From Patescibacteria group bacterium (GTDB lineage Bacteria; Patescibacteriota; Minisyncoccia; Phycocordibacterales; BOKC01): a stretch of 64,000 bases of DNA. Of this stretch, positions 1-64,000 are shown piece after piece. Position numbers and translations under genes: made by a program. Below the pieces are notes generated by a model that was not told the origin of the DNA, did not search any database, and saw only the letters and a list, made by a program, of their open reading frames with translations. The stretch is from assembly GCA_038062955.1 (NCBI GenBank), contig JBBTWE010000001.1, positions 253,925 through 317,924 of the forward strand, in the 5' to 3' direction. Position 1 is the stretch's first letter. Every line of letters begins with the position of its first letter.

Positions 1-511
1 CAAAAGAGATCTACAGTTTGTCATTATGGGTGATGGAGATAAGACGATAGTTAATGCTTTAGAAAAAATCCAAAAGAAATTCCCCAAAAAATTCGTTCTA
101 ACTCCTTTTAATCCTAAATATGAAACCTCAATGTACGCCGGAGCTGATATTTTTCTCCTTCCATCTCGTTTTGAACCATGTGGAATAAATCAAATGATTG
201 CTTTAAGATATGGATGCATTCCAGTTGTTCACCATATTGGTGGCTTAGCCGATACAATTGTAGATTTTAATCCACACAAAGAAACAGGAAACGGTTTTAC
301 TTTTAAAGAATACAATGTATTAGATTTGGTGGTAGCAATTACCCGTGCTACTGAAAATTATAAACATCCAGAAATTTGGAAAAGACTCGTGATTACTGGT
401 CTTAAAGAAGCTAACTCTTGGAAAATCCCAGCTAAGAAGTATGTCGATTTATACCGAGAGACTTTTAAGTTAAAAAAGAAAAATGAACATAATGGTCACA
501 ACGGAAAGTAG
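1..511 (+). CDS. glgA: glycogen/starch synthase, C-terminal part (5' end upstream of window)
   Basis: Frame is open from base 2. C-terminal motifs FLLPSRFEPCGINQMIALRYGCIPVV..GGLADTIVDF are typical of GlgA-type GT5 enzymes. Confidence 0.75.
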   Translation, partial: KRDLQFVIMGDGDKTIVNALEKIQKKFPKKFVLTPFNPKYETSMYAGADIFLLPSRFEPCGINQMIALRYGCIPVVHHIGGLADTIVDFNPHKETGNGFTFKEYNVLDLVVAITRATENYKHPEIWKRLVITGLKEANSWKIPAKKYVDLYRETFKLKKKNEHNGHNGK

Positions 512-677
512 ATTTAAGATTTAAAAAATTTGATAAAACGAAACTTATAAAACTTCCAGATTTGAGCACAGTTCTAGGCACGAGCGAGAAGTGTACTGAG
601 GCCTATTTAACAATAGGACGAGGGAGCCTCGGAGCAAAGTAACGACGAAATGTGCCAAATATGGAAGTTATAAACCT

Positions 678-1832
678 ATGATTAAGTGGATCAATTTCCT
701 ACACATATATCAACCGCCTACTCAAGATTCAGCAATCCTTAAAAAGGTCTCTGAAGAAAGCTATTCTCATATACTAAAATTAGCTGATAAATATCCGGAT
801 CTTAAATTAACTTTGAATATTTCTGGTTCTTTACTTGAAAAATTTCAAGAGAACCATATGGGTGAACTTATAGAAGGATATAAAAAACTTTTGGAATCCA
901 GGAGAATAGAATTAACTGGTAGTGCTATGTATCATCCCATCCTTCCTCTAATTCCAGAAAGTGAAGTGATAGATCAAATTGCTCTAAATAATAAAAAATG
1001 TGAGGAAGTCTTTGGAGATCTGTATAAACCAACTGGTTTTTACCTACCTGAAATGGCCTACAGTAAAAAGGTGGCTAAGATAATTAAAGACGCTGGTTTT
1101 AAATGGATTATTTTAGATGAGATTCATTTTCCAAATGGACAAGTAAGTGATAAGACAAAATACATACTTAAAGATATTGGCTTAGAAGTATTATTCCGTG
1201 ATAGAAAATTCTCAAAAAGTTTTCCACCGGAATCAGTTGTTGAAAACTTGGAAAAAATTAATGAAAAATATTTAATAACTGCTCACGACGGAGAGCTTTA
1301 TGGTCATTGGCACAAAGAAGAAAAAGGTTATTATGACAAAGCTTTCAAGAATCAAGATATTAAAAATCTTCTAGTTTCTGAATATCTAAATGAATTAAAA
1401 GAAACACAAGAAGTTGAACCGGTAGAAGCCAACTGGGAGTCTCTTGGTGAAGAAATAAAGAATGGAAATCCATATGCTCTGTGGAATACTTCAAAAAATA
1501 AAATTCAAAAAGAATTATGGAGTCTCGAGGAATTGGTGTACAGCATAATATCAAAGAATGAAAGTGATCCAAATTTTAAGGAGGCTAAAAGCCACTATGA
1601 TAAAGGAGTGTCTAGTTGCTATTTTTGGTGGGCATCAGAGAGAAAAATTGATGTGTTCTCCCCCATTTCTTGGAACCCAACCGAGATAGAAAAGGGGTTA
1701 AATGAATTACTTAGATCTATTAGATCGCTTAATAAACTAGATGGAAAGATAAAAATTAAAGCTGAAAAAGATTTTAATAATCTTCGAACACTTATCTGGC
1801 AAAAACATTGGGAAAGAGAGTCTAAGAAATAA
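678..1832 (+). CDS. glycoside hydrolase family 57-like protein
   Basis: N-terminal WINFLHIYQPP matches the GH57 H-x-HQP signature. It lies inside an alpha-glucan gene cluster. Confidence 0.5.
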   Translation: MIKWINFLHIYQPPTQDSAILKKVSEESYSHILKLADKYPDLKLTLNISGSLLEKFQENHMGELIEGYKKLLESRRIELTGSAMYHPILPLIPESEVIDQIALNNKKCEEVFGDLYKPTGFYLPEMAYSKKVAKIIKDAGFKWIILDEIHFPNGQVSDKTKYILKDIGLEVLFRDRKFSKSFPPESVVENLEKINEKYLITAHDGELYGHWHKEEKGYYDKAFKNQDIKNLLVSEYLNELKETQEVEPVEANWESLGEEIKNGNPYALWNTSKNKIQKELWSLEELVYSIISKNESDPNFKEAKSHYDKGVSSCYFWWASERKIDVFSPISWNPTEIEKGLNELLRSIRSLNKLDGKIKIKAEKDFNNLRTLIWQKHWERESKK

Positions 1833-1837
1833 TTTTT

Positions 1838-2914
1838 ATGAAAATTGCCCAAATAGTTTCACTTGAAGAAAGTGTTCCACCAAAACACAAAAACGGTTTG
1901 GAATTCGTCGTATCTTGGATTACAGAAGAATTAATAAAACGTGGCCATGATGTCACCTTATTTGCCCCAGCAGATTCGAAAACTAAAGCGAAACTGGTGC
2001 CACTGGTCTCTGTTTGTCTATCAAACCAAGACAATAAAACTCAAAATTGGAAACAGCCCCAAGCTGATATGTGGAATTCGGCTTTGGTTGCTGCGCAATC
2101 TGGTAATTTTGATATTATCCATTCCCACTCTCGCTCGATTGTTTATTTCATGTCTCAAATTAAAATACCAGTCGTTCAAACTCTTCATCATCCCGCATCA
2201 TTCCATCATCCATTTTTTGATAATGAGATAGGCGAAGCTAATTTAAGATTTATTTTAGATCACTACAGTAAAATCAACTATGTTTCTGTTAGTAAAAACC
2301 AACTGAATGAATATTTAGGAAGCAAATCAAGTTATTTTAAAAATTATACCAATATTTACAACGGTATTCCGATTAATGACTTTGAATTTAATAATAATCC
2401 CAATAATTATCTGTTTTTTATTGGATATATAAATAAAAATAAAGGAGCTGATATTGCTGTCAGAGTAGCAAAAAAAATGGGAATGAATCTAATATTAGCT
2501 GGAGATAATTCAACTGAAATAGATTTTTTCAAAAAAGAAATCGAACCTTATTTGAACGATAAAATTAAGTATGTGGGGCCAGTTGATTTTAAAAAGAAAA
2601 ACGAGTTATATAAAAATGCCTTGGCAACTTTGGCTCCGATTCGTTGGCAAGAACCATTTGGTTTAACTATTGTTGAATCGCAAGCATGCGGAACTCCTGT
2701 CATCTCCTTTCGAAATGGAGCGGCCCCTGAAATTATTGATCATGGTAACACTGGTTTTGTCGTAGAAAACGAAGAACAGATGATAGAGGCTGTTTCAAAA
2801 ATTAAAACTATCGATCGCAAAAAATGCCGAGAGTGGGTGGAGAAAAATTTCAGTGTTGAAACCATGGTGGACGGTTACGAAGCACTGTACAGAAAACTTA
2901 CAAACAAAAAGTAG
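1838..2914 (+). CDS. GT4 family glycosyltransferase (group 1)
   Basis: C-terminal EPFGLTIVESQACGTPVISFRNGAAPEIIDHGNTGFVV is the GT4 E-x7-E region. Confidence 0.75.
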   Translation: MKIAQIVSLEESVPPKHKNGLEFVVSWITEELIKRGHDVTLFAPADSKTKAKLVPLVSVCLSNQDNKTQNWKQPQADMWNSALVAAQSGNFDIIHSHSRSIVYFMSQIKIPVVQTLHHPASFHHPFFDNEIGEANLRFILDHYSKINYVSVSKNQLNEYLGSKSSYFKNYTNIYNGIPINDFEFNNNPNNYLFFIGYINKNKGADIAVRVAKKMGMNLILAGDNSTEIDFFKKEIEPYLNDKIKYVGPVDFKKKNELYKNALATLAPIRWQEPFGLTIVESQACGTPVISFRNGAAPEIIDHGNTGFVVENEEQMIEAVSKIKTIDRKKCREWVEKNFSVETMVDGYEALYRKLTNKK

Positions 2915-2916
2915 AG

Positions 2917-3498
2917 TTATTGTGTTTCTCCAATCCAGGTAAGAATCTCCTTGACGACTCTCTCGTTAGGCAAAGTGGTTAAATCTACATTCAAAACCGG
3001 CAGTTTGCTTTTAGTAATAAATTCTCTGAATTTCTTCTGTTGTTCTACATAATCAGATGGTTTTTGAGCAATTCGTCCATAGTGATTATATAGATTTAGA
3101 CGATCACCGAGTCTTTTTTCAAAAATTTTAGGATCATCTTCAATTGAGCAGAAAATTATTTTTGTATTGAGCTTAAGAAGTCTCTCTTCTATTGCAGAAT
3201 AATCTAATTCCTGCTTTTTATACAGATTATGATAGACCATATCACTTATGTGTAATTTTTCGAACATTATATTCCGTTCTGGCATAAGTTCAGCCATTTC
3301 TACATATTTTTCAATAATATCCTTGCCATATTTTGTGCCAAAAATTCCAACATCAGAGTTAAACCAATGACATCCATCTAATATTTTGGGGTTAGTATTA
3401 TATTTTTTCTCTAGAAAATCATAGATACGGCCCATTATAGAACTCTTGCCGGTTAATTCGGCTCCTTCAAATATTAGTTTGTAGTTACCTTTAGACAT
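2917..3498 (-). CDS. P-loop NTPase, putative nucleoside/nucleotide kinase
   Basis: Walker A-like LIFEGAELTGKSS close to the N-terminus. Start set at MSKGNYK, which is internal to the longer ORF-track call. Confidence 0.35.
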   Translation of the reverse strand: MSKGNYKLIFEGAELTGKSSIMGRIYDFLEKKYNTNPKILDGCHWFNSDVGIFGTKYGKDIIEKYVEMAELMPERNIMFEKLHISDMVYHNLYKKQELDYSAIEERLLKLNTKIIFCSIEDDPKIFEKRLGDRLNLYNHYGRIAQKPSDYVEQQKKFREFITKSKLPVLNVDLTTLPNERVVKEILTWIGETQ

Positions 3499-3545
3499 AT
3501 TAATAATGATACACATTCCTGATATAATATACAAAACTATAGATT

Positions 3546-5189
3546 ATGAAAAACGACGATTTAAAAAACAATTGGTCGCGAAATGCTGTCGTGTATCAAA
3601 TTTACCCGTTAAGTTTTAAAGATTCCAATCATGATGGTTCTGGAGACTTAAATGGGATTATCTCCGCTCTCGATTATCTGAACGACGGTACACCAAATTC
3701 TTTGGGAATCGGCGCGATTTGGATTTCTCCAATATACAAATCTCCGATGAAAGATTGCGGTTATGACATTTCAGATTATTACGATATTAATCCGCTTTTT
3801 GGAACTTTAGAAGATTTTGATCGGCTTATTAAGGAAGCTCACAAAAGAGGTGTTAGGATCATAATGGATTTTGTCATAAACCATACCTCGAATGAACATC
3901 CGTGGTTTTTGGAATCTAAGTCTTCACTAAATAACCCTCGGAGGGATTGGTATATTTGGCGTGACCCAAAAGAGGATGGTTCCCCACCCAATAATTGGCT
4001 TTCAATCTCTGGAGGGTCAGCGTGGACATTTGATGAGACCACCAAACAATACTATTTTCATTCTTTTTTGCCCGAACAACCAGATTTGAATTGGCGAACT
4101 GAAGCCGTTCGAGGTGAAATGATGAATGTGGTGAGATTTTGGCTTAAACGCGGAGTCGACGGTTTTCGTGTTGATGCACTCGACACATTAGTGGAGGATG
4201 GGTATCTTCGTGATGATCCTGCCAATCCAAAGTATGATGCGAAAATTGATGGGGAGTATACATCTTTAAAACATTCTTTCAGTCGGATGCCGTCTGAAAC
4301 TAAATATTGCACTAATATTTTATGCAATACAGTGAGTGAGTTTGAAAATAAATTTATAATAAGTGAAGCCTACGCAAAAATTCCTCTGATGGCAGAGATG
4401 TTTAAGTCGTGTGATAAAAAAATACACTCCCCTTTCAATTTCAATTTAATGAAACTGCCATGGAAAGCGACAGAATTTAAAAAATTCGTTGATGAATACG
4501 AGAAATCTCTCCATAAGGAAGACTGGCCTAACTATGTTTTCGGTAATCACGACAGACCCCGTCTTCAGGACAGAATTGGTGAAGCGAAACTCAAAGTCGC
4601 AGCAATGCTCCTCTTAACACTTCGAGGCATGCCTTTTATTTACTATGGTGAAGAGATCGGTATGAAAAATGCAAACATTCCTGAATCAGAAATAAAAGAC
4701 ATGTTCGCTTTACGAGCGAATAATCCGAAATCTAGCCGTGATCCAGAGCGTTCACCAATGCAATGGAATAGCGATTTGAATGCTGGATTTGGAGATGTAA
4801 AACCATGGCTTCCTCTTTCTGATGATTACAAAGAAACAAACGTTGAAATTGAATCAAAAAATCCAAATTCTTTATTGACTTTGTACAAGGAATTAATTCA
4901 TTTAAGAAATAATTCTATTGTGCTAAAGCTCGGATCTTATAAATCCTTAAAAACTAAATCACCTGATATTTTTTCTTATGTTCGAGAACGCGAAGGAAAA
5001 AGAATATTAGTGATACTAAATTTTTCCGATAACCAAATTGAAGAGCCTTTGCCGCCTAATAAGTTCAAAGTGCTTGTCTCAACTGACAAAGAGCGTAAGC
5101 AAGGAGAAGATATCTCTGGGAACAGTATCGCCATTAAGCCTAATGGCGGTTATGTTCTAGAGGTTATGGAGCAATTAGGAAAATACTAA
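3546..5189 (+). CDS. GH13 alpha-glucosidase / oligo-1,6-glucosidase family
   Basis: AVVYQIYPLSFKDSNHDGSGDLNGI, GIGAIWISPIY and VRIIMDFVINHTS are canonical GH13 subfamily motifs. Confidence 0.85.
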   Translation: MKNDDLKNNWSRNAVVYQIYPLSFKDSNHDGSGDLNGIISALDYLNDGTPNSLGIGAIWISPIYKSPMKDCGYDISDYYDINPLFGTLEDFDRLIKEAHKRGVRIIMDFVINHTSNEHPWFLESKSSLNNPRRDWYIWRDPKEDGSPPNNWLSISGGSAWTFDETTKQYYFHSFLPEQPDLNWRTEAVRGEMMNVVRFWLKRGVDGFRVDALDTLVEDGYLRDDPANPKYDAKIDGEYTSLKHSFSRMPSETKYCTNILCNTVSEFENKFIISEAYAKIPLMAEMFKSCDKKIHSPFNFNLMKLPWKATEFKKFVDEYEKSLHKEDWPNYVFGNHDRPRLQDRIGEAKLKVAAMLLLTLRGMPFIYYGEEIGMKNANIPESEIKDMFALRANNPKSSRDPERSPMQWNSDLNAGFGDVKPWLPLSDDYKETNVEIESKNPNSLLTLYKELIHLRNNSIVLKLGSYKSLKTKSPDIFSYVREREGKRILVILNFSDNQIEEPLPPNKFKVLVSTDKERKQGEDISGNSIAIKPNGGYVLEVMEQLGKY

Positions 5190-5202
5190 TGCCTTTAAAT
5201 TC

Positions 5203-6474
5203 CTAATTATGTATCTTAGATAGGTTTTCCTTTTCTTCTCTTGTTATTTTACTGTATTGCTCGTTTATATCGTTCATAATTTCTACCAATCTTTTCTGTT
5301 TGTCTACACTTTGCCATCTCTCCTGCTCTACTTTTCGTAATTTATCTTCAACTTCCCATCTCTTGGTTTCTATTATTTTTTCTTCAGCCGAGTCTTTTGT
5401 TCGATGCTCCTTCTCATTTATTGCTTTTTTTTCTAGAATAATGTCCTTTTCAATTTTATTGAGTCTCTCTATCGTTTCTTTAAAATTCTTGATTTGAGCC
5501 TCCAGTTTGGTTTTATTGGTCTCAATATCAATTTTCAGTCTTTTGATTTCACGAAGGCGGAGCTTGGCTTCAACGGCTTGTTTTGTTTTTTCTAATTCAA
5601 CCAACTTGCTTTCGGCCTCATTTTGTTTGGAGACTAGAGTTTCATAAGTTTTATCTTTCTCCTCAATAAGCTTGAGCGCCGCGCTTAAATCTTCCATATG
5701 CGCCCATTTCTCTCGTTCTAATTTCTGTCTCTGATCTTCTTTTCCCCATCGATTTTTTTCTTCCGTTCTTTTTTGGTCTTCATCTGTTGTCGCTTCTATT
5801 TTATCTTCAATGACTTTTATAACGGATTCCAGTTTTTTTTCTTCTTCCAAAATCGGATTTAACATTTTTTCGATATCCTCCTTGTTTAACACAAAATCCT
5901 CCCTTTCTTCCAAGACCTTACTCTGGTTTTTTTTGTAATATTCTAGTTTTTGCTTCCATTCTGCATGTTCTTTCGTAATAGCAACAAGATTTTCTCTAAG
6001 AGTATTTTCCTCATCCTGTAAAATATCATCATTACTCATTTCTTGAGTTTTTGGTGTTTTCTTTTCGATGCGTGCTTCTTTTGAGAGCTGAATTTGGTCG
6101 GTGGTCGGCGTTAAATCATCGATACTATAAACCCGAGCATCTTCTCGGTGCTCTGATTCCATCTTATTTTTTCTATTTTTCAAAAGTTCAATAAATGGGA
6201 TATCTTCTTCTGAATTTTCATCAGTTTTTTCTACTTTCTTACTTTCTTTCTTAGTTTCTACTTGAGTGGCATCCACATGTGTTTTCGCTCCATTTTCCTT
6301 AGCGTCATTCTCGGTGGATAAATAAGGATCGTAAGAAAATACTTGGTCTTCACCATATTTTTCCAAGTTTTTTTTGTATTCTTTTAAATCGCCGTCTAGA
6401 GTCCGTAACCCCTTTAAATCAACATGCTCGTCCCCATCTTTTTTAACATCTTTTTGATTATTACTGTCTGCCAT
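5203..6474 (-). CDS. K/E-rich coiled-coil protein, function unknown
   Basis: 423-aa ORF with heptad-like charged repeats throughout and no recognisable catalytic motif. Confidence 0.45.
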   Translation of the reverse strand: MADSNNQKDVKKDGDEHVDLKGLRTLDGDLKEYKKNLEKYGEDQVFSYDPYLSTENDAKENGAKTHVDATQVETKKESKKVEKTDENSEEDIPFIELLKNRKNKMESEHREDARVYSIDDLTPTTDQIQLSKEARIEKKTPKTQEMSNDDILQDEENTLRENLVAITKEHAEWKQKLEYYKKNQSKVLEEREDFVLNKEDIEKMLNPILEEEKKLESVIKVIEDKIEATTDEDQKRTEEKNRWGKEDQRQKLEREKWAHMEDLSAALKLIEEKDKTYETLVSKQNEAESKLVELEKTKQAVEAKLRLREIKRLKIDIETNKTKLEAQIKNFKETIERLNKIEKDIILEKKAINEKEHRTKDSAEEKIIETKRWEVEDKLRKVEQERWQSVDKQKRLVEIMNDINEQYSKITREEKENLSKIHN

Positions 6475-6657
6475 ATCCCTATATTATAAAGGGTACTAGA
6501 CCTCTGGGCAAGCCATGAACACAGATGTTTTCAGCACGATCACCTATATGACTTTTTTTGTTTTTCTGGCATAATTGAGGATTGTTCTAGGATACTAGAT
6601 GAATAAGAGACATCATCTCTCTCAATCCTCTGAATTCTAATGCCTCTAATATAAATT

Positions 6658-8193
6658 ATGAGACCTCCCACTCTAAAAACTCTCCTTTCCATAATGTGCG
6701 ATCAAAGTACAGATGCGAAGAAACTCATAGAAAACGCTTGGCAGTTTGGAGAAAAATCTCACAGTGGACAAAAACGACTTTCTGGAGATCCGTATTTCAA
6801 TCATCCATCCCTCGTTGCTCTTTATTTGGCGGAAATTGGCATGGACAGAAATACGATTGCCGCTGGATTGCTTCATGACATTTTGGAAGATACTCCGACA
6901 AGTTCGGCGGTCTTAGAAGAAAAATTTGGAACAGAAATCAAAGTTTTGGTTGAAGGGGTCACAAGGCTTGGAAGCATCAAACACGAAGGCTATGGGTGGG
7001 AAGGTCATACCGAGAGTCTCCGACGATTATTTTGGACAACAGCCCAAGATATTAGAACGATCATAATAAAGCTGGTTGACCGCCTCCATAACATGCAAAC
7101 TTTGGAGTTTCATACCAAAGAGAAGCAACAAGAAAAAGCAAAAGAAACAATGGAATTGTACGCTCCGATTGCTGACAGACTTGGCATCGGTAGGCTCCGC
7201 CAGGACTTGGAAGATTTATCTTTTTCTTTTATTCACCCAGAAAAATATAAAGAAACACAAAAACTTCAGAAGGAAAAACTTTTAATTAATAAAAAAAGGA
7301 TTGATTCTTTACATAAGGCTTTAAAAATAGAGCTCGCGAAGCTCAAAACAGCTTATTTTCAAACAGAAATTCACGAAAAAGGTCTCTATAGACTTTATAA
7401 AAAAATAGAAAGAAAGGGAGGAAATTTGGATCAAATATACGATTACTTTACGTTTTCGGTGGTTGTACCCACCCCGAGCGATTGTTACAAAACTATGGGC
7501 GCGATTCATAGTAAATGGCGACCGTTACCAAACAAGATCAAAGATTTTATTGCTTTCCCCAAACCCAACGGCTACCAAGGAATAGAGACAACAGTTTTTT
7601 CTGATGACGGAGAACTTCTCGAAATCCATATCTTCACAAAAGAGATGTTGCTCCAGGCAAAGTACGGAATAGCTTTTCTTTTATCACCAAAAGAATTTCT
7701 ACCTACTTTAGGCGACGCGGAAAAACAATCATTTTCTTTTAGTAATTTTATTTACTCTTTATTTAAAGTTTTTACTAAAAGAGAAAGTGTAAATTTAATA
7801 AAAGGAAAAATTGATATCCCCGCATGGCTTCAAAAAATGGTAGAAACCCAAAAAAGTATAATAAAGCCAAAAGATTTTATTGATGGTTTAACTCGCGACT
7901 TTCTCAATCATCGAATTTTCGTTTTTACATCACGTGGTGATGTTGTCGATTTGCCTCAAGGATCAAGTGGGGTGGATTTTGCTTACACTATGGGGTCAGA
8001 GGTAGGAAATCACATACGTTCTGTGCGAATAGATCACAAGGAGTGTCCGTTTGCTCAAGAACTTAGAAACGGAGACATTGTCGAAATTGAAACTGACTCT
8101 AAGATTGAGCCTGTAAAAGAGTGGCTTAAATGTGCGAAAACCATTGCCGCCCAGCAATTAATTAATTCGTATTTGCAGAAAAGCAAGAAGTAG
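6658..8193 (+). CDS. rel: RelA/SpoT-homolog (p)ppGpp synthetase/hydrolase, short form
   Basis: HD motif GLLHDILEDT. Synthetase region YRLYKKIERKG..DYFTFSVVV..GYQGIETTV. TGS-like C-terminus RIFVFTSRGDVVDLPQGSS. Confidence 0.85.
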   Translation: MRPPTLKTLLSIMCDQSTDAKKLIENAWQFGEKSHSGQKRLSGDPYFNHPSLVALYLAEIGMDRNTIAAGLLHDILEDTPTSSAVLEEKFGTEIKVLVEGVTRLGSIKHEGYGWEGHTESLRRLFWTTAQDIRTIIIKLVDRLHNMQTLEFHTKEKQQEKAKETMELYAPIADRLGIGRLRQDLEDLSFSFIHPEKYKETQKLQKEKLLINKKRIDSLHKALKIELAKLKTAYFQTEIHEKGLYRLYKKIERKGGNLDQIYDYFTFSVVVPTPSDCYKTMGAIHSKWRPLPNKIKDFIAFPKPNGYQGIETTVFSDDGELLEIHIFTKEMLLQAKYGIAFLLSPKEFLPTLGDAEKQSFSFSNFIYSLFKVFTKRESVNLIKGKIDIPAWLQKMVETQKSIIKPKDFIDGLTRDFLNHRIFVFTSRGDVVDLPQGSSGVDFAYTMGSEVGNHIRSVRIDHKECPFAQELRNGDIVEIETDSKIEPVKEWLKCAKTIAAQQLINSYLQKSKK

Positions 8194-8261
8194 ATTCAAG
8201 ATTTACGATTTAGGATTTAAGATTTTTTAAAATAATTTGATTAGAAAGGTTGTTTTAATAT

Positions 8262-8350
8262 AAATGGTAAAAACCATTTGATCCGTCTTCGCTCGTGCAT
8301 CATGAGAATAAAGATTCTCGCGATTACACTCGCTAGCCGGAATAAAAAAG
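8262..8350 (-). repeat. MITE-like repeat family D, short variant
   Basis: Reverse complement matches the ends of the 39716-39840 copy (TTTTTTATTCCGGCTAGCGAGTG ... CGAGCGAAGACGGATCAAA-GGTTT-ACC-TTTA). Terminal hairpin AAATGGT/ACCATTT. Confidence 0.6.
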
Positions 8351-8407
8351 AAGAGCCCCCGCAGAAACATTCCTGCAAGGGACTCGAACACCGAGAACGT
8401 GGCACAG

Positions 8408-8608
8408 CTACATCGGCCTCCTTCCACTCATCTCGTGTGCCCTACGACGGATGAAGGAAAGGAAGAATACTCCGGACGTGAAGGTCATGAGTGCAAACAC
8501 TAGCATCATGTCCCAACACGCAGCGAATGCGGCAACAACAAAAAACACACCGCTCATCACACTCAAGAGGCCGATCAACGCAATTGGTAGGTCTCGCACC
8601 GATATCAT
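8408..8608 (-). CDS. candidate small membrane protein (66 aa, two predicted TM helices) in a GC-rich islet
   Basis: Hydrophobic ORF MISVRDLPIALIGLLSV..VFFVVAAFAACW inside a ~50 % GC block. GGAG lies directly next to the ATG (poor spacing), so coding status is uncertain. Confidence 0.3.
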   Translation of the reverse strand: MISVRDLPIALIGLLSVMSGVFFVVAAFAACWDMMLVFALMTFTSGVFFLSFIRRRAHEMSGRRPM

Positions 8609-8675
8609 CTCCAGAAGAACTTGTCACGACCACCGTCGTAACTCGGATTCCCTACTGCATTTCAGGAACATTTTG

Positions 8676-8703
8676 AGCATAGCACAAGGCACCTTTTCTG
8701 TCA
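8676..8703 (-). promoter_or_regulatory. sigma70-like promoter (TTGACA-16-TATGCT) driving the GC-rich islet
   Basis: Read on the minus strand: ttgacagaaaaggtgccttgtgctatgct. Confidence 0.4.
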
Positions 8704-8805
8704 AGGAGATTTTGTGCTTTATTTAACCCAAATTATAGCCTTAAATAAAGCCTTATAATTGAGCGGTATTTAATTCTGATTTATTCTTAAATCTTGAATC
8801 ATAAA

Positions 8806-10086
8806 TCAGTTTATCTTGGTGGTATCTCTCGAGAAAAACAGATTGATTGTCCACTCAAAAGCTATTCGGAATCTCTTTTTCCAAGATAAAAATTTAAAAA
8901 GATAAACTGTGCGCCAAAGCCACCAGGCAAATCTTCCTTTAATTTTAAATCCAAAAATATCCCCTACCGCCTGCCACTCACCGAGCGAAATCAAACTACC
9001 CATTGATTTATACTTAAAAGATCGCAGTTGTTTTCCGCTTAAAATATTTTGTAAATTTTCTGCCACCGTCTTCGCTTGGTTTACGGCCACTTGTGCCAGC
9101 ATTGGAACCGCACCATTTTCATCACTCTTAAAATAAGCAACATCTCCTAAGACAAAAACTGAATCTTGATTAAGCGCTAAAAGATTTTGATCAACTTTTA
9201 CTCTGTTATTTTCTGTTAACTCAATATTTCCTATTATTTTAGGCAATACCGGAGAAACTCCCGCGGTCCAAAATATATTTGATGATAAAATTTTCTGTCC
9301 ACCTCCTAAACTTACGCCATTTTCGTGAATTTTCGTAACTGACGTATCTCGAAGCACAGAAATCCCCTTCTTGTTTAATATTTGAAGAGACCAATCTCGC
9401 AGTTTCTTGGGAAAGTGAGACAAAATCTCGGCTTCCCTGCTAATAAGAATGATTTTTATATCTCTTTTCTTGCAAAAAGTGTCTGCGTAATACGGATAAA
9501 GGGTGCCTACGACGAATTCAGCAATCTCCGCGACCAATTCCGCGCCAGTAGCCCCCGCTCCAACCACCACGAATGTTAAAAGTTTTGTTCTTTTTTCGCC
9601 CACAGGTTCTGAAGCGGCCTTCTCAAATGAATCGATTATTCTCGCTCGAATCGAAAGAGCGTCCCGTAGGCTTTTGAGTGGCAAGCTATTTTCTTTTGCG
9701 CCGGAAATTCCATGAAAATTTGTTTCTGCACCCGTGGCCAAAACAAGGTAATCAAATTTTATTTTTTCATTATTCGTTTCAACAATTTTTTCGTCTAAGT
9801 TAATGGCCGTAACTTCGGCCTGTCTAAATTGTACCTGACTGCCGGCAGGCAGGTGTCTTTTATTTCGGATAATTTCTCTGATTGGCTCGGTCGCGCTTAT
9901 AGGAGAAAGACCACCAGTTGCAACCTCATGCAAGAGTGGTGTGAAAAGAAAGTAATTTGTCTTGTTTATAAGAGTTACCTCAATTAAACCACTTTTAATC
10001 AGTTTTTTCAGTTTTCTTGCAACATAAATCCCCCCAAATCCCGCCCCGATTATGACTATTTTCTTTTTCTCCATAAATTTCACCAT
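8806..10086 (-). CDS. ndh: type II NADH dehydrogenase (NDH-2), FAD-dependent
   Basis: Two Rossmann motifs: KKIVIIGAGFGG and FVVVGAGATGAELVAE. Confidence 0.85.
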   Translation of the reverse strand: MVKFMEKKKIVIIGAGFGGIYVARKLKKLIKSGLIEVTLINKTNYFLFTPLLHEVATGGLSPISATEPIREIIRNKRHLPAGSQVQFRQAEVTAINLDEKIVETNNEKIKFDYLVLATGAETNFHGISGAKENSLPLKSLRDALSIRARIIDSFEKAASEPVGEKRTKLLTFVVVGAGATGAELVAEIAEFVVGTLYPYYADTFCKKRDIKIILISREAEILSHFPKKLRDWSLQILNKKGISVLRDTSVTKIHENGVSLGGGQKILSSNIFWTAGVSPVLPKIIGNIELTENNRVKVDQNLLALNQDSVFVLGDVAYFKSDENGAVPMLAQVAVNQAKTVAENLQNILSGKQLRSFKYKSMGSLISLGEWQAVGDIFGFKIKGRFAWWLWRTVYLFKFLSWKKRFRIAFEWTINLFFSRDTTKIN

Positions 10087-10226
10087 ACACTAACTTTAGC
10101 CTATAGACTAAAGTTAGTTGCGAGTAAATTTTAACTTTTACTCTTACGCTGATTTATTATGTTACAAGTATATCAAAACATCCGCTACGCAGAGCGGATG
10201 TTTTTGAATTAGAATTCTAATTATTG

Positions 10227-11996
10227 TTATCGCTGTTCAAATTCTGGAATTGTAACAATTCGAACATGACAAACATCACTATTCACACATCCACTGCCTA
10301 CTGAATCACATATCCTGACATAAGCAGTTCTTGTGCCTAGAGTCGAATAGCTCTCTGGCCGAGATTGTCCATTTCCAAAACTATTTATATTATTATTTTG
10401 ATAAAACCAAGCATATGTGGATGGAAGGCTGACATTAAGATTATTCGACGGAGCCTGCCACGTTACACTTTGACCTATAAGAGCCATATTTGGTGAGACG
10501 GTGCATTCGTTAGGTGATGATGGGTTGTTAATTACGACATTGAAAAAAGCTTCTTTCTCATCTGGTGGGCCTGCGACTACGTTATCAACGGTCACTCTAA
10601 ATGTAATGGAATCAGTGCCAGAACGTACATAGCCAGGAGCAACTGCCACATCCATGGAAATACCAATATCGCAAGAAGCGCCTGGACACACTTCGCCACC
10701 ACCTTGAACATTACTAATCGTTATTCCTGGTATAGATGGAGAAGTTTGAGTAATACTTACGATTCTGACATCTTCAGCTGTGCCACGAGTATGATTAATC
10801 TCAACCACAGAGTTGACTGGCGTACTCCACTGCCCGGTTTGGGGAGGTGTAATTAACACTGACACCGGGTTCATTGCCACTGTGTAATCAAACTGATTTC
10901 CTCCAGTGCCAGATGAATCAACCGAAACAACAAAATCTATATTTTTAGCAGACGGAGAGCGGTTTGGATCAGGATGATTATCAACAGTTACTATAAATCT
11001 AATTAGATTTATAGTTGGGTTATTTGCTCTATAAGAGCCGTCAAATGTCAGATTAACTGAAATAGGAAGCGGCGTACAAGAAGCATTTGGACACACTGTA
11101 CCAATTCCTTGATAGGTAACACTTACGCCAGTTGGCCACTGATAGATTGGATTTGGAACAATATTTAAAATCTTAAGATCTTCAGCTGTACCGCTCGTAT
11201 GAGTAATCACCACAGAAGATGCGGCTGGCATTGTCCCAACCCAACTACTAGACGGAAATGCCAGTGGAACAAGGTTCGGATTGACGCTCGCCGTGTAATC
11301 AAAAATATTCGGTAAATTACATTGATTACCCGAAGCTAAAGTAACACCGTAATTCTGGCCATCACGAAAACTTATCCAACCAACCATATCTCCGCCCCAA
11401 GCCCAACCAGCCAATTCATTATTTGATGGAGCGTATGTAACACCATATTTTCCTGCACCTGTACCCCCACTTAAAGCTATCCAACCATCCCAGCCACCAC
11501 GATAATAAGCCGGTGCAAGCGTTCCAGTACAATCTGAAACAAAAACTGCACAAGCCCTAGCCCAACCAGTTACTTTATTATTAGTTTCGATTTTAGCGTT
11601 GTCCCTTGCAACATATCCACCTCCCGGGAAAGGACCAACTAGTCCTCCAAAACGTACCCAGCCAATGTCTGACGACCATGCGTAGCCGACCAAAGTGCCA
11701 TCATTATTTTTTACTACCCTGTAAGGAGTTCCGCTTGGGGTTGAACCACTAAAACTCAACCATCCCATGCCTTCCAATCTTTCCGAAAGAGGTCTGTCGC
11801 CTCCACCTGTTGTAATATAACCCCACTCCGGATTAGTGTACCCGGACCATGCCCATCCAAGTAAAGGACAAAGATTTGCTTGAGCGTTTGATTTAACAGG
11901 AGAAACAAAGAGAAAGCCTAGAGTTAAAACAATTAAAAAATTCAAAAAAATAAAATATTTTTTATTTGTTTGTATTTTATTTTTTAAATTTTTCAT
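10227..11996 (-). CDS. secreted W/G-rich repeat protein with Ig-like C-terminal domains
   Basis: Signal peptide MKNLKNKIQ..FLFVSPVKSNA. Repeated GWAWSG / GYAWSSDIGW motifs. Two repeated modules VVITHTSGTAEDLKI / VVEINHTRGTAEDVRI. Confidence 0.55.
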   Translation of the reverse strand: MKNLKNKIQTNKKYFIFLNFLIVLTLGFLFVSPVKSNAQANLCPLLGWAWSGYTNPEWGYITTGGGDRPLSERLEGMGWLSFSGSTPSGTPYRVVKNNDGTLVGYAWSSDIGWVRFGGLVGPFPGGGYVARDNAKIETNNKVTGWARACAVFVSDCTGTLAPAYYRGGWDGWIALSGGTGAGKYGVTYAPSNNELAGWAWGGDMVGWISFRDGQNYGVTLASGNQCNLPNIFDYTASVNPNLVPLAFPSSSWVGTMPAASSVVITHTSGTAEDLKILNIVPNPIYQWPTGVSVTYQGIGTVCPNASCTPLPISVNLTFDGSYRANNPTINLIRFIVTVDNHPDPNRSPSAKNIDFVVSVDSSGTGGNQFDYTVAMNPVSVLITPPQTGQWSTPVNSVVEINHTRGTAEDVRIVSITQTSPSIPGITISNVQGGGEVCPGASCDIGISMDVAVAPGYVRSGTDSITFRVTVDNVVAGPPDEKEAFFNVVINNPSSPNECTVSPNMALIGQSVTWQAPSNNLNVSLPSTYAWFYQNNNINSFGNGQSRPESYSTLGTRTAYVRICDSVGSGCVNSDVCHVRIVTIPEFEQR

Positions 11997-12049
11997 TTTA
12001 ATCTTTGAGTGTTGGTTTAGAAAAGAAATAAATTTACCTTTTTAGATTG

Positions 12050-13171
12050 TTATTGTCCCAACCAAACAGCTGTAATTCCTTTTATATATGGTGGAGTGAT
12101 GGAGGTATTATCAGTATTTTCCACAGAAATATTAAATTGATTATGCCAAATACGAATAATCCTAGTGACAGAAAACGGATCAGTCCCATCAGGATTATCC
12201 TTTGTTTCAAAAAGAATATCCTCACTAAATGGATTTCCGAAGTTACCTCCTGCACCTCCGTCCCAAAACATTCTAATTCTGGTTGCCTTAGAACAAGAAT
12301 CGCAAGTATTTCCTGTCGTGCCCCAGACTGTTACCTGCCACAAACCAGGCTGGAGGAAATTAAGTGGATTAGTCTGACCTGTAACAGTAGTAGTAATTCC
12401 TAGAGGAGAACTGAAATTAACAAGTGATTTATGAAAAGTATATGAGGCTTGTTGAGTAGGAGTGTTTACCCACACCGCTTCTCCCTCATAATCGAGCGAG
12501 GATAGATAAGTATCTGGATATGGTTTACCACCCATAATTCTTATCCTACCAAGAGTATAAAGAGAAACTTCTGGTGAATTAATAGTGCCACTACCGATTC
12601 GGACAGTACTACCTGGCCCACGAGGAATATCAATGGTGTATTCGGGATTCAGTGTCCCAATACCAATTCTTGCATCCGGGGAGTCAGCAATAATCGATGT
12701 GCCTAGTCCTACTTCGGAATTCCCTGGTCCTTCTAGGCGAATAGCTGATTGTTGTGGGTTTGCCCTATCTTTAAAGATATGTAGTATGCCTGGGATGCCT
12801 GGGATGGTTGCGGGATTTTTATTTCCGATCAATAAACCTTTATATGGAATAGTTACGGCAAAAGGAGGTATGGTGTTTGGAACCGGAACAAGATCATGCG
12901 TGTCTAGGTGCAGTGGACCATTTTTTATTTGAGGAGAATCACTAACATTCAAAGGTACACCCACGTTTTTTAACAGAGGATTGGGGGGGAGAAAAGATAG
13001 AGGTGGTGGAGTCCAAGGATGTGGTGATGTAAACCATGGGTTAGAAGGTGTCAAAAGCCAAGGATACACATTCCAATGTGTTGCCAATACATCTTGAGTA
13101 GAAACAGCGATCATCAAAGAAAGAATGATGATCTTAGAGACCGAAAGAAAGTTTTGTTTTAAATTTTTCAA
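12050..13171 (-). CDS. secreted paralog 1 of MKNLKQ-family surface proteins (TTG start)
   Basis: Conserved signal peptide. Shares PEYTIDIP, LQPGxW, GTTGNTCDSCS with the next two genes. Confidence 0.6.
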   Translation of the reverse strand: MKNLKQNFLSVSKIIILSLMIAVSTQDVLATHWNVYPWLLTPSNPWFTSPHPWTPPPLSFLPPNPLLKNVGVPLNVSDSPQIKNGPLHLDTHDLVPVPNTIPPFAVTIPYKGLLIGNKNPATIPGIPGILHIFKDRANPQQSAIRLEGPGNSEVGLGTSIIADSPDARIGIGTLNPEYTIDIPRGPGSTVRIGSGTINSPEVSLYTLGRIRIMGGKPYPDTYLSSLDYEGEAVWVNTPTQQASYTFHKSLVNFSSPLGITTTVTGQTNPLNFLQPGLWQVTVWGTTGNTCDSCSKATRIRMFWDGGAGGNFGNPFSEDILFETKDNPDGTDPFSVTRIIRIWHNQFNISVENTDNTSITPPYIKGITAVWLGQ

Positions 13172-13222
13172 TTTTTTGTTTTAAATTTATTCTAAACACT
13201 ATGACTTTCTACAAAAAGTTTT

Positions 13223-14293
13223 TTAACTTCCTATCAAATACCCGCTAATACCATTTATAGTTGGCGCATTGATTCCGCCTCCTCCACCATTATCATTCAC
13301 AGAAAAATTTAAGCCAGGATTGCCAGGCAGTACTCTAACAACCAGAGAAATAGAATATGGAGCAGTGCCGTGTGTAGGGGTTTCTATTCGAAAAGATCTA
13401 CCATCTGGAGTTGGCATCTGATTGTTCGAAACTTCGATAGTTACTGTAGTGTTTGGAGAGTATGCCGCTCCGGTAGTGCCAAAAACCGTAATATACCAAT
13501 AGCCCGGCTCAAGATTGCTGGTTGAATAATTATTATTGTTAACCCCCTGTCCCCAAGATTCATCGATAGTATGAAGCGCAGAAGAAGGAATCATGTTTGG
13601 ATCTGGAATAATGCGTGGACGGCCTGTTGCTGTCCATGATCCTGTTCCGTCGGCATCCACTGATTGTAAATAAGCATCAACTAAAGGTATGGGAAAAGGA
13701 TTACCTGTATCCATAATTTGCAACGTGCCAGAAGTTTGAAGAGAAACTCCAGACGGAACAGTGCCACCGCCAATTCGCATAACAGGGTTCCCTTGCGGAA
13801 TATCGATGGTATATTCCGGATTTAAGGCTGGGTCTGTTCCAATGCCAATCATTGTCCATTGAGTTGGAGTGACCAATGCTGGACCTGCCCCTTCCACACG
13901 AATAGCAGGTCGTTGTAAATTTGCCGGATCTTTATAAATATGGAATTGAGGACGAGATGAGGTTGAAATGGTTTCAGGATCTCTATTCCCGAGCAATACG
14001 CCTCCATTATTAACACCCATCGCATTCCCATGAATAATACTGAAACCAAAAGATGATGAAACATACGGAAATTCAGTTCTGACATTGTTTGCATTTATAA
14101 GTAGTGGCCCATCTTTTATTTGCGGCGTACTTCCTGTATTTAAAGGCAATGCTATGTTCCCGCCCGGAAAAGCAACTGTTACAGGTGCCGAAGAAGTCGG
14201 CTGTGCCAAAGTATGCGCAGTAACAAAACTAATCACTAAAAAAAGAATGATTATTTTTGCAATCGACAGAATTTTTTGCTTTAAATTTTTCAA
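13223..14293 (-). CDS. secreted paralog 2 of MKNLKQ-family (TTG start)
   Basis: Signal peptide ends ..AHTLA-QP. LPLNTGSTPQIKDGPLLINANNV and NPEYTIDIPQG are shared with the other paralogs. Confidence 0.6.
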   Translation of the reverse strand: MKNLKQKILSIAKIIILFLVISFVTAHTLAQPTSSAPVTVAFPGGNIALPLNTGSTPQIKDGPLLINANNVRTEFPYVSSSFGFSIIHGNAMGVNNGGVLLGNRDPETISTSSRPQFHIYKDPANLQRPAIRVEGAGPALVTPTQWTMIGIGTDPALNPEYTIDIPQGNPVMRIGGGTVPSGVSLQTSGTLQIMDTGNPFPIPLVDAYLQSVDADGTGSWTATGRPRIIPDPNMIPSSALHTIDESWGQGVNNNNYSTSNLEPGYWYITVFGTTGAAYSPNTTVTIEVSNNQMPTPDGRSFRIETPTHGTAPYSISLVVRVLPGNPGLNFSVNDNGGGGGINAPTINGISGYLIGS

Positions 14294-14307
14294 TTTTTTG
14301 TCTTAAA

Positions 14308-15447
14308 TTAATATTGCGTCCAATATGCGCTAACTCCGTTTATAAGTGGTTCTGCCGTGCCAGAAATGTTATCCGTAACACTGACTGTTATTTTGCCGTA
14401 GTTTAAGTTGGTATTTTGGGGAACATAAACAATCCTAGTAATAGAAAACTCCGCATTTCCATCTGGATGATCTCTTATGAAAAAAGGGGTATCGACAGTT
14501 CCAAGTGAACCATTCGCGCCAAGTCTCATTGAAACAGTAACTGTGTAAGAGCAAGTATCACAGGCATTTCCAATAGTACCAAAAGCCGTCACGTGCCAAA
14601 AACCCGGTTGTAGAAAGTTAAGTGGATCGGGCGAAATAGACGCGGTGGAAGCGACTCCACTTTCCGAGAATGCTTCAGGCCAACTAACATACTGAAGCAA
14701 GGAAGGGTTGTGGTTATATAAAGATCGCCTTGCATGATACGGAACCTTCCAAAGTGTTTCTCCGGTCCCATTCAAAGTGGCCAGATAAGCGCCAGGGAAT
14801 GGACCGGCAAAATCAGTGGATGGACCATTGCCGTCATATTGATTGCCACTATCGAGAGATGGACCACCTCCCATTATTTTTACTCGACCGTTAACTTGAA
14901 GAGAGACTTCATCGTCCTGTAGACTACCATTTGGCTCATCACCACCAAGCCGAACGATCGGGATACTGATGTTGTTAGGAGTTATATTTCCCCAAGGTAT
15001 ATCAACAGTGTAATTCGGATTTAATGTTCCAATACCTATTTTTGCATCTGCAGAGTCGGTAACAAGTGCCGGACCAGACCCCTCAATACGAATAAATATC
15101 CGTCGGTAGGTATTGTGAAAAATATGCAACAATCCTTGTGGGGCAGTAACGGTATCAATCTGTGCCAAAACAGTGCTAATCAACATGCCCCAATAAGGAA
15201 TGGTTAAGCCGAAATATTGGGCAACATTGTTTGCGTTTATAAGTAGTGCCCCATCTTTTAATTGAGGAGAAGAACCGGTATTTAACGGCAGATCTATTCT
15301 TTCTACGGCTACAAATGGATCTTCTGGAGGAGGAGTTGATGTAGGTGGAACCCACTGCGCAGAAGTTTGCCCAGCAAAAATGCTAATCATAAGGGAAAGA
15401 ACGATGATTTTTGTGACCGACAGAATTTTTTGTTTTAAATTTTTCAA
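14308..15447 (-). CDS. secreted paralog 3 of MKNLKQ-family (TTG start)
   Basis: LPLNTGSSPQLKDGALLINANNV, NPNYTVDIP, LQPGFWHVTAFGTIGNACDTCS. Confidence 0.6.
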   Translation of the reverse strand: MKNLKQKILSVTKIIVLSLMISIFAGQTSAQWVPPTSTPPPEDPFVAVERIDLPLNTGSSPQLKDGALLINANNVAQYFGLTIPYWGMLISTVLAQIDTVTAPQGLLHIFHNTYRRIFIRIEGSGPALVTDSADAKIGIGTLNPNYTVDIPWGNITPNNISIPIVRLGGDEPNGSLQDDEVSLQVNGRVKIMGGGPSLDSGNQYDGNGPSTDFAGPFPGAYLATLNGTGETLWKVPYHARRSLYNHNPSLLQYVSWPEAFSESGVASTASISPDPLNFLQPGFWHVTAFGTIGNACDTCSYTVTVSMRLGANGSLGTVDTPFFIRDHPDGNAEFSITRIVYVPQNTNLNYGKITVSVTDNISGTAEPLINGVSAYWTQY

Positions 15448-15518
15448 TTTTTTGTTTTAAATCCACGAATGAGAAGATGTTTTCTGAAAATCTCTATTCA
15501 GCAGGTTCATCTTCTATT

Positions 15519-15758
15519 TTATATAGCAGAATCGAAAAAAGCTTGTTTTTCTTCATCGGTCATACCAACGGCATTTTTTTGAAGTTCTTGATTAAGAAAA
15601 TTTTCTCTTTCAGTTTCAGTCAAACCTTGCGAAGCATTCTTGCTAAAGAAAAAAGAAATTAGAAAAGCCACTACAACAATCAAAATAATCACTCCCACAA
15701 TACGAAAAAAATGTTTGGAGATTGAGAAATTGTGATTTTGAATATTTTCTGGAGGCAT
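15519..15758 (-). CDS. small single-TM membrane protein at the head of the paralog array
   Basis: 79-aa ORF with one hydrophobic helix IVGVIILIVVVAFLISFFF. Confidence 0.35.
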   Translation of the reverse strand: MPPENIQNHNFSISKHFFRIVGVIILIVVVAFLISFFFSKNASQGLTETERENFLNQELQKNAVGMTDEEKQAFFDSAI

Positions 15759-15968
15759 TGAATATTAATTTAGATTCCCCATTTAAGAATATTATACTAC
15801 AAGCGGTCATGTTTATAAAGATAATGTGGATAACTCCAACACCTTTCAAGGTATTGCAACCAATTTTCAAAATAACTGATTTTGTGATAAATTTATTCTG
15901 GCTAGCGAGCGGAATTTATAGAACCAAATTATCAACAATTATTTTTAGCTTAATTTTTTTTCTTTAAT

Positions 15969-16667
15969 ATGGAAAATAATAAAACAAGCGGTGGTGGTTT
16001 TAAAGTCATTAGTTTAATCGTGGTTTTGGTAGCCGTTATTTTAATCATTGTATTTTTAATGCCACAAACAAAGAATGTGGTGGCGGAAGTAAATGGAGCG
16101 CAAATCACACAGAGTGATTTAGATAAAAAGGTAGTAAAGACAAAAGATTTTCTAAAGGGAAATGGGAACACCGACGTGCTTACAGCCCAACAAGAAATAG
16201 ACCTCAAAAAGAATGTTTTGGAAGGTATGATAACTGAAAAACTGGTAGCGGATTATGCGACAGAAAATAATATTGCGGTTACAAATGCAGAATTAGAAGT
16301 AGAGTTTGCAAAAGTGGTTACTTCAGCTGGTGGTGAGGCGGGTTTGGAAACTCAACTCAAGAACTTTAATATAACCAAAGCCCAACTTAACGAAGATATC
16401 CGTTCCGCTTTGATTTTTAACAAGTCCGTAGAAAAATACGTTGGAGCAGAAAAATTACTAGTAACTGAAGCAGAAGCATTGGACACTTACAACACTTTAG
16501 TTAAAGAGGCAAAGGCGGAAGTCCCTCCCTCAACAGAAGCAATCCCTTCGTTTGAAGATGCAAAAGTCTTACTTATGGAACAATTAAGAGGACAGAAGAT
16601 CAACGTCGAGTCACAAAGTTTTGTTGAATTTCTTCGAGGGAAAGCTACGATAAAAAACCTTTTGTAA
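15969..16667 (+). CDS. SurA/PpiD N-terminal chaperone-domain protein, membrane anchored
   Basis: N-terminal TM followed by VAEVNGAQITQSDLDKKV, which is typical of SurA_N/PpiD-like domains. Confidence 0.5.
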   Translation: MENNKTSGGGFKVISLIVVLVAVILIIVFLMPQTKNVVAEVNGAQITQSDLDKKVVKTKDFLKGNGNTDVLTAQQEIDLKKNVLEGMITEKLVADYATENNIAVTNAELEVEFAKVVTSAGGEAGLETQLKNFNITKAQLNEDIRSALIFNKSVEKYVGAEKLLVTEAEALDTYNTLVKEAKAEVPPSTEAIPSFEDAKVLLMEQLRGQKINVESQSFVEFLRGKATIKNLL

Positions 16668-16695
16668 GAGACTATAGAAAAAATGTAATTTAAAA

Positions 16696-16730
16696 AAACC
16701 CGCCATTTCGGCGGGTTTTTTAAATTATAT
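16696..16730. terminator. bidirectional rho-independent terminator
   Basis: aaaaaaacccgccatttcggcgggtttttt lies between two convergent genes. Confidence 0.8.
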
Positions 16731-16733
16731 TTT

Positions 16734-17024
16734 TTAGTATTCTTTTCGGAAACTAGAACTTCCTCCACGTGGTCGTTCTTCTTTTGCGCGAGCTTCGTCA
16801 ACGGTGATTTTTCTTCCTTCCATTTCTTTGCCGTTAAACATTTGAATCGCTGTCTTAGCTTCTTCATCGGATGCCATTTCAACGAAACCAAACCCTTTTG
16901 AACGACCTGACATTTTGTCAGAAATGATTGTTGCGGAAGCAACTTTTCCAGCTTTTGAAAAAAAAGCGGATAAATCGTTTTCAGTGGTGCTGTATGGCAG
17001 ACCACCTACATATAACTTTTTCAT
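16734..17024 (-). CDS. RRM-type RNA-binding protein
   Basis: RNP-2 motif LYVGGL and RNP-1 motif KGFGFVEM, plus an RGG-like tail. Start set at MKKLYVGG. Confidence 0.8.
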   Translation of the reverse strand: MKKLYVGGLPYSTTENDLSAFFSKAGKVASATIISDKMSGRSKGFGFVEMASDEEAKTAIQMFNGKEMEGRKITVDEARAKEERPRGGSSSFRKEY

Positions 17025-17147
17025 TATTATAGAGAACTTTGTTTGTCTTATAAATGAGGTCAGAAACCCCAAGTAAGTCGATCGAACCTTTAACGCTTAC
17101 TTGCTTAAAAAATTACACAAAAACCCTCAAAAAGTCAAACCATGAAT

Positions 17148-17471
17148 TTATCTCACAACACTTCCAGGTAATATTTCTTCGGAAGGATGAAGCAGGACAA
17201 CTTTGCTGTCCGAACTTGTTGCAAGAATCATTCCCTGACTTTCTAATCCCATAATCATGCGTGGTTCTAAATTAGTCAAAACGGGTACTTGCTTGCCAAC
17301 TAAAATTTGTGGATCATCAAATGACTCGCCAATTCCAGAGAGAATTTGCCTAGTTTCGTTTCCAAAATCAACTATAAGTTTGAGTAACTTAGTGCTTTTC
17401 TCAACTTTCTCTGCAGAAATAATCTTACCGATTTTAATTTCTAATTTTTTAAAATCTTCGATAGAAATCAT
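17148..17471 (-). CDS. tRNA-binding domain protein (CsaA/EMAP-like)
   Basis: MISIEDFKKLEIKIGKII..KLLKL.VDFG is the OB-fold tRNA-binding signature. Start set at MISIED so the gene does not overlap typA. Confidence 0.65.
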   Translation of the reverse strand: MISIEDFKKLEIKIGKIISAEKVEKSTKLLKLIVDFGNETRQILSGIGESFDDPQILVGKQVPVLTNLEPRMIMGLESQGMILATSSDSKVVLLHPSEEILPGSVVR

Positions 17472-17481
17472 ATGATTAGAT

Positions 17482-19278
17482 TTACTCTTTTCTTCTTGCT
17501 CTTGATCGGTCAGTATCACTTAAATACTGCTTTCTTAGTCTCACACTCTTGGGAGTTACTTCCAAATATTCATCGTCTGCCATTATTTCAAGTCCTCGCT
17601 CAAGCGTAATTGGCACCGGAGGGGCGAGCATAATATTTTCATCAGACCCACTTGCGCGCATGTTGGTGAGTTGCTTTCCTTTAGTGGGATTCACAGTCAT
17701 CTCTTCACCTTTTGAAGTATTACCAATAACCATTCCTTCGTAAACTTCTTCAGTTGGTCCGATATATAAAGTGCCTCGATTTTGAAGATTGTCCAAAGAG
17801 AATCCAAGAGCTTTGCCGGTCGCTTGTGAAATCATTGAGCCAACACTTCTCTTTTTAATCTCTCCAAAATATGGACGAAAACCAAGCACTCGGCTTGCCA
17901 TAATTCCCTCTCCTTTTGTATCGACTATAAACTGCCCACGGAAACCCAAAATGCCTCTAGTTGGACCTTCAAAGGTGAGTCTTACGCGTGATCCGTCCGG
18001 CTTCATATTTGTCATCATTACCCCTCTCTTTGATAGATTTTCGATAATACCTCCCTGCATTGATTCTGGAACTTCGATAGTCACCTCCTCAAACGGTTCA
18101 CTTTTCACACCATCAATATCTTTGATAATAACTTGTGGTTGAGATACCTGCATTTCATAACCTTCTCGGCGCATGTTTTCAAGCAAAATAGCGATGTGCA
18201 TTTCTCCACGGCCGTACACTCTCATATCGTCACCTGAAAAGTCCACCCGTAACCCGACGTTGATTTCAAGTTCTTTTTCGAGCCTTTCTCTTATCTGCCT
18301 GCTAGTAACGAATTTTCCTTCTTTGCCGGCAAAAGGCGAATTATTAACCAAAAAATTAAGAGCGATGGTTGGTTCATCAACCTTTATCACTGGAAGAATT
18401 TCTGTATCTTGCGAATCGGTTATGGTATCGCCAATATAAATCTCTGGTAGACCAGCGAGCATAGCAATATCCCCTGCTTCAGCTTCCGCAACTTCTTTTC
18501 TGGAAGTTCCTTCAAAAGTAAAAATCTTGGTTATTTTTTCTTCTTTTATTTCACCCCCAAGTTTCTTTACAAAAACTTTAGATCCGACTTTTACAGTTCC
18601 TTCGTAAATACGACAAATCGCGAGTCTCCCCAAGAAATTATCGTATCCCAGATTAAAAGGCTGGGCTTTAAGCGGCGCGGTTTTTGATGCATTAGCTGGT
18701 GCGACTTTTTCAAGGATGGTATCCAAAAGTGGCGACATATCTTTCTTTTCGTCCGAAAGTTTCTTCATAGTAACCCCTTGTTTTCCAATCGCATATACGG
18801 TTACAAAATCTAATTGTTCTTCATTTGCTCCAAGTTCAAAAAAGAGTTCCAAAACTTCATTGTGAGCTCTTTCTGGGTCAGCGGCCGGTTTATCTATTTT
18901 ATTTAAAACGACTATTGGTTTGTGTCCGATTTCAAGTGATTTTTTCAAAACGAATCTAGTTTGTGGCATCGGCCCTTCTTGAGCGTCAACAACAAGAACA
19001 ACTGAATCAATTGATTTTAAAACTCGTTCAACTTCGGATCCGAAATCAGCATGTCCCGGAGTGTCAACGATATTTATTTTAGTGCCTTTGTAGATTATCG
19101 AAGCATTTTTGGCATAAATAGTAATACCACGCTCTCTTTCAAGAGAATTTGAATCCATACTGCCTCCTTCCGGCGACATACCGGTTTGCTTCATGATGGC
19201 ATCAGTGATGGTGGTTTTGCCGTGATCTACGTGGGCTATGATTGCTATATTTCTAATTTCCATAGTGTCAACTTTCAT
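17482..19278 (-). CDS. typA: translational GTPase TypA/BipA
   Basis: [22 protein letters not shown] and NKIDK, at EF-G-like length. An alternative start MEIRN lies 15 bp downstream. Confidence 0.9.
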
Positions 19279-19389
19279 ATTTGGCCAATTTGCTTGCTAA
19301 AATTTCCGTGTCTCACTTCATCGTATTATTAAATACGTCTCGTTTCGATACTCAATTTTATTAAACAACTTGTCTCAAATCTGAAAGTT
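19279..19389. repeat. 111-bp element, left copy of an inverted duplicate pair (carries the typA promoter and leader)
   Basis: Reverse complement matches 48613-48723 with a single mismatch. Contains the palindrome CGTATTtaatAATACG. Confidence 0.85.
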
Positions 19390-19409
19390 TCAGTTTAAGC
19401 TCTATATTT

Positions 19410-19436
19410 AAAACAAAAGCCCACGTTCTGTGGGTA
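19410..19436 (-). terminator. rho-independent terminator
   Basis: On the minus strand: ACCCACagaacGTGGGC followed by TTTTGTTTT. Confidence 0.6.
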
Positions 19437-19513
19437 GATCCAATATAACACGGATTTATAAAATTTAAAAGGTAAAAAGAAAGAGCGGCCATCACTGGTC
19501 GCCCCCAAACACC

Positions 19514-19618
19514 TCAAGCAACCCCTTCAGAATCTTTGTCATCATCATAAATCACCCAAAAGAAAGCCCCGAAGAAGACAGCGAGAGCTCCGATCAAAAG
19601 CCACCACACCATGTCCAT
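19514..19618 (-). CDS. candidate 34-aa hydrophobic peptide (MDMVWWLLIGALAVFFGAFFWVIYDDDKDSEGVA)
   Basis: GC-rich islet with promoter TTGACC-17-TATGTT and GGAG 3 nt before the ATG. Too short to appear in the ORF track. Confidence 0.3.
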   Translation of the reverse strand: MDMVWWLLIGALAVFFGAFFWVIYDDDKDSEGVA

Positions 19619-19661
19619 TACTCCAGTAGGCAGAAGTAGAATGTGAGGAACAACCACCTAA

Positions 19662-19690
19662 AACATACTACTTCAGAATATATGGGTCAA
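19662..19690 (-). promoter_or_regulatory. sigma70-like promoter TTGACC-17-TATGTT
   Basis: Reverse complement reads ttgacccatatattctgaagtagtatgtt. Confidence 0.4.
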
Positions 19691-19697
19691 ACTATAT

Positions 19698-20111
19698 CTA
19701 CTTCCACAAGGCTAAAATTAGGACCATCACAAACAAAGAAATCAATTGATAAGCGGCGTTAAGTACAAAAAGCTTAATCGGTTTATTCTCCCAGAGGAAA
19801 CTTCCAATGCAAATTGGCACCATAATTCCTAACCAAATCCAAAACGCTAGTGACCAAGATGTTCCAGCATCTACCGCCCCTAACAAAACAACAAAATGAG
19901 CTACTACGTATGATTGAAGAAGTGTGAACAGAAAACCAAGAGTCATTGCTCGAGCGGGAGTGAGACTCATCGATTTCATACCATCTTTTGTAATACCCAT
20001 AAGAGCCATCCACTTTTTTCCAAATAAAGGTCCGTACCAAATTCCACCAATAACAAACGAAACAATGGCAGATACCAATACTGCCCAGTAATTTATTATA
20101 AGATTATCCAT
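19698..20111 (-). CDS. multi-TM membrane protein, DUF1761-like
   Basis: 137 aa with 4 predicted helices and a W-rich motif GGIWYGPLFGKKW. Confidence 0.4.
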   Translation of the reverse strand: MDNLIINYWAVLVSAIVSFVIGGIWYGPLFGKKWMALMGITKDGMKSMSLTPARAMTLGFLFTLLQSYVVAHFVVLLGAVDAGTSWSLAFWIWLGIMVPICIGSFLWENKPIKLFVLNAAYQLISLFVMVLILALWK

Positions 20112-20264
20112 AAAATTCTTAATTAAATTTATAAAATCTTAAACAATTTCAACACTTTGATTATAAGAGATATCAATACTATGAACAACATCATTGTCCA
20201 CCGGCAAATATACAAAAAATACCCCGACTTGAAGTATTTTTGAAAGAATTTTAAACAAGAATGT

Positions 20265-20471
20265 TTACTTTTTGACGTCTATAATTCTGTTTTCAGGAAT
20301 TACAAAAATTGAAATAATGTAAAACAATATCCCTGGCACAACTGCTGTAAAAATCAAAACAAAAAGAAATACGAGGCGTAAAATAACTGGGTCAACATTA
20401 AAATATTCACCCAAGCCTCCCAATACTCCTCCAAAAACTCTGTTTGTTTTGCTTCTATATAGTTTTTTCAT
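20265..20471 (-). CDS. PspC-domain protein
   Basis: RVFGGVLGGLGEYFNVDPVILRLVF is the PspC N-terminal signature. Confidence 0.7.
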   Translation of the reverse strand: MKKLYRSKTNRVFGGVLGGLGEYFNVDPVILRLVFLFVLIFTAVVPGILFYIISIFVIPENRIIDVKK

Positions 20472-20472
20472 A

Positions 20473-20667
20473 TTATTTATTTTTACGAAGTTTTTTCTCG
20501 TCTAGATCGAATACACACCTAAGACAATTTATTTGTCCTGGACGAGTTTTAAGATATTTTCCACCACAAACACAGATCAGAATCTCACATCTGCGGGGTT
20601 TTTCTACCCACTTTCCTCTTTGGGTAAATTTATTTTTATTTTCAATTTTTACTGTTTTATTGTTCAT
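20473..20667 (-). CDS. small zinc-ribbon protein
   Basis: Two pairs of cysteines, CEILICVCGG and CLRCV. Confidence 0.35.
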   Translation of the reverse strand: MNNKTVKIENKNKFTQRGKWVEKPRRCEILICVCGGKYLKTRPGQINCLRCVFDLDEKKLRKNK

Positions 20668-20688
20668 GGTGTAGAAATTACTAAGAAT

Positions 20689-21957
20689 TTAGGATATGAA
20701 AGTCAAAGCTTTGCCATACTTGTTTCCACGGCCTGTTCTTCCAATCCTGTGCACATAATCATCATAAGTTGCTGGAATATCAAAGTTGATCACATGAGAC
20801 ACATCTGGGATATCGAGTCCTCGCGCGGCCACGTCGGTCGCAACAAGCACCTGCACCTTCCCTTCTTTAAAGGCCGTTAGGGCGCGTTTTCTATTACTCT
20901 GGGTTTTATTCCCGTGGATTGATTCAACACGAAATCCTTTTACAGATAACAATTTCGCCAGCTTTTCAGTACCATGTTTTGTGCGAGAAAAGACCAAGAC
21001 TTTGTTAAATTCTTTTTGTTTTAAAAGATCATGCAACACTTCCACCTTATCTTTACCTCGAGGAATTTTAACAACATCTTGCTCAACATTTTTTGCTGTG
21101 TCACCGGTTTTAACTGAAATTTTTATTGGATTTTTCAAGAATTCATTAATCAATTTTTCAATATCTTTCGACATGGTCGCAGAGAAAAACAGGGTATGTC
21201 TGTCTTTTGGCATTCCCGCCATAACTGCTCTCATGTCAGCAATAAATCCCATATCAAGCATTCTATCTGCTTCGTCTAGTACTACTGTCTTAAATTCATT
21301 CAAGCGAATAAATTTTCTTTGAATTAAATCTTTGAGTCGGCCGGGAGTTCCGATTATAAAATTATGCTGTAATCGCAATTGTTTGATTTGATGCGAAATA
21401 CTTAAACCTCCAACACAACAGACAGAGAAAATCCTCATGCCAGGAGTTAGGTGTTTTAATTCTTGATCAATTTGACCAGCCAATTCCCTTGTTGGGACAA
21501 TTACCAAAACTCTCTCACGAGGATTCTTGATTATTTTATCTATTAAAGGAATAAGAAAAGCTCCGGTTTTTCCAGTACCAGTATTGGCAATTCCAACCAC
21601 ATCCTGTCCTTGAAGAATGTAAGGAATACATTTGTCTTGAATTGGGGTTGGTAAAACATATCCCCTTTTTGTAATTGCGCCTTTAAGAGTTTCGCCTATG
21701 AGAAAATCGGTGAATTTATGTTCTGGCTTAAAGACTACTGATTCTTCAATCACTTTTACTTTATTTATAAAACGAGAATAATCAATTCGTTCATCTTTGC
21801 CTCTTTTATTTGAAGTAAAACGTCTACCACCTGAAGGTCTTCCACCTCGAAAACTACCACCGAAAGATTTACGTGGCCCTCCTCCTGCAGAGTGCCTGCT
21901 TGGATGAGAAAATTTTGATCCCGGTCTAGCCGAGGATGTGTGATTTTTTGTGTACAT
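20689..21957 (-). CDS. DEAD-box ATP-dependent RNA helicase with N-terminal RGG-rich tail
   Basis: Q-motif TPIQ, Walker A ANTGTGKT, the DEAD box VLDEADRMLDMGF, SAT, HRIGRTGR. Confidence 0.9.
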   Translation of the reverse strand: MYTKNHTSSARPGSKFSHPSRHSAGGGPRKSFGGSFRGGRPSGGRRFTSNKRGKDERIDYSRFINKVKVIEESVVFKPEHKFTDFLIGETLKGAITKRGYVLPTPIQDKCIPYILQGQDVVGIANTGTGKTGAFLIPLIDKIIKNPRERVLVIVPTRELAGQIDQELKHLTPGMRIFSVCCVGGLSISHQIKQLRLQHNFIIGTPGRLKDLIQRKFIRLNEFKTVVLDEADRMLDMGFIADMRAVMAGMPKDRHTLFFSATMSKDIEKLINEFLKNPIKISVKTGDTAKNVEQDVVKIPRGKDKVEVLHDLLKQKEFNKVLVFSRTKHGTEKLAKLLSVKGFRVESIHGNKTQSNRKRALTAFKEGKVQVLVATDVAARGLDIPDVSHVINFDIPATYDDYVHRIGRTGRGNKYGKALTFIS

Positions 21958-22179
21958 ATATAGTTACGACTCAAATTGCATTTAAGCTAGAGTCTCATAA
22001 CCGCCCAATCTTTATAATAAACAACGTGACTGGCTTATCTCGAGAGTTTAAGCCGTCTAATTAGAGCCTATACCTTCCAAATTTGCTTCAGGAAGGAAAA
22101 CTTAAGAGATATTAGTTATAGGTCTATAGTATATTAAAAACAAATTATTGTCAATGCTTTTAGAAAAAACAAACCCCGA

Positions 22180-22515
22180 TCAGCTTTTCTGAACGGGGTC
22201 ATCAGGTGTTGGCAAAAGCTTGGGTCTCCGTGAGGCAATACCCGTACCAACCATTGGGAGAAACACCGCGAGTGGGGCAATGAATGTGACCCATGATACT
22301 TCGCTAAATATCATGAGAACTACATCGTAAACACAAATACTGACGGCGAGAATAAAAGCTAGTTTGGCTGTCCTCGAGCTTTCCTTGTTTAGTACGAGGC
22401 CTTTTGACGTGAGACACCACAGTCGTCCGCTCAAGGCCCGCATATGAAGCGTCCAGCACAGTAAGAGGTAGACAACGCTCATACAGAGGATGATGATTAG
22501 ATGAATGGACAACAT
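22180..22515 (-). CDS. GC-rich membrane protein, unknown function
   Basis: 111 aa and hydrophobic, with AAGGAG before the ATG and a hairpin terminator at 22164-22200. Confidence 0.45.
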   Translation of the reverse strand: MLSIHLIIILCMSVVYLLLCWTLHMRALSGRLWCLTSKGLVLNKESSRTAKLAFILAVSICVYDVVLMIFSEVSWVTFIAPLAVFLPMVGTGIASRRPKLLPTPDDPVQKS

Positions 22516-22632
22516 ATCTTCTCCTTGGTTTTTGTGATGTGAAAGAACTTCTTAAAATAAGTTACTACAATGAATTGTTCCCGTCAATTCTAATAAAAAA
22601 AGACCCGTGCACTAGGCAACGGGTCTATGGGT

Positions 22633-23328
22633 CTAGTCCGGCAAAATCTTGGAAGCTTCTGCGGGTGCTTCCTGGGGAACAGGCGCAACTTCTGCACCAA
22701 TTCCTGCTTCTGCGGGAGGATCGCGAGAATCATCGGCGAGAAGAGTGTCCTCATCACCATTCGCGATTTGCTCTTTAGCTTTGTCGAAGTAGCTGTCCCA
22801 CTTCTCCTCTGCGAGACCAAAGAGAAGCATCACTTTGTGGGCTTCCTTGAACTCAAGACGAGACTTTTCAGTGAGAGAATCTCCGAGGCCATGCTGGGCT
22901 TCACAGAGAAAATGCGACACAGCAAATGATACCAGAACCCTCTCTGCCATCTTTGAGAGTGCTTCGTCGTTGAGCACTCCAGCACAGCTACTGTACTCTT
23001 TGAGTTTGTAGCAATCCCTCAAGAATCTCCGATCTGCTAGTCGGTGAGTGAATAGGTATGCGTACCCAGAGGAGAGAAAAAACGTACAACCCACACTCGC
23101 TACAAGAAAGAGCAACAGACCAAACGCCGTACTATTTTGACCCCACAGATGCTCGCCACCCAAAATAAGGAGGGTTGTGGTCACAACAAGCAACAAAAAA
23201 CCGTACTCACATTCCCTCCTGCTCTTTACGGCTTCAAAAGGTGATGAGGTGCAACCAACTCTTTCCCACCTATCAACCAGAGTGACTGATGCCACTCTCT
23301 CAAAGAACGCGTCGAGAAGATGTCCCAT
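22633..23328 (-). CDS. GC-rich membrane protein with acidic C-terminal tail, unknown function
   Basis: 231 aa with two TM helices and a GGAG RBS. Terminator GACCCGTgcactaggcaACGGGTC plus T-run at 22594-22627. Confidence 0.45.
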   Translation of the reverse strand: MGHLLDAFFERVASVTLVDRWERVGCTSSPFEAVKSRRECEYGFLLLVVTTTLLILGGEHLWGQNSTAFGLLLFLVASVGCTFFLSSGYAYLFTHRLADRRFLRDCYKLKEYSSCAGVLNDEALSKMAERVLVSFAVSHFLCEAQHGLGDSLTEKSRLEFKEAHKVMLLFGLAEEKWDSYFDKAKEQIANGDEDTLLADDSRDPPAEAGIGAEVAPVPQEAPAEASKILPD

Positions 23329-23501
23329 AACAAACTCCTTTTAACCTGATTTGACTAAAATGGGAGCTTCAGGGCTCCATTCGAAACTGACTTCAGGCCA
23401 GTCTCGAATACTTCATTTTAGAGAAAGCTTCAGGCCAGCTTTTCCGTTTATTATCTAAACATAGTTGATATTTTTTGTCAAAAAAATTTGAGATTTAAGA
23501 T

Positions 23502-24236
23502 TTGAGGTGTAAGATTACAAATATGAACGATAAAGAAGAAAAATTCCCAATGAGGATAAACAAATATTTGGCACTCAAAAAATACACGACTCGTCGTGGT
23601 GCTGATTTAATGATCGAGAAAAAGCAGGTTTTAATAAACGGCAGACTGGCTGTTTTAGGCGACAAGGTAAATGAAGAAGATAAAGTTGAAGTAAAACAAA
23701 AAGCTTTAAATCATCCGCGTGTTTATATTGCATACAACAAACCAAGAGGCGTATTGACTCATAGCGCCAAGGGCGAAGATAAGGAAATTAGAGATGTTAG
23801 CGAATTAAAAGATGTTTTTCCGATTGGGCGACTTGATAAAGACTCGGAAGGTTTAATGATTTTAACCAACGATGGAAGAATTACCGAAAGACTTTTGAGT
23901 CCCCGCTTTAACCACGAAAAAGAATATCTAGTTACAGTTAAAGAAAAACTTCGAGGAAATTTCAAACAGAAAATGGAAGCTGGAGTCCAGATTGAAAAAG
24001 AAACAACAAAACCATGCAAAGTGCATATTTTGAATGAACAAACCTTTAAAGTTGTTTTAACGGAAGGAAAAAAACATCAGATCAGACGTATGTGTGTTGC
24101 CTTGTTTCAGGAAGTTGATAATTTAAAAAGAATTCGAATAATGAATATTCAACTTGGAAGTCTTAAGGGAGGAGAACATCGAAAAATCGAAGGAGATGAG
24201 TTGCATGCATTCTTGCATGAACTTGCATTGGCATAA
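23502..24236 (+). CDS. pseudouridine synthase, RsuA/RluB family
   Basis: S4 domain RINKYLAL...GADLMIEKKQVLING. Catalytic region PIGRLDKDSEGLMILTNDG. Confidence 0.85.
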   Translation: MRCKITNMNDKEEKFPMRINKYLALKKYTTRRGADLMIEKKQVLINGRLAVLGDKVNEEDKVEVKQKALNHPRVYIAYNKPRGVLTHSAKGEDKEIRDVSELKDVFPIGRLDKDSEGLMILTNDGRITERLLSPRFNHEKEYLVTVKEKLRGNFKQKMEAGVQIEKETTKPCKVHILNEQTFKVVLTEGKKHQIRRMCVALFQEVDNLKRIRIMNIQLGSLKGGEHRKIEGDELHAFLHELALA

Positions 24237-24243
24237 CAAGAAA

Positions 24244-24633
24244 TTAACTTTGGAATTCAACTTCAAAAGGGTACATTCCCATACCACAGCTCCCTTGGAG
24301 AGTCGCTAACTGCGGAGTTCCAATATCGATATCTGTCGAACCACTTTGAGGAAGTATTTTACTAATGTTCATACTTGGAATACGCACCGAAGATGAACAA
24401 TCGAAAGTTCCGTTTGTGTCAAAACGAATAATTGTTGGGATGCCAGCCTTTGCAATACTCTTCCTTGGTTGATATCCGCCCTTAGCTTTTATTTCAATGA
24501 TTTGCTTGCCATCCACAATGGAAACATTATTTCCATTCGGAATTTCCCCCGAACTATTTCCATTTTTTGAGAGCGCAAAAGCGCCCCCAATGAGAGCGAC
24601 CGCAACTAAAATTGATATAAGGGTAAATTTCAT
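24244..24633 (-). CDS. small exported protein in the copper operon
   Basis: Start MKFTLISILVAVALIG comes from the leader element. Signal peptide present. Confidence 0.5.
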   Translation of the reverse strand: MKFTLISILVAVALIGGAFALSKNGNSSGEIPNGNNVSIVDGKQIIEIKAKGGYQPRKSIAKAGIPTIIRFDTNGTFDCSSSVRIPSMNISKILPQSGSTDIDIGTPQLATLQGSCGMGMYPFEVEFQS

Positions 24634-24789
24634 CCCGTAGTGAAATTTCAGGTCGTCCCGTAGTAGAAGCGAAGCTTTCACTACGGGACTATCCTGATAT
24701 TTTTTTGAGTATTCTTAATAAGTAAACTTAATTCTTTTATGTGTTCCGTAGTAAGTATTTACAACCTGAAATTCTACTACGGGATTCAT
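24631..24789 (-). promoter_or_regulatory. leader element family A, copy 1 (uORF plus four CCCGTAGT/ACTACGGG segments; supplies the gene's ATG)
   Basis: Aligns with 30463-30621 and 34393-34550. uORF MNPVVEFQVVNTYYGTHKRIKFTY. Hairpin GTCCCGTAGT-loop-ACTACGGGAC. Confidence 0.7.
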
Positions 24790-24792
24790 CCC

Positions 24793-25824
24793 TCAAAAAT
24801 TAAAAATCGGTGGTAGTAGGCCAATTATAACAAAACTATTTATAAGGTTAAAGAGCGCGAACATAATCACTACAAGACCGGCCGACTTGAAGAAAATCCC
24901 CGATTTCGAACTATTCTTAATACTAAACGAACTGAAACTTAAAAGCGCGAGAACCGGGAAAGTGCCGAGTGCAAACGCGAGCATCGTGAGTCCTCCGCCC
25001 ATGAAACTTCCCGTGGTGAGAGTGAAGATTTGCATCGATTGGGTAAAACCGCAAGGCAAAAAGAATGTAGCGATACCAACGAGAAGTGGTGTAAGCGTGT
25101 GATTGAATTTCGATATCCCATGAGCATGTCGCGCAATAAATTTCGGCATCGTGAGCTGAAATTTTTTCGTAAAATGAAATACTTCGAGCAGATTAATTCC
25201 AAGAATGAGCATTACAACACCAATCACTAAATTTAAAATAAATGTCCCGGCAGTGTTAAGAGTAAATGCTGAACCAATTGCGCCTATTACTCCTCCCAAA
25301 ATAAAGAACGCAACTATCCGACCCAAATGAAACAAAATTTGAGGTCTGACTTTGTCCCCTTCTTTTGCAAAAGTTGCAGACATAGAAAGAACGAGTCCAC
25401 CAACTACGGCCATGCACGTGGAAAGCGAAGCGATAATTCCGATCACAAAAGCTGTGCCATAAGTTACATTCCCAGAATTCACCAAGTTTATTATTCCCAT
25501 CTTTTGAAGAATGTAAAAAAGTAGAGCAAAACCGAGCGCGATCGGCACCGCAATTTTAAAATCTCTCCAATTCACTCTACGTTCCTGTTTTTGAATGGAA
25601 ACCGTATAACCCTTTGACGCGAGTGGAACAGTTAATTCTTTTGCAATTTCTTCTTGGGTTTTCCCGCCGAAATCCCCCACAACTTCCACAGAGTGATTTT
25701 GAAGGCTCGATTTAGCACTTTCAATATTTGGTAAGTCCTGAAGTTCGTTTTCGATCATTAAGACACACGCATTACAATGCATGCCGTGCACATGGAATGT
25801 ATATTTTTGTGTTTGATTAGTCAT
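24793..25824 (-). CDS. HMA-domain membrane protein (heavy-metal binding N-terminus plus polytopic permease-like body)
   Basis: YTFHVHGMHCNACVLMIENEL is the HMA MxCxxC motif, followed by at least 6 TM helices. Confidence 0.65.
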   Translation of the reverse strand: MTNQTQKYTFHVHGMHCNACVLMIENELQDLPNIESAKSSLQNHSVEVVGDFGGKTQEEIAKELTVPLASKGYTVSIQKQERRVNWRDFKIAVPIALGFALLFYILQKMGIINLVNSGNVTYGTAFVIGIIASLSTCMAVVGGLVLSMSATFAKEGDKVRPQILFHLGRIVAFFILGGVIGAIGSAFTLNTAGTFILNLVIGVVMLILGINLLEVFHFTKKFQLTMPKFIARHAHGISKFNHTLTPLLVGIATFFLPCGFTQSMQIFTLTTGSFMGGGLTMLAFALGTFPVLALLSFSSFSIKNSSKSGIFFKSAGLVVIMFALFNLINSFVIIGLLPPIFNF

Positions 25825-25962
25825 GGTAATTTTGAATTATAATTTTTTAGCTTTAATTCTAAGTGAATTTCCAACTACAGACACGGAAGACATCGCCACC
25901 CCAGAACGAAAATTTTATATCAAATGCATATAAAATTTCGTACGGGGCGAGAAGTGGTGAAA

Positions 25963-28299
25963 TCATAACTTTTTAATCTTGATTCGGAGCGAGTTTCCGA
26001 CCACAGATACACTGCTAAATGCCATGGCAAATCCGGCGAATACTGGCGAGAGAAGCCAACCGAAAATTGGGTAAAACAATCCGGCGGCAAGCGGAATGCC
26101 AACAATATTATATATGAATGCCCAGAAAAGATTTTGTTTGATCCCCCGCATGGTCATCTTCGAAAGTTTGATTGCCTTTACGATTTTTGAAATATCTCCA
26201 CCCAAAAGTGTGATGCCCGCGGTTTCAATAGCAACATCAGTGCCAGTTCCCATCGCAATACCCACATCAGCCTGCGCGAGAGCCGGCGCATCATTCACCC
26301 CGTCCCCCGCCATAGCAACGATATAACCTTTTGTCTGAAATTCTTTTATTTTATTTAATTTATCGGCAGGCAGAACTTCCGCAACAACTTCGTCAATCCC
26401 AACTTCTTTGGCAATAGCGAGAGCAGTATTTTTATTATCGCCTGTTAGCATTACTGTTTTAATACCAAGTTTGTGAAGATTTTTTACCGCCGCGAGAGCT
26501 TCGGGCTTTATGGCATCAGCAACCATAACAACAGCCAAGACTTCTGTGTGGCTAGCTAAAATAACAGGAGTTTTACCTTGCCGTGTTTCTTCCTCAATGC
26601 TTTGAATATCGAAAGAAATTTTAAGATCAGAAACGAGTTTGGTATTTCCAACATAATATTGTTTCCCATCCACGATACCTCGGAGTCCCTTGCCTTTGAT
26701 GATTTCAAAATCCTGCACATTTCCCAATTTAATATTTTTTCGACTTCGAGCATATTCTACAACTGCATGAGCAATAGGATGCTCTGACTTGCTTTCAAGA
26801 GATGCAAGAATAGAAATAATTTCGTCTTCGCTTTGGACAGAATATTTTTTGATACTAACAAGCTCCGGTTTGCCACGTGTAAGAGTTCCAGTTTTATCCA
26901 CCACCACCATTTTCACTTTATGGAGTTTTTCCAAAGTTGCCGCATCTTTAATAAGTATCCCTTCTCTCGCCCCCTTTCCAACCCCCACAATAATCGCAGT
27001 GGGTGTCGCAAGCCCAAGCGCACAAGGACAAGCGATGACAAGAATTCCCACAAATGATGTTAATCCGTATGAAAGCGCAAGAGAAAACCCGAGAATATTT
27101 GTCCCGATAAGAAGCCATGCACCGAGTGTAATAAATGAAATCACAAGCACGATTGGCACAAAAACGCTTGAAATCTTGTCAGCAAGAGCTTGGATCGGTG
27201 CCTTGCTACCTTGGGCTTCTTCAACCATTTTAATTATGTGAGCAAGCAATGTTTCGGAGCCAACTTTTGTCGCTTTAAATGTAAATGTACTGTTTGTATT
27301 GATTGTTCCAGAAACCACCGCGTCCCCTATTTTCTTTTTTACCGGCATGGGCTCCCCTGTCACCATTGATTCATCAATGAAAGAAGTGCCTTCGGTAATT
27401 TCCCCATCAACCGGAATTTTAGCGCCCGGTTTTACAATCAAAAGATCACCATGCTTCACGTCATTTATAGAAATTTCTTTTTCTACTCCGTTTTGAACAA
27501 TCAAAGCGGTCTTTGCTTGGAGATTTAGAAGTTTTTCGATAGCATCGCCAGTTCGGAGCTTGGAACGAGCTTCCAAATATTTTCCCAAAGCTATAAAAGC
27601 AATAACAATGATGGTAACGTCGTAATAATTTTGATCCACGTTTACAAATTGCCTAAGTGGTTCTTCAAAAGCGGCGATAATAAAACTGTAGATAAAAGCA
27701 ACGGATGTTCCAATGCCAATCAATGTGTCCATATTTGCTTTGCCATATCGAAGAAAGCGGTAGAAACCTAAAAGATAGGGCTTTCCGACAACAAAAAGCA
27801 TGTAGGTCGCGGCAATCGGCAGAAAGTGATGCACAAATTCTTCGGTCACCACATTCATCTCGGAAACAATATTAAAATTTGCAAGAATATCCCAGCCCAT
27901 CACAAAAATACTGAAAATCGCAAGAGGAATCGCCGACAATATTTTGCCTTTCATATCTTTAATTTCCGCCAATTTTTCCGCTTTTGATTGTCCTATCCCC
28001 ATATGAGCGGCATGTTCTTCCGCGCTCATACCCATCTCCTCTGCAGTATTAGAGTGGCCTTTAGGATTGTTATCTTTAAGATCAAGAGAATATCCAAATG
28101 GTTCTATTTTTTCCGAAAGATGTTGGGGAGTTGTTTTGTTTTCATTAAAAGAAACTTTTGCCTTTTCGGTACCATAATTTACTTCGACCGATTCAACACC
28201 ATCAACTTTCTTAAAAGTTTTTTCGATAATCCCTGCACATGAAGCGCAGTGCATACCTTTTACTCTATAAGTTTTAGTAGTAGACATATTTTTTAACAA
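25963..28299 (-). CDS. copA: copper-translocating P-type ATPase
   Basis: HMA motif [12 protein letters not shown] motif [29 protein letters not shown]. Confidence 0.9.
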
Positions 28300-28310
28300 A
28301 AAATTACAAA

Positions 28311-28577
28311 CTACTTTCTTTTTAATCTATAAACTTTAAGAATTTCTTTTTTTGCTTTATTTTCCTCTCCTTTTTTCACCTGATTGATAGCGCAAGAACC
28401 TAAATGATTTTCCATAAGCACATCTTCCACTCCTGAAAGAGCTTGCTTTACGGCGGATGTTTGAGTAATCACGTCAATGCAATAAGTATCTTTTTCGACC
28501 ATTTCCTGCAAACCCCTTACCTGACCCTCGATGATTTTAAGACGACGCATTAACTTTTGTTTTGATGGGTGTGTCAT
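28311..28577 (-). CDS. csoR: CsoR/RcnR-family metal-sensing repressor
   Basis: 88 aa. [15 protein letters not shown]...CIDVITQ...H...C fits the CsoR DUF156 metal-ligand pattern. Confidence 0.75.
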
Positions 28578-28588
28578 ATAAATACAGT

Positions 28589-28608
28589 ATATACCCCCCT
28601 AGGGTATA
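28589..28608. promoter_or_regulatory. putative CsoR operator palindrome TATACCC-N6-GGGTATA
   Basis: GC-rich inverted repeat 12 bp upstream of the csoR start. Confidence 0.45.
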
Positions 28609-28647
28609 AAGCAAATGCGAGTGTGGGAATCTCTAAGTTAGGCCAGT

Positions 28648-28676
28648 TTGACAGATATGTAGTAATCTGCTATACT
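28648..28676 (+). promoter_or_regulatory. consensus sigma70 promoter TTGACA-17-TATACT
   Basis: tttgacagatatgtagtaatctgctatactag, followed by AGGAGG 6 nt before the ATG at 28721. Confidence 0.55.
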
Positions 28677-28720
28677 AGATATAGATATATTGTTCTTCCC
28701 AAAACCACAAGGAGGTCGTC

Positions 28721-29092
28721 ATGACCACGCAAGCGATCCGTGACTTTTTCTGGGTTCTGCAGGCTTTTATTCGAGGCAAGGTGTTTCACCAGACAGATTA
28801 CGTGCCTGGACCGAACGCTAAAGCTTTCATAATGAGTTTAGTGAGGCCGAGCTGGAGAATCAGAGGGAGCTTCAGTGTTGGGCGTATTGCAACCCTGATG
28901 AGATGGTGGGGTCCGCAGATGATGACAAAGCGCCAGATACACGACCTGGAAAGTCTGGCGGCTTACGAACACGAAGCGTTCAAAAAAGTTCCGTTTTTGT
29001 TCTGGTATGAAAACGAAACGAGGCTTTTTTGTGGAGTTGCAGATCCAGGCTGGATCGAGCTAAGGGAAATGGAGGTTGAGGCCAATTCTTGA
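28721..29092 (+). CDS. GC-rich hypothetical protein (123 aa), foreign-looking cassette
   Basis: ~50 % GC with strong SD and promoter. Terminator GGGCGACtagaaataGTTGCCC plus T-run at 29120-29150. Confidence 0.5.
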   Translation: MTTQAIRDFFWVLQAFIRGKVFHQTDYVPGPNAKAFIMSLVRPSWRIRGSFSVGRIATLMRWWGPQMMTKRQIHDLESLAAYEHEAFKKVPFLFWYENETRLFCGVADPGWIELREMEVEANS

Positions 29093-29265
29093 TTTGTGCA
29101 GGACGAGTCAAGAACACATGGGCGACTAGAAATAGTTGCCCTTTAATTTTGCCCAAATTTCCATCTATTTTTTACTTTTGAATTTTAATTTTGATTTTTG
29201 CCTTTTGAGATTTGAATTGGGTAAAATAAAAATCTAAATTATCACTGATCACGTAGATATCATTC

Positions 29266-29739
29266 CTAGTAGAAAAGCTCCATGAGTACAATAATCCCCC
29301 ACCAACTGAAGAAAGAAACAGCGGTTGCGATGCCAGCGATTTTTGTAAAACTTTTAACCTTCAGAGTATTTTGTGACCACTCTGGTACTAATTTTTCAAA
29401 TTTTGGAGTAATCCAAACATTTAAAAGTATTCCATTTAAGAAAACTATGAGGACGAGGAACATTTTGAATTGAAAAATGGAACTTCCTGCAATTCCTGGA
29501 TTTGGCAAAAACATAAAAAGCCCCGAAATAGATATAATAATAAGGCCAAGCCATACTTGAAGTGAAAGCATGGGGGTAATTTTAGCAACCAGATTTGCTT
29601 CTTTCGGTTTAAATTTAAGCCAAACTAAAACAAGATCCGCCATAACTACCGAACCAAGAGCAATAATTACTCCAGCAATATGAAAAAATCTCCACAAAGA
29701 ATCGTACTTTATTAAGAATGAGAAAAATCCTGTTTCCAT
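29266..29739 (-). CDS. 4-TM membrane protein, unknown function
   Basis: 157 aa with four hydrophobic helices. Confidence 0.45.
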   Translation of the reverse strand: METGFFSFLIKYDSLWRFFHIAGVIIALGSVVMADLVLVWLKFKPKEANLVAKITPMLSLQVWLGLIIISISGLFMFLPNPGIAGSSIFQFKMFLVLIVFLNGILLNVWITPKFEKLVPEWSQNTLKVKSFTKIAGIATAVSFFSWWGIIVLMELFY

Positions 29740-30048
29740 TTCTACAGTTGTTTAGAATTATTTTTTTCGCTAAATTCTTGCTTTATGGTACGCACGACAA
29801 AAAATAATGAGGTTATAAAAATAAAAATCGCAATAATTATTATAAGCCAGAACATAATTAAAATAAGGTTAAGATTCAAATCACAAGAAGAAAAGTGTGT
29901 ATCAAATTTAGCGAGATTGTCTTTTCTAAAACCTTGCGCAGGTCGACGGATTAGGCGTCGACACCTGTAGACGGACCGACGGGGCGAGCAGAGAAATTTG
30001 TCAGCAGACAAATATTCGTGTTTTAGAAAAGATAATCGAGCGTCTACC

Positions 30049-30465
30049 CTATTCAACGATAAGTTTTCCTACCATCCCCTTAGCTCTATGAGATCCAACT
30101 GAACAATAATATTCAAAAGTTCCTATCTTATCTGCGACAAATTCGATTGTGTCATCTGCGCCTCCTTTGGTAATAATTTTTGTTGCGGCGTTAAATTCAT
30201 CAATTTTAAAATCGTGCGGCATAACATCAGGATTTTTAAGAGTTATTTTTACGGTATCTCCAACATTAACCTTAATTTCGGCGGGCAAGAATTTGAAATC
30301 TGTTCCTACAACTGTGAATTCTCTTATCGTAGACGTTGGCTCTGCAATAATTTTAGTGACATCTTCTTCTGTTGTTACAGGAACAGTGTTGGTATCTTTA
30401 GTTAGAAACCACATCCCGCCCAAAACAATAATTAAGAGAGCAATAATACCTATTAATTTATTCAT
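30049..30465 (-). CDS. type-1 copper cupredoxin (plastocyanin/amicyanin-like), membrane anchored
   Basis: Ligand pattern MPHDF ... YYCSVGSHRAKGM, i.e. His, Cys, His, Met. Confidence 0.75.
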   Translation of the reverse strand: MNKLIGIIALLIIVLGGMWFLTKDTNTVPVTTEEDVTKIIAEPTSTIREFTVVGTDFKFLPAEIKVNVGDTVKITLKNPDVMPHDFKIDEFNAATKIITKGGADDTIEFVADKIGTFEYYCSVGSHRAKGMVGKLIVE

Positions 30466-30621
30466 CCCGTTAGTGAAATTTCAGGTCATCCCGTAGTGAC
30501 AGCTTCGCTTCTACTACAGGACTATCTAGAAAATTCTATTTATTTTTTAATATATTCTATTGGTTAATAATATTCCCATGAGTCAAACAATTGCAACCTG
30601 AAATTCTACTACGGGATTCAT
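30463..30621 (-). promoter_or_regulatory. leader element family A, copy 2
   Basis: uORF MNPVVEFQVAIV. The hairpin loop is inverted relative to copies 1 and 3. The ATG of the cupredoxin gene lies inside the 3' module. Confidence 0.7.
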
Positions 30622-30632
30622 ATTTTTTTATA

Positions 30633-30830
30633 TTATATATTAATAACACTCGTATAAGTATTTAGAAACGATGGTATTGCAAAAACAAGTCCGATTAGCG
30701 GTAAGACAATGGCGAGAACCGTGATCCAAGTTGCAATCAAAAAATACTTTCTCATTTTCTCTACCGATGCATAAATTGCATTGAGTTTGGCATCTTGTTC
30801 CTCAAGTTTTGTCTTAATCTCATTTTCCAT
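30633..30830 (-). CDS. small membrane protein
   Basis: 65 aa with one TM helix. Confidence 0.3.
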   Translation of the reverse strand: MENEIKTKLEEQDAKLNAIYASVEKMRKYFLIATWITVLAIVLPLIGLVFAIPSFLNTYTSVINI

Positions 30831-30873
30831 ATTTTATTTCTACTTACTAATACACTAGTACTAAAATACTATT

Positions 30874-31659
30874 TTACCTTTTCTCCGCTACAATCGCCAT
30901 GAACATTGGAAATTCTTTGCGCGCAATATTTTCTGCCAAAGATCTTGGTCCAAATTCACTTTGTTTGTGAGAGATCCATTCTTCAAGACCTGTAACACAA
31001 AAACCTGCATTCACAATAGCTTTGAAATAATCTTGGATCGGTCGATGAAAAGAGACGGTATGTACTTTTTCCTCTTCTGACTTTGCTCCGGGTGTCATAT
31101 CTACTTCAACTTCAAAAGGAATACCGTACTTATCAATTCTACGATATTGAATTTCTTTTTCTTCATCATATTGCCACGACGAAGCTTTTAATATTCTAAA
31201 TGCTGGATGATTCAAGACAATAACTAATTTTCCACCACGAACAAGAACTCGACATGCTTCTTTGATCACGGCCGACATTTCTTTGATGTTTTGCAGGGCT
31301 AATACAATAAACGCTCCATCAAAAGATTCTTTGTCCGCGGGTATCTTGTTGGCGTTTGCCACTTCAAATTTTAAATTTTCGCCCGATACTAGTTTTGCCT
31401 TTTTTATAAGTTCGCGAGACAAATCGATTCCAAGCACAGTCGCGCCTCCCGCGGCATAAACTTTTGAGAAAAACCCTTGTCCACAAGCAATATCTATCAT
31501 TTTTTTACCGGGAGTTGCTGGTAAAATTCGCAAAAGATTAGGCAAGACTACCTTCTCTTGGTAGGTATCTTCTCCTTTTAACATCTTATCGTACCAACCC
31601 GCCACAGGTTCCCAAGAAGTTTTAATATGGGCTTTTTTAGGAGGTATTTTTTTCATCAA
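30874..31659 (-). CDS. class I SAM-dependent methyltransferase
   Basis: Motif I IDIACGQGFF and a post-I acidic residue, with overall fold-I spacing. Confidence 0.8.
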   Translation of the reverse strand: MMKKIPPKKAHIKTSWEPVAGWYDKMLKGEDTYQEKVVLPNLLRILPATPGKKMIDIACGQGFFSKVYAAGGATVLGIDLSRELIKKAKLVSGENLKFEVANANKIPADKESFDGAFIVLALQNIKEMSAVIKEACRVLVRGGKLVIVLNHPAFRILKASSWQYDEEKEIQYRRIDKYGIPFEVEVDMTPGAKSEEEKVHTVSFHRPIQDYFKAIVNAGFCVTGLEEWISHKQSEFGPRSLAENIARKEFPMFMAIVAEKR

Positions 31660-31660
31660 A

Positions 31661-31735
31661 ATAAATGGTATTAAACCCTTTGACCGTCTACACAGGTGTC
31701 TATCATGAACGATAGACCGCTCGCTAGCCGAAATA
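31661..31735 (-). repeat. MITE-like repeat family D, copy with GACACCTGTGTAGACGG core
   Basis: Both ends match the 39716-39840 copy. Confidence 0.6.
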
Positions 31736-31817
31736 AGACTACTATATTTTTCGCCTTTTTTAAAGTCTGAAATTTACCCGCCAAAGTTTTTTCGAAGAAA
31801 AAATTTAGGTGGGTATA

Positions 31818-31848
31818 TAAAAAAAGCGCACCTCTTTCGAAGTGCGCA
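31818..31848 (-). terminator. rho-independent terminator of a GC-rich cassette
   Basis: On the minus strand: GCGCACttcgaaagagGTGCGC followed by T7. Confidence 0.65.
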
Positions 31849-31866
31849 CGATGACCTTCATTCAAC

Positions 31867-32412
31867 TCATCTACTCGGGTGAGTGGACTCTAGCCATTTC
31901 CAAGCTTTCCTCATTGCGATGAGGTGATGTGGACGGAACTTCATCTGTCCATCTTGTACCCCGTTCTTGTCTCCATCCGTTGATTCTACAGCCTCCTCGA
32001 TTTGACTCTTCGTCCGAAGCTTGAAGGTGCCAGAAACTTCCCCGCGAATCTCCTTGAGGATCGTGGATGGAACTGAAGCAACAAACACAACGTGCCGATC
32101 TCCGTCCTGGTCGATCTCATCGTAAATAGAGAACGGACCTCCGGATTTCTCCAGAATCTGAAGGAGAATATCTGCGGCTTCGTGATCCAATTCCTCATTG
32201 GCTCCACGACTCAGAGTAGAGGAAAGGGATCCCTCATCATTCGCCTCCATTTTCTCATTGAACATGGGAGAGAAAACGCCGGCAAATGACTGTTTCTTAT
32301 AGCCAGTCGGACTTTCAGCATTGAACTCATTCCTCTGTTGACAGATAGTTACCCATCCGCCAAGTTCTGGAATGTGAGTAAAAGCAACACACGCCACATG
32401 GGTTGTTGGCAC
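31867..32412 (-). CDS. GC-rich hypothetical protein (181 aa)
   Basis: ~50 % GC ORF with its own terminator. No recognised motif. Confidence 0.45.
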   Translation of the reverse strand: MPTTHVACVAFTHIPELGGWVTICQQRNEFNAESPTGYKKQSFAGVFSPMFNEKMEANDEGSLSSTLSRGANEELDHEAADILLQILEKSGGPFSIYDEIDQDGDRHVVFVASVPSTILKEIRGEVSGTFKLRTKSQIEEAVESTDGDKNGVQDGQMKFRPHHLIAMRKAWKWLESTHPSR

Positions 32413-32590
32413 GGTTCGATCCTTTGTTTGATTTTTGTGATTTCAGAAGAACAACCTATTTCTTAGACTATATAACTTCTTCCAACAAGTCAATCTTAGT
32501 GAAAACGACCAGCATATAGTTGGTGGTTTTCACTATCAAAAAAATGAGAAAGAAGTTTGTAAGTATTACTAAATATATTTTTCTATTCCT

Positions 32591-33466
32591 CTATTTAATT
32601 TTTTTGCCGTAATATCCCAAAACTGCTTTAAAACCGTCTAGATTTCTCTCCCACTCAACAGTTTCGTGAGTTTTAAGTTCTACTGTGATTGCTGGAATGT
32701 TGATAGAAGCAAGCCAGCCTTCGGCGTCGCCCGATACCGGATAAGCATCAAAAGATTTGATTGCTTGGTATCCTGCGGCGGTCGAATAAGCATTCATGAT
32801 GTCGAGAGTTTCTGGTAAGATTCCGGCATTACATTCTGATGCATAGACAGCATTTGCTTGGCTGTGCCAGAAAATAACAGCCTCTGGTTTATTATTTAAG
32901 ACAAAATCTCTGATAGCTACTGCTTCTGGTTCGGAAAATGGTTTAGTACCAGCACTTACAATTTGTGATCGCCAAGTGCTTTCAGGTTTCCACTTACAAT
33001 CGAAGTTGCGATTCAAATCAACATCGTGAGCATTGAATCGTCCAAGTCCTGGAGTTGCTGGAGCTTCTTTTGGAATATCTGCCAAAGTAAAGCGGCCTTC
33101 TTTTCCAATCACTTTGTATACCCCGTCAGGATTAGCTGATGGAATTATTGTAACGGTAACATTTCCTGGAATGGTTGAATTTTCTTTGAGATAATCTATA
33201 AATTCATAGGCGAGAAGCACACTGTTCCATTCATAACCTCCGTGAATGCCTCCCACAAACAAGAGATGTTGTACACCATTTCCAAATGTATAGCTTTCAA
33301 TATTACGTCCTTCCACAGACTTTCCAACTACTTTGTATCCTGGAATTTCCAGTGTTGTAGGAGTCGGTAAAACCTCTACACCTGTTTCTCTGCTAAAGAA
33401 TGAAATGGCCAGAAACACACAAGCGCCAAGAACAACAATCACAATAATTGCTTTGATAATTTTCAT
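32591..33466 (-). CDS. M14 zinc carboxypeptidase family protein, exported
   Basis: GGIHGGYEW (zinc ligand region), NPDG, DLNRNF. Confidence 0.75.
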   Translation of the reverse strand: MKIIKAIIVIVVLGACVFLAISFFSRETGVEVLPTPTTLEIPGYKVVGKSVEGRNIESYTFGNGVQHLLFVGGIHGGYEWNSVLLAYEFIDYLKENSTIPGNVTVTIIPSANPDGVYKVIGKEGRFTLADIPKEAPATPGLGRFNAHDVDLNRNFDCKWKPESTWRSQIVSAGTKPFSEPEAVAIRDFVLNNKPEAVIFWHSQANAVYASECNAGILPETLDIMNAYSTAAGYQAIKSFDAYPVSGDAEGWLASINIPAITVELKTHETVEWERNLDGFKAVLGYYGKKIK

Positions 33467-33501
33467 TAGAAAATTTAGATTTGAGAATTAAACTGTTAAG
33501 A

Positions 33502-34395
33502 CTATTTGGAATAATATTTGAGAAGAGCATCTATACCCTTCTGATTCTTGTCCCATTCAACCTCATTGTGTGTTGAGAGAAGAACGCTGATTGCTGGAAC
33601 ATTTATTTTAGCGAGCCAATTTACCATGTCTCCTGTTATTTCGTAGAAATCAAAATCATCTGAAGCTGGGTATCCGGAAGCATCAGCGTAAGTTTTTGTT
33701 AGAGTGCTTGTTTCAGGCAAAATACCTTTGTGACAATTTGATGCGAACACACCTCCTGCGGCACTATACCAAACAACAACTGCATCTGGTTTTTTTGTCT
33801 CCACATAATTTTTTATTGCTTGGCTTTCTGGTTCAGAAAATACTGCATCTCCACCGCTTACATCTTTACTTTGCCACTTGCCTGTAGCTTGCCAATCACA
33901 ATCAAAATTTCTGTTTAAATCAACAGTGTTTCCATTGAAACGGCCGGCAACTTGTGTTGTTTGTGATGCTCTAATATCAGCTTTTGTAAAACGTCCTGTG
34001 GTTGTAGCAACCTTGCTTAGACCATCTGGATTTAACACTGGGATAACTGTTACTTTTACGTTTGTTGGGATGACATTAGTAGTGCCTTCTTCCAATAAAT
34101 AATCCATGAGTCGGTAAGCGACCAAAGTTGTATTCCAAGAATACCCTCCGTGGATACCTCCAACAAATAGAAGCTCTGTGTCCCCTTCACCGAAGTGATA
34201 GGCAACGATTTCACGTCCTTCGACTGAAGTTCCGATAACAGTTTTGGTTTTATCAACTGGCACCTGCACGATTGGTTCAGTAACCACTGGAACTGGTTCG
34301 ACAGGAGCTGGCACTGCTTTTTCTTTGTTTTTAATAAAATAGAAACCAAGACCGATGAGAATGATGATTACAATTATTAGTATAAATTTTTTCAT
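33502..34395 (-). CDS. M14 zinc carboxypeptidase family protein, exported (paralog)
   Basis: GGIHGGYSW, NPDGL, DLNRNFDCDW. Start codon lies inside leader copy 3. Confidence 0.75.
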   Translation of the reverse strand: MKKFILIIVIIILIGLGFYFIKNKEKAVPAPVEPVPVVTEPIVQVPVDKTKTVIGTSVEGREIVAYHFGEGDTELLFVGGIHGGYSWNTTLVAYRLMDYLLEEGTTNVIPTNVKVTVIPVLNPDGLSKVATTTGRFTKADIRASQTTQVAGRFNGNTVDLNRNFDCDWQATGKWQSKDVSGGDAVFSEPESQAIKNYVETKKPDAVVVWYSAAGGVFASNCHKGILPETSTLTKTYADASGYPASDDFDFYEITGDMVNWLAKINVPAISVLLSTHNEVEWDKNQKGIDALLKYYSK

Positions 34396-34550
34396 CCCGA
34401 TAGTGAAATTTCAGGTCGTCCTGTAGTAGAAGCGAAGCTTTCACTACGGGACTATCCTCGAAATTCAGTTTATTTTTAATAAGATAGGTTATCCAATTAT
34501 ATTCCCGCGCATCAAGTATTTGCAACCTGAAATTCTACTACGGGATTCAT
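34393..34550 (-). promoter_or_regulatory. leader element family A, copy 3
   Basis: uORF MNPVVEFQVANT. Same hairpin and terminal modules as copies 1 and 2. Confidence 0.7.
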
Positions 34551-34662
34551 AATGTTTTAGAATAATTTAATAAAAACGACAAAAACGTTTGTTTAAACAT
34601 CTCATATCATTCTAAGTCTTTTGATATATCAAAGCAACTCACCATTAACGAAACAAGCGGTT

Positions 34663-35259
34663 TTACAGTATTTTCAGAAAGAAATCTCTAACTTGTCGAA
34701 ACGCTTTACCACGATGGCTAATTTTGTTTTCCTCTTCCACTTCCATCTCAGCCCAAACTTTACTTTGACCGTCGGGCATAAAAATTCCGCTATACGGCAT
34801 ATTTGGCTGACACTCGGTGCGAGGCTTTAGTAAAATTTTACCTTTTACTTCCCCACTAAAAAATTTATGTTCTCCTGTCGGAGAAACCACTACGGCTACT
34901 GTTTGAAAGGTTGCTGTACGTTTATGGAGCGGCACCCCTTCAAGTTTCTTCAAAGTAAAATCTCGGGTAGCCTCTGTCGTTACACCCTTTCCTGCCCATC
35001 TTGCCGCATAAATTCCCGGCTGACCGTCCAAGGTATCGATGAAAAGCCCAGTATCTTCAGCGATGCACCATGCGCCCGTGTGTTTGTGACCAAAGACAGC
35101 TTTCTTTAAGGCATTTTCTTCGAGAGTTGTTCCGTCTTCAATTACTTCTCCTTCTACTCCTGCATCTTCCAAAGACAGAACTTTAATATCGAGACCGGAA
35201 AAAACCGCCTTGATCTGTTCGATCTTGCTTTTATTTCGGCTTGAGAGAATTATTTCCAT
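34663..35259 (-). CDS. rdgB: non-canonical purine NTP pyrophosphatase (RdgB/Ham1)
   Basis: SRNKSKIEQ, IAEDTGL, GQPGIYAARW, and SHRGKAF at the C-terminus. Confidence 0.8.
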   Translation of the reverse strand: MEIILSSRNKSKIEQIKAVFSGLDIKVLSLEDAGVEGEVIEDGTTLEENALKKAVFGHKHTGAWCIAEDTGLFIDTLDGQPGIYAARWAGKGVTTEATRDFTLKKLEGVPLHKRTATFQTVAVVVSPTGEHKFFSGEVKGKILLKPRTECQPNMPYSGIFMPDGQSKVWAEMEVEEENKISHRGKAFRQVRDFFLKIL

Positions 35260-35267
35260 ACAAATAA

Positions 35268-36101
35268 TTATTGTGTGACTACGATGAAGACTAATTCTTG
35301 ATTATCGTTCCCAATAAGTGTGAGAGTACTGCCATTTAAAGAAAATTTTGCTCCGTTTTGTAGAATTGATCCAAACGCATACTCTATCTCCATAATATTT
35401 GCTGGCTCGCTACAGGCCATGTCAGTTGATATGAGTTCTGCCTGCATCACATCGCTTTTAATTGTATAGGGACCGCTCACGGCATTACAAAATCTTGTAG
35501 TAATTTCCCCATCTTTAAAAGTGAGAGAATAACTTTGAGAAGCTGGAAGTTTTACATCATTAAAACTTGTCAAACGAAATGTTGAATCGTCGAGTTTTAC
35601 CGTATTTGGATCATTTGGCGCTGGTTGAAGTGGTCTGTATTTACGAGCAAAAACCATAATTCCTGAATTGTCGGCAAGTGTGATTCTTAATTCATCGTCC
35701 ACAATCTCAAACGAATCGGCCTGTGACAACCCTTGAGAGAATTCTGCCTCAAGAGAACCTGTGGCACATGCCATCTTCGTCGTTGCAATTGAATCAATAT
35801 TTATTGTTCCTCCACTAAGAGCGTATCCTCCTTGAATAGTGTTGCAGTCGGCAGTTCCTGTAAAAGTATTATCTTCTCCTAGATTGATTTTAAACTTGTC
35901 GTTGCCAGGAGCTTCTATCTTTGTGCCATTAGCCAAAGCTGTGTTTTGCCATTCCCAATCTGTCCACAAAATAGAATCCTGCGACTCGTTTAAATTTTGC
36001 CCTGTGGAAATTGGAGCGTTTACCTTAGACGATTGATTCGAAAACCAAGCTATTGCGATAATAACTATGATAATTAAGCCAATTCCTAGTAATTTTTTCA
36101 T
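35268..36101 (-). CDS. exported protein with two META (HslJ-like) domains
   Basis: W-x-W ... GTADCN..G.Y ... TKMAC repeated twice. Confidence 0.6.
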   Translation of the reverse strand: MKKLLGIGLIIIVIIAIAWFSNQSSKVNAPISTGQNLNESQDSILWTDWEWQNTALANGTKIEAPGNDKFKINLGEDNTFTGTADCNTIQGGYALSGGTINIDSIATTKMACATGSLEAEFSQGLSQADSFEIVDDELRITLADNSGIMVFARKYRPLQPAPNDPNTVKLDDSTFRLTSFNDVKLPASQSYSLTFKDGEITTRFCNAVSGPYTIKSDVMQAELISTDMACSEPANIMEIEYAFGSILQNGAKFSLNGSTLTLIGNDNQELVFIVVTQ

Positions 36102-36169
36102 ATTAGTTTAATTAATTATTGATTATTTACTTGTTAATTGACGTACCTTAGACCTTAAACTTACATTCA

Positions 36170-36802
36170 TTAACGATCTAAATTAATGATATCCCCAACA
36201 ATCTCCGGGAACGTTTCCTGGATGAAATGTCCTCTATCATTGAATATCTTCGTATACGCTTTTGGCAAGGCTTCTTTATATTTATTAAGCGCGGAAAGAG
36301 GTACAACTTCATCGTCCTCGCTGTGATACAGATAGACATTTGTTGTTTGTAAATTCAATTTATTGGGCAACGCAAAACTTACCAATCCATATCCATCGGA
36401 GTCTTTGTCGTAAACCGCGGCAACCAAAAACACTGCTTTAATTTTTTTCGGAAACTTATTTTCGCTTAAATACTTAGCTAAAAATGTACCGCCCAGCGAA
36501 TGTCCTATCAGTACAACTTCATCGTTTAAAAATGGGATAAGCTTTTCAAACCACAATTTCCATTCTTCATATTGAGCATTATAATCATTTGGCATCTCCG
36601 GAATGATAACCTCATAATCTTTCCCGAGTCCTTTTCTTATCCACGATCTCCACCTTTTCTTATCTGTTTTATATTTCTCTATATCAATCTCATACTTACG
36701 CAGAAAATTCAAATATTCTTCATAAGTTTCAAACGTGTCCCCTCCATGAATGACCACAATCTGCTTTTTCATATTAGTTTTTTTGTCTTGTATTCTCTTC
36801 AA
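36170..36802 (-). CDS. alpha/beta hydrolase, YdeN/RBBP9-like serine hydrolase
   Basis: Nucleophile elbow LIGHSLGG, and a C-terminal D..H. Confidence 0.65.
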   Translation of the reverse strand: MKRIQDKKTNMKKQIVVIHGGDTFETYEEYLNFLRKYEIDIEKYKTDKKRWRSWIRKGLGKDYEVIIPEMPNDYNAQYEEWKLWFEKLIPFLNDEVVLIGHSLGGTFLAKYLSENKFPKKIKAVFLVAAVYDKDSDGYGLVSFALPNKLNLQTTNVYLYHSEDDEVVPLSALNKYKEALPKAYTKIFNDRGHFIQETFPEIVGDIINLDR

Positions 36803-36954
36803 TTTTTTTCAAGAGATTTAATCTCTCATTTATTTTCCAATACCAACACCAAAACTCTCTTAATAAGAAAAATAACCCAACAAATATAAGAATACCAGCT
36901 AATGTCCATGGACCAAAATTTTGTGGAATTATCATAAAAATATTTATTAATTAA

Positions 36955-37251
36955 CTAATTTACTAACATTAGTTTAACATCTGTGTAACGAGCGCAACCA
37001 TCTGATCTTTTGCCCTCTTTTTGAACTGTTTCCATTTTGGAAACAGTTGCCTTTAAGGTAAGTTCTCCTGTCTCCAAGATATTTCTTGTATGTTTAGATA
37101 TAGCTGCCTTCTGTACACCAAAAAGTTCAGCGATTTGATTTAGACTTGCCCATATCGTTTCTTTCTGAGTATCAGCTCGTAATTCAATAGCACCATTTTT
37201 TGCCTGATAGATTACAATATTATTTTTTATTTGTTTACTTTTCACATTCAT
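36955..37251 (-). CDS. RhuM-family N-terminal-like DNA-binding fragment
   Basis: IVIYQAKNGAIELRADTQKETIWASLNQIAELFGVQKAAISKH resembles the RhuM/Fic-associated N-domain. Truncated at 98 aa. Confidence 0.3.
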   Translation of the reverse strand: MNVKSKQIKNNIVIYQAKNGAIELRADTQKETIWASLNQIAELFGVQKAAISKHTRNILETGELTLKATVSKMETVQKEGKRSDGCARYTDVKLMLVN

Positions 37252-37616
37252 ATTTTTAAAATTTCTATAACTTTAAATCGCTGGCAATAAACTTTCATAT
37301 CATCAGAAAAAGTTCCTTCACGAATGAAATATTTTTGGTGTTCTCTTCTCCAATATTCGAGCGATAAATCCCCCTCCCCCTCATCATGAGCAAATGATTT
37401 ATCAACCTCATTAAATGGCCGGCAGGTTAATTCTGTTGTTTCGATTAGAACTCGCGGACGATCTTGCCAATCTTTGATGATCATCTTTCCGCCGACTTTA
37501 GTACCAAAATCACCCTGAACCTGCGCCCAAGCTGTAGCAGTCTTTCGTCCTTGGAGTACTAGATCAAGTAATTCTTTTCCCATCTCAGGACTATCACCAA
37601 ATGAAAAACTTTTCAT
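37248..37616 (-). CDS. ASCH-domain protein
   Basis: SFGDSPEMGKELLDLVLQGRKTATA resembles the ASCH/PUA-like N-terminus. 4-bp overlap with the downstream gene. Confidence 0.55.
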   Translation of the reverse strand: MKSFSFGDSPEMGKELLDLVLQGRKTATAWAQVQGDFGTKVGGKMIIKDWQDRPRVLIETTELTCRPFNEVDKSFAHDEGEGDLSLEYWRREHQKYFIREGTFSDDMKVYCQRFKVIEILKI

Positions 37617-37621
37617 AAATT

Positions 37622-38917
37622 TTAAAACTCTACCACCGAGACGTCTCCGAAATATTGTGTGCCAGAAGCCTGATCTACGACATATTCGGTTATTTGACCT
37701 AAGAAACCTGGATCATGAAATATTCTCAATTCAGGAGTTGATTTTCCAAGTACAAAAGGCACATCTGAAGGCCGGTCTTTAAATCGCGCTGAAAGAAATT
37801 CGTCATAAATTGGGAGCGGAACGGAAGAATTAGAAAATATAGAAACTGGAATGTTTAAAAATGTCCTGCCTGTATCGTGAGAAAGCCTAAGTTTAAATTC
37901 TATATCAGGAGTAGTGCTTGAGTATTCTGTTGTAGCTAAAGTGAAAGCATTCGTCGGACTATTGCTTCCGGGGAATAAATAAGTTCCTAATGTACCCCCA
38001 CCAGCTAATTGAGGAAGAGGCAACGAAACCTGCGGAGACCACTGGTGTGTGATTGGATCTATATAAGAAGCTATAAGATTTCCGCCAACATCCGGAAGTA
38101 TGACAGCCCCGTCTCCTTGAGGACCAATTTGAAGATTTGAAATAGTAGGACCACAAACTGGAAAAGAAATTGTTTGTACTTGATTGAATGTTATAGAATC
38201 AAAAACAAAAATAGTTCTTTGACAAAAAAAGGAATTATTCACATTGTATACATTGGCTATGATATGAATATTTCCGGTTGATGGATCAATCGCTCCCTTT
38301 AATATACTTATGGAATCGGCTAGATTTGAAAGAGGAATAGTCGAAGTGCTAACCAAAGCGTTACTGCTATCTATTGCATATAATTTAATTTCTGAAAGTT
38401 GATTTACACCAGTTTTTCCAGTAGCAATAACATGCAAATTATTATTCTGGTCAGTTGTTGTCCATATATCTCTCAAAATATATCCTTGAGGCAATGGCAG
38501 ATCTTGCTCCACAAAAGTACGCATGAAATTATCATAACTGCGGTGCTTGAATGCCACCGTTGGATAATTCAAATTCAAGGGGGTTACATTTTCGATTTCA
38601 TAAACAATATCGATATTCCCTCCACGTCGAACAGCAGACATTTGCGACAGGCTTAGTCCTAAAGATTGAGATTGAGCCAAGATTCTTGGAGGATTTATAA
38701 GGCCAGTTGATCCGACTTCGGCAAACCTTATCTGGGTACCATGATTATAAGGAGGAAGCCCCGCAACTTTGTAAACAACAATCGTGCCCACAGGAGGCGG
38801 TGTGAAATTTGGCCTAGCCGCTTCCGCAAACTGATTTAGAGTAAAAATAGAACTCAACAAAAGCACAGTAGTGAAAGAAAATAGAGAAATTAGACCAATT
38901 AAAATTTTAGACTTCAT
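37622..38917 (-). CDS. large exported hypothetical protein
   Basis: Signal peptide plus a 400-aa Ser/Thr/Asn-rich body. Confidence 0.45.
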   Translation of the reverse strand: MKSKILIGLISLFSFTTVLLLSSIFTLNQFAEAARPNFTPPPVGTIVVYKVAGLPPYNHGTQIRFAEVGSTGLINPPRILAQSQSLGLSLSQMSAVRRGGNIDIVYEIENVTPLNLNYPTVAFKHRSYDNFMRTFVEQDLPLPQGYILRDIWTTTDQNNNLHVIATGKTGVNQLSEIKLYAIDSSNALVSTSTIPLSNLADSISILKGAIDPSTGNIHIIANVYNVNNSFFCQRTIFVFDSITFNQVQTISFPVCGPTISNLQIGPQGDGAVILPDVGGNLIASYIDPITHQWSPQVSLPLPQLAGGGTLGTYLFPGSNSPTNAFTLATTEYSSTTPDIEFKLRLSHDTGRTFLNIPVSIFSNSSVPLPIYDEFLSARFKDRPSDVPFVLGKSTPELRIFHDPGFLGQITEYVVDQASGTQYFGDVSVVEF

Positions 38918-38963
38918 AGAATTTTTTAATCTGTTAAATATCTTACAAACAATAACATCCCAC

Positions 38964-39713
38964 TTACTGCTTTTTTAGAAATCCTGTAAATGCTTGGATT
39001 GTTTCAAGAGGTACTGTAAACACAACTGTATTTGAAGCGTCTGAAGAAATATCATTTATTGATTGCAATGTTCGCAGATGCAATGCTCCAGGGACAGCAG
39101 ATAGAATTTGAGCGGCTTGCGCCATGTTTTGAGAAGCGGCCAATTCACCTTCGGATGTAATAATCACTGCTCGTTTTTCTCTTTCAGCTTCTGCTTGTTT
39201 TGCAATAGTTCGCTCCATATTTTCAGGAAGTTTGACGTCTTTTAATTCAACGCTTGAAACATCAATGCCCCATGCAGTTGTAACTTCCTCGACGAGTTTC
39301 TCAATCCTATCAGCAACTTTGTCGCGACTTGCCAAAAGTTCATCAAGTGTAGCTTCGCCAACCACATTACGCATGGTAGTCTGCGCGTATTGCATAATTG
39401 CGTATTGATAATTTTCTATTTCAAGAATCGCTTTATCTGCAGAATTGATCTTGTAATAAATTACAGCATTTACATTTACAGGCACATTATCTTTTGTAAT
39501 AGCGTTTTGATCTGGCACATCAACGGCTTTGGTGCGCATATCAATTTTTTGGTACGTCTGAATTACAGGAAATACAAGGCGCCAACCTGGATTCATGAGT
39601 TTGTGATATTTACCAAACATGAATTTTACCCCTCGTTCATATTGGTTGATCTGACGAATTGAAATCAGAATAACAAATATTATTACAATTACGATTCCTG
39701 GTATATAAGTCAT
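38964..39713 (-). CDS. SPFH/band-7 family protein (stomatin/HflC-like)
   Basis: ERGVKFMFGKY ... AVDVPDQNAITKDNVPV ... coiled AEREKRA. Start set at MTYIPG because the longer ORF would translate the repeat. Confidence 0.8.
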   Translation of the reverse strand: MTYIPGIVIVIIFVILISIRQINQYERGVKFMFGKYHKLMNPGWRLVFPVIQTYQKIDMRTKAVDVPDQNAITKDNVPVNVNAVIYYKINSADKAILEIENYQYAIMQYAQTTMRNVVGEATLDELLASRDKVADRIEKLVEEVTTAWGIDVSSVELKDVKLPENMERTIAKQAEAEREKRAVIITSEGELAASQNMAQAAQILSAVPGALHLRTLQSINDISSDASNTVVFTVPLETIQAFTGFLKKQ

Positions 39714-39715
39714 AT

Positions 39716-39840
39716 AATTTTTTATTCCGGCTAGCGAGTGGCATCGCGAGAATGAGTCGACAGGATCATTGTCGACACCTGTGGACGGCATTCTCATGAT
39801 CCGCGAGCGAAGACGGATCAAAGGGTTTAATACCCTTTAT
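39716..39840 (+). repeat. MITE-like repeat family D, full-length copy
   Basis: Nested inverted repeats (GTCGACA...TGTCGAC, gagaatg...cattctc) and terminal hairpin AAAGGGT/ACCCTTT. Confidence 0.65.
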
Positions 39841-39876
39841 TAAACGATCAATTGTTAAAATTTCTGAATTAAATAA

Positions 39877-40785
39877 TTATCTAAAGATCACAGAGCCGCT
39901 ATCAAATTTGAGATCCAAAACCAATTCACCTTTCGAAGTGAAATGATATCCTTGTGTGTCTTGAAGAAGATTTACAAATTCGGCCTCTTGCGAACCTTCA
40001 CAGAACATCAGTGTTGAAACAATTTGGTCAAAAGATATTGTGCCTTTTTCTGCTTCGTAATGCCCACCCATACTATTACAATCTGTTCCCGCAGAGAATC
40101 TTCCATCATTTAAAAAAGTAAGGGTAAATTTATTTGGTTGTTTAGGTATTATTTCTCGTCCGTCATTATACAAAGCCCTCACCCAATTCCAGGTTTTCAT
40201 GTCTAACTTCATTCTTTTCGGATCAGCCTCTCCTTCAAAATTTTGAACAACTTCACCAAATTGCATCGTCTCCGTATCTAAAATAAGCCAAATACTTTTC
40301 CCAATTGATGGCGATGTGGAGAATGGTTCCCCCTGTGCGCGGTCTGCGTAATTCACAATAATAATTTTTCCTTTACCTTTTTCTGTTGTTTGAGGGGCGA
40401 TTCGATCTCCTAAAAACAATGCCTCTCCGCCAACATATCCACGCCCGGTATTAAGGGCCGCTACAACATAATAAAATATTCCGCTTCCCCCGGTTTCTTG
40501 AGTAAGTAGAAATACAATATCTTCTCGGCCGTCATCATTCAAATCTTCACGCAATTCATTCCCAAAATATTTTGTTGTGATCTTCGATACGGAATTGGAG
40601 GAATCAGTAATTTCAGAAATACCATTTGTTAATTTGATACGTTCGCCCGCAACCACATATTCAGCGTTCTTATGATCCACCATGAGAACTGAATCTCTTT
40701 CTTTATTTACAGAGCTGTTAAGCAAATAGAAAACACCCACAACCACGACAATCACTATAAAAATGTAAGTTAATATTTTATTCAT
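39877..40785 (-). CDS. exported protein with C-terminal META domain
   Basis: WNWV ... GTDCNSMGGHY ... LMFCEG. Confidence 0.55.
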   Translation of the reverse strand: MNKILTYIFIVIVVVVGVFYLLNSSVNKERDSVLMVDHKNAEYVVAGERIKLTNGISEITDSSNSVSKITTKYFGNELREDLNDDGREDIVFLLTQETGGSGIFYYVVAALNTGRGYVGGEALFLGDRIAPQTTEKGKGKIIIVNYADRAQGEPFSTSPSIGKSIWLILDTETMQFGEVVQNFEGEADPKRMKLDMKTWNWVRALYNDGREIIPKQPNKFTLTFLNDGRFSAGTDCNSMGGHYEAEKGTISFDQIVSTLMFCEGSQEAEFVNLLQDTQGYHFTSKGELVLDLKFDSGSVIFR

Positions 40786-40818
40786 TTTGTAACAACCTTG
40801 TTTGCACTATTCATCATA

Positions 40819-41526
40819 TTAATTATATTCGTGAATAATATCTGTTATAAAAGATTTTATTTCCTGATCATTTTGAGCTGAAAAGAAGGCGTTCGCGTCT
40901 TCATCAGCTAATAGTCTTCCTTTTTTCAAGAAGAAAACTCTATCAGCAATGGATTTGGCAAACGAAATATGATGAGTGACTATTAGCATCGTGTACCCAT
41001 CACTTGCTAGTGTACGGACCAAATCAAGAACACTTTTTGTGAGTTCTGGATCTAAAGATGATGTGATTTCATCCAAAAATAATATCTCTGGCTTCATCAT
41101 GATAGAGCGAAGAAGGGCGACTCTTTGCTTTTGACCTCCTGACAAATCATGAGGGTAGGAATTCTTGTATTTTTCTAATCCAAATCTTTTAAGCAATCCA
41201 AGGGCTTCTTCTGTAATTTTATGGCTACTATTTTTAGAATTTAAAGAAGGGGCTAAAGTAAGATTTTCTAAGACATTCAAATGTGGCCACAGTGTATATT
41301 CTTGGGATACATAGCCAAAATTTGCTCCTGTTTCAAAAGAGAATGATCCTTTATCTGGTTTCTTTAACCCCGAAAGTAATTTAAGGAGAGTGGACTTGCC
41401 AGCACCACTAGGGCCGAGGATAGCAATCACTTCTCCTTTTTTAACCTCGAACGAAACGTTAATAACCCCTTCTTCAGAGCCAGCAAAGTTGGAGTATTTC
41501 TTTGTGAGGTTTTTAACTTTAATCAT
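40819..41526 (-). CDS. ABC transporter ATP-binding protein (polar amino-acid type)
   Basis: GPSGAGKST, LSGGQKQRVAL, LFLDEITS. Confidence 0.85.
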   Translation of the reverse strand: MIKVKNLTKKYSNFAGSEEGVINVSFEVKKGEVIAILGPSGAGKSTLLKLLSGLKKPDKGSFSFETGANFGYVSQEYTLWPHLNVLENLTLAPSLNSKNSSHKITEEALGLLKRFGLEKYKNSYPHDLSGGQKQRVALLRSIMMKPEILFLDEITSSLDPELTKSVLDLVRTLASDGYTMLIVTHHISFAKSIADRVFFLKKGRLLADEDANAFFSAQNDQEIKSFITDIIHEYN

Positions 41527-42172
41527 ATTGAATTACATTTCTTTTCTTATAGATCGTTATCAGGATATGGAGAGGAGCAAGAATGATGGCGAAGAATAGA
41601 ACAAGCAAAGAATAGATGGCTACCGGATCATATACCATGGAGTTTATAGTTTGAGAGACTTTGAAGAGTTCGGGAACAGAGATAAGACTTGCGAATAGAG
41701 TATATTCGAGCATTGTAGCTTGATTAAGAGCGATACTTGGCAAAGCTCTTTTCATAAGGATCGGCAATTCTATATGTTTAATGATCTGACTATTCGTCAT
41801 GCCGAGCGTCACGCCTGCTTCCTTGTATGCAATAGGCAAAAGTTTTAACTCTGATTGGATGATAAAGGCAACTGCAACCATGTTAACAAAACCGAGAGCA
41901 ACTACTGTTGTCCAAAAAGGATCTACGACTATACCGAGAATCGCTTGTAATGGAAAATGAAGCCAAAACAATAAAACCAAAACCGGCACTATTTTGGTTA
42001 AGAACTTCAAACTACTAACAACAGAAGAAATAGATTTAGAAGATCTTCCTCCTATAGCGCCGAGTAATATTCCAAGGGGAACACCGATCAGGACTATAAG
42101 AAAAAGAAGCTCAACGGTCGTTAAAAGACCTTGGAGAAAAAGATGACGGTATTCGATTAGAATATCAATCAT
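41519..42172 (-). CDS. amino-acid ABC transporter permease
   Basis: EAGVTLGMTNSQIIKHIELP is the EAA-like loop. Confidence 0.8.
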   Translation of the reverse strand: MIDILIEYRHLFLQGLLTTVELLFLIVLIGVPLGILLGAIGGRSSKSISSVVSSLKFLTKIVPVLVLLFWLHFPLQAILGIVVDPFWTTVVALGFVNMVAVAFIIQSELKLLPIAYKEAGVTLGMTNSQIIKHIELPILMKRALPSIALNQATMLEYTLFASLISVPELFKVSQTINSMVYDPVAIYSLLVLFFAIILAPLHILITIYKKRNVIQYD

Positions 42173-42174
42173 AT

Positions 42175-42981
42175 TTAATTAATCCGATAAAGGGTTTCGA
42201 CTTCGTATTTCTTAAGAATTTTCTCTATCTCGCCATTATTGAGAAGCTCTTGAATAGCCCCACTCCACTCATTTACAAGCGGATTATTTTTATTGAATGC
42301 GAAACTATCTCCATAAGCGCGAACGGGCTCATTACCAATTCTCTCAATAGTGTTTGGATGTGACTTTAGAAAGTCTGCTGCGGCTGATGGTTCATTGAAT
42401 GACACGTCGGCCTTTTTTTGAACGATATTTAAGAAGACTTCAGCATAAGACGATAGTTGAGACAAAGTCACCAATCTGGCTTTTGGATAATCTTCCTGAG
42501 CGATAAAGACTGCCAATTCTCCGTCTATTGCGCTAATTGTATATTCGCTGGAATTAAGTACACTAAGGTCGCTGTTAAATCTGATATCTCCTTTTTTGAC
42601 ATAAGGGTAAAGAACGCTATCCATTGGTGCGATAGAAAATGTAGCGACTTTTTCTCTTGCCTCGTTCGGCCACATCTGTGTTCCAAGAACGTCATATCTA
42701 TTTGTGTTCAATCCCTCCAAAGCCGTACCCCAACCAACCTCTTCTGCCCAATCAGTTTTGAGATCAAGTCTCTTTGCTACAGCTTCAACAATGTCATAAG
42801 AAACACCCGACAAGGCGCCAGTTGTAGGATCTTTAACTAAAAGAGGTGGATATACAATGTATCCGATGCGGATAGTGTTTTCTTCAGAAGACGAATTGTT
42901 GGTCTTATTTGAAGAGGAAACTATTAGATAAAGTGCCGCCAAAGCAATGACGACCAATATAAATATTATTGTCTTTTTCAT
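42175..42981 (-). CDS. ABC substrate-binding protein (family 3)
   Basis: Signal anchor followed by a periplasmic-binding-protein fold. Operon with the ATPase and permease. Confidence 0.7.
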   Translation of the reverse strand: MKKTIIFILVVIALAALYLIVSSSNKTNNSSSEENTIRIGYIVYPPLLVKDPTTGALSGVSYDIVEAVAKRLDLKTDWAEEVGWGTALEGLNTNRYDVLGTQMWPNEAREKVATFSIAPMDSVLYPYVKKGDIRFNSDLSVLNSSEYTISAIDGELAVFIAQEDYPKARLVTLSQLSSYAEVFLNIVQKKADVSFNEPSAAADFLKSHPNTIERIGNEPVRAYGDSFAFNKNNPLVNEWSGAIQELLNNGEIEKILKKYEVETLYRIN

Positions 42982-43250
42982 ATATATAATTTTACCAAAG
43001 TTTTTAACCCTTAGCTATTTTAATAAGCGTTCTTAAAATCACTAGGCTCTTCGAAATCCGAACCTATCTCAAACTAGCTGGCCATCTTGAGCTAGAACCT
43101 TTTACTTCATTGCCCCGTAAGGCTTTCTGGTTGAATTTTATTGTATCAAATCGACGCAACTTGAGCACCTATGTTTTTTACTTTATTTTTGTCCTTCAGA
43201 TTGCCAAGTCTGAATCCTCACCTCCTCCCGGCAACGAGAAGAAGTTTTGT

Positions 43251-43823
43251 TTATCGGTAAAGACCATTCTCTTCGATATAAGATGTAATTCCCTCTGGAA
43301 CCAACTTCTTGTACCTCTCATCACCATTTTTGACCATCTCTCGTATTTTTGTACTTGAAATCCCCCCAACCTCCTCTTCTAAAATTACTAAATTGTTGTT
43401 TAAGGTCAACTCTTCAGGAAATTCATATCCAGACCTTTTGATGATCACGAACTTTTCGTTCAGACCAATAACTCTTTCTTTAATAGCCAAAAATCCATCG
43501 ATACCGCACAATTGGAAGATTTCATTTTCTGACTGAGATTTCAATTCCACTATGATTTCATGTGTGTATCTTCCATCGTTCTCTATTGCGGCCATTATCA
43601 GCTTCACTGGAATACTAATTACTGATCTTAAGTATTTAACGAAAACGTTTCCTAAATCCTTCCTATCTTTCGGACTCGTAGGTATTTCTCTATCAACTCT
43701 CTTGCCTGATGGCAAAATCCATACTTCATCAAAAGTAATATTTTCAAGTGCAACCTTAACCGCCGAAGCGTGGCCAAAGTGAGGAGGATTGAAAGTTCCG
43801 GGATAAAATAAAATTTTTTTCAT
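43251..43823 (-). CDS. nadD: nicotinate-nucleotide adenylyltransferase
   Basis: YPGTFNPPHFGH, the (H/T)xGH motif. Confidence 0.8.
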   Translation of the reverse strand: MKKILFYPGTFNPPHFGHASAVKVALENITFDEVWILPSGKRVDREIPTSPKDRKDLGNVFVKYLRSVISIPVKLIMAAIENDGRYTHEIIVELKSQSENEIFQLCGIDGFLAIKERVIGLNEKFVIIKRSGYEFPEELTLNNNLVILEEEVGGISSTKIREMVKNGDERYKKLVPEGITSYIEENGLYR

Positions 43824-43893
43824 AGAAGTATTTTTAGGCTCCTCGGAGTCATTTTCCTACATACGGTTGTCCTATGTAGGAATATGATCTTTT

Positions 43894-44481
43894 TTATTTT
43901 TGTCCTTCGGATTGCCAAGTCTTTATTGTTTCAGATGGGTGCACAAGCATGATTACATTTAGTGCCAAATTATCTCGAACCCAAAAGAGACACCCGACCT
44001 CCATAAGCACAATAAGTACAACTGAAGTCCAAAATTTTGAACACTTAGAAATAATAAAACCAAACCCTGCAAAAACAACATCCGAAACAGAATTGAGAAT
44101 ACTGTCACCAACATACCCCTGTGCAATAGTCACTGCTCTGTAGCGATCAATAATAATTGGTGAATTCTCCAAAAGCTCCCACGCCGCCTCCATAATAAGT
44201 GCCATGATAAACCTGTACTTCATTGGAACCTTAGGGGCTATCCACCAAAGAAACGCGTAGAAAAGCATTCCATGAATGATGTGTGAAAATGTATATGCAT
44301 CTGCCACACGCTGAGAATTCTCGGAACTCCACACGCTGGATTCCCACCAACCAAACATACCGTCCGGACCTAATAGTGACCTCCCTGTTAAATACTCGAT
44401 CCCTCCCGTAATCAGTAAAATCAAAAAAAACAATATGATCACCAACCAGTATTTTTTTAGAAAATCTAGAATAAATTTCAT
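43894..44481 (-). CDS. polytopic membrane protein, DUF2585/UPF0314-like
   Basis: FSHIIHG motif and 5 TM helices. Confidence 0.35.
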   Translation of the reverse strand: MKFILDFLKKYWLVIILFFLILLITGGIEYLTGRSLLGPDGMFGWWESSVWSSENSQRVADAYTFSHIIHGMLFYAFLWWIAPKVPMKYRFIMALIMEAAWELLENSPIIIDRYRAVTIAQGYVGDSILNSVSDVVFAGFGFIISKCSKFWTSVVLIVLMEVGCLFWVRDNLALNVIMLVHPSETIKTWQSEGQK

Positions 44482-44622
44482 CTCCTTATTTTAGCACTTC
44501 ATTCTTCAAAAAATGGCTCGTGCTGAGCTTGCCGAAGTGCTGGGGCTCTTGGATGACGTTAGAACCATTCTACTGGAGGGAAAGAGTGAGTTTTATAATA
44601 ACAAATCGACGCGTCTCAAGCA

Positions 44623-45015
44623 CTATAGTCTTGTTTCGGGAGTTCGGTCAATAAGTTCATGTGCTTTGTTCATCTCATCAGGAGTATTGAAGTAAATAAT
44701 TTTATATTTCCCTGAAGTAGTTTTATTAATGTGATCATGAGTTATCTCAAGAATATGAATTAGACCCCAATAAATCCATTTGCCATTCCTATTTTCAACA
44801 AGAAAGTTCCTGACGGGTGGCGATTGATAGAGCCGAATGCCTGGTTTGTTTCTGAATTCGAATATACGATCAGAGAATTGTTCAACCTTAAGGGGATTAA
44901 TCTTATGTTTTCCATAGTCAAGATCAACAGGAAATCCTTGCTCCTTAGATATTTGTAGTGTGTCATTGATTTCTATAATACTTCCCATAGGTTTCATTAT
45001 ATCTCTTTTTCTCAA
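44623..45015 (-). CDS. hypothetical protein
   Basis: 130-aa ORF with no recognised motif. Confidence 0.35.
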   Translation of the reverse strand: MRKRDIMKPMGSIIEINDTLQISKEQGFPVDLDYGKHKINPLKVEQFSDRIFEFRNKPGIRLYQSPPVRNFLVENRNGKWIYWGLIHILEITHDHINKTTSGKYKIIYFNTPDEMNKAHELIDRTPETRL

Positions 45016-45080
45016 ATCCCGTAGCTACGCAAAACTAGAGAATTGTCGTATTGACACATCTTGAGCTAGCTCAAATCGGC

Positions 45081-45149
45081 TGGGGGACTAGGATTCGGAC
45101 CTAGATAGGCGCCTCCAAAGGGCGCAGTCCTACCATTAGACGATCCCCC
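45081..45149 (-). tRNA. tRNA-Gln(UUG), somewhat short D region
   Basis: Anticodon stem GCGCC/GGCGC with loop CTTTGGA. T-arm CTAGG-TCCGAAT-CCTAG. Acceptor GGGGGAT paired with GTCCCCC. Confidence 0.55.
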
Positions 45150-45155
45150 AAAATA

Positions 45156-45413
45156 TTATTTGTTATCAAATAAATTTTTCATGAATTTTCTACCTTTTTT
45201 ACTTTTTAAATATTTTTCTCTATTTATTGCTTCAATTCTGCTTACAAATGTCTCCGTATAAAACAAGTCCCATGGAGCATATTTAGAAGTAAAATTACTT
45301 TCTCTATTGTTATGTTCTTCTAATCTACGGTTTATATCATTTGTATACCCAACGTAACTCTTTTTATACTTCTGACTTTTTAAGATGTACACAGTATACA
45401 TAGGTCCTACCAT
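45156..45413 (-). CDS. GIY-YIG nuclease-domain protein
   Basis: YTVYILKS...YVGYTNDINRRLEEHN. Confidence 0.75.
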   Translation of the reverse strand: MVGPMYTVYILKSQKYKKSYVGYTNDINRRLEEHNNRESNFTSKYAPWDLFYTETFVSRIEAINREKYLKSKKGRKFMKNLFDNK

Positions 45414-45760
45414 TAGATCCGCCTCGGCTATCGCCTTAGCGAGACGGGCGATCCCCCAAAAAATGCTAGGCGCTAGTAGATTAGGCTCTAGGCATTAGGT
45501 AAATACACAGACTAAAAGATACTTGAAAAATAGAGTTTATTCAAGCGTTGTGTTTTGAATTTATTTCCTTAACTGGCTAGTTTCGAGAACTAGCATACGA
45601 TCTTCGAGTCTTTGGATTCGATTTAGATTATCGATCATCAATTTATACTTCTGATCAGATATATTATCTTTAGATTTCACTTTTTTCTTCATAGATAAAT
45701 TATATCAAAAAGTGGATTAATGATCCAAGAAAAATAACCCCGATTAGGTACTTCCAGATT

Positions 45761-45780
45761 CCTGCCTGCCGGCAGGCAGG
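45761..45780. repeat. perfect 20-bp palindrome CCTGCCTGCCGGCAGGCAGG
   Basis: Identical at 52236-52255 and 61034-61053. Variants occur inside the family B elements. Confidence 0.8.
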
Positions 45781-45813
45781 TGAGACAAGTTGTTTATCCC
45801 TAAAGCCTAGTGC

Positions 45814-47088
45814 CTAATTCCTAGAGCCTACGGCTGTTCCCGCGACATAGCCGGTGGTCCAGCAAAGTTGCAGACTATACCCTCCCGATGGCCGATCAAT
45901 ATTTAATATATCCCCCACCAAATATAAATTTGAGAAAAGTTTAGAACGCATTGTTTTAAAATCTATCTCGTCCAGAATTACTCCACCTTGAGAGATGATT
46001 GCTTTATCTATTCCCAGAAGTTTATCTACCGCGATCGGTATGCCCTTAAGTAGAGTCACAAGCTTCAGACGCTCGGAGCGAGAAATAGTACTGCATAAAA
46101 TCTCTGGATCGATTCCGGAGAGTTCTACTACGATAGGAGCAAGGGCGCTTGGGATTAAATTAGAAAGTGCATTTCTAAACTTTTTCTTGGCATGTTCCTT
46201 AAAAAGATCTTGGAGAGTTTTATTAAGAACGCCGTAATCTTGTGCAGGTAAAAGATCTAAAGAAATTACTACTTCTCCATATTTCAAAAGTTCTCCAATG
46301 TCTTTGCTCATATTGAGAATAGTTGGACCACTCACTCCAACATGAGTAAAAAGAATTTTTCCTTTTATCACATTCTGTTTCTCATTATTTTGAAATATAG
46401 TAATTTTTACAGGATTTAAACTCACACCAGAGAGTCTTTTCACCCAAGCATCTTTTACGGCGATAGGCACAAGGGACGGAGTCGGATCGATCACCGTGTG
46501 CCCGATATTTTTAAGCCATGCAAAACCATCTCCGGTTGAACCAGTTTCCGGACGAGACGTCCCACCAGTTGCAACAACAATTGAGCGCGCTCTTACGATC
46601 TTTTTATTTTTAAGCTTCATGCCAACAATAATATTTTCTTCACGAACAATTTCCGTAACAGGAGAATTGGAAAGGACGGTAACATTATGCTCTTTCATAT
46701 ATTTAACGAGAACATCCCAAACCGACTGCGCCGAATTTGAAACAGGAAAAGTACGCAATTCGTTTTCAACCTTTGTATACATACCACGAGAATGGAAAAA
46801 TTCTAGAGTCTCTTTCACGCTATACTGTGAAAAAGTCGAAAAAAGAAATTTCCCGTCATCTTTAAATTTTTGAAGAAACTTCCGAGTGTCTAATTCGGAG
46901 TTGGTAACATTACATCTACCTCCCCCCGTTATGAGAAGTTTTTTGCCAAGAGTGTCATTCTTTTCAATGAGAATTACCTTGGCGCCCAATTCTGCCGCAC
47001 GTCCTGCCGCCATCATACCCGAAGGCCCGCCGCCAATTACAGCCACGTCCCAGATTTCCATCTCATTTTTGCTTTTATTTAACGCCAT
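45814..47088 (-). CDS. HI0933/BaiN-family NAD(FAD)-utilising flavoprotein
   Basis: VAVIGGGPSGMMAAGRAA ... GGGRCNVTN. Confidence 0.8.
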   Translation of the reverse strand: MALNKSKNEMEIWDVAVIGGGPSGMMAAGRAAELGAKVILIEKNDTLGKKLLITGGGRCNVTNSELDTRKFLQKFKDDGKFLFSTFSQYSVKETLEFFHSRGMYTKVENELRTFPVSNSAQSVWDVLVKYMKEHNVTVLSNSPVTEIVREENIIVGMKLKNKKIVRARSIVVATGGTSRPETGSTGDGFAWLKNIGHTVIDPTPSLVPIAVKDAWVKRLSGVSLNPVKITIFQNNEKQNVIKGKILFTHVGVSGPTILNMSKDIGELLKYGEVVISLDLLPAQDYGVLNKTLQDLFKEHAKKKFRNALSNLIPSALAPIVVELSGIDPEILCSTISRSERLKLVTLLKGIPIAVDKLLGIDKAIISQGGVILDEIDFKTMRSKLFSNLYLVGDILNIDRPSGGYSLQLCWTTGYVAGTAVGSRN

Positions 47089-47127
47089 ATTAACAAGTCT
47101 CGCTATACTAACACAAAAATTAGTGCT

Positions 47128-48594
47128 ATGGTGATGTCTATGTCTCAAAACGGAGTTGTCGTCAGATTCGAAAATGTCTCGTTTCATTACGAGGAAAATA
47201 AACCCTTATTAGATGAGGTAAGTTTTTCTGTACGAAACGGATCCAAAATCTCTATCATGGGACAAAACGGCGCTGGCAAAAGCACAATTTTTAAACTCAT
47301 GACAGGTGGCATTTCTCCGGAAGAGGGAGAAATCCATATTGGTAAAGATGCGACTATCGCTATTTCGCGTCAGGTTATTTCTCCCGAAGAACTTACCCTC
47401 AATGTTCGAGAATTTTTTGAAAAGAGTTTTCATGGAAAAATCTATGATATTGATCCCAGAATTGATTCAATTTTAGAAGTTGTAAATCTGCATGCTCCAC
47501 ATGACAGAATAATTAAAAGTTTTTCCGGCGGCCAACAAGCGCGGCTCCTTCTTGCAAGTGCTCTTATTCAAGACCCGGACGTGCTTCTTTTAGACGAGCC
47601 CACAAACAATCTCGACAAATCCGGCATCGCCCACCTTATTCAGTTTATAAAAAATTATAAAAAAACCTGTCTTGTCATTTCCCACGATGCAGAATTCTTA
47701 AATTCATTTACAGATGGAGTGTTGTATCTCGATGTTTTTACTCAAAAGGTAGAGCAGTATGTTGGTAACTATTTTGACGTGCTCGAAGAAATCACCGCAA
47801 GAATCGAAAAAGAAAATCGCAAAAATGCCCAACTCGGAAAAGAAATTCAAGAAAACAAAGACAAAGCAAATTTCTTCGCCAACAAAGGAGGTCAGATGCG
47901 TCTAGTTGCAAAACGTATGCGAGAAAAAGCGGAAGAGCTCGAAGAAGAAAAAGTGGATGTGCGAAGAGAAGACAGAACCATTCGACCTTTCACAATTCCC
48001 TCTCAAAATGATCTTTTGGGAGATATCCTTTCGCTTACTTCTTTTACGACCATGAATCCCAAAACTCATAAACCGATGAGTCGCAAAACCAAAATAATTT
48101 TAAAAAGAAAACAGCATCTTCTGCTTAAAGGACCAAACGGCATCGGCAAAAGCACTTTGCTCGAATCTATAGCAAATGGAAACGCTGGCGCGATTATAAA
48201 AGAAGGCGTGCGCGTCGGATATTATCGCCAAGATTTCTCAACTTTAAATTTTGATGAAACAGTTTATGATTCTCTTAAAAGTGTAATGGAAAAGCATATT
48301 GATCAGGAATTGCGCTCCACTGCCGCCGGATTTCTTATTACCGGAGATATGATCAGAGCAAAAATCGGCAGTCTCTCACCAGGACAAAAAGGACTTGTGG
48401 CATTTGCTCGCCTCGTTCTCCAAAAACCGGGACTTTTGATTCTTGATGAACCGACCAATCACATTAACTTCCGCCATTTGCCTATTATTGCTGCTGCACT
48501 CGACAGCTTCGAAGGCGCTATGATTTTGGTAAGCCACGTTCCAGAATTCGTCTCCCAAATCCGCATAGACGAAGTACTCGATCTCGAAAAATAA
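47128..48594 (+). CDS. ABC-F family ATPase (tandem ABC domains, no TMD)
   Basis: Two Walker A motifs (GQNGAGKST, GPNGIGKST) and two signature motifs (FSGGQQARL, LSPGQKGLV). Confidence 0.85.
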   Translation: MVMSMSQNGVVVRFENVSFHYEENKPLLDEVSFSVRNGSKISIMGQNGAGKSTIFKLMTGGISPEEGEIHIGKDATIAISRQVISPEELTLNVREFFEKSFHGKIYDIDPRIDSILEVVNLHAPHDRIIKSFSGGQQARLLLASALIQDPDVLLLDEPTNNLDKSGIAHLIQFIKNYKKTCLVISHDAEFLNSFTDGVLYLDVFTQKVEQYVGNYFDVLEEITARIEKENRKNAQLGKEIQENKDKANFFANKGGQMRLVAKRMREKAEELEEEKVDVRREDRTIRPFTIPSQNDLLGDILSLTSFTTMNPKTHKPMSRKTKIILKRKQHLLLKGPNGIGKSTLLESIANGNAGAIIKEGVRVGYYRQDFSTLNFDETVYDSLKSVMEKHIDQELRSTAAGFLITGDMIRAKIGSLSPGQKGLVAFARLVLQKPGLLILDEPTNHINFRHLPIIAAALDSFEGAMILVSHVPEFVSQIRIDEVLDLEK

Positions 48595-48612
48595 TCTTAA
48601 TTAACTTGCTAG

Positions 48613-48723
48613 AACTTTCAGATTTGAGACAAGTTGTTTGATAAAATTGAGTATCGAAACGAGACGTATTTAATAATACGATGAAGTGAGACACGGAAAT
48701 TTTAGCAAGCAAATTGGCCAAAT
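48613..48723. repeat. 111-bp element, right (inverted) copy
   Basis: Reverse complement of 19279-19389, and carries a pseudo-start GTGGAAGTT. Confidence 0.85.
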
Positions 48724-48732
48724 GTGGAAGTT

Positions 48733-49767
48733 CTACTTCTTACAGATCTTGATTAGGGCTAACTCGAGTGGAAGTTGAGGTACGTAAGACGAACCGATTT
48801 GGTCATAAGCGCCGAGAAATTCGAGAAGCGCTTGGGAATTTACTTTCGACTCTTTTTTAACGCTTAAATTTTTCAAGAAATCAAAATCTTCTTTCCGCAG
48901 TTCCTTTTCAATATCTGCGTCTAAACCAGCTTTGAGACGGAGGAGCATAACAAACCTCATTCTCTGCAAGATTAGCTTTAGAAAAGTTTTAACATCAATA
49001 TTCTGTTCGACGACTTTAGAAATAGTCTGCAAACCAACTTCTAAATTACCATCGGATAAAGCCTCGACAAAAGAATTGATAAGTTCACTTTTTGGGGCAC
49101 CAGTAACAAGTTCAACCTCTTCCAAGATAATTTTTTTGTCTTTTGAGTAGCTTAATACTTTTTGCAAAGTTCCTTGAGCATCGCGGAAAGATCCTTCGGA
49201 AAGCAAAGAGATTAAATCCGCCGATGCAGGCTCTATCACAAAACCTTCTTTCTTTCCGACATTTATAATCATCTCGCGCAAAACACTGTGACTTGGTTTC
49301 TTAAAATTAAAAACCTGACATCTTGAAACAACTGTCTCTGGCAATTTCTCAACTTCGGTGGTTGCTAGAATAAAAACAACGTACGCGGGAGGTTCTTCCA
49401 ATGTTTTAAGAAGAGCATTAAAAGCATCCTTAGTGAGCATGTGCACCTCGTCCACAATATAAACTTTGTAAGGCGATTTAAATGGAGAAGCCGACACCGA
49501 TTCTTTTATTTCTCTAATATCATCAATTCCCCTGTTTGAAGCGGCATCTATTTCATACAAATCTTCGCTCTCACAACCAATCTCCCTCGCCAAAATTCTT
49601 GCCACACTCGTCTTCCCTGTTCCGCGCGCACCAGTAAAAAGATAGGCATGCGAAATACGTTTGAGTTTAATTGAATTCTCAATAACTTTTATTATGTGAT
49701 CTTGGCCCAAGACATCTTCAAAACCCTTGGGACGATATTTTCTGTATAAGGCAATGTCACTAACCAT
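48733..49767 (-). CDS. dnaX: DNA polymerase III gamma/tau subunit, short form
   Basis: YRPKGFEDVLGQDHI, GARGTGKTS, the DEVH box, SRCQ. Confidence 0.85.
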   Translation of the reverse strand: MVSDIALYRKYRPKGFEDVLGQDHIIKVIENSIKLKRISHAYLFTGARGTGKTSVARILAREIGCESEDLYEIDAASNRGIDDIREIKESVSASPFKSPYKVYIVDEVHMLTKDAFNALLKTLEEPPAYVVFILATTEVEKLPETVVSRCQVFNFKKPSHSVLREMIINVGKKEGFVIEPASADLISLLSEGSFRDAQGTLQKVLSYSKDKKIILEEVELVTGAPKSELINSFVEALSDGNLEVGLQTISKVVEQNIDVKTFLKLILQRMRFVMLLRLKAGLDADIEKELRKEDFDFLKNLSVKKESKVNSQALLEFLGAYDQIGSSYVPQLPLELALIKICKK

Positions 49768-49834
49768 AAAGTTCTAATAATTATAATCGAAAGAGATTCA
49801 TAAGTCGAAATTTTAAAAAATTGGTTATAAAAAA

Positions 49835-50300
49835 AGAACAGGGGCCGATCCGAAGATCTTCCCCTGTCGTTGCGCATTTTTCGGACCCAGATAGAGGGGG
49901 TCCACCTCTTAGCCTTTTGAGTGGCTAAACACTCTTGCGTGTCGTTATCCAGCCCTTCCACGTTCACGATTTATGGTCGTGTCCGCTTATGGGTTCCAGT
50001 GACTCTACTCCTTTTCGAGGTTGTGGGTTGACGGTCGTCTCATTTTTTTGGATCGCCTTTTTGAGTGGCGAACTCTTACGTCTGGATTCCAGCCCTTCCC
50101 TTTTTGTGATCTCTCACAATCAGGTCGGGGTCCCCAGTTTTCTCCTCCACTAGGCCTTGTTTTACCACCTGCCAGTTGGGTGGGAAAGAACACTTTGAGT
50201 TAGCCAAAAAAAGCACAAAGGGGCAACCGACACACCACTTGGGTGCCGGTTTAGCCTCCTCCTGCCTTGACTAATCTGCTAAGAGCCTAGCATACTAACA
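49835..50300 (-). ncRNA. candidate structured non-coding RNA of unknown class, upstream of dnaX
   Basis: ~460-nt GC-rich block with no convincing ORF. Internal duplicated ~50-nt modules (GGAAGGGCTGGA..AAGAGT..CCACTCAAAAGGC). Ends in a GC hairpin plus T7. Confidence 0.3.
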
Positions 50301-50359
50301 AAATAATGTCAAGCGAAAATTAGACATTTCGTATCAGATGGCTTGAAATATAGGTTTTT

Positions 50360-51352
50360 TTAAATATTTTCTTTCTTCAGATATTCAGTTATTAAGAATT
50401 CTACTTCCCCGCTATTGTTTGTCTCCATGAGCTTCATTCGGAGTTCTTTTGCCCCATCCCAACCACTCACATAGGCTTTAAAATGCTTTTTCATAATGGC
50501 AAAATGTTTTACATCACCCAAAAGATCTTCAAAAAGATTAGTATGTTCAACTAAAACGGAAAGTTTTTCTCTCGGAGTTGGTGTCTTAATTTTAGAATTA
50601 TTCAAATTGGCAAAAAGCCACGGATTGCCAAAAATTGCTTTACCAAGCATCACTCCATCACAACCAGTTTCTTCTATCTTTTTTCTAGCATCATCCAAGC
50701 TCAAAACATCGCCATTTCCAATTATTAAAGTTTTTGATTTTAATTCATTTCGTATCAAAACTGCCGCTTTGATCCTTTCCCAGCGAGCTGGAACTTTAGA
50801 CATTTCTTTTCGGGTACGTGCATGAATTGTTACAGCCGCCACTTCTTCGTCCAAAAGTTCTGGCAACCAACTCTCTAAAATGTCTGTGTTGTAACCCAAA
50901 CGAATTTTAACTGAAACTGGCAGTTTATTGTCACATCCTCGTTTTGCGCTTTGTATTAATTCTCTTGCAAGCGTCGGATTTTTACATAGAGATGCTCCAG
51001 CTCCCTGCTTTTCGATGCTTTTATCGGGACACCCCATATTGATATCTATTCCATCAAAACCAAGTTCGAGAGCAGTTCTCGCCGCACGTTCCATCATTTC
51101 TGGTTTCGAAGTAAAAAATTGAGCAACGATGGGTTTCTCTTCCTTAGTGAATATCAAATCTTTCATTAAAACTGCGCGGCCGCCTGGACGGTCATTGCGA
51201 TAAAATAACCCATCAGCCGAAACAAATTCAGTCCAAAAAACATCTGGCTTGCCACATTTTGCAATCACACGTCTAAAAGCCGCATCAGTAACATCGGCCA
51301 TAGGTGCCAAACAGAAAAAAGGCTTGTTTAGTTTTTCCCAGAAGTTATTCAT
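50360..51352 (-). CDS. tRNA-dihydrouridine synthase
   Basis: LAPMADVTDAAFR, and the TIM-barrel FMN motif GFDGIDINMGCP. Confidence 0.85.
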   Translation of the reverse strand: MNNFWEKLNKPFFCLAPMADVTDAAFRRVIAKCGKPDVFWTEFVSADGLFYRNDRPGGRAVLMKDLIFTKEEKPIVAQFFTSKPEMMERAARTALELGFDGIDINMGCPDKSIEKQGAGASLCKNPTLARELIQSAKRGCDNKLPVSVKIRLGYNTDILESWLPELLDEEVAAVTIHARTRKEMSKVPARWERIKAAVLIRNELKSKTLIIGNGDVLSLDDARKKIEETGCDGVMLGKAIFGNPWLFANLNNSKIKTPTPREKLSVLVEHTNLFEDLLGDVKHFAIMKKHFKAYVSGWDGAKELRMKLMETNNSGEVEFLITEYLKKENI

Positions 51353-51360
51353 ACAGGAAA

Positions 51361-52206
51361 CTATCTTACCTTATAGAAGATTTTATTACCAAACTGAAGA
51401 TTAATTTGTTCAAGAGACCCTAAGGAATCAATTTCTTTTTGAAACTCGAGTTCGTCTATAAGCGCAGTGAGATTCTCAAATGTTTTTTCAAAATCATTTT
51501 CTGGATTTAAAATTAATTTAATATCCCCGCTTAAGCGTATTTCAAGATTCTCTCGATTATTGATGACCTTAATAATTTCTACATTAAAAGTCTTCGAAAC
51601 ATTATTTAAAAAACTATTTAAATCTTCGAAATTTTTTGTTTCTAGAAAATAATCGTTCATGGATTCGGTAGATGTGGCAGTATAATATTTTACAAAAGAG
51701 TTTCCACTAAAGTTAGGGGCGTCATCAAATAAAAAGCCTGTTTTATCCAAATACGAACATTTTTCATTTGAAATTTGATCGGACGATGATTCGCACCAAA
51801 GACCAAAGGGCTGTCTTTCTAGAATTTTAATGTTCAGAATTGAAAATTTTTCAATTGAAACCGTAACATCTGAAATTCTTTTAAATTGACTCAAAATATC
51901 ACTTTCAATTTCATATCTTGGATAAAGAAGAATATTTGATTTTGAAAATAGGCCGAGCATGGCGCCGTCTATTTTATTTTCAGCAATTTGAATTATTTCT
52001 TTCGTGTTTACAACCTCTTCTCCTGTTGTTTTTATTTCTTTAATGCCAAGAAATTTAGCATGGGAAAGCAAAGACAGTGTGCCGACAAACACAACTACTA
52101 ACAAAAAATATAAAACTATTCTGATAATAATTTTTTTTCTTCTCTTTTTAACTATATTGGAAGTTTTGAATTTTAACTTTGTACGAAACATATTAAATAG
52201 ATTCAT
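51361..52206 (-). CDS. FtsQ/DivIB-like cell-division protein (basic N-terminus, TM, POTRA-like region)
   Basis: KKRRKKIIIRIVLYFLLVVVF anchor followed by FLGIKEIKTTGEEVVNTKEI. The murF-PBP genes are nearby. Confidence 0.4.
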   Translation of the reverse strand: MNLFNMFRTKLKFKTSNIVKKRRKKIIIRIVLYFLLVVVFVGTLSLLSHAKFLGIKEIKTTGEEVVNTKEIIQIAENKIDGAMLGLFSKSNILLYPRYEIESDILSQFKRISDVTVSIEKFSILNIKILERQPFGLWCESSSDQISNEKCSYLDKTGFLFDDAPNFSGNSFVKYYTATSTESMNDYFLETKNFEDLNSFLNNVSKTFNVEIIKVINNRENLEIRLSGDIKLILNPENDFEKTFENLTALIDELEFQKEIDSLGSLEQINLQFGNKIFYKVR

Positions 52207-52235
52207 GATTCAAGATTCATGACTTTAAAATCTTA

Positions 52236-52255
52236 CCTGCCTGCCGGCAGGCAGG
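52236..52255. repeat. 20-bp palindrome CCTGCCTGCCGGCAGGCAGG
   Basis: Exact copy, embedded inside an AGATTCATGA-type inverted A/T repeat. Confidence 0.8.
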
Positions 52256-52289
52256 AATCATAAATCTTATATCTTAAATCTACAAAAAC

Positions 52290-53576
52290 TTACCCAAAGA
52301 ATTCTTTGTCACCGAGATATGGTCGCAAGACTTCTGGAATTTTAACCCTGCCGTCTGCCTGCTGATAATTTTCCATAATAGCTATCATCGGTCTTCCAGA
52401 AAGCGCCGTGTTATTTAATGAATGAACGAATTTCAATTTAGTTTGTCCTCCAGCAACCGCAGGATCATTATCGCGATACTTAATATTAAGTCTACGAGTT
52501 TGAAAATCATGGAAATAGGACGATGAATGAGTTTCGCGATATTTTTTCTCTGAAGGAACCCAAGCTTCGATATCGTATTTTTTAACCTGACCTAATCCTA
52601 AATCCCCGCCACAATTTATAACGATTCGATATGGAAGTTTAAGAGCTTGCATAATTTCTTCGGCGTTTGCGGTAATTTCTTCGTGTAGTGCAACCGAGGT
52701 CTCGTGACTAGCCTCGCACAAGACCACTTGTTCGAACTTGTAAAATTCATGGACACGCATAATGCCCTTAGTGTCTTTGCCATGGCTTCCAGCTTCACGC
52801 CTAAACGCAGGAGAAAATGCCAAAATCTTAATCGGTAAATCTTTTTTATCTATCACTTCATCCATAAAATATCCCATGGTGGCCACTTCGGCAGTACCAG
52901 ACAAATATTCTCCATCTTGTGTTTTGTACAAATCTTCTTCGCTTTGTGGCAAATATCCTGTACCAACAAATGGTTCGCGTTTAATTAAAGACGGCACAAT
53001 CATCGGGGAAAAACCTCCTTTTTTCAAAAAGAAATCATTTAAAAATTGCCAGAGAGCAAACTGTAGTCGGGCTCCATCGTTCTTCAAAAAATATCCGCGA
53101 AAACCAGCCACCTTTGTACCACGCTCCAAATCAAGCATCTTTAAAGAAGTCATGAGTTCAACATGACTCTTTGGTTCAAAATCAAATTTTGGAATTTCAC
53201 CCCAAACTTTTGTTTCGAGATTATCTGCGTCGCTTTCTCCTTCCGGCACAGACACGTCTGGAATATTCGGCACGCTTACCATGAGCATTTGCCAAGATTT
53301 GATCACCTCTGCAAGTTCGCTCTCTTTTCCTTGAAGTTCCTTTTTAAGAGGTTTCATTTCCTGAATGAGCCTTAACTTTTCATTCTGATATGTTTTGAGA
53401 CTAATCAAATTGGTAGCTTCATTCTGTTTTTTACGCAATTCTTCCACGGCCAAAATAAGCTCTTTCCTCTTATCATCTAGAGAAAGAAGCGCATCCACAT
53501 CAAATTTGATGTTCTTTTTCTTGGCACCGAATGCAACCAAGTCCTTGTTTTCTCTTATGAATTTAATGTCTAGCAT
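52290..53576 (-). CDS. serS: seryl-tRNA synthetase
   Basis: N-terminal coiled coil. Class II motifs FRRE and GxGxGxxR-like. PMIAIMENYQ. Confidence 0.9.
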   Translation of the reverse strand: MLDIKFIRENKDLVAFGAKKKNIKFDVDALLSLDDKRKELILAVEELRKKQNEATNLISLKTYQNEKLRLIQEMKPLKKELQGKESELAEVIKSWQMLMVSVPNIPDVSVPEGESDADNLETKVWGEIPKFDFEPKSHVELMTSLKMLDLERGTKVAGFRGYFLKNDGARLQFALWQFLNDFFLKKGGFSPMIVPSLIKREPFVGTGYLPQSEEDLYKTQDGEYLSGTAEVATMGYFMDEVIDKKDLPIKILAFSPAFRREAGSHGKDTKGIMRVHEFYKFEQVVLCEASHETSVALHEEITANAEEIMQALKLPYRIVINCGGDLGLGQVKKYDIEAWVPSEKKYRETHSSSYFHDFQTRRLNIKYRDNDPAVAGGQTKLKFVHSLNNTALSGRPMIAIMENYQQADGRVKIPEVLRPYLGDKEFFG

Positions 53577-53633
53577 GAATTTAGTTTAATACTGTAAATT
53601 GTAACAGAAATGTTATTATTAGAAAAATAAGAA

Positions 53634-54485
53634 ATGGACAGTATTAAAGTCTTAAATAAAAAAGATTGGCCGAAACTTCTCCTTGAAATAAACGATCCGC
53701 CAAAAAAACTTTACATAAGAGGTGTCTTCCCGGGAGAAGATTTCCTATTTTTAAGCGTAGTTGGTTCCCGAAAATACACAAATTACGGAAAGTCGGCTTG
53801 CGAAGCCCTTATTGAGAGCTTACGAGGACAGCCGGTTGTGATAGTTTCTGGGCTAGCTTTAGGAATTGATTCGATCGCTCACAAAAAAGCTCTGGAAATT
53901 GGACTTACAACTCTCGCAATTCCAGGCTCTGGATTAGATGAAAAAGTGCTTTATCCTAGCACCCACAAAAACCTGGCGAGACAGATTGTCGAGAAGGGCG
54001 GATGTTTAATTTCAGAATTTGAACCGGATTTTAAAGCCACTGCATATTCTTTCCCCCAGAGAAACAGAATCATGGCCGGGTTATCTTCGGCTGTTTTAGT
54101 AATTGAAGCTGAGAAAAAATCAGGCACGCTCATCACCGCAAGACTTGCACTCGATTATAACCGTGATGTTTTTGCAGTGCCCGGACCAATTTTTAGTTCA
54201 AGCTCTGAAGGCACAAATATGCTCATCAAAAATGGCGCCTGCACAATCACGAGTCCTTCTGATCTTTTGGACGTATTAGGATTAAAAGAGCCTACTCCGG
54301 AAGATAAATTCGCCGACTGTTCCGAAGATGAAAAGAAAATCATCGAACTTTTGAAAAACCCAATGACTCGCGACGAGCTTATACGAGAAAGCGGTTTCTC
54401 CTCCCAAGACGCTCAAGTGCTTCTTTCGGTTATGGAGATCAAGGGAATTATCGGAGAGAGTATGGGAGAGATAAGAATTAAGTAG
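53634..54485 (+). CDS. dprA: DNA-processing protein DprA/Smf
   Basis: VVGSRKYTNYG ... VIVSGLALGIDSIAH ... C-terminal winged-helix domain. Confidence 0.85.
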   Translation: MDSIKVLNKKDWPKLLLEINDPPKKLYIRGVFPGEDFLFLSVVGSRKYTNYGKSACEALIESLRGQPVVIVSGLALGIDSIAHKKALEIGLTTLAIPGSGLDEKVLYPSTHKNLARQIVEKGGCLISEFEPDFKATAYSFPQRNRIMAGLSSAVLVIEAEKKSGTLITARLALDYNRDVFAVPGPIFSSSSEGTNMLIKNGACTITSPSDLLDVLGLKEPTPEDKFADCSEDEKKIIELLKNPMTRDELIRESGFSSQDAQVLLSVMEIKGIIGESMGEIRIK

Positions 54486-54515
54486 ATTTATGATCTACGA
54501 TTTAAGATATAAGAT

Positions 54516-54553
54516 TTAAAAAAATTCTTACGAAGAATCGTAAGAATTTTTTT
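54516..54553. terminator. bidirectional rho-independent terminator
   Basis: A6-AATTCTTACGaagaatCGTAAGAATT-T7. Confidence 0.75.
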
Positions 54554-54579
54554 AACTAATGCGTCAAAAATAAAAGAAT

Positions 54580-54957
54580 TTACTTTATGGAGTCGATTTT
54601 GACGACAAAATGTGGTTGCCTATGTCCGCGTAATTTGAAATATCTGCTCTTAGCTTTGTATTTTACTACATCAACTTTTTTACCTCTTCCTTCTTCTTCA
54701 AAAGTTGCAATGACTTTAGCTCCGGTAATATAAGGCATACCGATTGTCGTATCGCTGCCATTATCAACCAAGAGAACTTTATCAAAAGTAATTTTATCCC
54801 CCGCTTTAAACTCTCCTGGCATCTTTTCGATCTTCAAAATATCCCCAACTTTTACTTGGTATTGTTTGCCTCCAGTCAAAATAATGGCGAATTCACTAGA
54901 GTTATTCGCCGCGACTGCGGTTTCAACTTTTTTGGTCTTTTGAGCAACAATAGCCAT
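54580..54957 (-). CDS. rplU: 50S ribosomal protein L21 with ~23-aa N-terminal extension
   Basis: FAIILTGGKQYQVKVGD ... KAKSRYFKLRGHRQPH. Confidence 0.8.
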   Translation of the reverse strand: MAIVAQKTKKVETAVAANNSSEFAIILTGGKQYQVKVGDILKIEKMPGEFKAGDKITFDKVLLVDNGSDTTIGMPYITGAKVIATFEEEGRGKKVDVVKYKAKSRYFKLRGHRQPHFVVKIDSIK

Positions 54958-55145
54958 ATTGGTGTATATAATACTTATTCTCTATAAAAAATCAAGTCGC
55001 TCTGGTCTTTATTTGTAAATTTTTTTGTTACAAGCTCCGCTTGCTTCCATGCGATGTATAAGTACATACATCTTGGTCGCAATGCTCGCTTGTGCCTCAA
55101 ACTTTACAAAAAATCCTCAGAGCTTAATCACTGTGGCACATGCAT

Positions 55146-55177
55146 AAAAAAAGACCCTGCACTTCACGTGTAGGGTC
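55146..55177 (-). terminator. rho-independent terminator of a GC-rich cassette
   Basis: GACCCTacacgtgaagtgcAGGGTC plus T7 on the minus strand. Confidence 0.65.
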
Positions 55178-55215
55178 CGAGTCAACGCTATTCTAGGGAG
55201 CTTTTTACAGTTCGG

Positions 55216-55737
55216 CTAGGCTACCTGAGCAGGAGTAGAAGTGGATGAGACAGCAAAGGCAACTCCACCATCTTGATCCCACACATCAGTAGGTTTGACG
55301 CAGTATGCCACCAACCATGGCTGGGTAGAATGCCATCTTGCAACAAGAAAAAAAGGTTCATTGCCACAATGAAGTGGATTATGTAGAGCAACAATCCAAT
55401 ACAGACCCATTTCCCGGATCTGATCGTTTGTGAACATTCTGCGTATCAGACAGACAACTTCAGCATTTGGCACCCTGAGATCTCGTTGACTGGCCCTAAT
55501 ACGTATAGCTAACGTAGTACGCTCAACAACAGGAATAAATCCCACCTTAAGAACCGCTATCTCAGTGGTAACACCAGAGGTCGCCACGAAAAAAGGAGAA
55601 CGCAAGAGAGTTCTTGCTTCGTCAGAAAGTGGGTAAAAATTCTCGTCGAACCATTTCATCCACCCTTCGCCTGTCGTGCCGTCGCTCGTGACAGAGAAGT
55701 AGATGACCCCATTCTCTTCGCGCCAATCGTGTGACAT
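55216..55737 (-). CDS. GC-rich hypothetical protein (173 aa)
   Basis: ~52 % GC, with GGAG 8 nt before the ATG, its own promoter and its own terminator. Confidence 0.45.
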   Translation of the reverse strand: MSHDWREENGVIYFSVTSDGTTGEGWMKWFDENFYPLSDEARTLLRSPFFVATSGVTTEIAVLKVGFIPVVERTTLAIRIRASQRDLRVPNAEVVCLIRRMFTNDQIREMGLYWIVALHNPLHCGNEPFFLVARWHSTQPWLVAYCVKPTDVWDQDGGVAFAVSSTSTPAQVA

Positions 55738-55899
55738 GGTCTATTTCTCCATTTAAGAAGCTTGCTAGAAATCCACCGAAGTTGGTGGTCATAGCCAAGA
55801 ATCCTCATGTTCCATAAGAACTTTTGGCTACGACCACACTACTTACATCCCGCTTCCGCCCCAACTACAGCGTGGCAAAGTCAAAGAACAACTCGAAAA

Positions 55900-55928
55900 A
55901 ACATACTCTTTGTGAAGCATTTTGTCAA
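55900..55928 (-). promoter_or_regulatory. sigma70 promoter TTGACA-17-TATGTT
   Basis: Reverse complement reads ttgacaaaatgcttcacaaagagtatgtt. Confidence 0.45.
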
Positions 55929-56005
55929 CATCAAAACGCAGATTCAAGATTTATGATTCACGATTCATGAATTTAAAATCTTAAATCGTATATCATAAAT
56001 CTTCC

Positions 56006-57073
56006 CTATTCTTCAAGCATCGGTTTATCCGTTATCTCTGGAATCATACCCGCAGACTCACCGGTAATTTTTAAAATATCTTTATCAATCTTTCCAAGTT
56101 CTTTATATCCAGCGTCATAATGACGAGCGGTTGTGGAAATCGAAGCGCCGAGTTTTTTATAATAATCTTCGTAGGCTTTGAGATGACGCGAAAGTTTTTC
56201 GACATTTTTTGCAATATCTTTGGTCGCTTCTTCTATCTTAAAAGCCTTGAAACCATAAAGCACGGATTGTAAATAAGCGGCGAAAGTAGTCGGGGAAACT
56301 ATTATCACCTTCCTATCATTCTGTGCATAATCAATGAGGCTTCGAGTATTGATAACCCCCACTCCATCGTTCAAAAGATCGTAATAAATACTCTCGGCTG
56401 GAATGTACATGAAAGCAAAAGGCAGGGTGTTGTCTTTGGGACGCACATATTTACTGGTCTCATCAATTCTCTTCTTAAGATCACGTTTGAATGCTTCTTC
56501 GTATTCAATGCGACGAGTTTCGTCGGTCTCGCTTCGGAGCCTTGAATAATTTTCAAGGGGAAATTTGGCGTCAACCGGAATAATTCCATCAGGCGTCATG
56601 ATAGCCGCGTCCACGATATCGCCGTCAGGAAATTTGTACTGCATTTTATAGGCGGTCGGCGGCAGAATATTACTCATCACAAGTTCGAGAGAAGCCTCGC
56701 CGAGAGAACCTCGCTGTTTTTGATTTTTAAGAACTTTCTCAAGATTGGAAAGTTGATCGGCAATCACCATGAATTGTCTCGTGGCTTCATTGGTCTTGGT
56801 TTGTTCGCGAGCAACTTCAATCAAATTCTTGCTAACCTCCTGATTTATTTCCTGAATCAAACGCTTTGACTCACCGAATTGATGATGCACCATTGTCTGC
56901 ATTTCTCGACGTGACTCACCCATCTTGGAATCCACCACTTTGGCAAGCTCGTTCATTTGCTGTAAAATTAAGTTGAGTCCACCAGTTTCTGGTTTCGTGT
57001 CTTTGCGGCGAAAGTGAAGCCACACCAATATCAGGACTACCACTATCAGAATAATTATTAATATATTTTGCAT
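56006..57073 (-). CDS. rmuC: DNA recombination protein RmuC
   Basis: N-terminal TM, long coiled coil, QRGSLGEASLE motif and the RmuC C-terminal region. Confidence 0.75.
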   Translation of the reverse strand: MQNILIIILIVVVLILVWLHFRRKDTKPETGGLNLILQQMNELAKVVDSKMGESRREMQTMVHHQFGESKRLIQEINQEVSKNLIEVAREQTKTNEATRQFMVIADQLSNLEKVLKNQKQRGSLGEASLELVMSNILPPTAYKMQYKFPDGDIVDAAIMTPDGIIPVDAKFPLENYSRLRSETDETRRIEYEEAFKRDLKKRIDETSKYVRPKDNTLPFAFMYIPAESIYYDLLNDGVGVINTRSLIDYAQNDRKVIIVSPTTFAAYLQSVLYGFKAFKIEEATKDIAKNVEKLSRHLKAYEDYYKKLGASISTTARHYDAGYKELGKIDKDILKITGESAGMIPEITDKPMLEE

Positions 57074-57118
57074 TGATACAATTATATCAAATACATTAAA
57101 TAAGGCATAAAAAAATTT

Positions 57119-57568
57119 ATGATTTTAAATACTATAAGAGAAGAAATTAAGGTAGCAATGCGAGCAAAAGATACAATGAGTCTCAATACTCTGCGAGGAG
57201 TTTTGGCTGCATTCACCAATGAGCTTGTGGCGACTAAAAGAAAACCACAAGAAGAATTGACCGATGAAGAAGCCCTGAATGTTATTAAACGACTTTGCAA
57301 ACAAAGAAAAGATTCAATCGAACAATTTAAAACCGGCGGTCGCGCTGATCTGGTTCTAACCGAAGAAAAGGAACTCCAAATTTTAAAAAAATATCTACCT
57401 GAAGAAGTTGGTGAAGCAGAAATTAGAAAAGTAGCCGAAAGTAAAAAAGTGGCTTTGAAAGTTACAGATAAAGCAAAAATTGGAATCTTGGTTGGGGCAG
57501 TGATGAAAGAACTTAAGGGTAAGGCAGACGGAGCTAGTGTCAAAAAGGTAATCGAAAGCCTATTCTAG
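57119..57568 (+). CDS. GatB/YqeY-domain protein
   Basis: EEIKVAMRAKDTMSLNTLRGVLAAF ... KGKADGASVKKVIESL is the typical YqeY pattern. Confidence 0.7.
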   Translation: MILNTIREEIKVAMRAKDTMSLNTLRGVLAAFTNELVATKRKPQEELTDEEALNVIKRLCKQRKDSIEQFKTGGRADLVLTEEKELQILKKYLPEEVGEAEIRKVAESKKVALKVTDKAKIGILVGAVMKELKGKADGASVKKVIESLF

Positions 57569-57731
57569 GATTTATGATTTAAGATATGAGATTTCAGATT
57601 TAAGAAAAATATCTATAATTATTGATTCCTGAATTTATTTGTATCATTCGTAATTGGTGTCGTGTGTATAAAAAAACCGCGCAAACCCTGCACTTGCAGT
57701 GTCTACGCGGTCGATGTTGCGCTACCCAATC

Positions 57732-58256
57732 TCACATCGGATAAGCTCGAGCGAAACGAGTTGCGTGTTCCCTGTCCCCGGCTCCCAACAAAGTCCAGAG
57801 GAGTCGAAAATGGGTACCATTGTCCATCCGAGGCATGTACAGAATGAACCGCTCGGGACCTTTCACGATGTGTAGCCTCGGGTTGCGAAGTTTCCTTCCT
57901 CCCTTGCAGAAAACCCTTGTTCCGGGAAATTCCAGAGAATTACCCGCTTCAAGAAGCTGTAGGAGAGCTGGCGGCTTGTGCTCAAAGAGCCACAGTGCCT
58001 GCTGACATCCAGCCACCCCCAGATCGACAAGGTTCCGATCATAACGTTCGCTGTCCACCTCGGGAAGAGGAGAAGTTGCGAGACGTTCCGCTTCCACCCT
58101 ACAGAGACCATCGATTGATCTCTCTTCCATTTCAGAAATCTGCATCTCCGGAAATCTGGCGCAAAGCTCTCTTCGTGTTGGCTTGCGGAGCTTCGGAACC
58201 AAGATGTTCATCATCGCAACACTGTGACTTCTGACTGCTTCTCGACGCATTTGCAT
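57732..58256 (-). CDS. GC-rich hypothetical protein, paralog A of a tandem pair
   Basis: Shares GVAG.Q.A.WL ... ALL.LL ... LEFPGT ... MPR ... LGAGD with 58558-59094. AGGAAA RBS. Confidence 0.5.
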   Translation of the reverse strand: MQMRREAVRSHSVAMMNILVPKLRKPTRRELCARFPEMQISEMEERSIDGLCRVEAERLATSPLPEVDSERYDRNLVDLGVAGCQQALWLFEHKPPALLQLLEAGNSLEFPGTRVFCKGGRKLRNPRLHIVKGPERFILYMPRMDNGTHFRLLWTLLGAGDREHATRFARAYPM

Positions 58257-58346
58257 GATTGACCGTTTCCTAAAAAGAAGTTTCGAATAGCGCTTCCAAA
58301 GAACTATTCCTCTTGCAAGATAGCATTTTTAGTGCTGTTGTGTCAA

Positions 58347-58432
58347 CCCCGTAGTACCTGCCTACCGGCAAGGCAGGGATTTTGGCATAGCAACTTTGTT
58401 GCAAAGCAACGATGCCAAAATTCACTACGGGG
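58347..58432. repeat. palindromic element family B, copy A (immediately upstream of the -35 of paralog A)
   Basis: CCCGTAGT...ACTACGGG outer stem. CCTGCCTACCGGCAAGGCAGG and TTTTGGCAT..ATGCCAAAA internal hairpins. Inverted twin at 59276-59361. Confidence 0.75.
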
Positions 58433-58557
58433 TCGAATTAATTAGATAAATATAAAAAAGACCCCGGAGACACTGCTAAACAGCATCTCCGGGGTCCGAA
58501 TGTTCGCTTCGATTCCAGGATAAACCTAGAACGAAGTTGTGAGGTGTTCGATCCGTC

Positions 58558-59094
58558 TCACACTGGCGGAACAGCGAAAGCAACCCGAGTCCTGGGATCC
58601 AAGTCCCCTGCACCCAGAGAACCCCATGTCATTTGAAGACCCGAACCTCCATGGATCCTCGGCATGAGCGGAATGAGCCTCTGTTGCCCAATCACTTTCC
58701 CTCTTGCCACCTTTGGCACAGTGATGACCGTGCCGGGGAACTCGAGACAGAACCCATCTCGCAGAAGTTCCAGAAGTGCTTGAGGGCGACTCTGGAGAAG
58801 CCATCTGGCGTGCTGGTAACCAGCCACTCCCGCCATCCTTCCGCACCTCTTCATCTCCAACTCGAGCTTCGTACCGTACCTCTCTCCATCGACTGACCCG
58901 ACGGAGCATGTGGACAGGCCTTTCGGCACTATCTTCACAGGACACAGGACCGAACTGTCCTGTGTCTCGAGAATCCCCATCTTGGGAAACTTGCCGCGGA
59001 GCATCCTGATACTCGTCGCGCCAACTCCCGGAATCACGATCTCCTCCCACGGGGAAGAAACCATCTTCGACTCCACGAACGTATCTACTTGCAT
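58558..59094 (-). CDS. GC-rich hypothetical protein, paralog B
   Basis: Paralog of 57732-58256. Promoter TTGACA-15-TATAAT at 59249-59275. Terminator GACCCCGGAGAtgctgtttagcagtgTCTCCGGGGTC plus T6. Confidence 0.5.
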   Translation of the reverse strand: MQVDTFVESKMVSSPWEEIVIPGVGATSIRMLRGKFPKMGILETQDSSVLCPVKIVPKGLSTCSVGSVDGERYGTKLELEMKRCGRMAGVAGYQHARWLLQSRPQALLELLRDGFCLEFPGTVITVPKVARGKVIGQQRLIPLMPRIHGGSGLQMTWGSLGAGDLDPRTRVAFAVPPV

Positions 59095-59275
59095 GACCGT
59101 TTCCTTCTATCGAGTGACCGAAAGCACCCAAGAAACTTGGATGCTTTTCACCTCTTTTCAACATCCAAAGAACCCATTGGGACGAGTGCCTCAAACCTTG
59201 AAAAGAAGTATGCGAGCAGGTTCCTCCAAAGAACTACTCCTCAAATAAATTATACCTTTAATGACCGCGTGTCAA

Positions 59276-59361
59276 TCCCGTAGTGAATTTTGGCATCGTT
59301 GCTTTGCAACAAAGTTGCTATGCCAAAATCCCTGCCTTGCCGGTAGGCAGGTACTACGGGA
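59276..59361. repeat. palindromic element family B, copy B
   Basis: Reverse complement of 58347-58432. Preceded by the same GTGTCAA (-35) junction. Confidence 0.75.
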
Positions 59362-59452
59362 TCAAATAAAAAAACAGCCCACCTAGACCGAAGTCTAGGT
59401 GGGCTGTCGAAGAGAGTTGAACTCCCTGTTTGTGGGTCGGGCGAAGCCGAAC

Positions 59453-60100
59453 CTACGTGACGGCGAGCGTTTGGATGAGCTTGTTCATCACAGTCTTCTT
59501 GAAACAGATGGGCCATTCCTGACCACCAAGAGCTTCCGCGACCTTTCTCACGGAAGTAATTCGTGCACGCTCTTCACTGAGTTCATCACGCAATCGAAAA
59601 CATTCATTACGCTCACGCTCGAGATCTCGACGACTCGCGACCAACTCTGCTTCGAGCTCATCGACGGGTCGGCTCTGCTGAGGTTGCTCCCAGCTTTCCG
59701 CCGGACGTACGGTGCCCGCACGAATTGCGTCGTGGAGTTTCCTCACTTCCCCGAGCTTCGTTCCCGTAGCCCTCAAGAAGTAATTCGAGGAGTTCACCTC
59801 CAGTCTGACAACAGCGTCTCCGAATTGCTCTTCATCACGATAGATCCCCGTCTCCCGCCGCGGCTGCAAAGGAAAGCAACCATGGAAAGATACGTCGGTC
59901 ACAAAGGGCAGGAGCGCTTCTGGGATCATGTCGTCCAGATAGCCCAGACAAAGATGGAGGCGTCCCTCTGTTCCCGAGAGGCCAGTACCTTTGAAGGTGG
60001 TCTGCTCCCAGTTCCGCACCGGCTTACCACCGGTCTTCTGTTCCACCTCGAATCCTTCCTCCTGCCGAATGGCTTCCTTCAGATACACGTTCACAGACAT
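59453..60100 (-). CDS. GC-rich hypothetical protein (215 aa, C-terminal coiled coil)
   Basis: Real-looking composition. The opposite-strand ORF 59399-60199 is R/L/S-rich antisense noise. Own terminator at 59371-59412. Confidence 0.45.
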   Translation of the reverse strand: MSVNVYLKEAIRQEEGFEVEQKTGGKPVRNWEQTTFKGTGLSGTEGRLHLCLGYLDDMIPEALLPFVTDVSFHGCFPLQPRRETGIYRDEEQFGDAVVRLEVNSSNYFLRATGTKLGEVRKLHDAIRAGTVRPAESWEQPQQSRPVDELEAELVASRRDLERERNECFRLRDELSEERARITSVRKVAEALGGQEWPICFKKTVMNKLIQTLAVT

Positions 60101-60345
60101 CGCAGACTCCTTGTTTTAGCTGCCAGGTTTACCGTAGGGTTGCTCACCCAGTCGGGCCTCGATCAGCGAACTGTTTTATCATCAGAGATGTTCCGATGAC
60201 TCTGTTACTATTGTATCATATGCCACGCAAAAGTCAAGGGCGATCCACAGGACTCTCCACATATTCCAAAATATCTATATTTCTAGGCGTTTAATAAAAT
60301 AAAAAAACCGGCGGCCGATCTGAATCAGCTGCCAGTTTTGACCCC

Positions 60346-60831
60346 CTACTTCACATCCTTGAGAAGCGACATCCCGTGATACCAATGGCGTCCAAAGAAT
60401 CTTGTGGGACCACTGATCCATTCTTCTCCACTAAAATCATCGAAACCACTTGATCGAGGTTGATTTTGATAAAACAGACCTCTACCTCGTGCAAGCATTG
60501 GACCACGGCCACCCAAAAACTGACGCTTCTTGTAGGCCTTTTGAAGGCATGTCTTGAGAAACGGGATCGCCTTCTCATCATACCAACCACCGTAGTGCAT
60601 CATCCAGACTGGTTGGTCTCGGTAGAAGATTATGGTCATCCCAGAACTCTTGTTGGAGTGCGAGTTCACCATAAAACAATCCACCATCTGGAATTCGCCA
60701 GAAATGAAAGTAAACTTTCTGGAACCAGGAAGCTCCGCTATGTCACCCTTTGGGCTTCCTGTGCCACACCAGCCCGCCAACATCCCATCGAAGAAGAATT
60801 CCTGAACTGACTCTAATGTAGATTGCTGCAT
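60346..60831 (-). CDS. GC-rich hypothetical protein (161 aa)
   Basis: Last gene of the island before tRNA-Glu. No recognised motif. Confidence 0.45.
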   Translation of the reverse strand: MQQSTLESVQEFFFDGMLAGWCGTGSPKGDIAELPGSRKFTFISGEFQMVDCFMVNSHSNKSSGMTIIFYRDQPVWMMHYGGWYDEKAIPFLKTCLQKAYKKRQFLGGRGPMLARGRGLFYQNQPRSSGFDDFSGEEWISGPTRFFGRHWYHGMSLLKDVK

Positions 60832-60914
60832 CTTTGCTTACCTCGTTGATTGGTTAGAGAACAAAGTTTTTCTAGAGTGAAGATAATATTAAATGGAGTT
60901 TGTGTCAACTTTGA

Positions 60915-60986
60915 TGACCCTACGCGGAATCGAACCGCGCTTCCAGCCTTGAGAAGGCTGTGTCCTAGCCGATAGACGATAGGGCC
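60915..60986 (-). tRNA. tRNA-Glu(CUC)
   Basis: 72 nt. Acceptor GGCCCTA/TAGGGTC, anticodon loop TTCTCAA, T-arm CGCGG-TTCGATT-CCGCG, discriminator A. Confidence 0.7.
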
Positions 60987-61033
60987 ATAATAAATAAAAC
61001 TTTTAAAAAAACATCATTGTGTTCTGGCCGATA

Positions 61034-61053
61034 CCTGCCTGCCGGCAGGCAGG
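61034..61053. repeat. 20-bp palindrome inserted into a duplicated tRNA-Glu 5' segment
   Basis: ctggccgata-[CCTGCCTGCCGGCAGGCAGG]-gacgatagggccgttata compared with ctagccgata-gacgatagggccataata in the tRNA. Confidence 0.75.
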
Positions 61054-61089
61054 GACGATAGGGCCGTTATACCTAACTTTTTTAATATA

Positions 61090-62415
61090 TCATCTACAAA
61101 GCCATTCGTCATCCTGACGTACTAAGAGATCTTTTTTGTGAGATTTGTCTGTCATTACTTCTTCCACCACCCTTTCTAACCTTATAGATTGAGAACCTTT
61201 CACTAACACAACATCCCCTTCTTTAAGCAAAGATGCCACCGCCTTGCCCGCAAGTCGACTTTCGGTAAATTGCATAATTTTCTCTGACGCAAAACCAGCT
61301 TGAACTGCCGCTTCAGCGATATATCTCGCCCTCACTCCAACAGTTATGAGTATACCTGCTATCTCTTTTACTTTCTGCCCAGCTTTCTTGTGTTCATCAA
61401 TGGAATATTCTCCAAGCTCCATCATATCTCCAAGCACCACAATTTTTTTACCAGAAATTTTTAAACTTTCCATAACATCCAAAGCCTCGAATAAAGCAAC
61501 CGGGGAAGAATTGTACGTATCATCGATAATCGTGGAATTTGATGCGCCATTCAAGACTCTCATCCTGCCAGGAGGCAACATATGAGAAAGCAGAGATTTC
61601 GACGCTTCAACTAAATTAATTTTCTCCGATATTGCAGAAACCATCGCGGCAAGGATTGCATAGGTCTGCTGTCTTCCCAATGTTCCATTGAGGTTGATTG
61701 GTAAACTATTAGAGCCAAAATTAACCTTGAAATTTATACCGATTGGGCGCGCAGTAGGATTATCTTCGTAGATTATTTTGTAATCTGAAGCCGACACGTC
61801 GGCTGACACATCAAATCCGTACGAGAATTTTTTATGATCTGGAAGAGATAAAATATGTTTTCTGATTTTCTCGTCGTCATAATTGAAAATTATCACACCG
61901 TCCTTCTTGATAGCAGCAAGTAGATTCATTTTCTCTTTAAATAATTCTTCTGGAGATTTAAAAAACTCAACATGCACCGGCACACTGCTCATTCTGGTAA
62001 AGACTGCGATATCGACAGGAAGCCATGTTGCGACTTTTTTTATATCGTTCGGTCTGTCGGCTCCAACTTCCAAAATCAGCCACTTTGGATAATGGTTTGG
62101 AAATAAAATCAAAGAGAGCCCTGTCCAAAAATTCTTAAGCCACAAAAGAGGATTACTCCAACCACTCGGACACCCCAAAATAGTTAGCGGAATGCCAGTC
62201 TCACTATTGAAACTTTTATCGCTTTTTCTAGTAGAAAAAACTTTCGAAAATACTGTGAAAATAGCATCTTTACTAGAGGTCTTGCCGACACTACCTGTTA
62301 CAGCAATAATCTTCGGTTTATACTTCCGAATTATAAGTTTGGCTTCAAAAGTTAAAATCAAAACCACTAATTTTTTAAATATAGATTTCATAGTTGCGTA
62401 GATATTTTCATTCAA
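61090..62415 (-). CDS. murF: UDP-N-acetylmuramoyl-tripeptide--D-alanyl-D-alanine ligase
   Basis: IIAVTGSVGKTSSKD (P-loop) and GDMMELGEYS near the C-terminus. Adjacent to a PBP gene. Confidence 0.7.
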   Translation of the reverse strand: MNENIYATMKSIFKKLVVLILTFEAKLIIRKYKPKIIAVTGSVGKTSSKDAIFTVFSKVFSTRKSDKSFNSETGIPLTILGCPSGWSNPLLWLKNFWTGLSLILFPNHYPKWLILEVGADRPNDIKKVATWLPVDIAVFTRMSSVPVHVEFFKSPEELFKEKMNLLAAIKKDGVIIFNYDDEKIRKHILSLPDHKKFSYGFDVSADVSASDYKIIYEDNPTARPIGINFKVNFGSNSLPINLNGTLGRQQTYAILAAMVSAISEKINLVEASKSLLSHMLPPGRMRVLNGASNSTIIDDTYNSSPVALFEALDVMESLKISGKKIVVLGDMMELGEYSIDEHKKAGQKVKEIAGILITVGVRARYIAEAAVQAGFASEKIMQFTESRLAGKAVASLLKEGDVVLVKGSQSIRLERVVEEVMTDKSHKKDLLVRQDDEWLCR

Positions 62416-62494
62416 TTTTAGATGATGTCCGGTCGTAAATTTTCTACAACTGCGTTATAGAAAATCTTACGACATGATTTTTGTAGTGCAAAAA

Positions 62495-64000
62495 TCATCG
62501 ATCTGGGGGAATAGCCTGATAACTTATCAAAAACTTGGTTAAATCCACAAATGTCGGGGTCAGAGATTCAGAGGAGTATTTTACTATTTTTGGATCATAA
62601 GTAAAAAGAAAAACTAAGAATTTCGCCTGAAATGCGGGAAAATAACCAAAAAAAGTATGAAGAAATCTATCTTCGTAATAACCACGCTCCTTATCTTTGG
62701 CAATCTGTGCTGTACCGGTCTTGGCGGCAATACTGTAATTTGGCATTTTAACACTACCGCCCAATAATGCCTCATCCACGACTTTTACAAGCATCCGAGT
62801 TATTTCTTCCGATGTTTCTTTTTTTATAACTCTTTTTTCTACGCCGTAAGAAACTGATTTTGAAAGTCCTGTTTTGTAATTTATTTTTTGCACCAAATGA
62901 GGATTGATGAGCATTCCACCATTGGCTAGGACGGACAAAGCGCGGACCATCGTAACCGGCGTGAGGGCGATTCCTTGTCCAAAGGATGCAGTTGCGTATT
63001 CCAAATCGCGATTGCTTTTCAAATTATCCACCAGATTCATGGCTTCGTTTGGCAAATCAATGCCCGTCACTTCTCCTAGACCAAAATCAAACATGTACTC
63101 CGCAAATTTTTCTTTTCCCATCTGGCTGACTACGTATGCCGCGCCTGTATTTAAAGAACTATTCAAAACCTCCTGCATACTGACGAGCCCACGAGCAACA
63201 CCGTCATAATTAGAAAATTGCTTATTATTCAAGGTAACAGTTCCTGTATCTAAATAAACACTGTCCGAAGTAACAGCGCCAGAATCAATCCCCGCCGCCA
63301 TAGTAATCGGTTTTACAATCGAACCCATTTCATAAACATTTTCCACCATTGGATTACTGAAGATTGTGGAGCTTTCCTCGTCATGAAAATTATTGGGATC
63401 AAATGAAGGGAAAACTCCCATCGCTTTTATTTCTCCGGTTGCAGGATCGATAATAATTCCGCCAGAATATTCAGAATTCCATTTTTGATTTAAAAGTTCG
63501 AGTTTTTCTTCAAGGAAAGACTGGATAACTGGCTCCAAAGTAGTAACAACATCACCTTCTTTTTTAGATTTTGACCCATCCGAAGATACTGATTCTTTTA
63601 CATTGGCAAAAACTTCAGCAAAAAAATTAACAAAGGCCGCACTATTATCTCTTTTTAAAACATCTTCATAATACCGCTCAATACCATATCTCCCCGCAAG
63701 TTCATCATCATCGTAAGCAACAATTCCTAAAACCCTAGCGGCAGTTTGCCCTGCTGGATAAAAACGCCATTTTTCTTGCTCAACATCCACACCCTTTAAA
63801 TTAAGTTTTCTTATTTCTTCAGCATTTTCAATATCAACTCTTTCGGCAACCTTCTGATAAGTGCCTCCTTTTTTCATCTTTGACACAAAAAACTCCTCGT
63901 CTATTTTGACGAAGTTGGAAAGCTCTTTATAAACATATTCATAATTGGAGATAACGGAAGGATTTATAGAAATGGAAAACCCTATCTTTTGAATTGCCGC
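62495..64000 (-). CDS. penicillin-binding protein transpeptidase (FtsI/PBP2-like); N-terminus beyond the window
   Basis: Active-site region GSIVKPIT (SxxK), plus SxN- and KTG-like motifs (KTGTAQ). Frame stays open to the window edge. Confidence 0.75.
   Translation of the reverse strand, partial: AAIQKIGFSISINPSVISNYEYVYKELSNFVKIDEEFFVSKMKKGGTYQKVAERVDIENAEEIRKLNLKGVDVEQEKWRFYPAGQTAARVLGIVAYDDDELAGRYGIERYYEDVLKRDNSAAFVNFFAEVFANVKESVSSDGSKSKKEGDVVTTLEPVIQSFLEEKLELLNQKWNSEYSGGIIIDPATGEIKAMGVFPSFDPNNFHDEESSTIFSNPMVENVYEMGSIVKPITMAAGIDSGAVTSDSVYLDTGTVTLNNKQFSNYDGVARGLVSMQEVLNSSLNTGAAYVVSQMGKEKFAEYMFDFGLGEVTGIDLPNEAMNLVDNLKSNRDLEYATASFGQGIALTPVTMVRALSVLANGGMLINPHLVQKINYKTGLSKSVSYGVEKRVIKKETSEEITRMLVKVVDEALLGGSVKMPNYSIAAKTGTAQIAKDKERGYYEDRFLHTFFGYFPAFQAKFLVFLFTYDPKIVKYSSESLTPTFVDLTKFLISYQAIPPDR

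Follow-up and report, generated by a model that had tools for sequence, protein, structure and literature searches.

The GC-rich islets in this Paceibacteria chromosome are best explained as 12 autonomous, single-gene, moron-like accessory units, which probably constitute a distinct and maintained expression class rather than fresh foreign DNA or one selfish family. New here are the GTTCTT box that follows most of the promoters, the family-wide pattern of unit c7 with its covarying leader hairpin, the stability of c8a and c8b, and the gain or loss of c8c together with c8d.

The islets belong to the host chromosome

The window, by which we mean the whole 64-kb stretch of one genome that was surveyed, derives from the AT-rich chromosome of an ultra-small Paceibacteria (CPR) bacterium from Hainich groundwater, labelled 'Patescibacteria group bacterium' at NCBI. 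All eight GC-rich islets described in an earlier note were present where that note had placed them, and they resolved into 12 transcription units. The islets are flanked by core cellular genes (relA/spoT, ndh, typA, a DEAD helicase, rmuC, rplU, serS and tRNA-Glu); the window also encodes DprA. The earlier note had proposed checking continuity across the junctions. For islets 4, 6, 7 and 8, and for islet 3 on one side, contigs obtained from other samples or with other assemblers (at least six) proved colinear across the junctions at ≥99.94% identity, which rules out chimeric assembly for the islets compared. Together with the best matches of the window's RmuC, to Adler-, Kaiser- and Lloydbacteria MAGs, and with host-type palindromes both within and outside islet 8, this colinearity marks the window as genuine host chromosome. 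An artefact, be it a chimera, contamination by a GC-rich genome or GC peaks raised by structural RNA genes, would suit a metagenomic source and the classical observation that GC-rich islets of AT-rich genomes are rRNA, tRNA or other non-coding RNA genes. We nevertheless find it hardly conceivable, as a diverged relative carries a syntenic copy, Rfam and ARAGORN matched two tRNAs only, both outside the islets (Rfam 15 at the gathering threshold over the whole window gave no covariance-model match for the GC-rich islets), and the units are filled by long ORFs under purifying selection, unit 6 alone appearing non-coding. For the units whose junctions were compared, an artefact is already refuted.

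The units and associated features are as follows.

8344-8704, minus: unit c1; promoter 8704-8676 (TTGACA-17-TATGCT), GTTCCT box at 8669, terminator ending at 8344
8408-8608, minus: c1 ORF; small, hydrophobic 66-aa two-TM peptide
19474-19690, minus: unit c2; promoter 19690-19662 (TTGACC-17-TATGTT), GTTCCT box at 19651, GGAG
19517-19612, minus: c2 ORF; small, hydrophobic 31-aa one-TM peptide
22164-22587, minus: unit c3a; promoter 22587-22559, GTTCTT box at 22548, AGGAG, terminator
22180-22515, minus: c3a ORF; 111-aa membrane protein
22595-23481, minus: unit c3b; promoter 23481-23453 (TTGACA-17-TTAGAT), no box, 118-nt structured leader, AGGAG, terminator
22633-23328, minus: c3b ORF; 231 aa, two TM segments and an acidic tail
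28648-29173, plus: unit c4; promoter 28648-28676 (TTGACA-17-TATACT), GTTCTT box at 28692, AAGGAGG, weaker terminator
28721-29092, plus: c4 ORF; 123 aa
31819-32493, minus: unit c5; promoter 32493-32465, GTTCTT box at 32452, AAAGGA, terminator
31867-32412, minus: c5 ORF; 181 aa, GTG start
49829-50312, minus: unit 6; promoter 50312-50284 (TTGACA-17-TAGGCT), final terminator at 49835
55146-55928, minus: unit c7; promoter 55928-55900, GTTCTT box at 55889, 156-nt leader, GGAG, terminator
55785-55838, minus: c7 leader hairpin, conserved
55216-55737, minus: c7 ORF; 173 aa, putative C-type-lectin-like fold
57670-58346, minus: unit c8a; promoter 58346-58317, GTTCTT box at 58304, terminator
57732-58256, minus: c8a ORF; 174 aa
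58348-58431, unstranded: 84-bp palindromic element, copy 1; 100% identical to 59277-59360, inverted
58454-59275, minus: unit c8b; promoter 59275-59247, GTTCTT box at 59234, 146-nt leader, terminator
58558-59094, minus: c8b ORF; 178 aa, paralogue of c8a (35% identity)
59277-59360, unstranded: 84-bp palindromic element, copy 2; inverted relative to copy 1
59368-60237, minus: unit c8c; promoter 60237-60210 (TTGACT-16-TACAAT), no box, AGGAG, terminator
59453-60100, minus: c8c ORF; 215 aa
60301-60908, minus: unit c8d; promoter 60908-60880, GTTCTC box at 60862, terminator
60346-60831, minus: c8d ORF; 161 aa, DUF5680
60913-60987, minus: tRNA-Glu(CUC), conserved left anchor of islet 8

A common design with a box near the predicted transcription start

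All 12 units are monocistronic and combine a TTGACN-17-TAnnnT promoter, a leader of 37-156 nt and a terminator, with an SD and an ORF in all except the non-coding unit 6. The architecture previously proposed thus stands as regards promoter, ribosome-binding site and terminator, whereas its one or two ORFs per islet do not hold for islet 8, which contains four units, or for islet 6, which has no credible ORF. The promoter spacer measures 16-18 nt (17 nt in 10/12), the -35 being TTGACN and the -10 TAnnnT, from which the TTAGAT of c3b deviates. Matches to TTGAC-N17-19-TANNNT number 19 in the window, compared with 8.9 ± 3.0 in shuffled sequences (0 of 100 shuffles reached 19), and 11 of these matches are promoters of cassettes and face the right way (binomial P = 4e-6). 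A GGAG/AGGA-type SD precedes the start codon by 5-11 nt in 10/11 cassette ORFs but in 4/61 native ones (Fisher P = 2e-8). At 7%, the latter frequency equals the background seen in an internal-ATG control (9%), which bears out the claim that native genes lack an SD, and native leaders are short or absent. The islets occupy 12.7% of the sequence and contain half (12/24) of the window's strong hairpin+T6 sites (P = 1e-5). These 3′ ends are ordinary hairpin-and-T terminators with mutually unrelated sequences; that of c2 is a GC hairpin with an interrupted T-run. The functions of promoter, SD and terminator are predictions drawn from sequence, conservation and purifying selection.

Islet GC, put at 50-55% beforehand, measured 0.43-0.51 (mean 0.489) against 0.377 outside, with single ORFs at 0.47-0.57 and GC3 at 0.53 in cassettes versus 0.32 in native genes. 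An islet cannot be recognised by its GC only, as conserved native genes locally reach 0.47-0.52. The GC of the non-coding leaders is not particularly high. Among individual units, c4 is the only one on the plus strand, and c5 homologues in other genomes show the identical layout in two other genomic contexts. In c1, GGAG abuts the ATG, and translation more probably begins at a GTG located 9 nt further on. Unit 6 has an early hairpin followed by T7 (T-run 50212-50206) and two internal repeats of roughly 45-55 nt; it contains no SD-led or credible ORF, has no Rfam match, and is a candidate non-coding RNA.

The GTTCTT box, in its longer form GTTCTT(TGA), is common to 9 of the 12 promoters, where it lies 6-17 nt past the -10 (P about 4e-15, calculated post hoc) and usually falls within the first ~15 bases of the predicted transcript. 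The composite of promoter and box occurs 10 times in 64 kb, compared with about 2.2 times per 1.35 Mb of shuffled sequence, and the box was found again in unrelated cassettes elsewhere (L039, exonuclease-like; L031, GGDEF; and L298). Its sequence is not palindromic, is not over-represented across the window as a whole, and pairs with the SD no better than shuffled sequence does. In self-comparison, the promoter regions of the units had nothing in common beyond the -35/-10 hexamers and the box, and no homologous sequence.

Stability and turnover of units in related genomes

Islet 8 records both persistence and exchange. Units c8a and c8b are syntenic in relatives (c8a in L091-L093) at dS 0.75-1.1 and dN/dS 0.17-0.38, and identity is 89-91% in the promoter and UTR and 92-98% in the terminator but 67-73% in the coding sequence, indicating that the signals are more conserved than the sequence they serve. 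Third-position GC-to-AT and AT-to-GC changes balance at 8:8 in the window's own lineage and stand at 30:38 when three lineages are taken together, which departs from the roughly 70% GC-to-AT expected under amelioration (P = 2e-6) in a test that comprises one gene and takes the relatives to have the host's AT bias. The L091 lineage has 19 AT-to-GC and 3 GC-to-AT changes. In the same relative, c8c and c8d are missing, the indel falling exactly between tRNA-Glu and the c8b promoter, and whole units have therefore been gained or lost; in the window, 4 nt separate the c8d promoter from this tRNA's 3′ end. The 84-bp element has terminal inverted repeats, is separate from the promoter regions of the cassettes, and is absent from relatives holding the same cassettes.

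The c7 family extends these observations across genomes. It comprises 1,194 cluster representatives, the named members being CPR, and at 80 metagenomic loci the neighbouring proteins fell into 64 clusters, pointing to diverse genomic contexts. An SD was present in 71/80 loci, the promoter in 53/72 and the box in at least 33, and c7 homologues differed from their own flanking ORFs in SD use (P = 1e-12). The leader hairpin was found in about 66/80 loci, with compensatory changes in 15 of 24 pairs, and c7-family leaders gave no Rfam 15 covariance-model match. The gene was GC-richer than its flanks in 62/62 loci (mean +0.148; family GC3 0.74 versus 0.43 in flanks), the excess residing mostly at third positions (+0.31, versus +0.07 at the first and +0.08 at the second). 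Taken with the lack of a GC-to-AT excess in c8a/c8b, this uniformity makes the GC excess look maintained rather than a fading donor signature. The GC of c7 genes partly follows that of their flanks (slope 0.61), a slope also compatible with slow amelioration.

The contrast with core genes is clade-wide. In about 70 Paceibacteria relatives, SD-like motifs of core genes occur at background frequency irrespective of GC, and ORFs in the variable yqeY-rmuC-rplU intergenic gaps carry an SD in 43% of cases versus 12.5% for other ORFs (P = 2e-7). The proposal of a different expression regime is thus upheld: cassettes have a consensus promoter, long leader, SD and strong terminator, and native genes have no SD and a short leader or none.

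Origin of the GC excess and of the units

Acquisition was one of the origins suggested at the outset, and a recent transfer from GC-richer, SD-using donors, whose signals and codon usage are retained and are decaying towards host composition, would account for the GC, GC3 and SD contrasts, for the presence or absence of c8c+c8d beside a tRNA, and for the many contexts of the c7 and c5 families; HGT among Patescibacteria is reportedly common (PMC12455944), and the most AT-rich hosts have lower-GC c7 copies, as the slope of 0.61 reflects. We consider it unlikely, however, given that all named homologues come from Patescibacteria, that the SD-poverty of the related clade makes sister lineages implausible as SD-using donors, that 0/62 c7 loci have flanks as GC-rich as the gene, that c8a/c8b have occupied one site over a dS of about 1 without a GC-to-AT excess, and that constraint on their regulatory regions exceeds that on the CDS. 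GC-biased gene conversion offers another source of the excess: frequent recombination of cassettes, through natural transformation and allele swapping via conserved flanks, would let biased repair push synonymous sites GC-ward, the signals being ordinary needs of stand-alone genes. The third-position concentration, the persistence of the offset across hosts, the 19:3 bias in L091, the diverged CDS between conserved promoter and terminator flanks and the presence of DprA all accord with this process, but it leaves the box and the accessory-gene-specific SD unexplained and sits poorly with the unremarkable GC of the leaders; we judge it improbable.

The suggestion that the cassettes form one family was not supported by comparison, since their proteins are mutually unrelated except for c8a/c8b and the unit DNA has only short functional motifs in common. 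Nor was that of selfish or mobile modules. Remnants of a defined mobile element, whether morons of a prophage, cassettes of an integron or a promoter family borne by MITEs or IS, are called to mind by the moron-like layout, the tRNA adjoining islet 8, the 84-bp inverted repeats flanking c8b and other short dispersed repeats near some islets. Yet no cassette protein matched PHROGs or a PADLOC HMM for anti-phage defence, and IMG/VR, INPHARED phages and PLSDB plasmids held no relatives of the cassettes. No integrase domain occurs among the four ORFs of islet 8 or in genes annotated with Pfam at about 22.6-35 kb and 48.7-62 kb, and no transposase was seen. Self-comparison of the window revealed neither a directly repeated copy of the 3′ end of the tRNA nor a repeat common to, or bounding, the cassette ends, such as attC sites of integron cassettes. 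With core cellular genes as neighbours, promoters that share hexamers and box only, and relatives that carry the same cassettes without the 84-bp repeats, such remnants are very unlikely, and this reading is already largely refuted.

A working model of two expression classes

Under the preferred reading, that of a maintained accessory class, each unit follows one plan: a near-consensus sigma-70-type promoter, usually a GTTCTT(TGA) box, an SD-ended leader, a GC3-rich ORF (one unit being non-coding) and a strong intrinsic terminator. Such units occupy intergenic hot spots between core genes that, as throughout the clade, lack an SD and have short or absent leaders. Their cargo consists of unrelated accessory proteins, namely small membrane peptides, a putative C-type-lectin-like protein, one DUF5680 member and ORFans, with named homologues in CPR only. 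Having no apparent mobility functions, the units are gained, lost and relocated whole, from promoter to terminator, presumably by recombination in organisms that naturally import DNA, and their deviant composition and signals would be a conserved, actively maintained property of the gene class. A second expression class is the most likely working model, in which transcription may be governed via the start-site box and translation by SD-led initiation, so that accessory genes could be regulated independently of the leaderless, SD-less core.

The recurrence of the same design around related genes in many Patescibacteria genomes points to a separate, conserved mode of accessory-gene expression. 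More speculatively, and in our estimation doubtfully, Paceibacteria and perhaps CPR more widely might run two expression systems, a leaderless SD-less core and an exchangeable accessory regulon with consensus promoter, start-site GTTCTTTGA box, SD leader, GC-rich codons held by selection and strong terminator. About half of Parcubacteria are reported to be without the CCUCCU anti-SD motif (PMC9297842); if this host is among them, SD-led initiation cannot be the mechanism, and the SD-like sites would need some other factor. In that case, the genes might alternatively be meant for a different translation apparatus, for example that of the host cell to which the symbiont attaches.

Comparison with known systems

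The units most closely recall the phage 'morons' reportedly described by Hendrix and colleagues: in both, a single gene, with a sigma-70-type promoter and a factor-independent terminator of its own at either end, differs in composition from its neighbours (here in GC and GC3 alike), has been inserted among unrelated residents, and is acquired or lost whole. Unlike morons, the cassettes sit between cellular housekeeping genes (relA, ndh, typA, rmuC, rplU, tRNA-Glu) rather than in a prophage, showed no phage homology, retain their deviant composition across many host genomes, and carry a specific box after the promoter. With the atypical genes of genomic islets at tRNA and intergenic hot spots (GeneMarkS-2, PMC6028130; Patescibacteria, PMC12455944) they share atypical GC and codon usage, ORFans, variable presence among relatives and, for islet 8, tRNA adjacency; however, their composition does not ameliorate and always deviates GC-richer, and they bear a uniform set of promoter, box, SD and terminator that contrasts with core-gene expression. 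The atypical composition and tRNA-adjacent insertion of a classical genomic island are combined in islet 8 only, where its integrase and tRNA-derived flanking direct repeats are missing. Integron cassettes, too, are small modules, mostly with a single ORF, that have unrelated functions, stand in series (as in islet 8) and vary in content. They have no promoters, however, carry an attC site at the end and rely on IntI and a shared Pc promoter, whereas each unit here has its own promoter and terminator; the GTTCTT box does not fit the GTTRRRY core site, and no attC or intI was seen. A MITE- or IS-borne mobile promoter differs in that it would place a homologous element with terminal inverted repeats in all units, and none is common to them. 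A type I toxin-antitoxin pair would combine a small hydrophobic peptide, such as those of c1 and c2, with an antisense RNA that overlaps it. SD-poor Bacteroidota have rare SD-led genes such as rpsU. Mycobacteria possess leadered and leaderless gene classes (PMC4633059, PMC3898074), and these cases resemble ours in having two initiation layouts in one genome, with differential control possible. They differ from the present one in that this clade may itself lack the anti-SD motif (PMC9297842) and in that the split here coincides with that between core and accessory genes and with a large difference in GC3.

Architecture of the cassettes

The units were resolved by reading the sequence, after which their signals were located by program. 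The architecture that the earlier note had described for eight GC-rich islets was confirmed at those sites, but its GC values and unit counts had to be corrected: the islets hold 12 transcription units (cassettes), and their mean GC, given there as 50-55%, is 48.9% (0.43-0.51 each) against 37.7% outside them and 39.0% for the whole window. Single cassette ORFs have a GC of 0.47-0.57.

Transcription units resolved in the window
c1, minus strand, coding
c2, minus strand, coding
c3b, minus strand, coding
c3a, minus strand, coding
c4, plus strand, coding
c5, minus strand, coding
unit 6, 49829-50312, minus strand, putatively non-coding
c7, minus strand, coding
c8a, minus strand, coding
c8b, minus strand, coding
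c8c, minus strand, coding
c8d, minus strand, coding

The 5′ ends of the units carry TTGACN, a spacer of 16-18 nt (17 nt in 10 of the 12) and TAnnnT (TTAGAT in c3b). This promoter pattern is over-represented in the window, with 19 matches against 8.9 ± 3.0 expected, and 11 of the 19 are cassette promoters. A Shine-Dalgarno (SD) sequence, GGAG or AGGA at 5-11 nt upstream of the start, precedes 10/11 cassette ORFs compared with 4/61 native (non-cassette) ORFs. The native SD-like rate of 7% is on par with that of an internal-ATG control (9%), which bears out the description of the native genes as SD-less; their assignments as typA, ndh and a DEAD-box helicase were also correct. Moreover, 12 of the window's 24 strong terminators (hairpin plus T6) fall inside the islets, which cover 12.7% of the sequence. 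Of the 14 native genes with a recognisable -10, 12 have it at a distance of 6-21 nt from the start codon; such a spacing points to mRNAs with no leader, or a very short one, as the native default. Structural RNA was rejected as a source of the GC peaks, as Rfam and ARAGORN returned two tRNAs alone (tRNA-Gln and tRNA-Glu), both outside the islets.

A box at the transcription start

An element absent from the earlier note's list, GTTC[TC][TC], was observed 6-17 nt 3′ of the -10 in 9/12 units, that is, in the opening ~15 bases of the transcript; the wider consensus reads (A/T)TAGTTCTTTGA. The composite of promoter and box occurs 10 times in the window versus ~2.2 times per 1.35 Mb of shuffled sequence, and the binomial P for the box in 9/12 units is ~4e-15 for a motif picked post hoc. 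The motif alone is not enriched across the window; what counts is its position. The box also lies 3′ of the promoters of unrelated cassettes in other genomes, namely at three comparison loci from relatives or metagenomes (L039, L031 and L298, the last a c5 homologue) and in the c7 family. The cassettes at L039:3478-4200 and L031:6250-7100 occupy the yqeY-rmuC gap of two relatives and show the same set of signals (promoter, TAGTTCTT box, SD, terminator); by eye, sequence motifs mark their products as DEDD-exonuclease-like and as a GGDEF protein, respectively.

We infer that the box is regulatory, and it could serve as an operator or as a 5′-terminal element of the mRNA. A third reading, in which the box acts in cis as an anti-SD element pairing with the SD, is plausible by eye, but the pairing was not consistently seen in MFE folds, and we rejected it because the duplex energies were no better than those of shuffled 5′ ends (mean z -0.12; P < 0.05 in 2/45).

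Structured RNAs

The c7 leader contains a conserved, covarying hairpin (55785-55838, minus strand) that is present in ~66/80 of the family loci (L216-L295), has no match in Rfam and is a candidate cis-regulatory RNA motif. On its 3′ side follow a CCUCCUC/GAGGAA hairpin and then a small hairpin abutting the SD. The leader hairpin was rejected as a signal common to other cassettes: its covariance model, R1, matches c7 alone in the window and 0/74 other loci. In unit 6, a consensus promoter is followed by an early hairpin with T7, reminiscent of an attenuator or sRNA; two repeats of ~45-55 nt lie inside the unit (GGAAGGGCTGGA...GCCACTCAAAAGGC), a terminator closes it, and its fold z-score is -3.3. 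It is without an SD-led ORF, an Rfam match or a homologue among the comparison loci, and is a candidate novel non-coding RNA.

Assembly and host

By exact protein matches, the window belongs to the 277-kb ENA contig Hain_H43_01um_R2_8, which derives from the 0.1 µm filter fraction of Hainich groundwater from well H43; its proteins are also found on a 703,865-bp NCBI contig labelled 'Patescibacteria group bacterium'. Independently assembled contigs from six or more further samples or assemblers match the window colinearly at 99.94-100% identity and cross the junctions of islets 4, 6, 7 and 8 and of one side of islet 3; because of this colinearity, chimeric assembly, for which the earlier note had asked for a check, is excluded at these islets. 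The best RmuC matches (60-70% identity) are to MAGs of Adlerbacteria, Kaiserbacteria, Lloydbacteria and other Paceibacteria. Most of the relatives' loci have a GC of ~50% (range 37-63%), so that the host, at 39% GC, lies on the AT-rich side of a clade of intermediate GC.

Cassettes are neither one family nor an autonomous element

The cassettes had been proposed to be one family of selfish or mobile modules. In an all-against-all BLASTP of their proteins, however, c8a and c8b gave the sole match (35% identity, E = 1.6e-27), and self-BLASTN of the window revealed no cassette DNA in common beyond the motifs. No cassette homologues were found in the rmuC neighbourhoods of 80 relatives; Pfam detected DUF5680 in c8d and nothing else, and PHROGs, PADLOC and NCBIfam returned nothing meaningful. 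A viral or plasmid origin was rejected, as scans of IMG/VR with the c7 family, c8c, c8d, c5 and c3b, and tblastn of c7 against phages (INPHARED) and plasmids (PLSDB), yielded no relatives. Among the IMG/VR matches listed, the promoter-plus-box pattern occurs about as often as estimated by chance. No integrase, transposase or attC was seen. On this evidence the cassettes are not a homologous family, nor do they form an autonomous element.

Even so, gain and loss affect entire units. In the relative L091 (~75-82% nucleotide identity), the order is murC-like / tRNA-Glu / c8b / c8a / yqeY; c8d, c8c and both copies of an 84-bp element are missing, with a breakpoint situated precisely where the 3′ end of the tRNA gives way to the -35 box of c8b. 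The two 84-bp copies (58348-58431 and 59277-59360), 100% identical and inverted, bracket c8b and are absent from L091-L093. Each copy ends in inverted repeats (CCCGTAGT...ACTACGGG) and holds two palindromes; a MITE-like insertion is one possible reading, an invertible segment another. The order yqeY-rmuC-rplU is kept in ~70 relatives with two spacers ranging from 0 to 3.7 kb, and these spacers are insertion hot spots. The dichotomy is clade-wide: 43% of ORFs in the spacers are SD-led versus 12.5% elsewhere (P = 2e-7, ~70 relatives).

Conservation and composition

At E <= 1e-3 the c7 family comprises 1,194 cluster representatives, whose named members are Patescibacteria. The neighbouring proteins at 80 metagenomic c7 loci form 64 clusters, and the genomic contexts are thus diverse. 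The c7 gene exceeds its surroundings in GC at 62/62 loci with usable flanks (mean +0.148, minimum +0.07), the excess lies at synonymous sites (GC3 0.74 vs 0.43), and gene GC follows flank GC with a slope of 0.61 and an intercept of +0.31; the difference is a persistent offset. An SD was detected at 71/80 loci, the TTGACA-17-TAnnnT promoter at 53/72 and the box in at least 33, whereas the flanking ORFs are poor in SD (10%). The c5 family has the same layout in two further contexts.

c8a and c8b are coding and under purifying selection (dN/dS 0.17-0.38), at a divergence of dS 0.75-1.1 from their syntenic orthologues. Their signals are better conserved than the CDS, with identities of 89-91% for promoter plus 5′UTR and 92-98% for the terminator against 67-73%. 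The predicted c8a structure, from a four-sequence alignment, has a pLDDT of 41, too low to be of use. There is no amelioration in c8a: GC-to-AT and AT-to-GC changes at third positions number 8:8 along the window's lineage and 30:38 when three lineages are taken together, where decay towards the host GC3 of 0.32 would predict ~70% GC-to-AT (departure P = 2e-6). This lack of a GC-to-AT excess at dS ~1, together with the c7 offset at every usable locus, speaks against a recent foreign origin.

Other repeats and features

Further features of the window
8184-8233, 52199-52235, 54473-54516, 55932-56003: AT-rich 'AAGATTTAAGATTT'-type intergenic repeats, frequently at cassette edges
8260-8349, 31660-31689, 39718-39840: short dispersed repeat, directly past the c1 and c5 terminators and at one native intergenic site
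12050-15447, minus strand: three tandem paralogous genes (373, 356 and 379 aa)
16678-16735: perfect GC-rich palindrome with A-/T-runs on both strands, between convergent native genes
19270-19389, 48613-48732: 120-bp dispersed repeat, 97.5% identical, inverted, in the typA-islet 2 interval and 3′ of ruvB
24628-24789, 30461-30621, 34390-34550: ~165-bp repeat, 74-83% identity
45761-45780, 52236-52255, 61034-61053: perfect 20-bp palindrome CCTGCCTGCCGGCAGGCAGG, native intergenic regions

The 20-bp palindrome, a variant of which lies within the 84-bp element, is a REP-like host repeat, and the palindrome at 16678-16735 looks like a bidirectional terminator. The first ~165-bp copy covers the 5′ part of a cupredoxin-like gene (24244-24681) together with the DNA upstream of it, and the other two lie directly upstream of genes starting at 30465 (cupredoxin-like) and 34395; the repeat could represent a regulatory or 5′ coding stretch common to these genes. 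The longest ORFs of the tandem paralogues all begin at a putative TTG start preceded by (T)TTAA[A/G]ACAAAAAA, and the one tested has no Pfam match.

Discussion

The best-supported reading is that the cassettes are a class of moron-like, promoter-to-terminator accessory units with a consensus promoter, start-site box, SD leader, GC3-rich codons and strong terminator, unlike the leaderless, SD-less core. As read from sequence, this layout is conserved across many CPR genomes, and its signals are probably functional in the host. Thus, the different expression regime proposed in the earlier note stands, but one selfish family and a recent foreign origin are not supported. We infer that either selection or biased gene conversion causes the high GC3.

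CPR bacteria represent a large share of bacterial diversity, routine culture is not yet possible, and next to nothing has been learnt of how their genes are regulated. A signature parting accessory from core genes would offer a practical finder of CPR accessory genes, some of which may serve host interaction; it also brings a box that is a candidate for regulation in cis, a structured leader RNA that is new, and ready-made expression parts compatible with CPR. The cassettes are also a natural test case for what holds GC high against mutational bias, and for translation start where the SD/anti-SD interaction has mostly fallen out of use or has even been lost. Horizontal gene transfer is reported to be frequent among Patescibacteria (PMC12455944), and the anti-SD motif is reported to be missing in about half of Parcubacteria (PMC9297842); if the host is without it, the conserved SD-like sites need another explanation. 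Our literature search found no description of this cassette layout. Compared with phage morons, single genes with their own promoter and terminator, and with atypical accessory genes, the cassettes are a variant with several new features.

What the first reader, a model, noticed from the sequence alone, without database searches (positions are those of the whole stretch)
8408..19618. Two GC-rich cassettes encode only short hydrophobic peptides (66 aa and 34 aa), possible type I toxin-like or membrane-modulator peptides
Cassette 8345-8700 has a promoter at 8676-8703 and a 66-aa two-TM ORF (8408-8608). Cassette 19410-19690 has a promoter TTGACC-17-TATGTT, a GGAG RBS, and a 34-aa peptide MDMVWWLLIGALAVFFGAFFWVIYDDDKDSEGVA (19514-19618) followed by a terminator. 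Independently transcribed tiny hydrophobic peptides with strong promoters are typical of type I toxin-antitoxin loci (Hok, Ldr, TisB, Fst-like) and of small membrane regulators such as CydX or KdpF-like proteins. The 8.4-kb region could alternatively be a structured RNA. I looked for RNase P, tmRNA and SRP signatures there and found none.
Basis: inference. Interest (0 to 1): 0.55.

Follow-up and report, generated by a model that had tools for sequence, protein, structure and literature searches.

The report
GC-rich orphan mini-gene cassettes
Two short GC-rich inserts in a groundwater Patescibacteria (CPR) genome are self-contained promoter–ORF–terminator units from a family of at least eight; one clearly encodes a tiny two-helix membrane peptide whose coding part was swapped in a sister species while its control region stayed fixed, and nothing links either insert to a known toxin–antitoxin system or RNA.

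Summary
The window comes from a Patescibacteria/Parcubacteria groundwater genome with 39% GC.

**Cassette 1 (8346-8704, minus strand) is a real gene.**
- A hydrophobic ORF this strong is rare by chance (P=0.0015 here, <0.00025 in a sister species).
- In that species the promoter and 65-nt leader are 97% identical and the terminator is retained. Neutral sites in the flanking genes are only 72-75% identical.
- The ORF body cannot be aligned, yet it again encodes a 67-aa two-TM peptide with an Arg-rich tail.

**Cassette 2 (19474-19690) is weaker.** Its 34-aa ORF is not distinguishable from chance (P=0.28). The sister species carries a different 62-aa ORF in that slot.

**Searches found no match.** Rfam, ARAGORN, Pfam, NCBIfam, PHROGs, PADLOC and searches of 5.8 and 1.8 billion proteins returned nothing. 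RNA folding is unremarkable.

**Both cassettes belong to a family.** At least eight GC-rich orphan units in the window share TTGAC-N17-19-TAnnnT-N4-18-GTTCYT (0.125 expected). Most carry a Shine-Dalgarno site and a strong terminator, whereas native genes lack Shine-Dalgarno sites.

**Verdict.** These are moron-like accessory cassettes. The type I toxin idea is untested, and its antisense partner was not found.

The parts
8681..8718 (.). Perfect inverted repeat AGCACAA-N24-TTGTGCT that encloses the cassette-1 promoter. It is a candidate operator.
   Evidence: Read from the sequence. It is 100% identical in the sister species (alignment A1). The plus-strand hairpin has dG -12.1 and z -1.6. The operator role is inferred.
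8676..8704 (-). Cassette-1 promoter TTGACA-17-TATGCT with an extended -10 TG.
   Evidence: It is identical in relative A. It forms part of the family motif.
8609..8670 (-). Cassette-1 5' leader. It holds GTTCCT at 8664-8669, the hairpin GTTACGACGGTGGTCGTGAC at 8623-8642, GTTCTT at 8615-8620 and GGAG at 8609-8612.
   Evidence: The promoter-plus-leader block is 104/107 identical to the relative. Identity at 4-fold sites in the flanking genes is 72-75%. Both substitutions fall in unpaired positions.
8408..8608 (-). ORF for a 66-aa peptide, or 63 aa from the GTG at codon 4. It has two TM helices, a 4-residue loop (CWDM) and an Arg-rich C-terminal tail.
   Evidence: Chance P=0.0015. GC3 is 0.63 against 0.24-0.38 in native genes. 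The same slot in the relative holds an unalignable 67-aa two-TM ORF.
8346..8381 (-). Cassette-1 intrinsic terminator: an 11-bp stem with 6 GC pairs, then CTCTTCTTTT.
   Evidence: The 3' half GGGGCTCTTCTTTTTTAT and the preceding TTCGAGTCCCT are identical in the relative, while the stem sequence differs.
8271..8349 (.). MITE-like repeat next to the cassette-1 terminator. It is not part of the unit.
   Evidence: It is 92-94% identical, inverted, to 39718-39828. It is absent at this site in the relative, which has a copy elsewhere.
19646..19690 (-). Cassette-2 promoter TTGACC-17-TATGTT plus GTTCCT 10 nt after the -10.
   Evidence: It starts 8 nt after the DUF1761 stop codon.
19514..19618 (-). 34-aa ORF, or 32 aa from the second ATG at 19612. 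It has one TM helix and an acidic tail DDDKDSEGVA. GGAG lies at 19621-19624.
   Evidence: It is not above chance (P=0.28). GC3 is 0.51. One assembly and the NCBI MAG annotation call it as a 47-aa hypothetical protein.
19474..19506 (-). Cassette-2 terminator GGGGGCGACCAGTGATGGCCGCTC plus TTTCTTTTT. It starts 7 nt after the stop codon.
   Evidence: Sequence and fold. The relative keeps it with base changes on both arms of the stem (GGGGGTGGCTAGCAATAGTCGCCC).
19410..19469 (-). BipA promoter-like element TTTAAA-16-TATATT (TG-extended) with a hairpin CCCACAGAACGTGGG and T-run. It belongs to BipA, not to the cassette.
   Evidence: It is about 80-85% conserved and lies directly before the BipA ATG in the relative.
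19279..19389 (.). MITE-like repeat between the BipA 5' hairpin and the BipA ATG.
   Evidence: It is 99% identical, inverted, to 48613-48723. It is absent at this site in the relative.
22543..22587 (-). Family member. The promoter+GTTCTT motif precedes a GC-rich orphan 111-aa membrane ORF (22180-22515).
28648..28697 (+). Family member. The motif precedes a GC-rich orphan 123-aa ORF (28721-29092).
32447..32493 (-). Family member. The motif precedes a GC-rich orphan 181-aa ORF (31867-32412).
55884..55928 (-). Family member. The motif precedes a GC-rich orphan 173-aa ORF (55216-55737).
58299..58346 (-). Family member. The motif precedes a GC-rich orphan 174-aa ORF (57732-58256).
59229..59275 (-). 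Family member. The motif precedes a GC-rich unit at 58440-59275 whose longest ORF looks doubtful.

Best explanation
**What the cassettes are.** Both are autonomous, moron-like accessory transcription units. They belong to a lineage-specific family of GC-rich orphan cassettes scattered between the AT-rich housekeeping genes of a Patescibacteria (Parcubacteria-type) genome.

**Shared layout.** Each unit has:
- a sigma-70-type promoter with a GTTC(T/C)T motif at or just after the start site;
- a short leader, CA-rich in several members, ending in a Shine-Dalgarno site, a signal the native genes do not use;
- one orphan ORF;
- a strong intrinsic terminator that insulates the neighbours.

**Cassette 1.** It produces a ~63-66-aa helical-hairpin peptide with a short outer loop and an Arg-rich cytoplasmic tail, which inserts into the cytoplasmic membrane.
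- Its promoter sits inside a perfect palindrome. The promoter and 65-nt leader are under strong purifying selection, so expression is probably tightly controlled.
- The coding body is a replaceable module. In a sister species it has been exchanged for an unalignable sequence with the same length, topology and tail.
- This means activity depends on bulk membrane properties rather than a specific sequence. That is the hallmark of small membrane-perturbing peptides (toxin or holin-like), not of dedicated enzyme subunits.

**Cassette 2.** It is the same kind of unit. Whether its 32-34-aa single-pass peptide is made is uncertain.

**Shown versus inferred.**
- Shown: the sequence features, family membership, conservation pattern, compositional and translation-signal contrast, and absence from all known protein and RNA families.
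- Inferred: transcription, translation, membrane insertion, foreign or recombinational origin, and any toxin-like activity.
For: **Source genome**
- The window is a Hainich groundwater contig.
- Its BipA is closest to Patescibacteria MAGs at about 71% identity.

**Cassette 1 is coding**
- A hydrophobic ORF this strong arises in 0.15% of dinucleotide shuffles here and in <0.025% in the relative.

**Conservation pattern against relative A** (NDH-2 about 89% aa identity; loci L092-L102, cassette region identical across samples)
- The promoter and leader are 104/107 identical, and the terminator 3' half is identical.
- 4-fold sites in flanking RelA and NDH-2 are 75% and 72% identical.
- The ORF body is 27/45/32% identical by codon position, close to random.
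- BLASTP finds no alignment between the two peptides.
- No inversion is detected.
- Both ORFs have two TM segments and basic tails with five Arg/Lys residues each.

**Composition and translation signals**
- GC3 is 0.63 (p66), 0.54 (relative's ORF) and 0.51 (p34), against 0.24-0.38 in 14 native genes.
- The synonymous-codon score is negative for the two cassette-1 alleles (-0.16, -0.14) and near zero for the 34-aa ORF (+0.02), against +0.06 to +0.15 in all 14 native genes.
- Native small proteins have GC3 of 0.22-0.26.
- The relative's cassette-2 ORF has GC3 0.49 against 0.26-0.36.
- A Shine-Dalgarno core is present in 7/11 GC-rich ORFs against 1/30 native genes (Fisher P=1e-4).

**Family motif**
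- TTGAC-N17-19-TAnnnT-N4-18-GTTCYT occurs 8 times in the window.
- 0.125 hits are expected, with a maximum of 1 in 200 shuffles.
- It occurs at 0.14 per 64 kb in 1.38 Mb of other loci.
- All 8 hits lie in front of GC-rich orphan ORFs.

**No known family fits**
- Rfam and ARAGORN found nothing.
- Pfam, NCBIfam, PHROGs and PADLOC found nothing.
- Searches of 5.8e9 and 1.84e9 proteins found nothing.
Against: - Only one related species could be recovered, so the 'replaceable module' rests on a single comparison.
- No empty site was seen, so insertion or mobility is not demonstrated.
- The 34-aa ORF is not above chance (P=0.28), and the 62-aa ORF in the relative is only marginal (P=0.08).
- Promoter-like hits counted alone are no more frequent than in shuffles.
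- GGAG abuts the annotated ATGs, and the relative's cassette-1 allele has no Shine-Dalgarno site.
- A full-length ungapped alignment of the two cassette-1 peptides gives 14/66 identities (P=0.0004 against shuffles). Extreme divergence of one ancestral gene therefore cannot be excluded, although local alignment is not significant (P=0.14).
- There is no expression, translation or phenotype data.
Confidence: 0.6

Rival explanations
1. Type I toxin-antitoxin loci. Each cassette would encode a membrane-depolarising peptide whose mRNA is held in check by an antisense or trans-acting small RNA. The conserved cassette-1 leader would be the RNA target.
For: - The peptides are small and hydrophobic, each with its own promoter and terminator.
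- Cassette 1 has a leader far more conserved than neutral sites, with a hairpin directly before the start codon.
- Cassette 1 keeps its architecture without keeping its sequence, as is typical of type I toxins (the generalisation is from established knowledge).
- The p34 layout, a short N-terminus, one TM helix and an acidic tail, resembles Fst as recalled from memory. This was not tested.
Against: - No plus-strand promoter or terminator overlaps cassette 1.
- The plus-strand candidates near cassette 2 are weak (9/12 matches). Both (19274-19303 and 19381-19408) lie in window sequence between the BipA hairpin and the BipA ATG that has no counterpart in the relative.
- No match was found to Hok, Ldr, Fst, TisB or Ibs Pfam families, or to any antitoxin RNA in Rfam, even at E<=10.
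- The loci are single-copy.
- p66 has two TM helices and 66 aa, which is atypical for type I toxins.
- Both units share their promoter and start-site motif with six cassettes that encode 111-222-aa orphan proteins. This points to a general cassette class rather than a TA module.
- The 34-aa ORF is not above chance.
Confidence: 0.15
2. Non-coding RNAs. The GC-rich transcripts would act as small or structured RNAs, and the ORFs would be incidental. This applies mainly to cassette 2.
For: - GC enrichment of short, separately transcribed units in an AT-rich genome is a classic ncRNA signal.
- The 34-aa ORF is not above chance, and the ORF differs completely in the relative while the terminator is kept.
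- The window holds at least one other ORF-less GC-rich unit with a terminator at 49.8-50.3 kb.
Against: - Rfam found nothing at any threshold, and ARAGORN found no tmRNA.
- MFE z-scores are -1.75 and -0.13.
- In cassette 1 the transcript body is not conserved in sequence, yet it keeps a highly non-random hydrophobic ORF in both species.
- The predicted long-range 5'-3' pairing is not maintained in the relative.
Confidence: 0.12
3. Small accessory subunits or regulators of neighbouring membrane machinery, in the manner of CydX, KdpF or AcrZ. Examples would be a partner of the type II NADH dehydrogenase upstream of cassette 1, or of DUF1761/PspC upstream of cassette 2.
For: - The slots are positionally conserved next to NDH-2 and BipA in two species.
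- The products are predicted membrane peptides.
Against: - Each unit has its own promoter and terminator and is not part of the neighbour's operon.
- The sequence is not conserved between species whose NDH-2 is about 89% identical. Partner-specific subunits normally are conserved.
- More distant NDH-2 relatives (62-65% identity) have different neighbours and no such unit.
- No Pfam match to CydX or KdpF families was found.
- In the relative, the gene upstream of cassette 2 is different.
Confidence: 0.05
4. Functionless remnants. These would be short pieces of foreign or decaying DNA that happen to keep promoter-like and terminator sequences and an open frame.
For: - Codon usage and GC are atypical.
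- The units are orphans in every database searched.
- MITE-like repeats lie adjacent to both.
- The cassette-2 ORF is weak.
Against: - The cassette-1 promoter and leader are 97% conserved and the terminator is kept, well above the neutral level.
- A hydrophobic ORF of the same design is present in both species.
- The shared start-site motif across eight units implies maintained regulation.
Confidence: 0.08

Closest known systems
Phage 'morons': autonomous promoter-gene-terminator units with deviant base composition, inserted between conserved genes (HK97/HK022 concept; from established knowledge)
   Same: - Each cassette has its own sigma-70-type promoter, one ORF and a factor-independent terminator.
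- Its GC content and codon usage differ from the neighbours.
- It sits between conserved genes.
- It encodes orphan accessory products.
   Different: - The cassettes lie in a housekeeping chromosomal region of a CPR bacterium, not in a prophage.
- All share a lineage-specific GTTCYT start-site motif.
- No empty site is documented.
- The cassette-1 slot keeps its control region while the ORF is exchanged.
Type I toxins (Hok, Ldr, TisB, Fst, Ibs, and similar)
   Same: - The products are tiny hydrophobic peptides from stand-alone intergenic units.
- Sequence conservation is poor while architecture is preserved.
- Cassette 1 has a conserved, structured 5' leader.
   Different: - No antisense or antitoxin RNA is detectable.
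- No family match was found.
- The loci are single-copy.
- p66 has two TM helices.
- The units share their regulatory motif with cassettes encoding much larger proteins.
- No type I system has been reported in CPR in the library searched.
Class II holins / pinholins (for example the ~70-aa two-TM S21 type; from established knowledge)
   Same: - p66 and its counterpart have two TM helices, a very short loop, an inferred N-in/C-in topology and a strongly basic C-terminal tail.
- The relative's allele begins Met-Met.
   Different: - There is no endolysin or phage context.
- There is no significant family hit. The best is Pfam Phage_holin_3_6 at E=0.18 (12 bits against a cutoff of 28), and PHROGs found nothing.
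Small membrane-complex subunits (CydX, KdpF, AcrZ, MgtS)
   Same: The products are of similar size, with one or two TM helices.
   Different: - They are not encoded in a partner operon.
- They are not sequence-conserved.
- No family match was found.

Membership tests
Type I toxin-antitoxin system | A small hydrophobic membrane peptide, usually under 60 aa with one TM helix | tested here: inconclusive
   p34 fits in size and topology, but its ORF is not above chance (P=0.28). p66 is clearly coding, but it has 66 aa and two TM helices.
Type I toxin-antitoxin system | An antisense or adjacent small RNA antitoxin, with its own promoter and terminator, overlapping or complementary to the toxin mRNA | tested here: inconclusive
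   No plus-strand promoter or terminator was found in 8100-8900. Near cassette 2 only weak plus-strand sites occur (19274-19303 and 19381-19408). Both lie in sequence absent at this site in the relative. Consensus scans cannot exclude an sRNA, so RNA-seq is needed.
Type I toxin-antitoxin system | A sequence match to a described toxin family (Pfam/NCBIfam) or antitoxin RNA family (Rfam) | tested here: not met
   Pfam and NCBIfam at E<=10 returned only sub-threshold noise. Rfam at E<=10 over both cassettes returned no antitoxin RNA.
Type I toxin-antitoxin system | Growth arrest or membrane damage on over-expression, neutralised by the RNA | not testable with these tools
   This requires inducible expression experiments.
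CydX/KdpF-type small subunits | Encoded inside the operon of the partner complex (cydABX, kdpFABC) | tested here: not met
   Each unit has its own promoter and terminator. The neighbours are NDH-2/RelA and DUF1761/BipA, and no cyd or kdp genes are present.
CydX/KdpF-type small subunits | Sequence conserved among relatives, with a family HMM match | tested here: not met
   No HMM hit was found. The peptide cannot be aligned between species whose NDH-2 is about 89% identical.
Class II holin / pinholin | Two TM helices and a charged, basic C-terminal tail in a 60-100-aa protein | tested here: met
   This holds for p66 and the relative's 67-aa ORF, by sequence inspection and hydropathy. Topology is inferred from the positive-inside rule.
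Class II holin / pinholin | Located in a lysis cassette with an endolysin, in a phage context | tested here: not met
   The flanking genes are RelA/SpoT and NDH-2. Viral-contig scans with the leader and both peptides found nothing.
Class II holin / pinholin | Match to a holin family model | tested here: not met
   The best hit is Pfam Phage_holin_3_6 at E=0.18, 12.3 bits against a cutoff of 28.4. PHROGs returned no hit.
Moron-like autonomous cassette | Own promoter and factor-independent terminator flanking a single ORF | tested here: met
   Consensus scans. For cassette 1, the promoter and terminator are conserved across species. The shared promoter motif occurs 8 times against 0.125 expected.
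Moron-like autonomous cassette | Base composition and codon usage that differ from the surrounding genes | tested here: met
   GC is 0.47-0.55 and GC3 is 0.43-0.63, against 0.31-0.43 and 0.22-0.38 in native genes. The synonymous-codon score is negative or near zero for the small ORFs and positive for every native gene.
Moron-like autonomous cassette | Present/absent polymorphism: an empty site between the same flanking genes in a relative | tested here: not met
   The one syntenic relative has both slots occupied, by different ORFs. More distant relatives are not syntenic.
Moron-like autonomous cassette | Resides in a phage or prophage genome | tested here: not met
   The context is housekeeping: RelA, NDH-2, BipA, DEAD helicase, dnaX and tRNAs.
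Known structured RNA (RNase P, tmRNA, SRP, riboswitch, sRNA families in Rfam 15) | Covariance-model match | tested here: not met
   The whole window at gathering threshold returned only two tRNAs. Both cassettes at E<=10 returned only noise. ARAGORN found no tmRNA.

The most novel reading that the evidence does not exclude
The GTTCYT-promoter cassettes would form a lineage-specific regulon, or a recombination-driven gene pool, of fast-turnover accessory 'effector' genes in an episymbiotic CPR bacterium. Cassette 1 would be a tightly repressed, hot-swappable slot for membrane-active peptides (toxin, holin or immunity-like). Its fixed operator and leader and exchangeable coding module would make it a new kind of polymorphic small-toxin locus, and the first such system described in Patescibacteria.
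Probability: 0.15. Interest if true: 0.7.

Novelty: new variant of a known kind. Interest (0 to 1): 0.4.

Why it matters
- CPR/Patescibacteria genomes are small and consist largely of unannotated genes. Very short ORFs such as these are usually not even called: p66 and its counterpart are absent from every gene catalogue searched.
- A recognisable promoter and start-site signature marks a whole class of GC-rich, Shine-Dalgarno-bearing orphan cassettes in a genome whose native genes lack Shine-Dalgarno sites. This gives a practical handle for finding the accessory, probably horizontally exchanged, gene pool of these episymbionts.
- A slot with a frozen control region and a swapped membrane-peptide module would be a compact model for how such genes turn over.
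- If the peptides prove membrane-toxic, the slot would extend small-toxin biology to the CPR. If not, the result still corrects an attractive but unsupported toxin-antitoxin annotation.

Tried and rejected
1. **Known RNA.** Rfam at gathering threshold and at E<=10, ARAGORN, and MFE z-scores all gave nothing.
2. **Protein homology.**
   - The word-indexed search of 5.8e9 proteins found nothing for p66 and only p47 itself.
   - Full HMMER against 1.84e9 representatives found nothing for p66.
   - Pfam, NCBIfam, PHROGs and PADLOC found nothing.
   - tblastn against all fetched loci matched only same-species contigs.
3. **Synteny through BipA.** Eighty GTDB loci were fetched. All share at most 72% identity and none is syntenic.
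4. **Concatenated query.** A DUF1761 + NDH-2 C-terminus query, meant to reach relatives of both cassettes in one search, returned only NDH-2 hits. P0004 is not on record. P0005 gave the same allele. The P0006 and P0007 species are not syntenic.
5. **Phage origin.** Viral-contig scans with the leader, both cassette-1 peptides and a 231-aa family member all returned nothing.
6. **Invertible segment or shufflon.** This was considered as an explanation for the unalignable ORF. No inverted matches were found.
7. **Terminal inverted repeats.** The pair GATTCAAGATTTA at 8193 and 8800 flanks cassette 1. The motif turned out to follow the stop codons of many native genes, so it marks native gene ends rather than a mobile element.
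8. **A 15-codon uORF in the cassette-1 leader.** It is rejected for two reasons. The AUG lies only 4 nt after the -10, and both interspecies substitutions are non-synonymous in that frame (sequence).
9. **Cassette 2 as a translational attenuator of BipA.** The stop codon lies 7-12 nt before the terminator in both species. However, a conserved promoter-like element sits between that terminator and BipA, and the ORF is not conserved.
10. **Homology between the two window peptides.** LIGALAVFFGAFF against LIGLLSVMSGVFF gives P=0.003 before correcting for six comparisons. This is treated as TM-composition similarity.
11. **Literature.** The search found no report of type I TA systems or small-protein cassettes in CPR.

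Full report
**Source and context**

The window is part of a 277-kb contig from Hainich groundwater (well H43, 0.1 µm fraction). Its BipA is most similar, at about 71%, to BipA of Patescibacteria/Parcubacteria MAGs. It is therefore a CPR genome. Mean GC is 39%.

The finding's 11-kb span holds two separate short intergenic units. Ordinary genes lie between them: NDH-2, four orphan proteins, a SurA-like protein, an RRM protein, a tRNA-binding protein and BipA.
- Cassette 1 lies between the convergent RelA/SpoT gene (6658-8193, +) and the end of NDH-2 (8806-10086, -).
- Cassette 2 lies between DUF1761 (19698-20111, -) and BipA (17482-19278, -).

**Checking the observation**

All listed features are present.
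- Cassette 1: the 66-aa ORF at 8408-8608 (-), TTGACA-17-TATGCT at 8704..8676, and a terminator at 8381..8356.
- Cassette 2: the 34-aa ORF at 19514-19618 (-), TTGACC-17-TATGTT at 19690..19662, GGAG at 19621-19624, and a terminator directly after the stop at 19474-19506.
- Both are GC peaks against AT-rich flanks.

I tested whether the ORFs exceed chance. The statistic was the best summed hydropathy of any ORF of at least 25 aa, compared with dinucleotide-preserving shuffles of each transcript.

| Unit | Window | Sister species |
|---|---|---|
| Cassette 1 | P=0.0015 | P<0.00025 |
| Cassette 2 | P=0.28 | P=0.08 |

The 66-aa ORF is therefore solid. The 34-aa ORF is not distinguishable from chance on its own.

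In both cassettes GGAG abuts the first ATG. The spacing seen in related cassettes (5-9 nt) fits a GTG at codon 4 in cassette 1 (63 aa) and the second ATG in cassette 2 (32 aa).

**Not a known RNA**

- Rfam found only two tRNAs in the whole window. It found nothing in either cassette, even at E<=10.
- ARAGORN found no tmRNA.
- The transcripts do not fold better than shuffles, with z of -1.75 and -0.13.

**Not a known protein**

- p66 has no relative among 5.8 billion clustered proteins or 1.84 billion representatives.
- The 47-aa form of the second ORF finds only itself, annotated as a hypothetical protein in an NCBI Patescibacteria MAG.
- Pfam, NCBIfam, PHROGs and PADLOC gave nothing above noise.
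- Gene callers did not call p66 at all.

**Comparison with the one recoverable relative**

An NDH-2-based metagenome scan and contig look-ups recovered a sister species, 'relative A' (loci L092-L102, from several aquifer samples). Its NDH-2 is about 89% identical (90% over the full-length alignment), RelA 95% and BipA 93%. The RelA-slot-NDH-2 arrangement is the same. Its cassette-1 region is identical in all samples.

Cassette 1, aligned to the window:
- The promoter and leader block is 104/107 identical.
- The motif TTCGAGTCCCT and the 3' half of the terminator (GGGGCTCTTCTTTTTTAT) are identical.
- 4-fold degenerate sites in flanking RelA and NDH-2 are only 75% and 72% identical.
- The ORF body between the conserved blocks is 27/45/32% identical by codon position, which is essentially random.
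- BLASTP finds no alignment between the peptides, and no inverted match exists.
- The relative nevertheless carries a 67-aa ORF in the same place. It has the same design: two TM helices, a 4-residue loop containing Trp, and a basic tail (RRGVKLGMARRQSGG against RRRAHEMSGRRPM).
- A full-length ungapped alignment gives 14/66 identities, more than shuffles do. A local-alignment test is not significant (P=0.14).

The control region is therefore under strong purifying selection. The coding body has either been replaced or has diverged far beyond the neutral level, and only its architecture is retained.

The promoter lies inside a perfect palindrome, AGCACAA-N24-TTGTGCT (8681-8718), which is identical in both species. 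A repressor site is a reasonable inference.

Cassette 2, aligned to the relative:
- The terminator is kept, with base changes on both arms of its stem.
- A promoter-like element and hairpin lie directly before the BipA start codon. The second 'terminator' at 19434-19420 therefore belongs to BipA.
- The ORF is a different 62-aa two-TM sequence, and the gene upstream is different.

**Compositional and translational contrast**

The small ORFs are compositional outliers.
- GC3 is 0.63 (p66), 0.54 and 0.49 (relative's ORFs) and 0.51 (p34). Native genes have 0.24-0.38, and native small proteins such as PspC have 0.22-0.26.
- Their synonymous-codon score is negative or near zero, while it is positive for all native genes.

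Native genes in the window have AT-rich upstream regions without a Shine-Dalgarno site. Often a TATAAT-like box lies 5-7 nt before the ATG, which suggests leaderless mRNAs. The GC-rich orphan ORFs of the window mostly carry GGAG or AGGAG instead: 7/11 against 1/30, Fisher P=1e-4.

**The cassettes are a family**

Aligning the upstream regions of the GC-rich ORFs revealed a shared design.
- A TTGAC(A) -35 box and a TAnnnT -10 box.
- A GTTC(T/C)T motif 6-15 nt after the -10, at or just after the predicted start site.
- A CA-rich leader in several members, then a Shine-Dalgarno site and the ORF.
- A strong terminator ending in TTTTTT(T)AT.

The composite pattern occurs eight times in the window, at 8704-, 19690-, 22587-, 28648+, 32493-, 55928-, 58346- and 59275-. 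Block shuffles give 0.125 hits on average and at most 1. Other loci give 0.14 hits per 64 kb across 1.38 Mb.

All eight hits precede GC-rich ORFs with no Pfam domain and no database relatives beyond the same species. The two cassettes of the finding are the two smallest members.

This architecture is that of phage 'morons': an autonomous promoter-ORF-terminator unit with deviant composition, set between conserved genes. Here it occurs in a housekeeping chromosomal context, with a lineage-specific start-site motif.

**Interpretation**

Most likely (confidence about 0.6), both units are autonomous accessory cassettes of this family.
- Cassette 1 is a genuine, tightly controlled gene for a helical-hairpin membrane peptide.
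- Its function tolerates complete sequence replacement as long as the architecture is kept. That behaviour fits membrane-perturbing peptides (small toxins, holins) better than partner-specific subunits.
- Cassette 2 is the same kind of unit, with uncertain translation.

The type I toxin-antitoxin reading (about 0.15) lacks its defining partner.
- No antisense promoter or terminator overlaps cassette 1.
- The weak plus-strand sites near cassette 2 lie in sequence that is missing at this site in the relative.
- No toxin or antitoxin family matches.
- Sharing a promoter signature with cassettes that encode 111-222-aa proteins argues against a dedicated TA class.

The remaining rivals are less likely.
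- An ncRNA reading (about 0.12) remains mainly for cassette 2.
- A CydX/KdpF-type subunit role (about 0.05) is contradicted by separate transcription signals and lack of conservation.
- Junk DNA (about 0.08) is contradicted by the conserved control region.

**Limits**

Only one syntenic relative was found. No empty site, expression data or phenotype exists. Transcription, translation, membrane insertion, foreign origin and any toxicity are inferred.

The decisive tests are these.
- A metagenome-wide scan for the leader, to collect alleles.
- A genome-wide census of the motif.
- Strand-specific transcript mapping.
- Inducible expression assays.

Noticed in passing
window 49790-50340 (minus strand): A GC-rich intergenic region upstream of dnaX with no credible ORF. 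It holds two terminator-ended units of about 100 nt and about 370 nt. The terminators are at 50206-50230 and 49829-49853. There is an internal duplicated module (TTTTGAGTGGC at 49915 and 50059). Folding z is -2.4, and Rfam found nothing even at E<=1. These are candidate unannotated ncRNAs.
   Followed up: partly
window, upstream of most native genes (e.g. 3546, 5203-6474, 6658, 56006-57073): Native genes lack Shine-Dalgarno sequences (1/30). Many have a TATAAT-like box 5-7 nt before the ATG, which suggests widespread leaderless mRNAs. The GC-rich orphan ORFs do carry Shine-Dalgarno sites.
   Followed up: partly
window 57628-61082: A 3.4-kb island of 55-62% GC lies directly downstream of tRNA-Glu (60913-60987). 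It contains several family cassettes, duplicated promoter modules preceded by long palindromes (TTTTGGCATCGTTGCTTTGCAACAAAGTTGCTATGCCAAAAT), a DUF5680 protein, and long ORFs that look non-protein-like. It is probably an integrated foreign island.
   Followed up: partly
window 8271-8349 / 39718-39828, and 19279-19389 / 48613-48723: Two families of short MITE-like interspersed repeats, at 92-99% identity in inverted orientation, sit next to both cassettes. They are absent at these sites in the sister species, which has copies elsewhere (L094 3980-4074, L093 15022-15207). A further GGCTAGCGAG-type copy lies downstream of the 31867 cassette.
   Followed up: partly
window 511, 8193-8230, 8789-8801, 52268, 54511, 55941-56003, 57590: An AT-rich periodic motif, (T)AGATTTAnGATTTAAGATTT, starts at or just after the stop codons of many native genes, including RelA, NDH-2 and the genes ending at 511, 54485 and 56006. 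The 62-nt stretch after the RelA stop that contains it is 98% conserved in the sister species. It may be a lineage-specific 3'-end or termination signal.
   Followed up: partly
window 23335-23480 (minus strand): The leader of the GC-rich orphan 231-aa ORF (22633-23328) contains three short hairpins, each presenting CCTGAAG. The cassette-1 leader contains CCTGAAA. This may be a shared protein- or RNA-binding motif.
   Followed up: no
window 5203-6474 (minus strand) vs L094 12769-14091: This orphan 423-aa protein is only 66% identical to its counterpart in the sister species. Its 4-fold sites are at random identity (28%), while adjacent RelA is 95% identical with 75% at 4-fold sites. It is a hypervariable gene, and 4-fold-site identity is uneven along the region (BipA 55%, RelA/NDH-2 72-75%), which suggests recombination.
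   Followed up: no
L094 1-150: In the sister species the contig ends just upstream of the cassette-2 slot. The end holds a divergent fragment encoding MSYTQNPYMPKVRQQAADLVRRGYTPTEVGR, which is helix-turn-helix or transposase-like, in place of DUF1761. This region is a rearrangement point.
   Followed up: no
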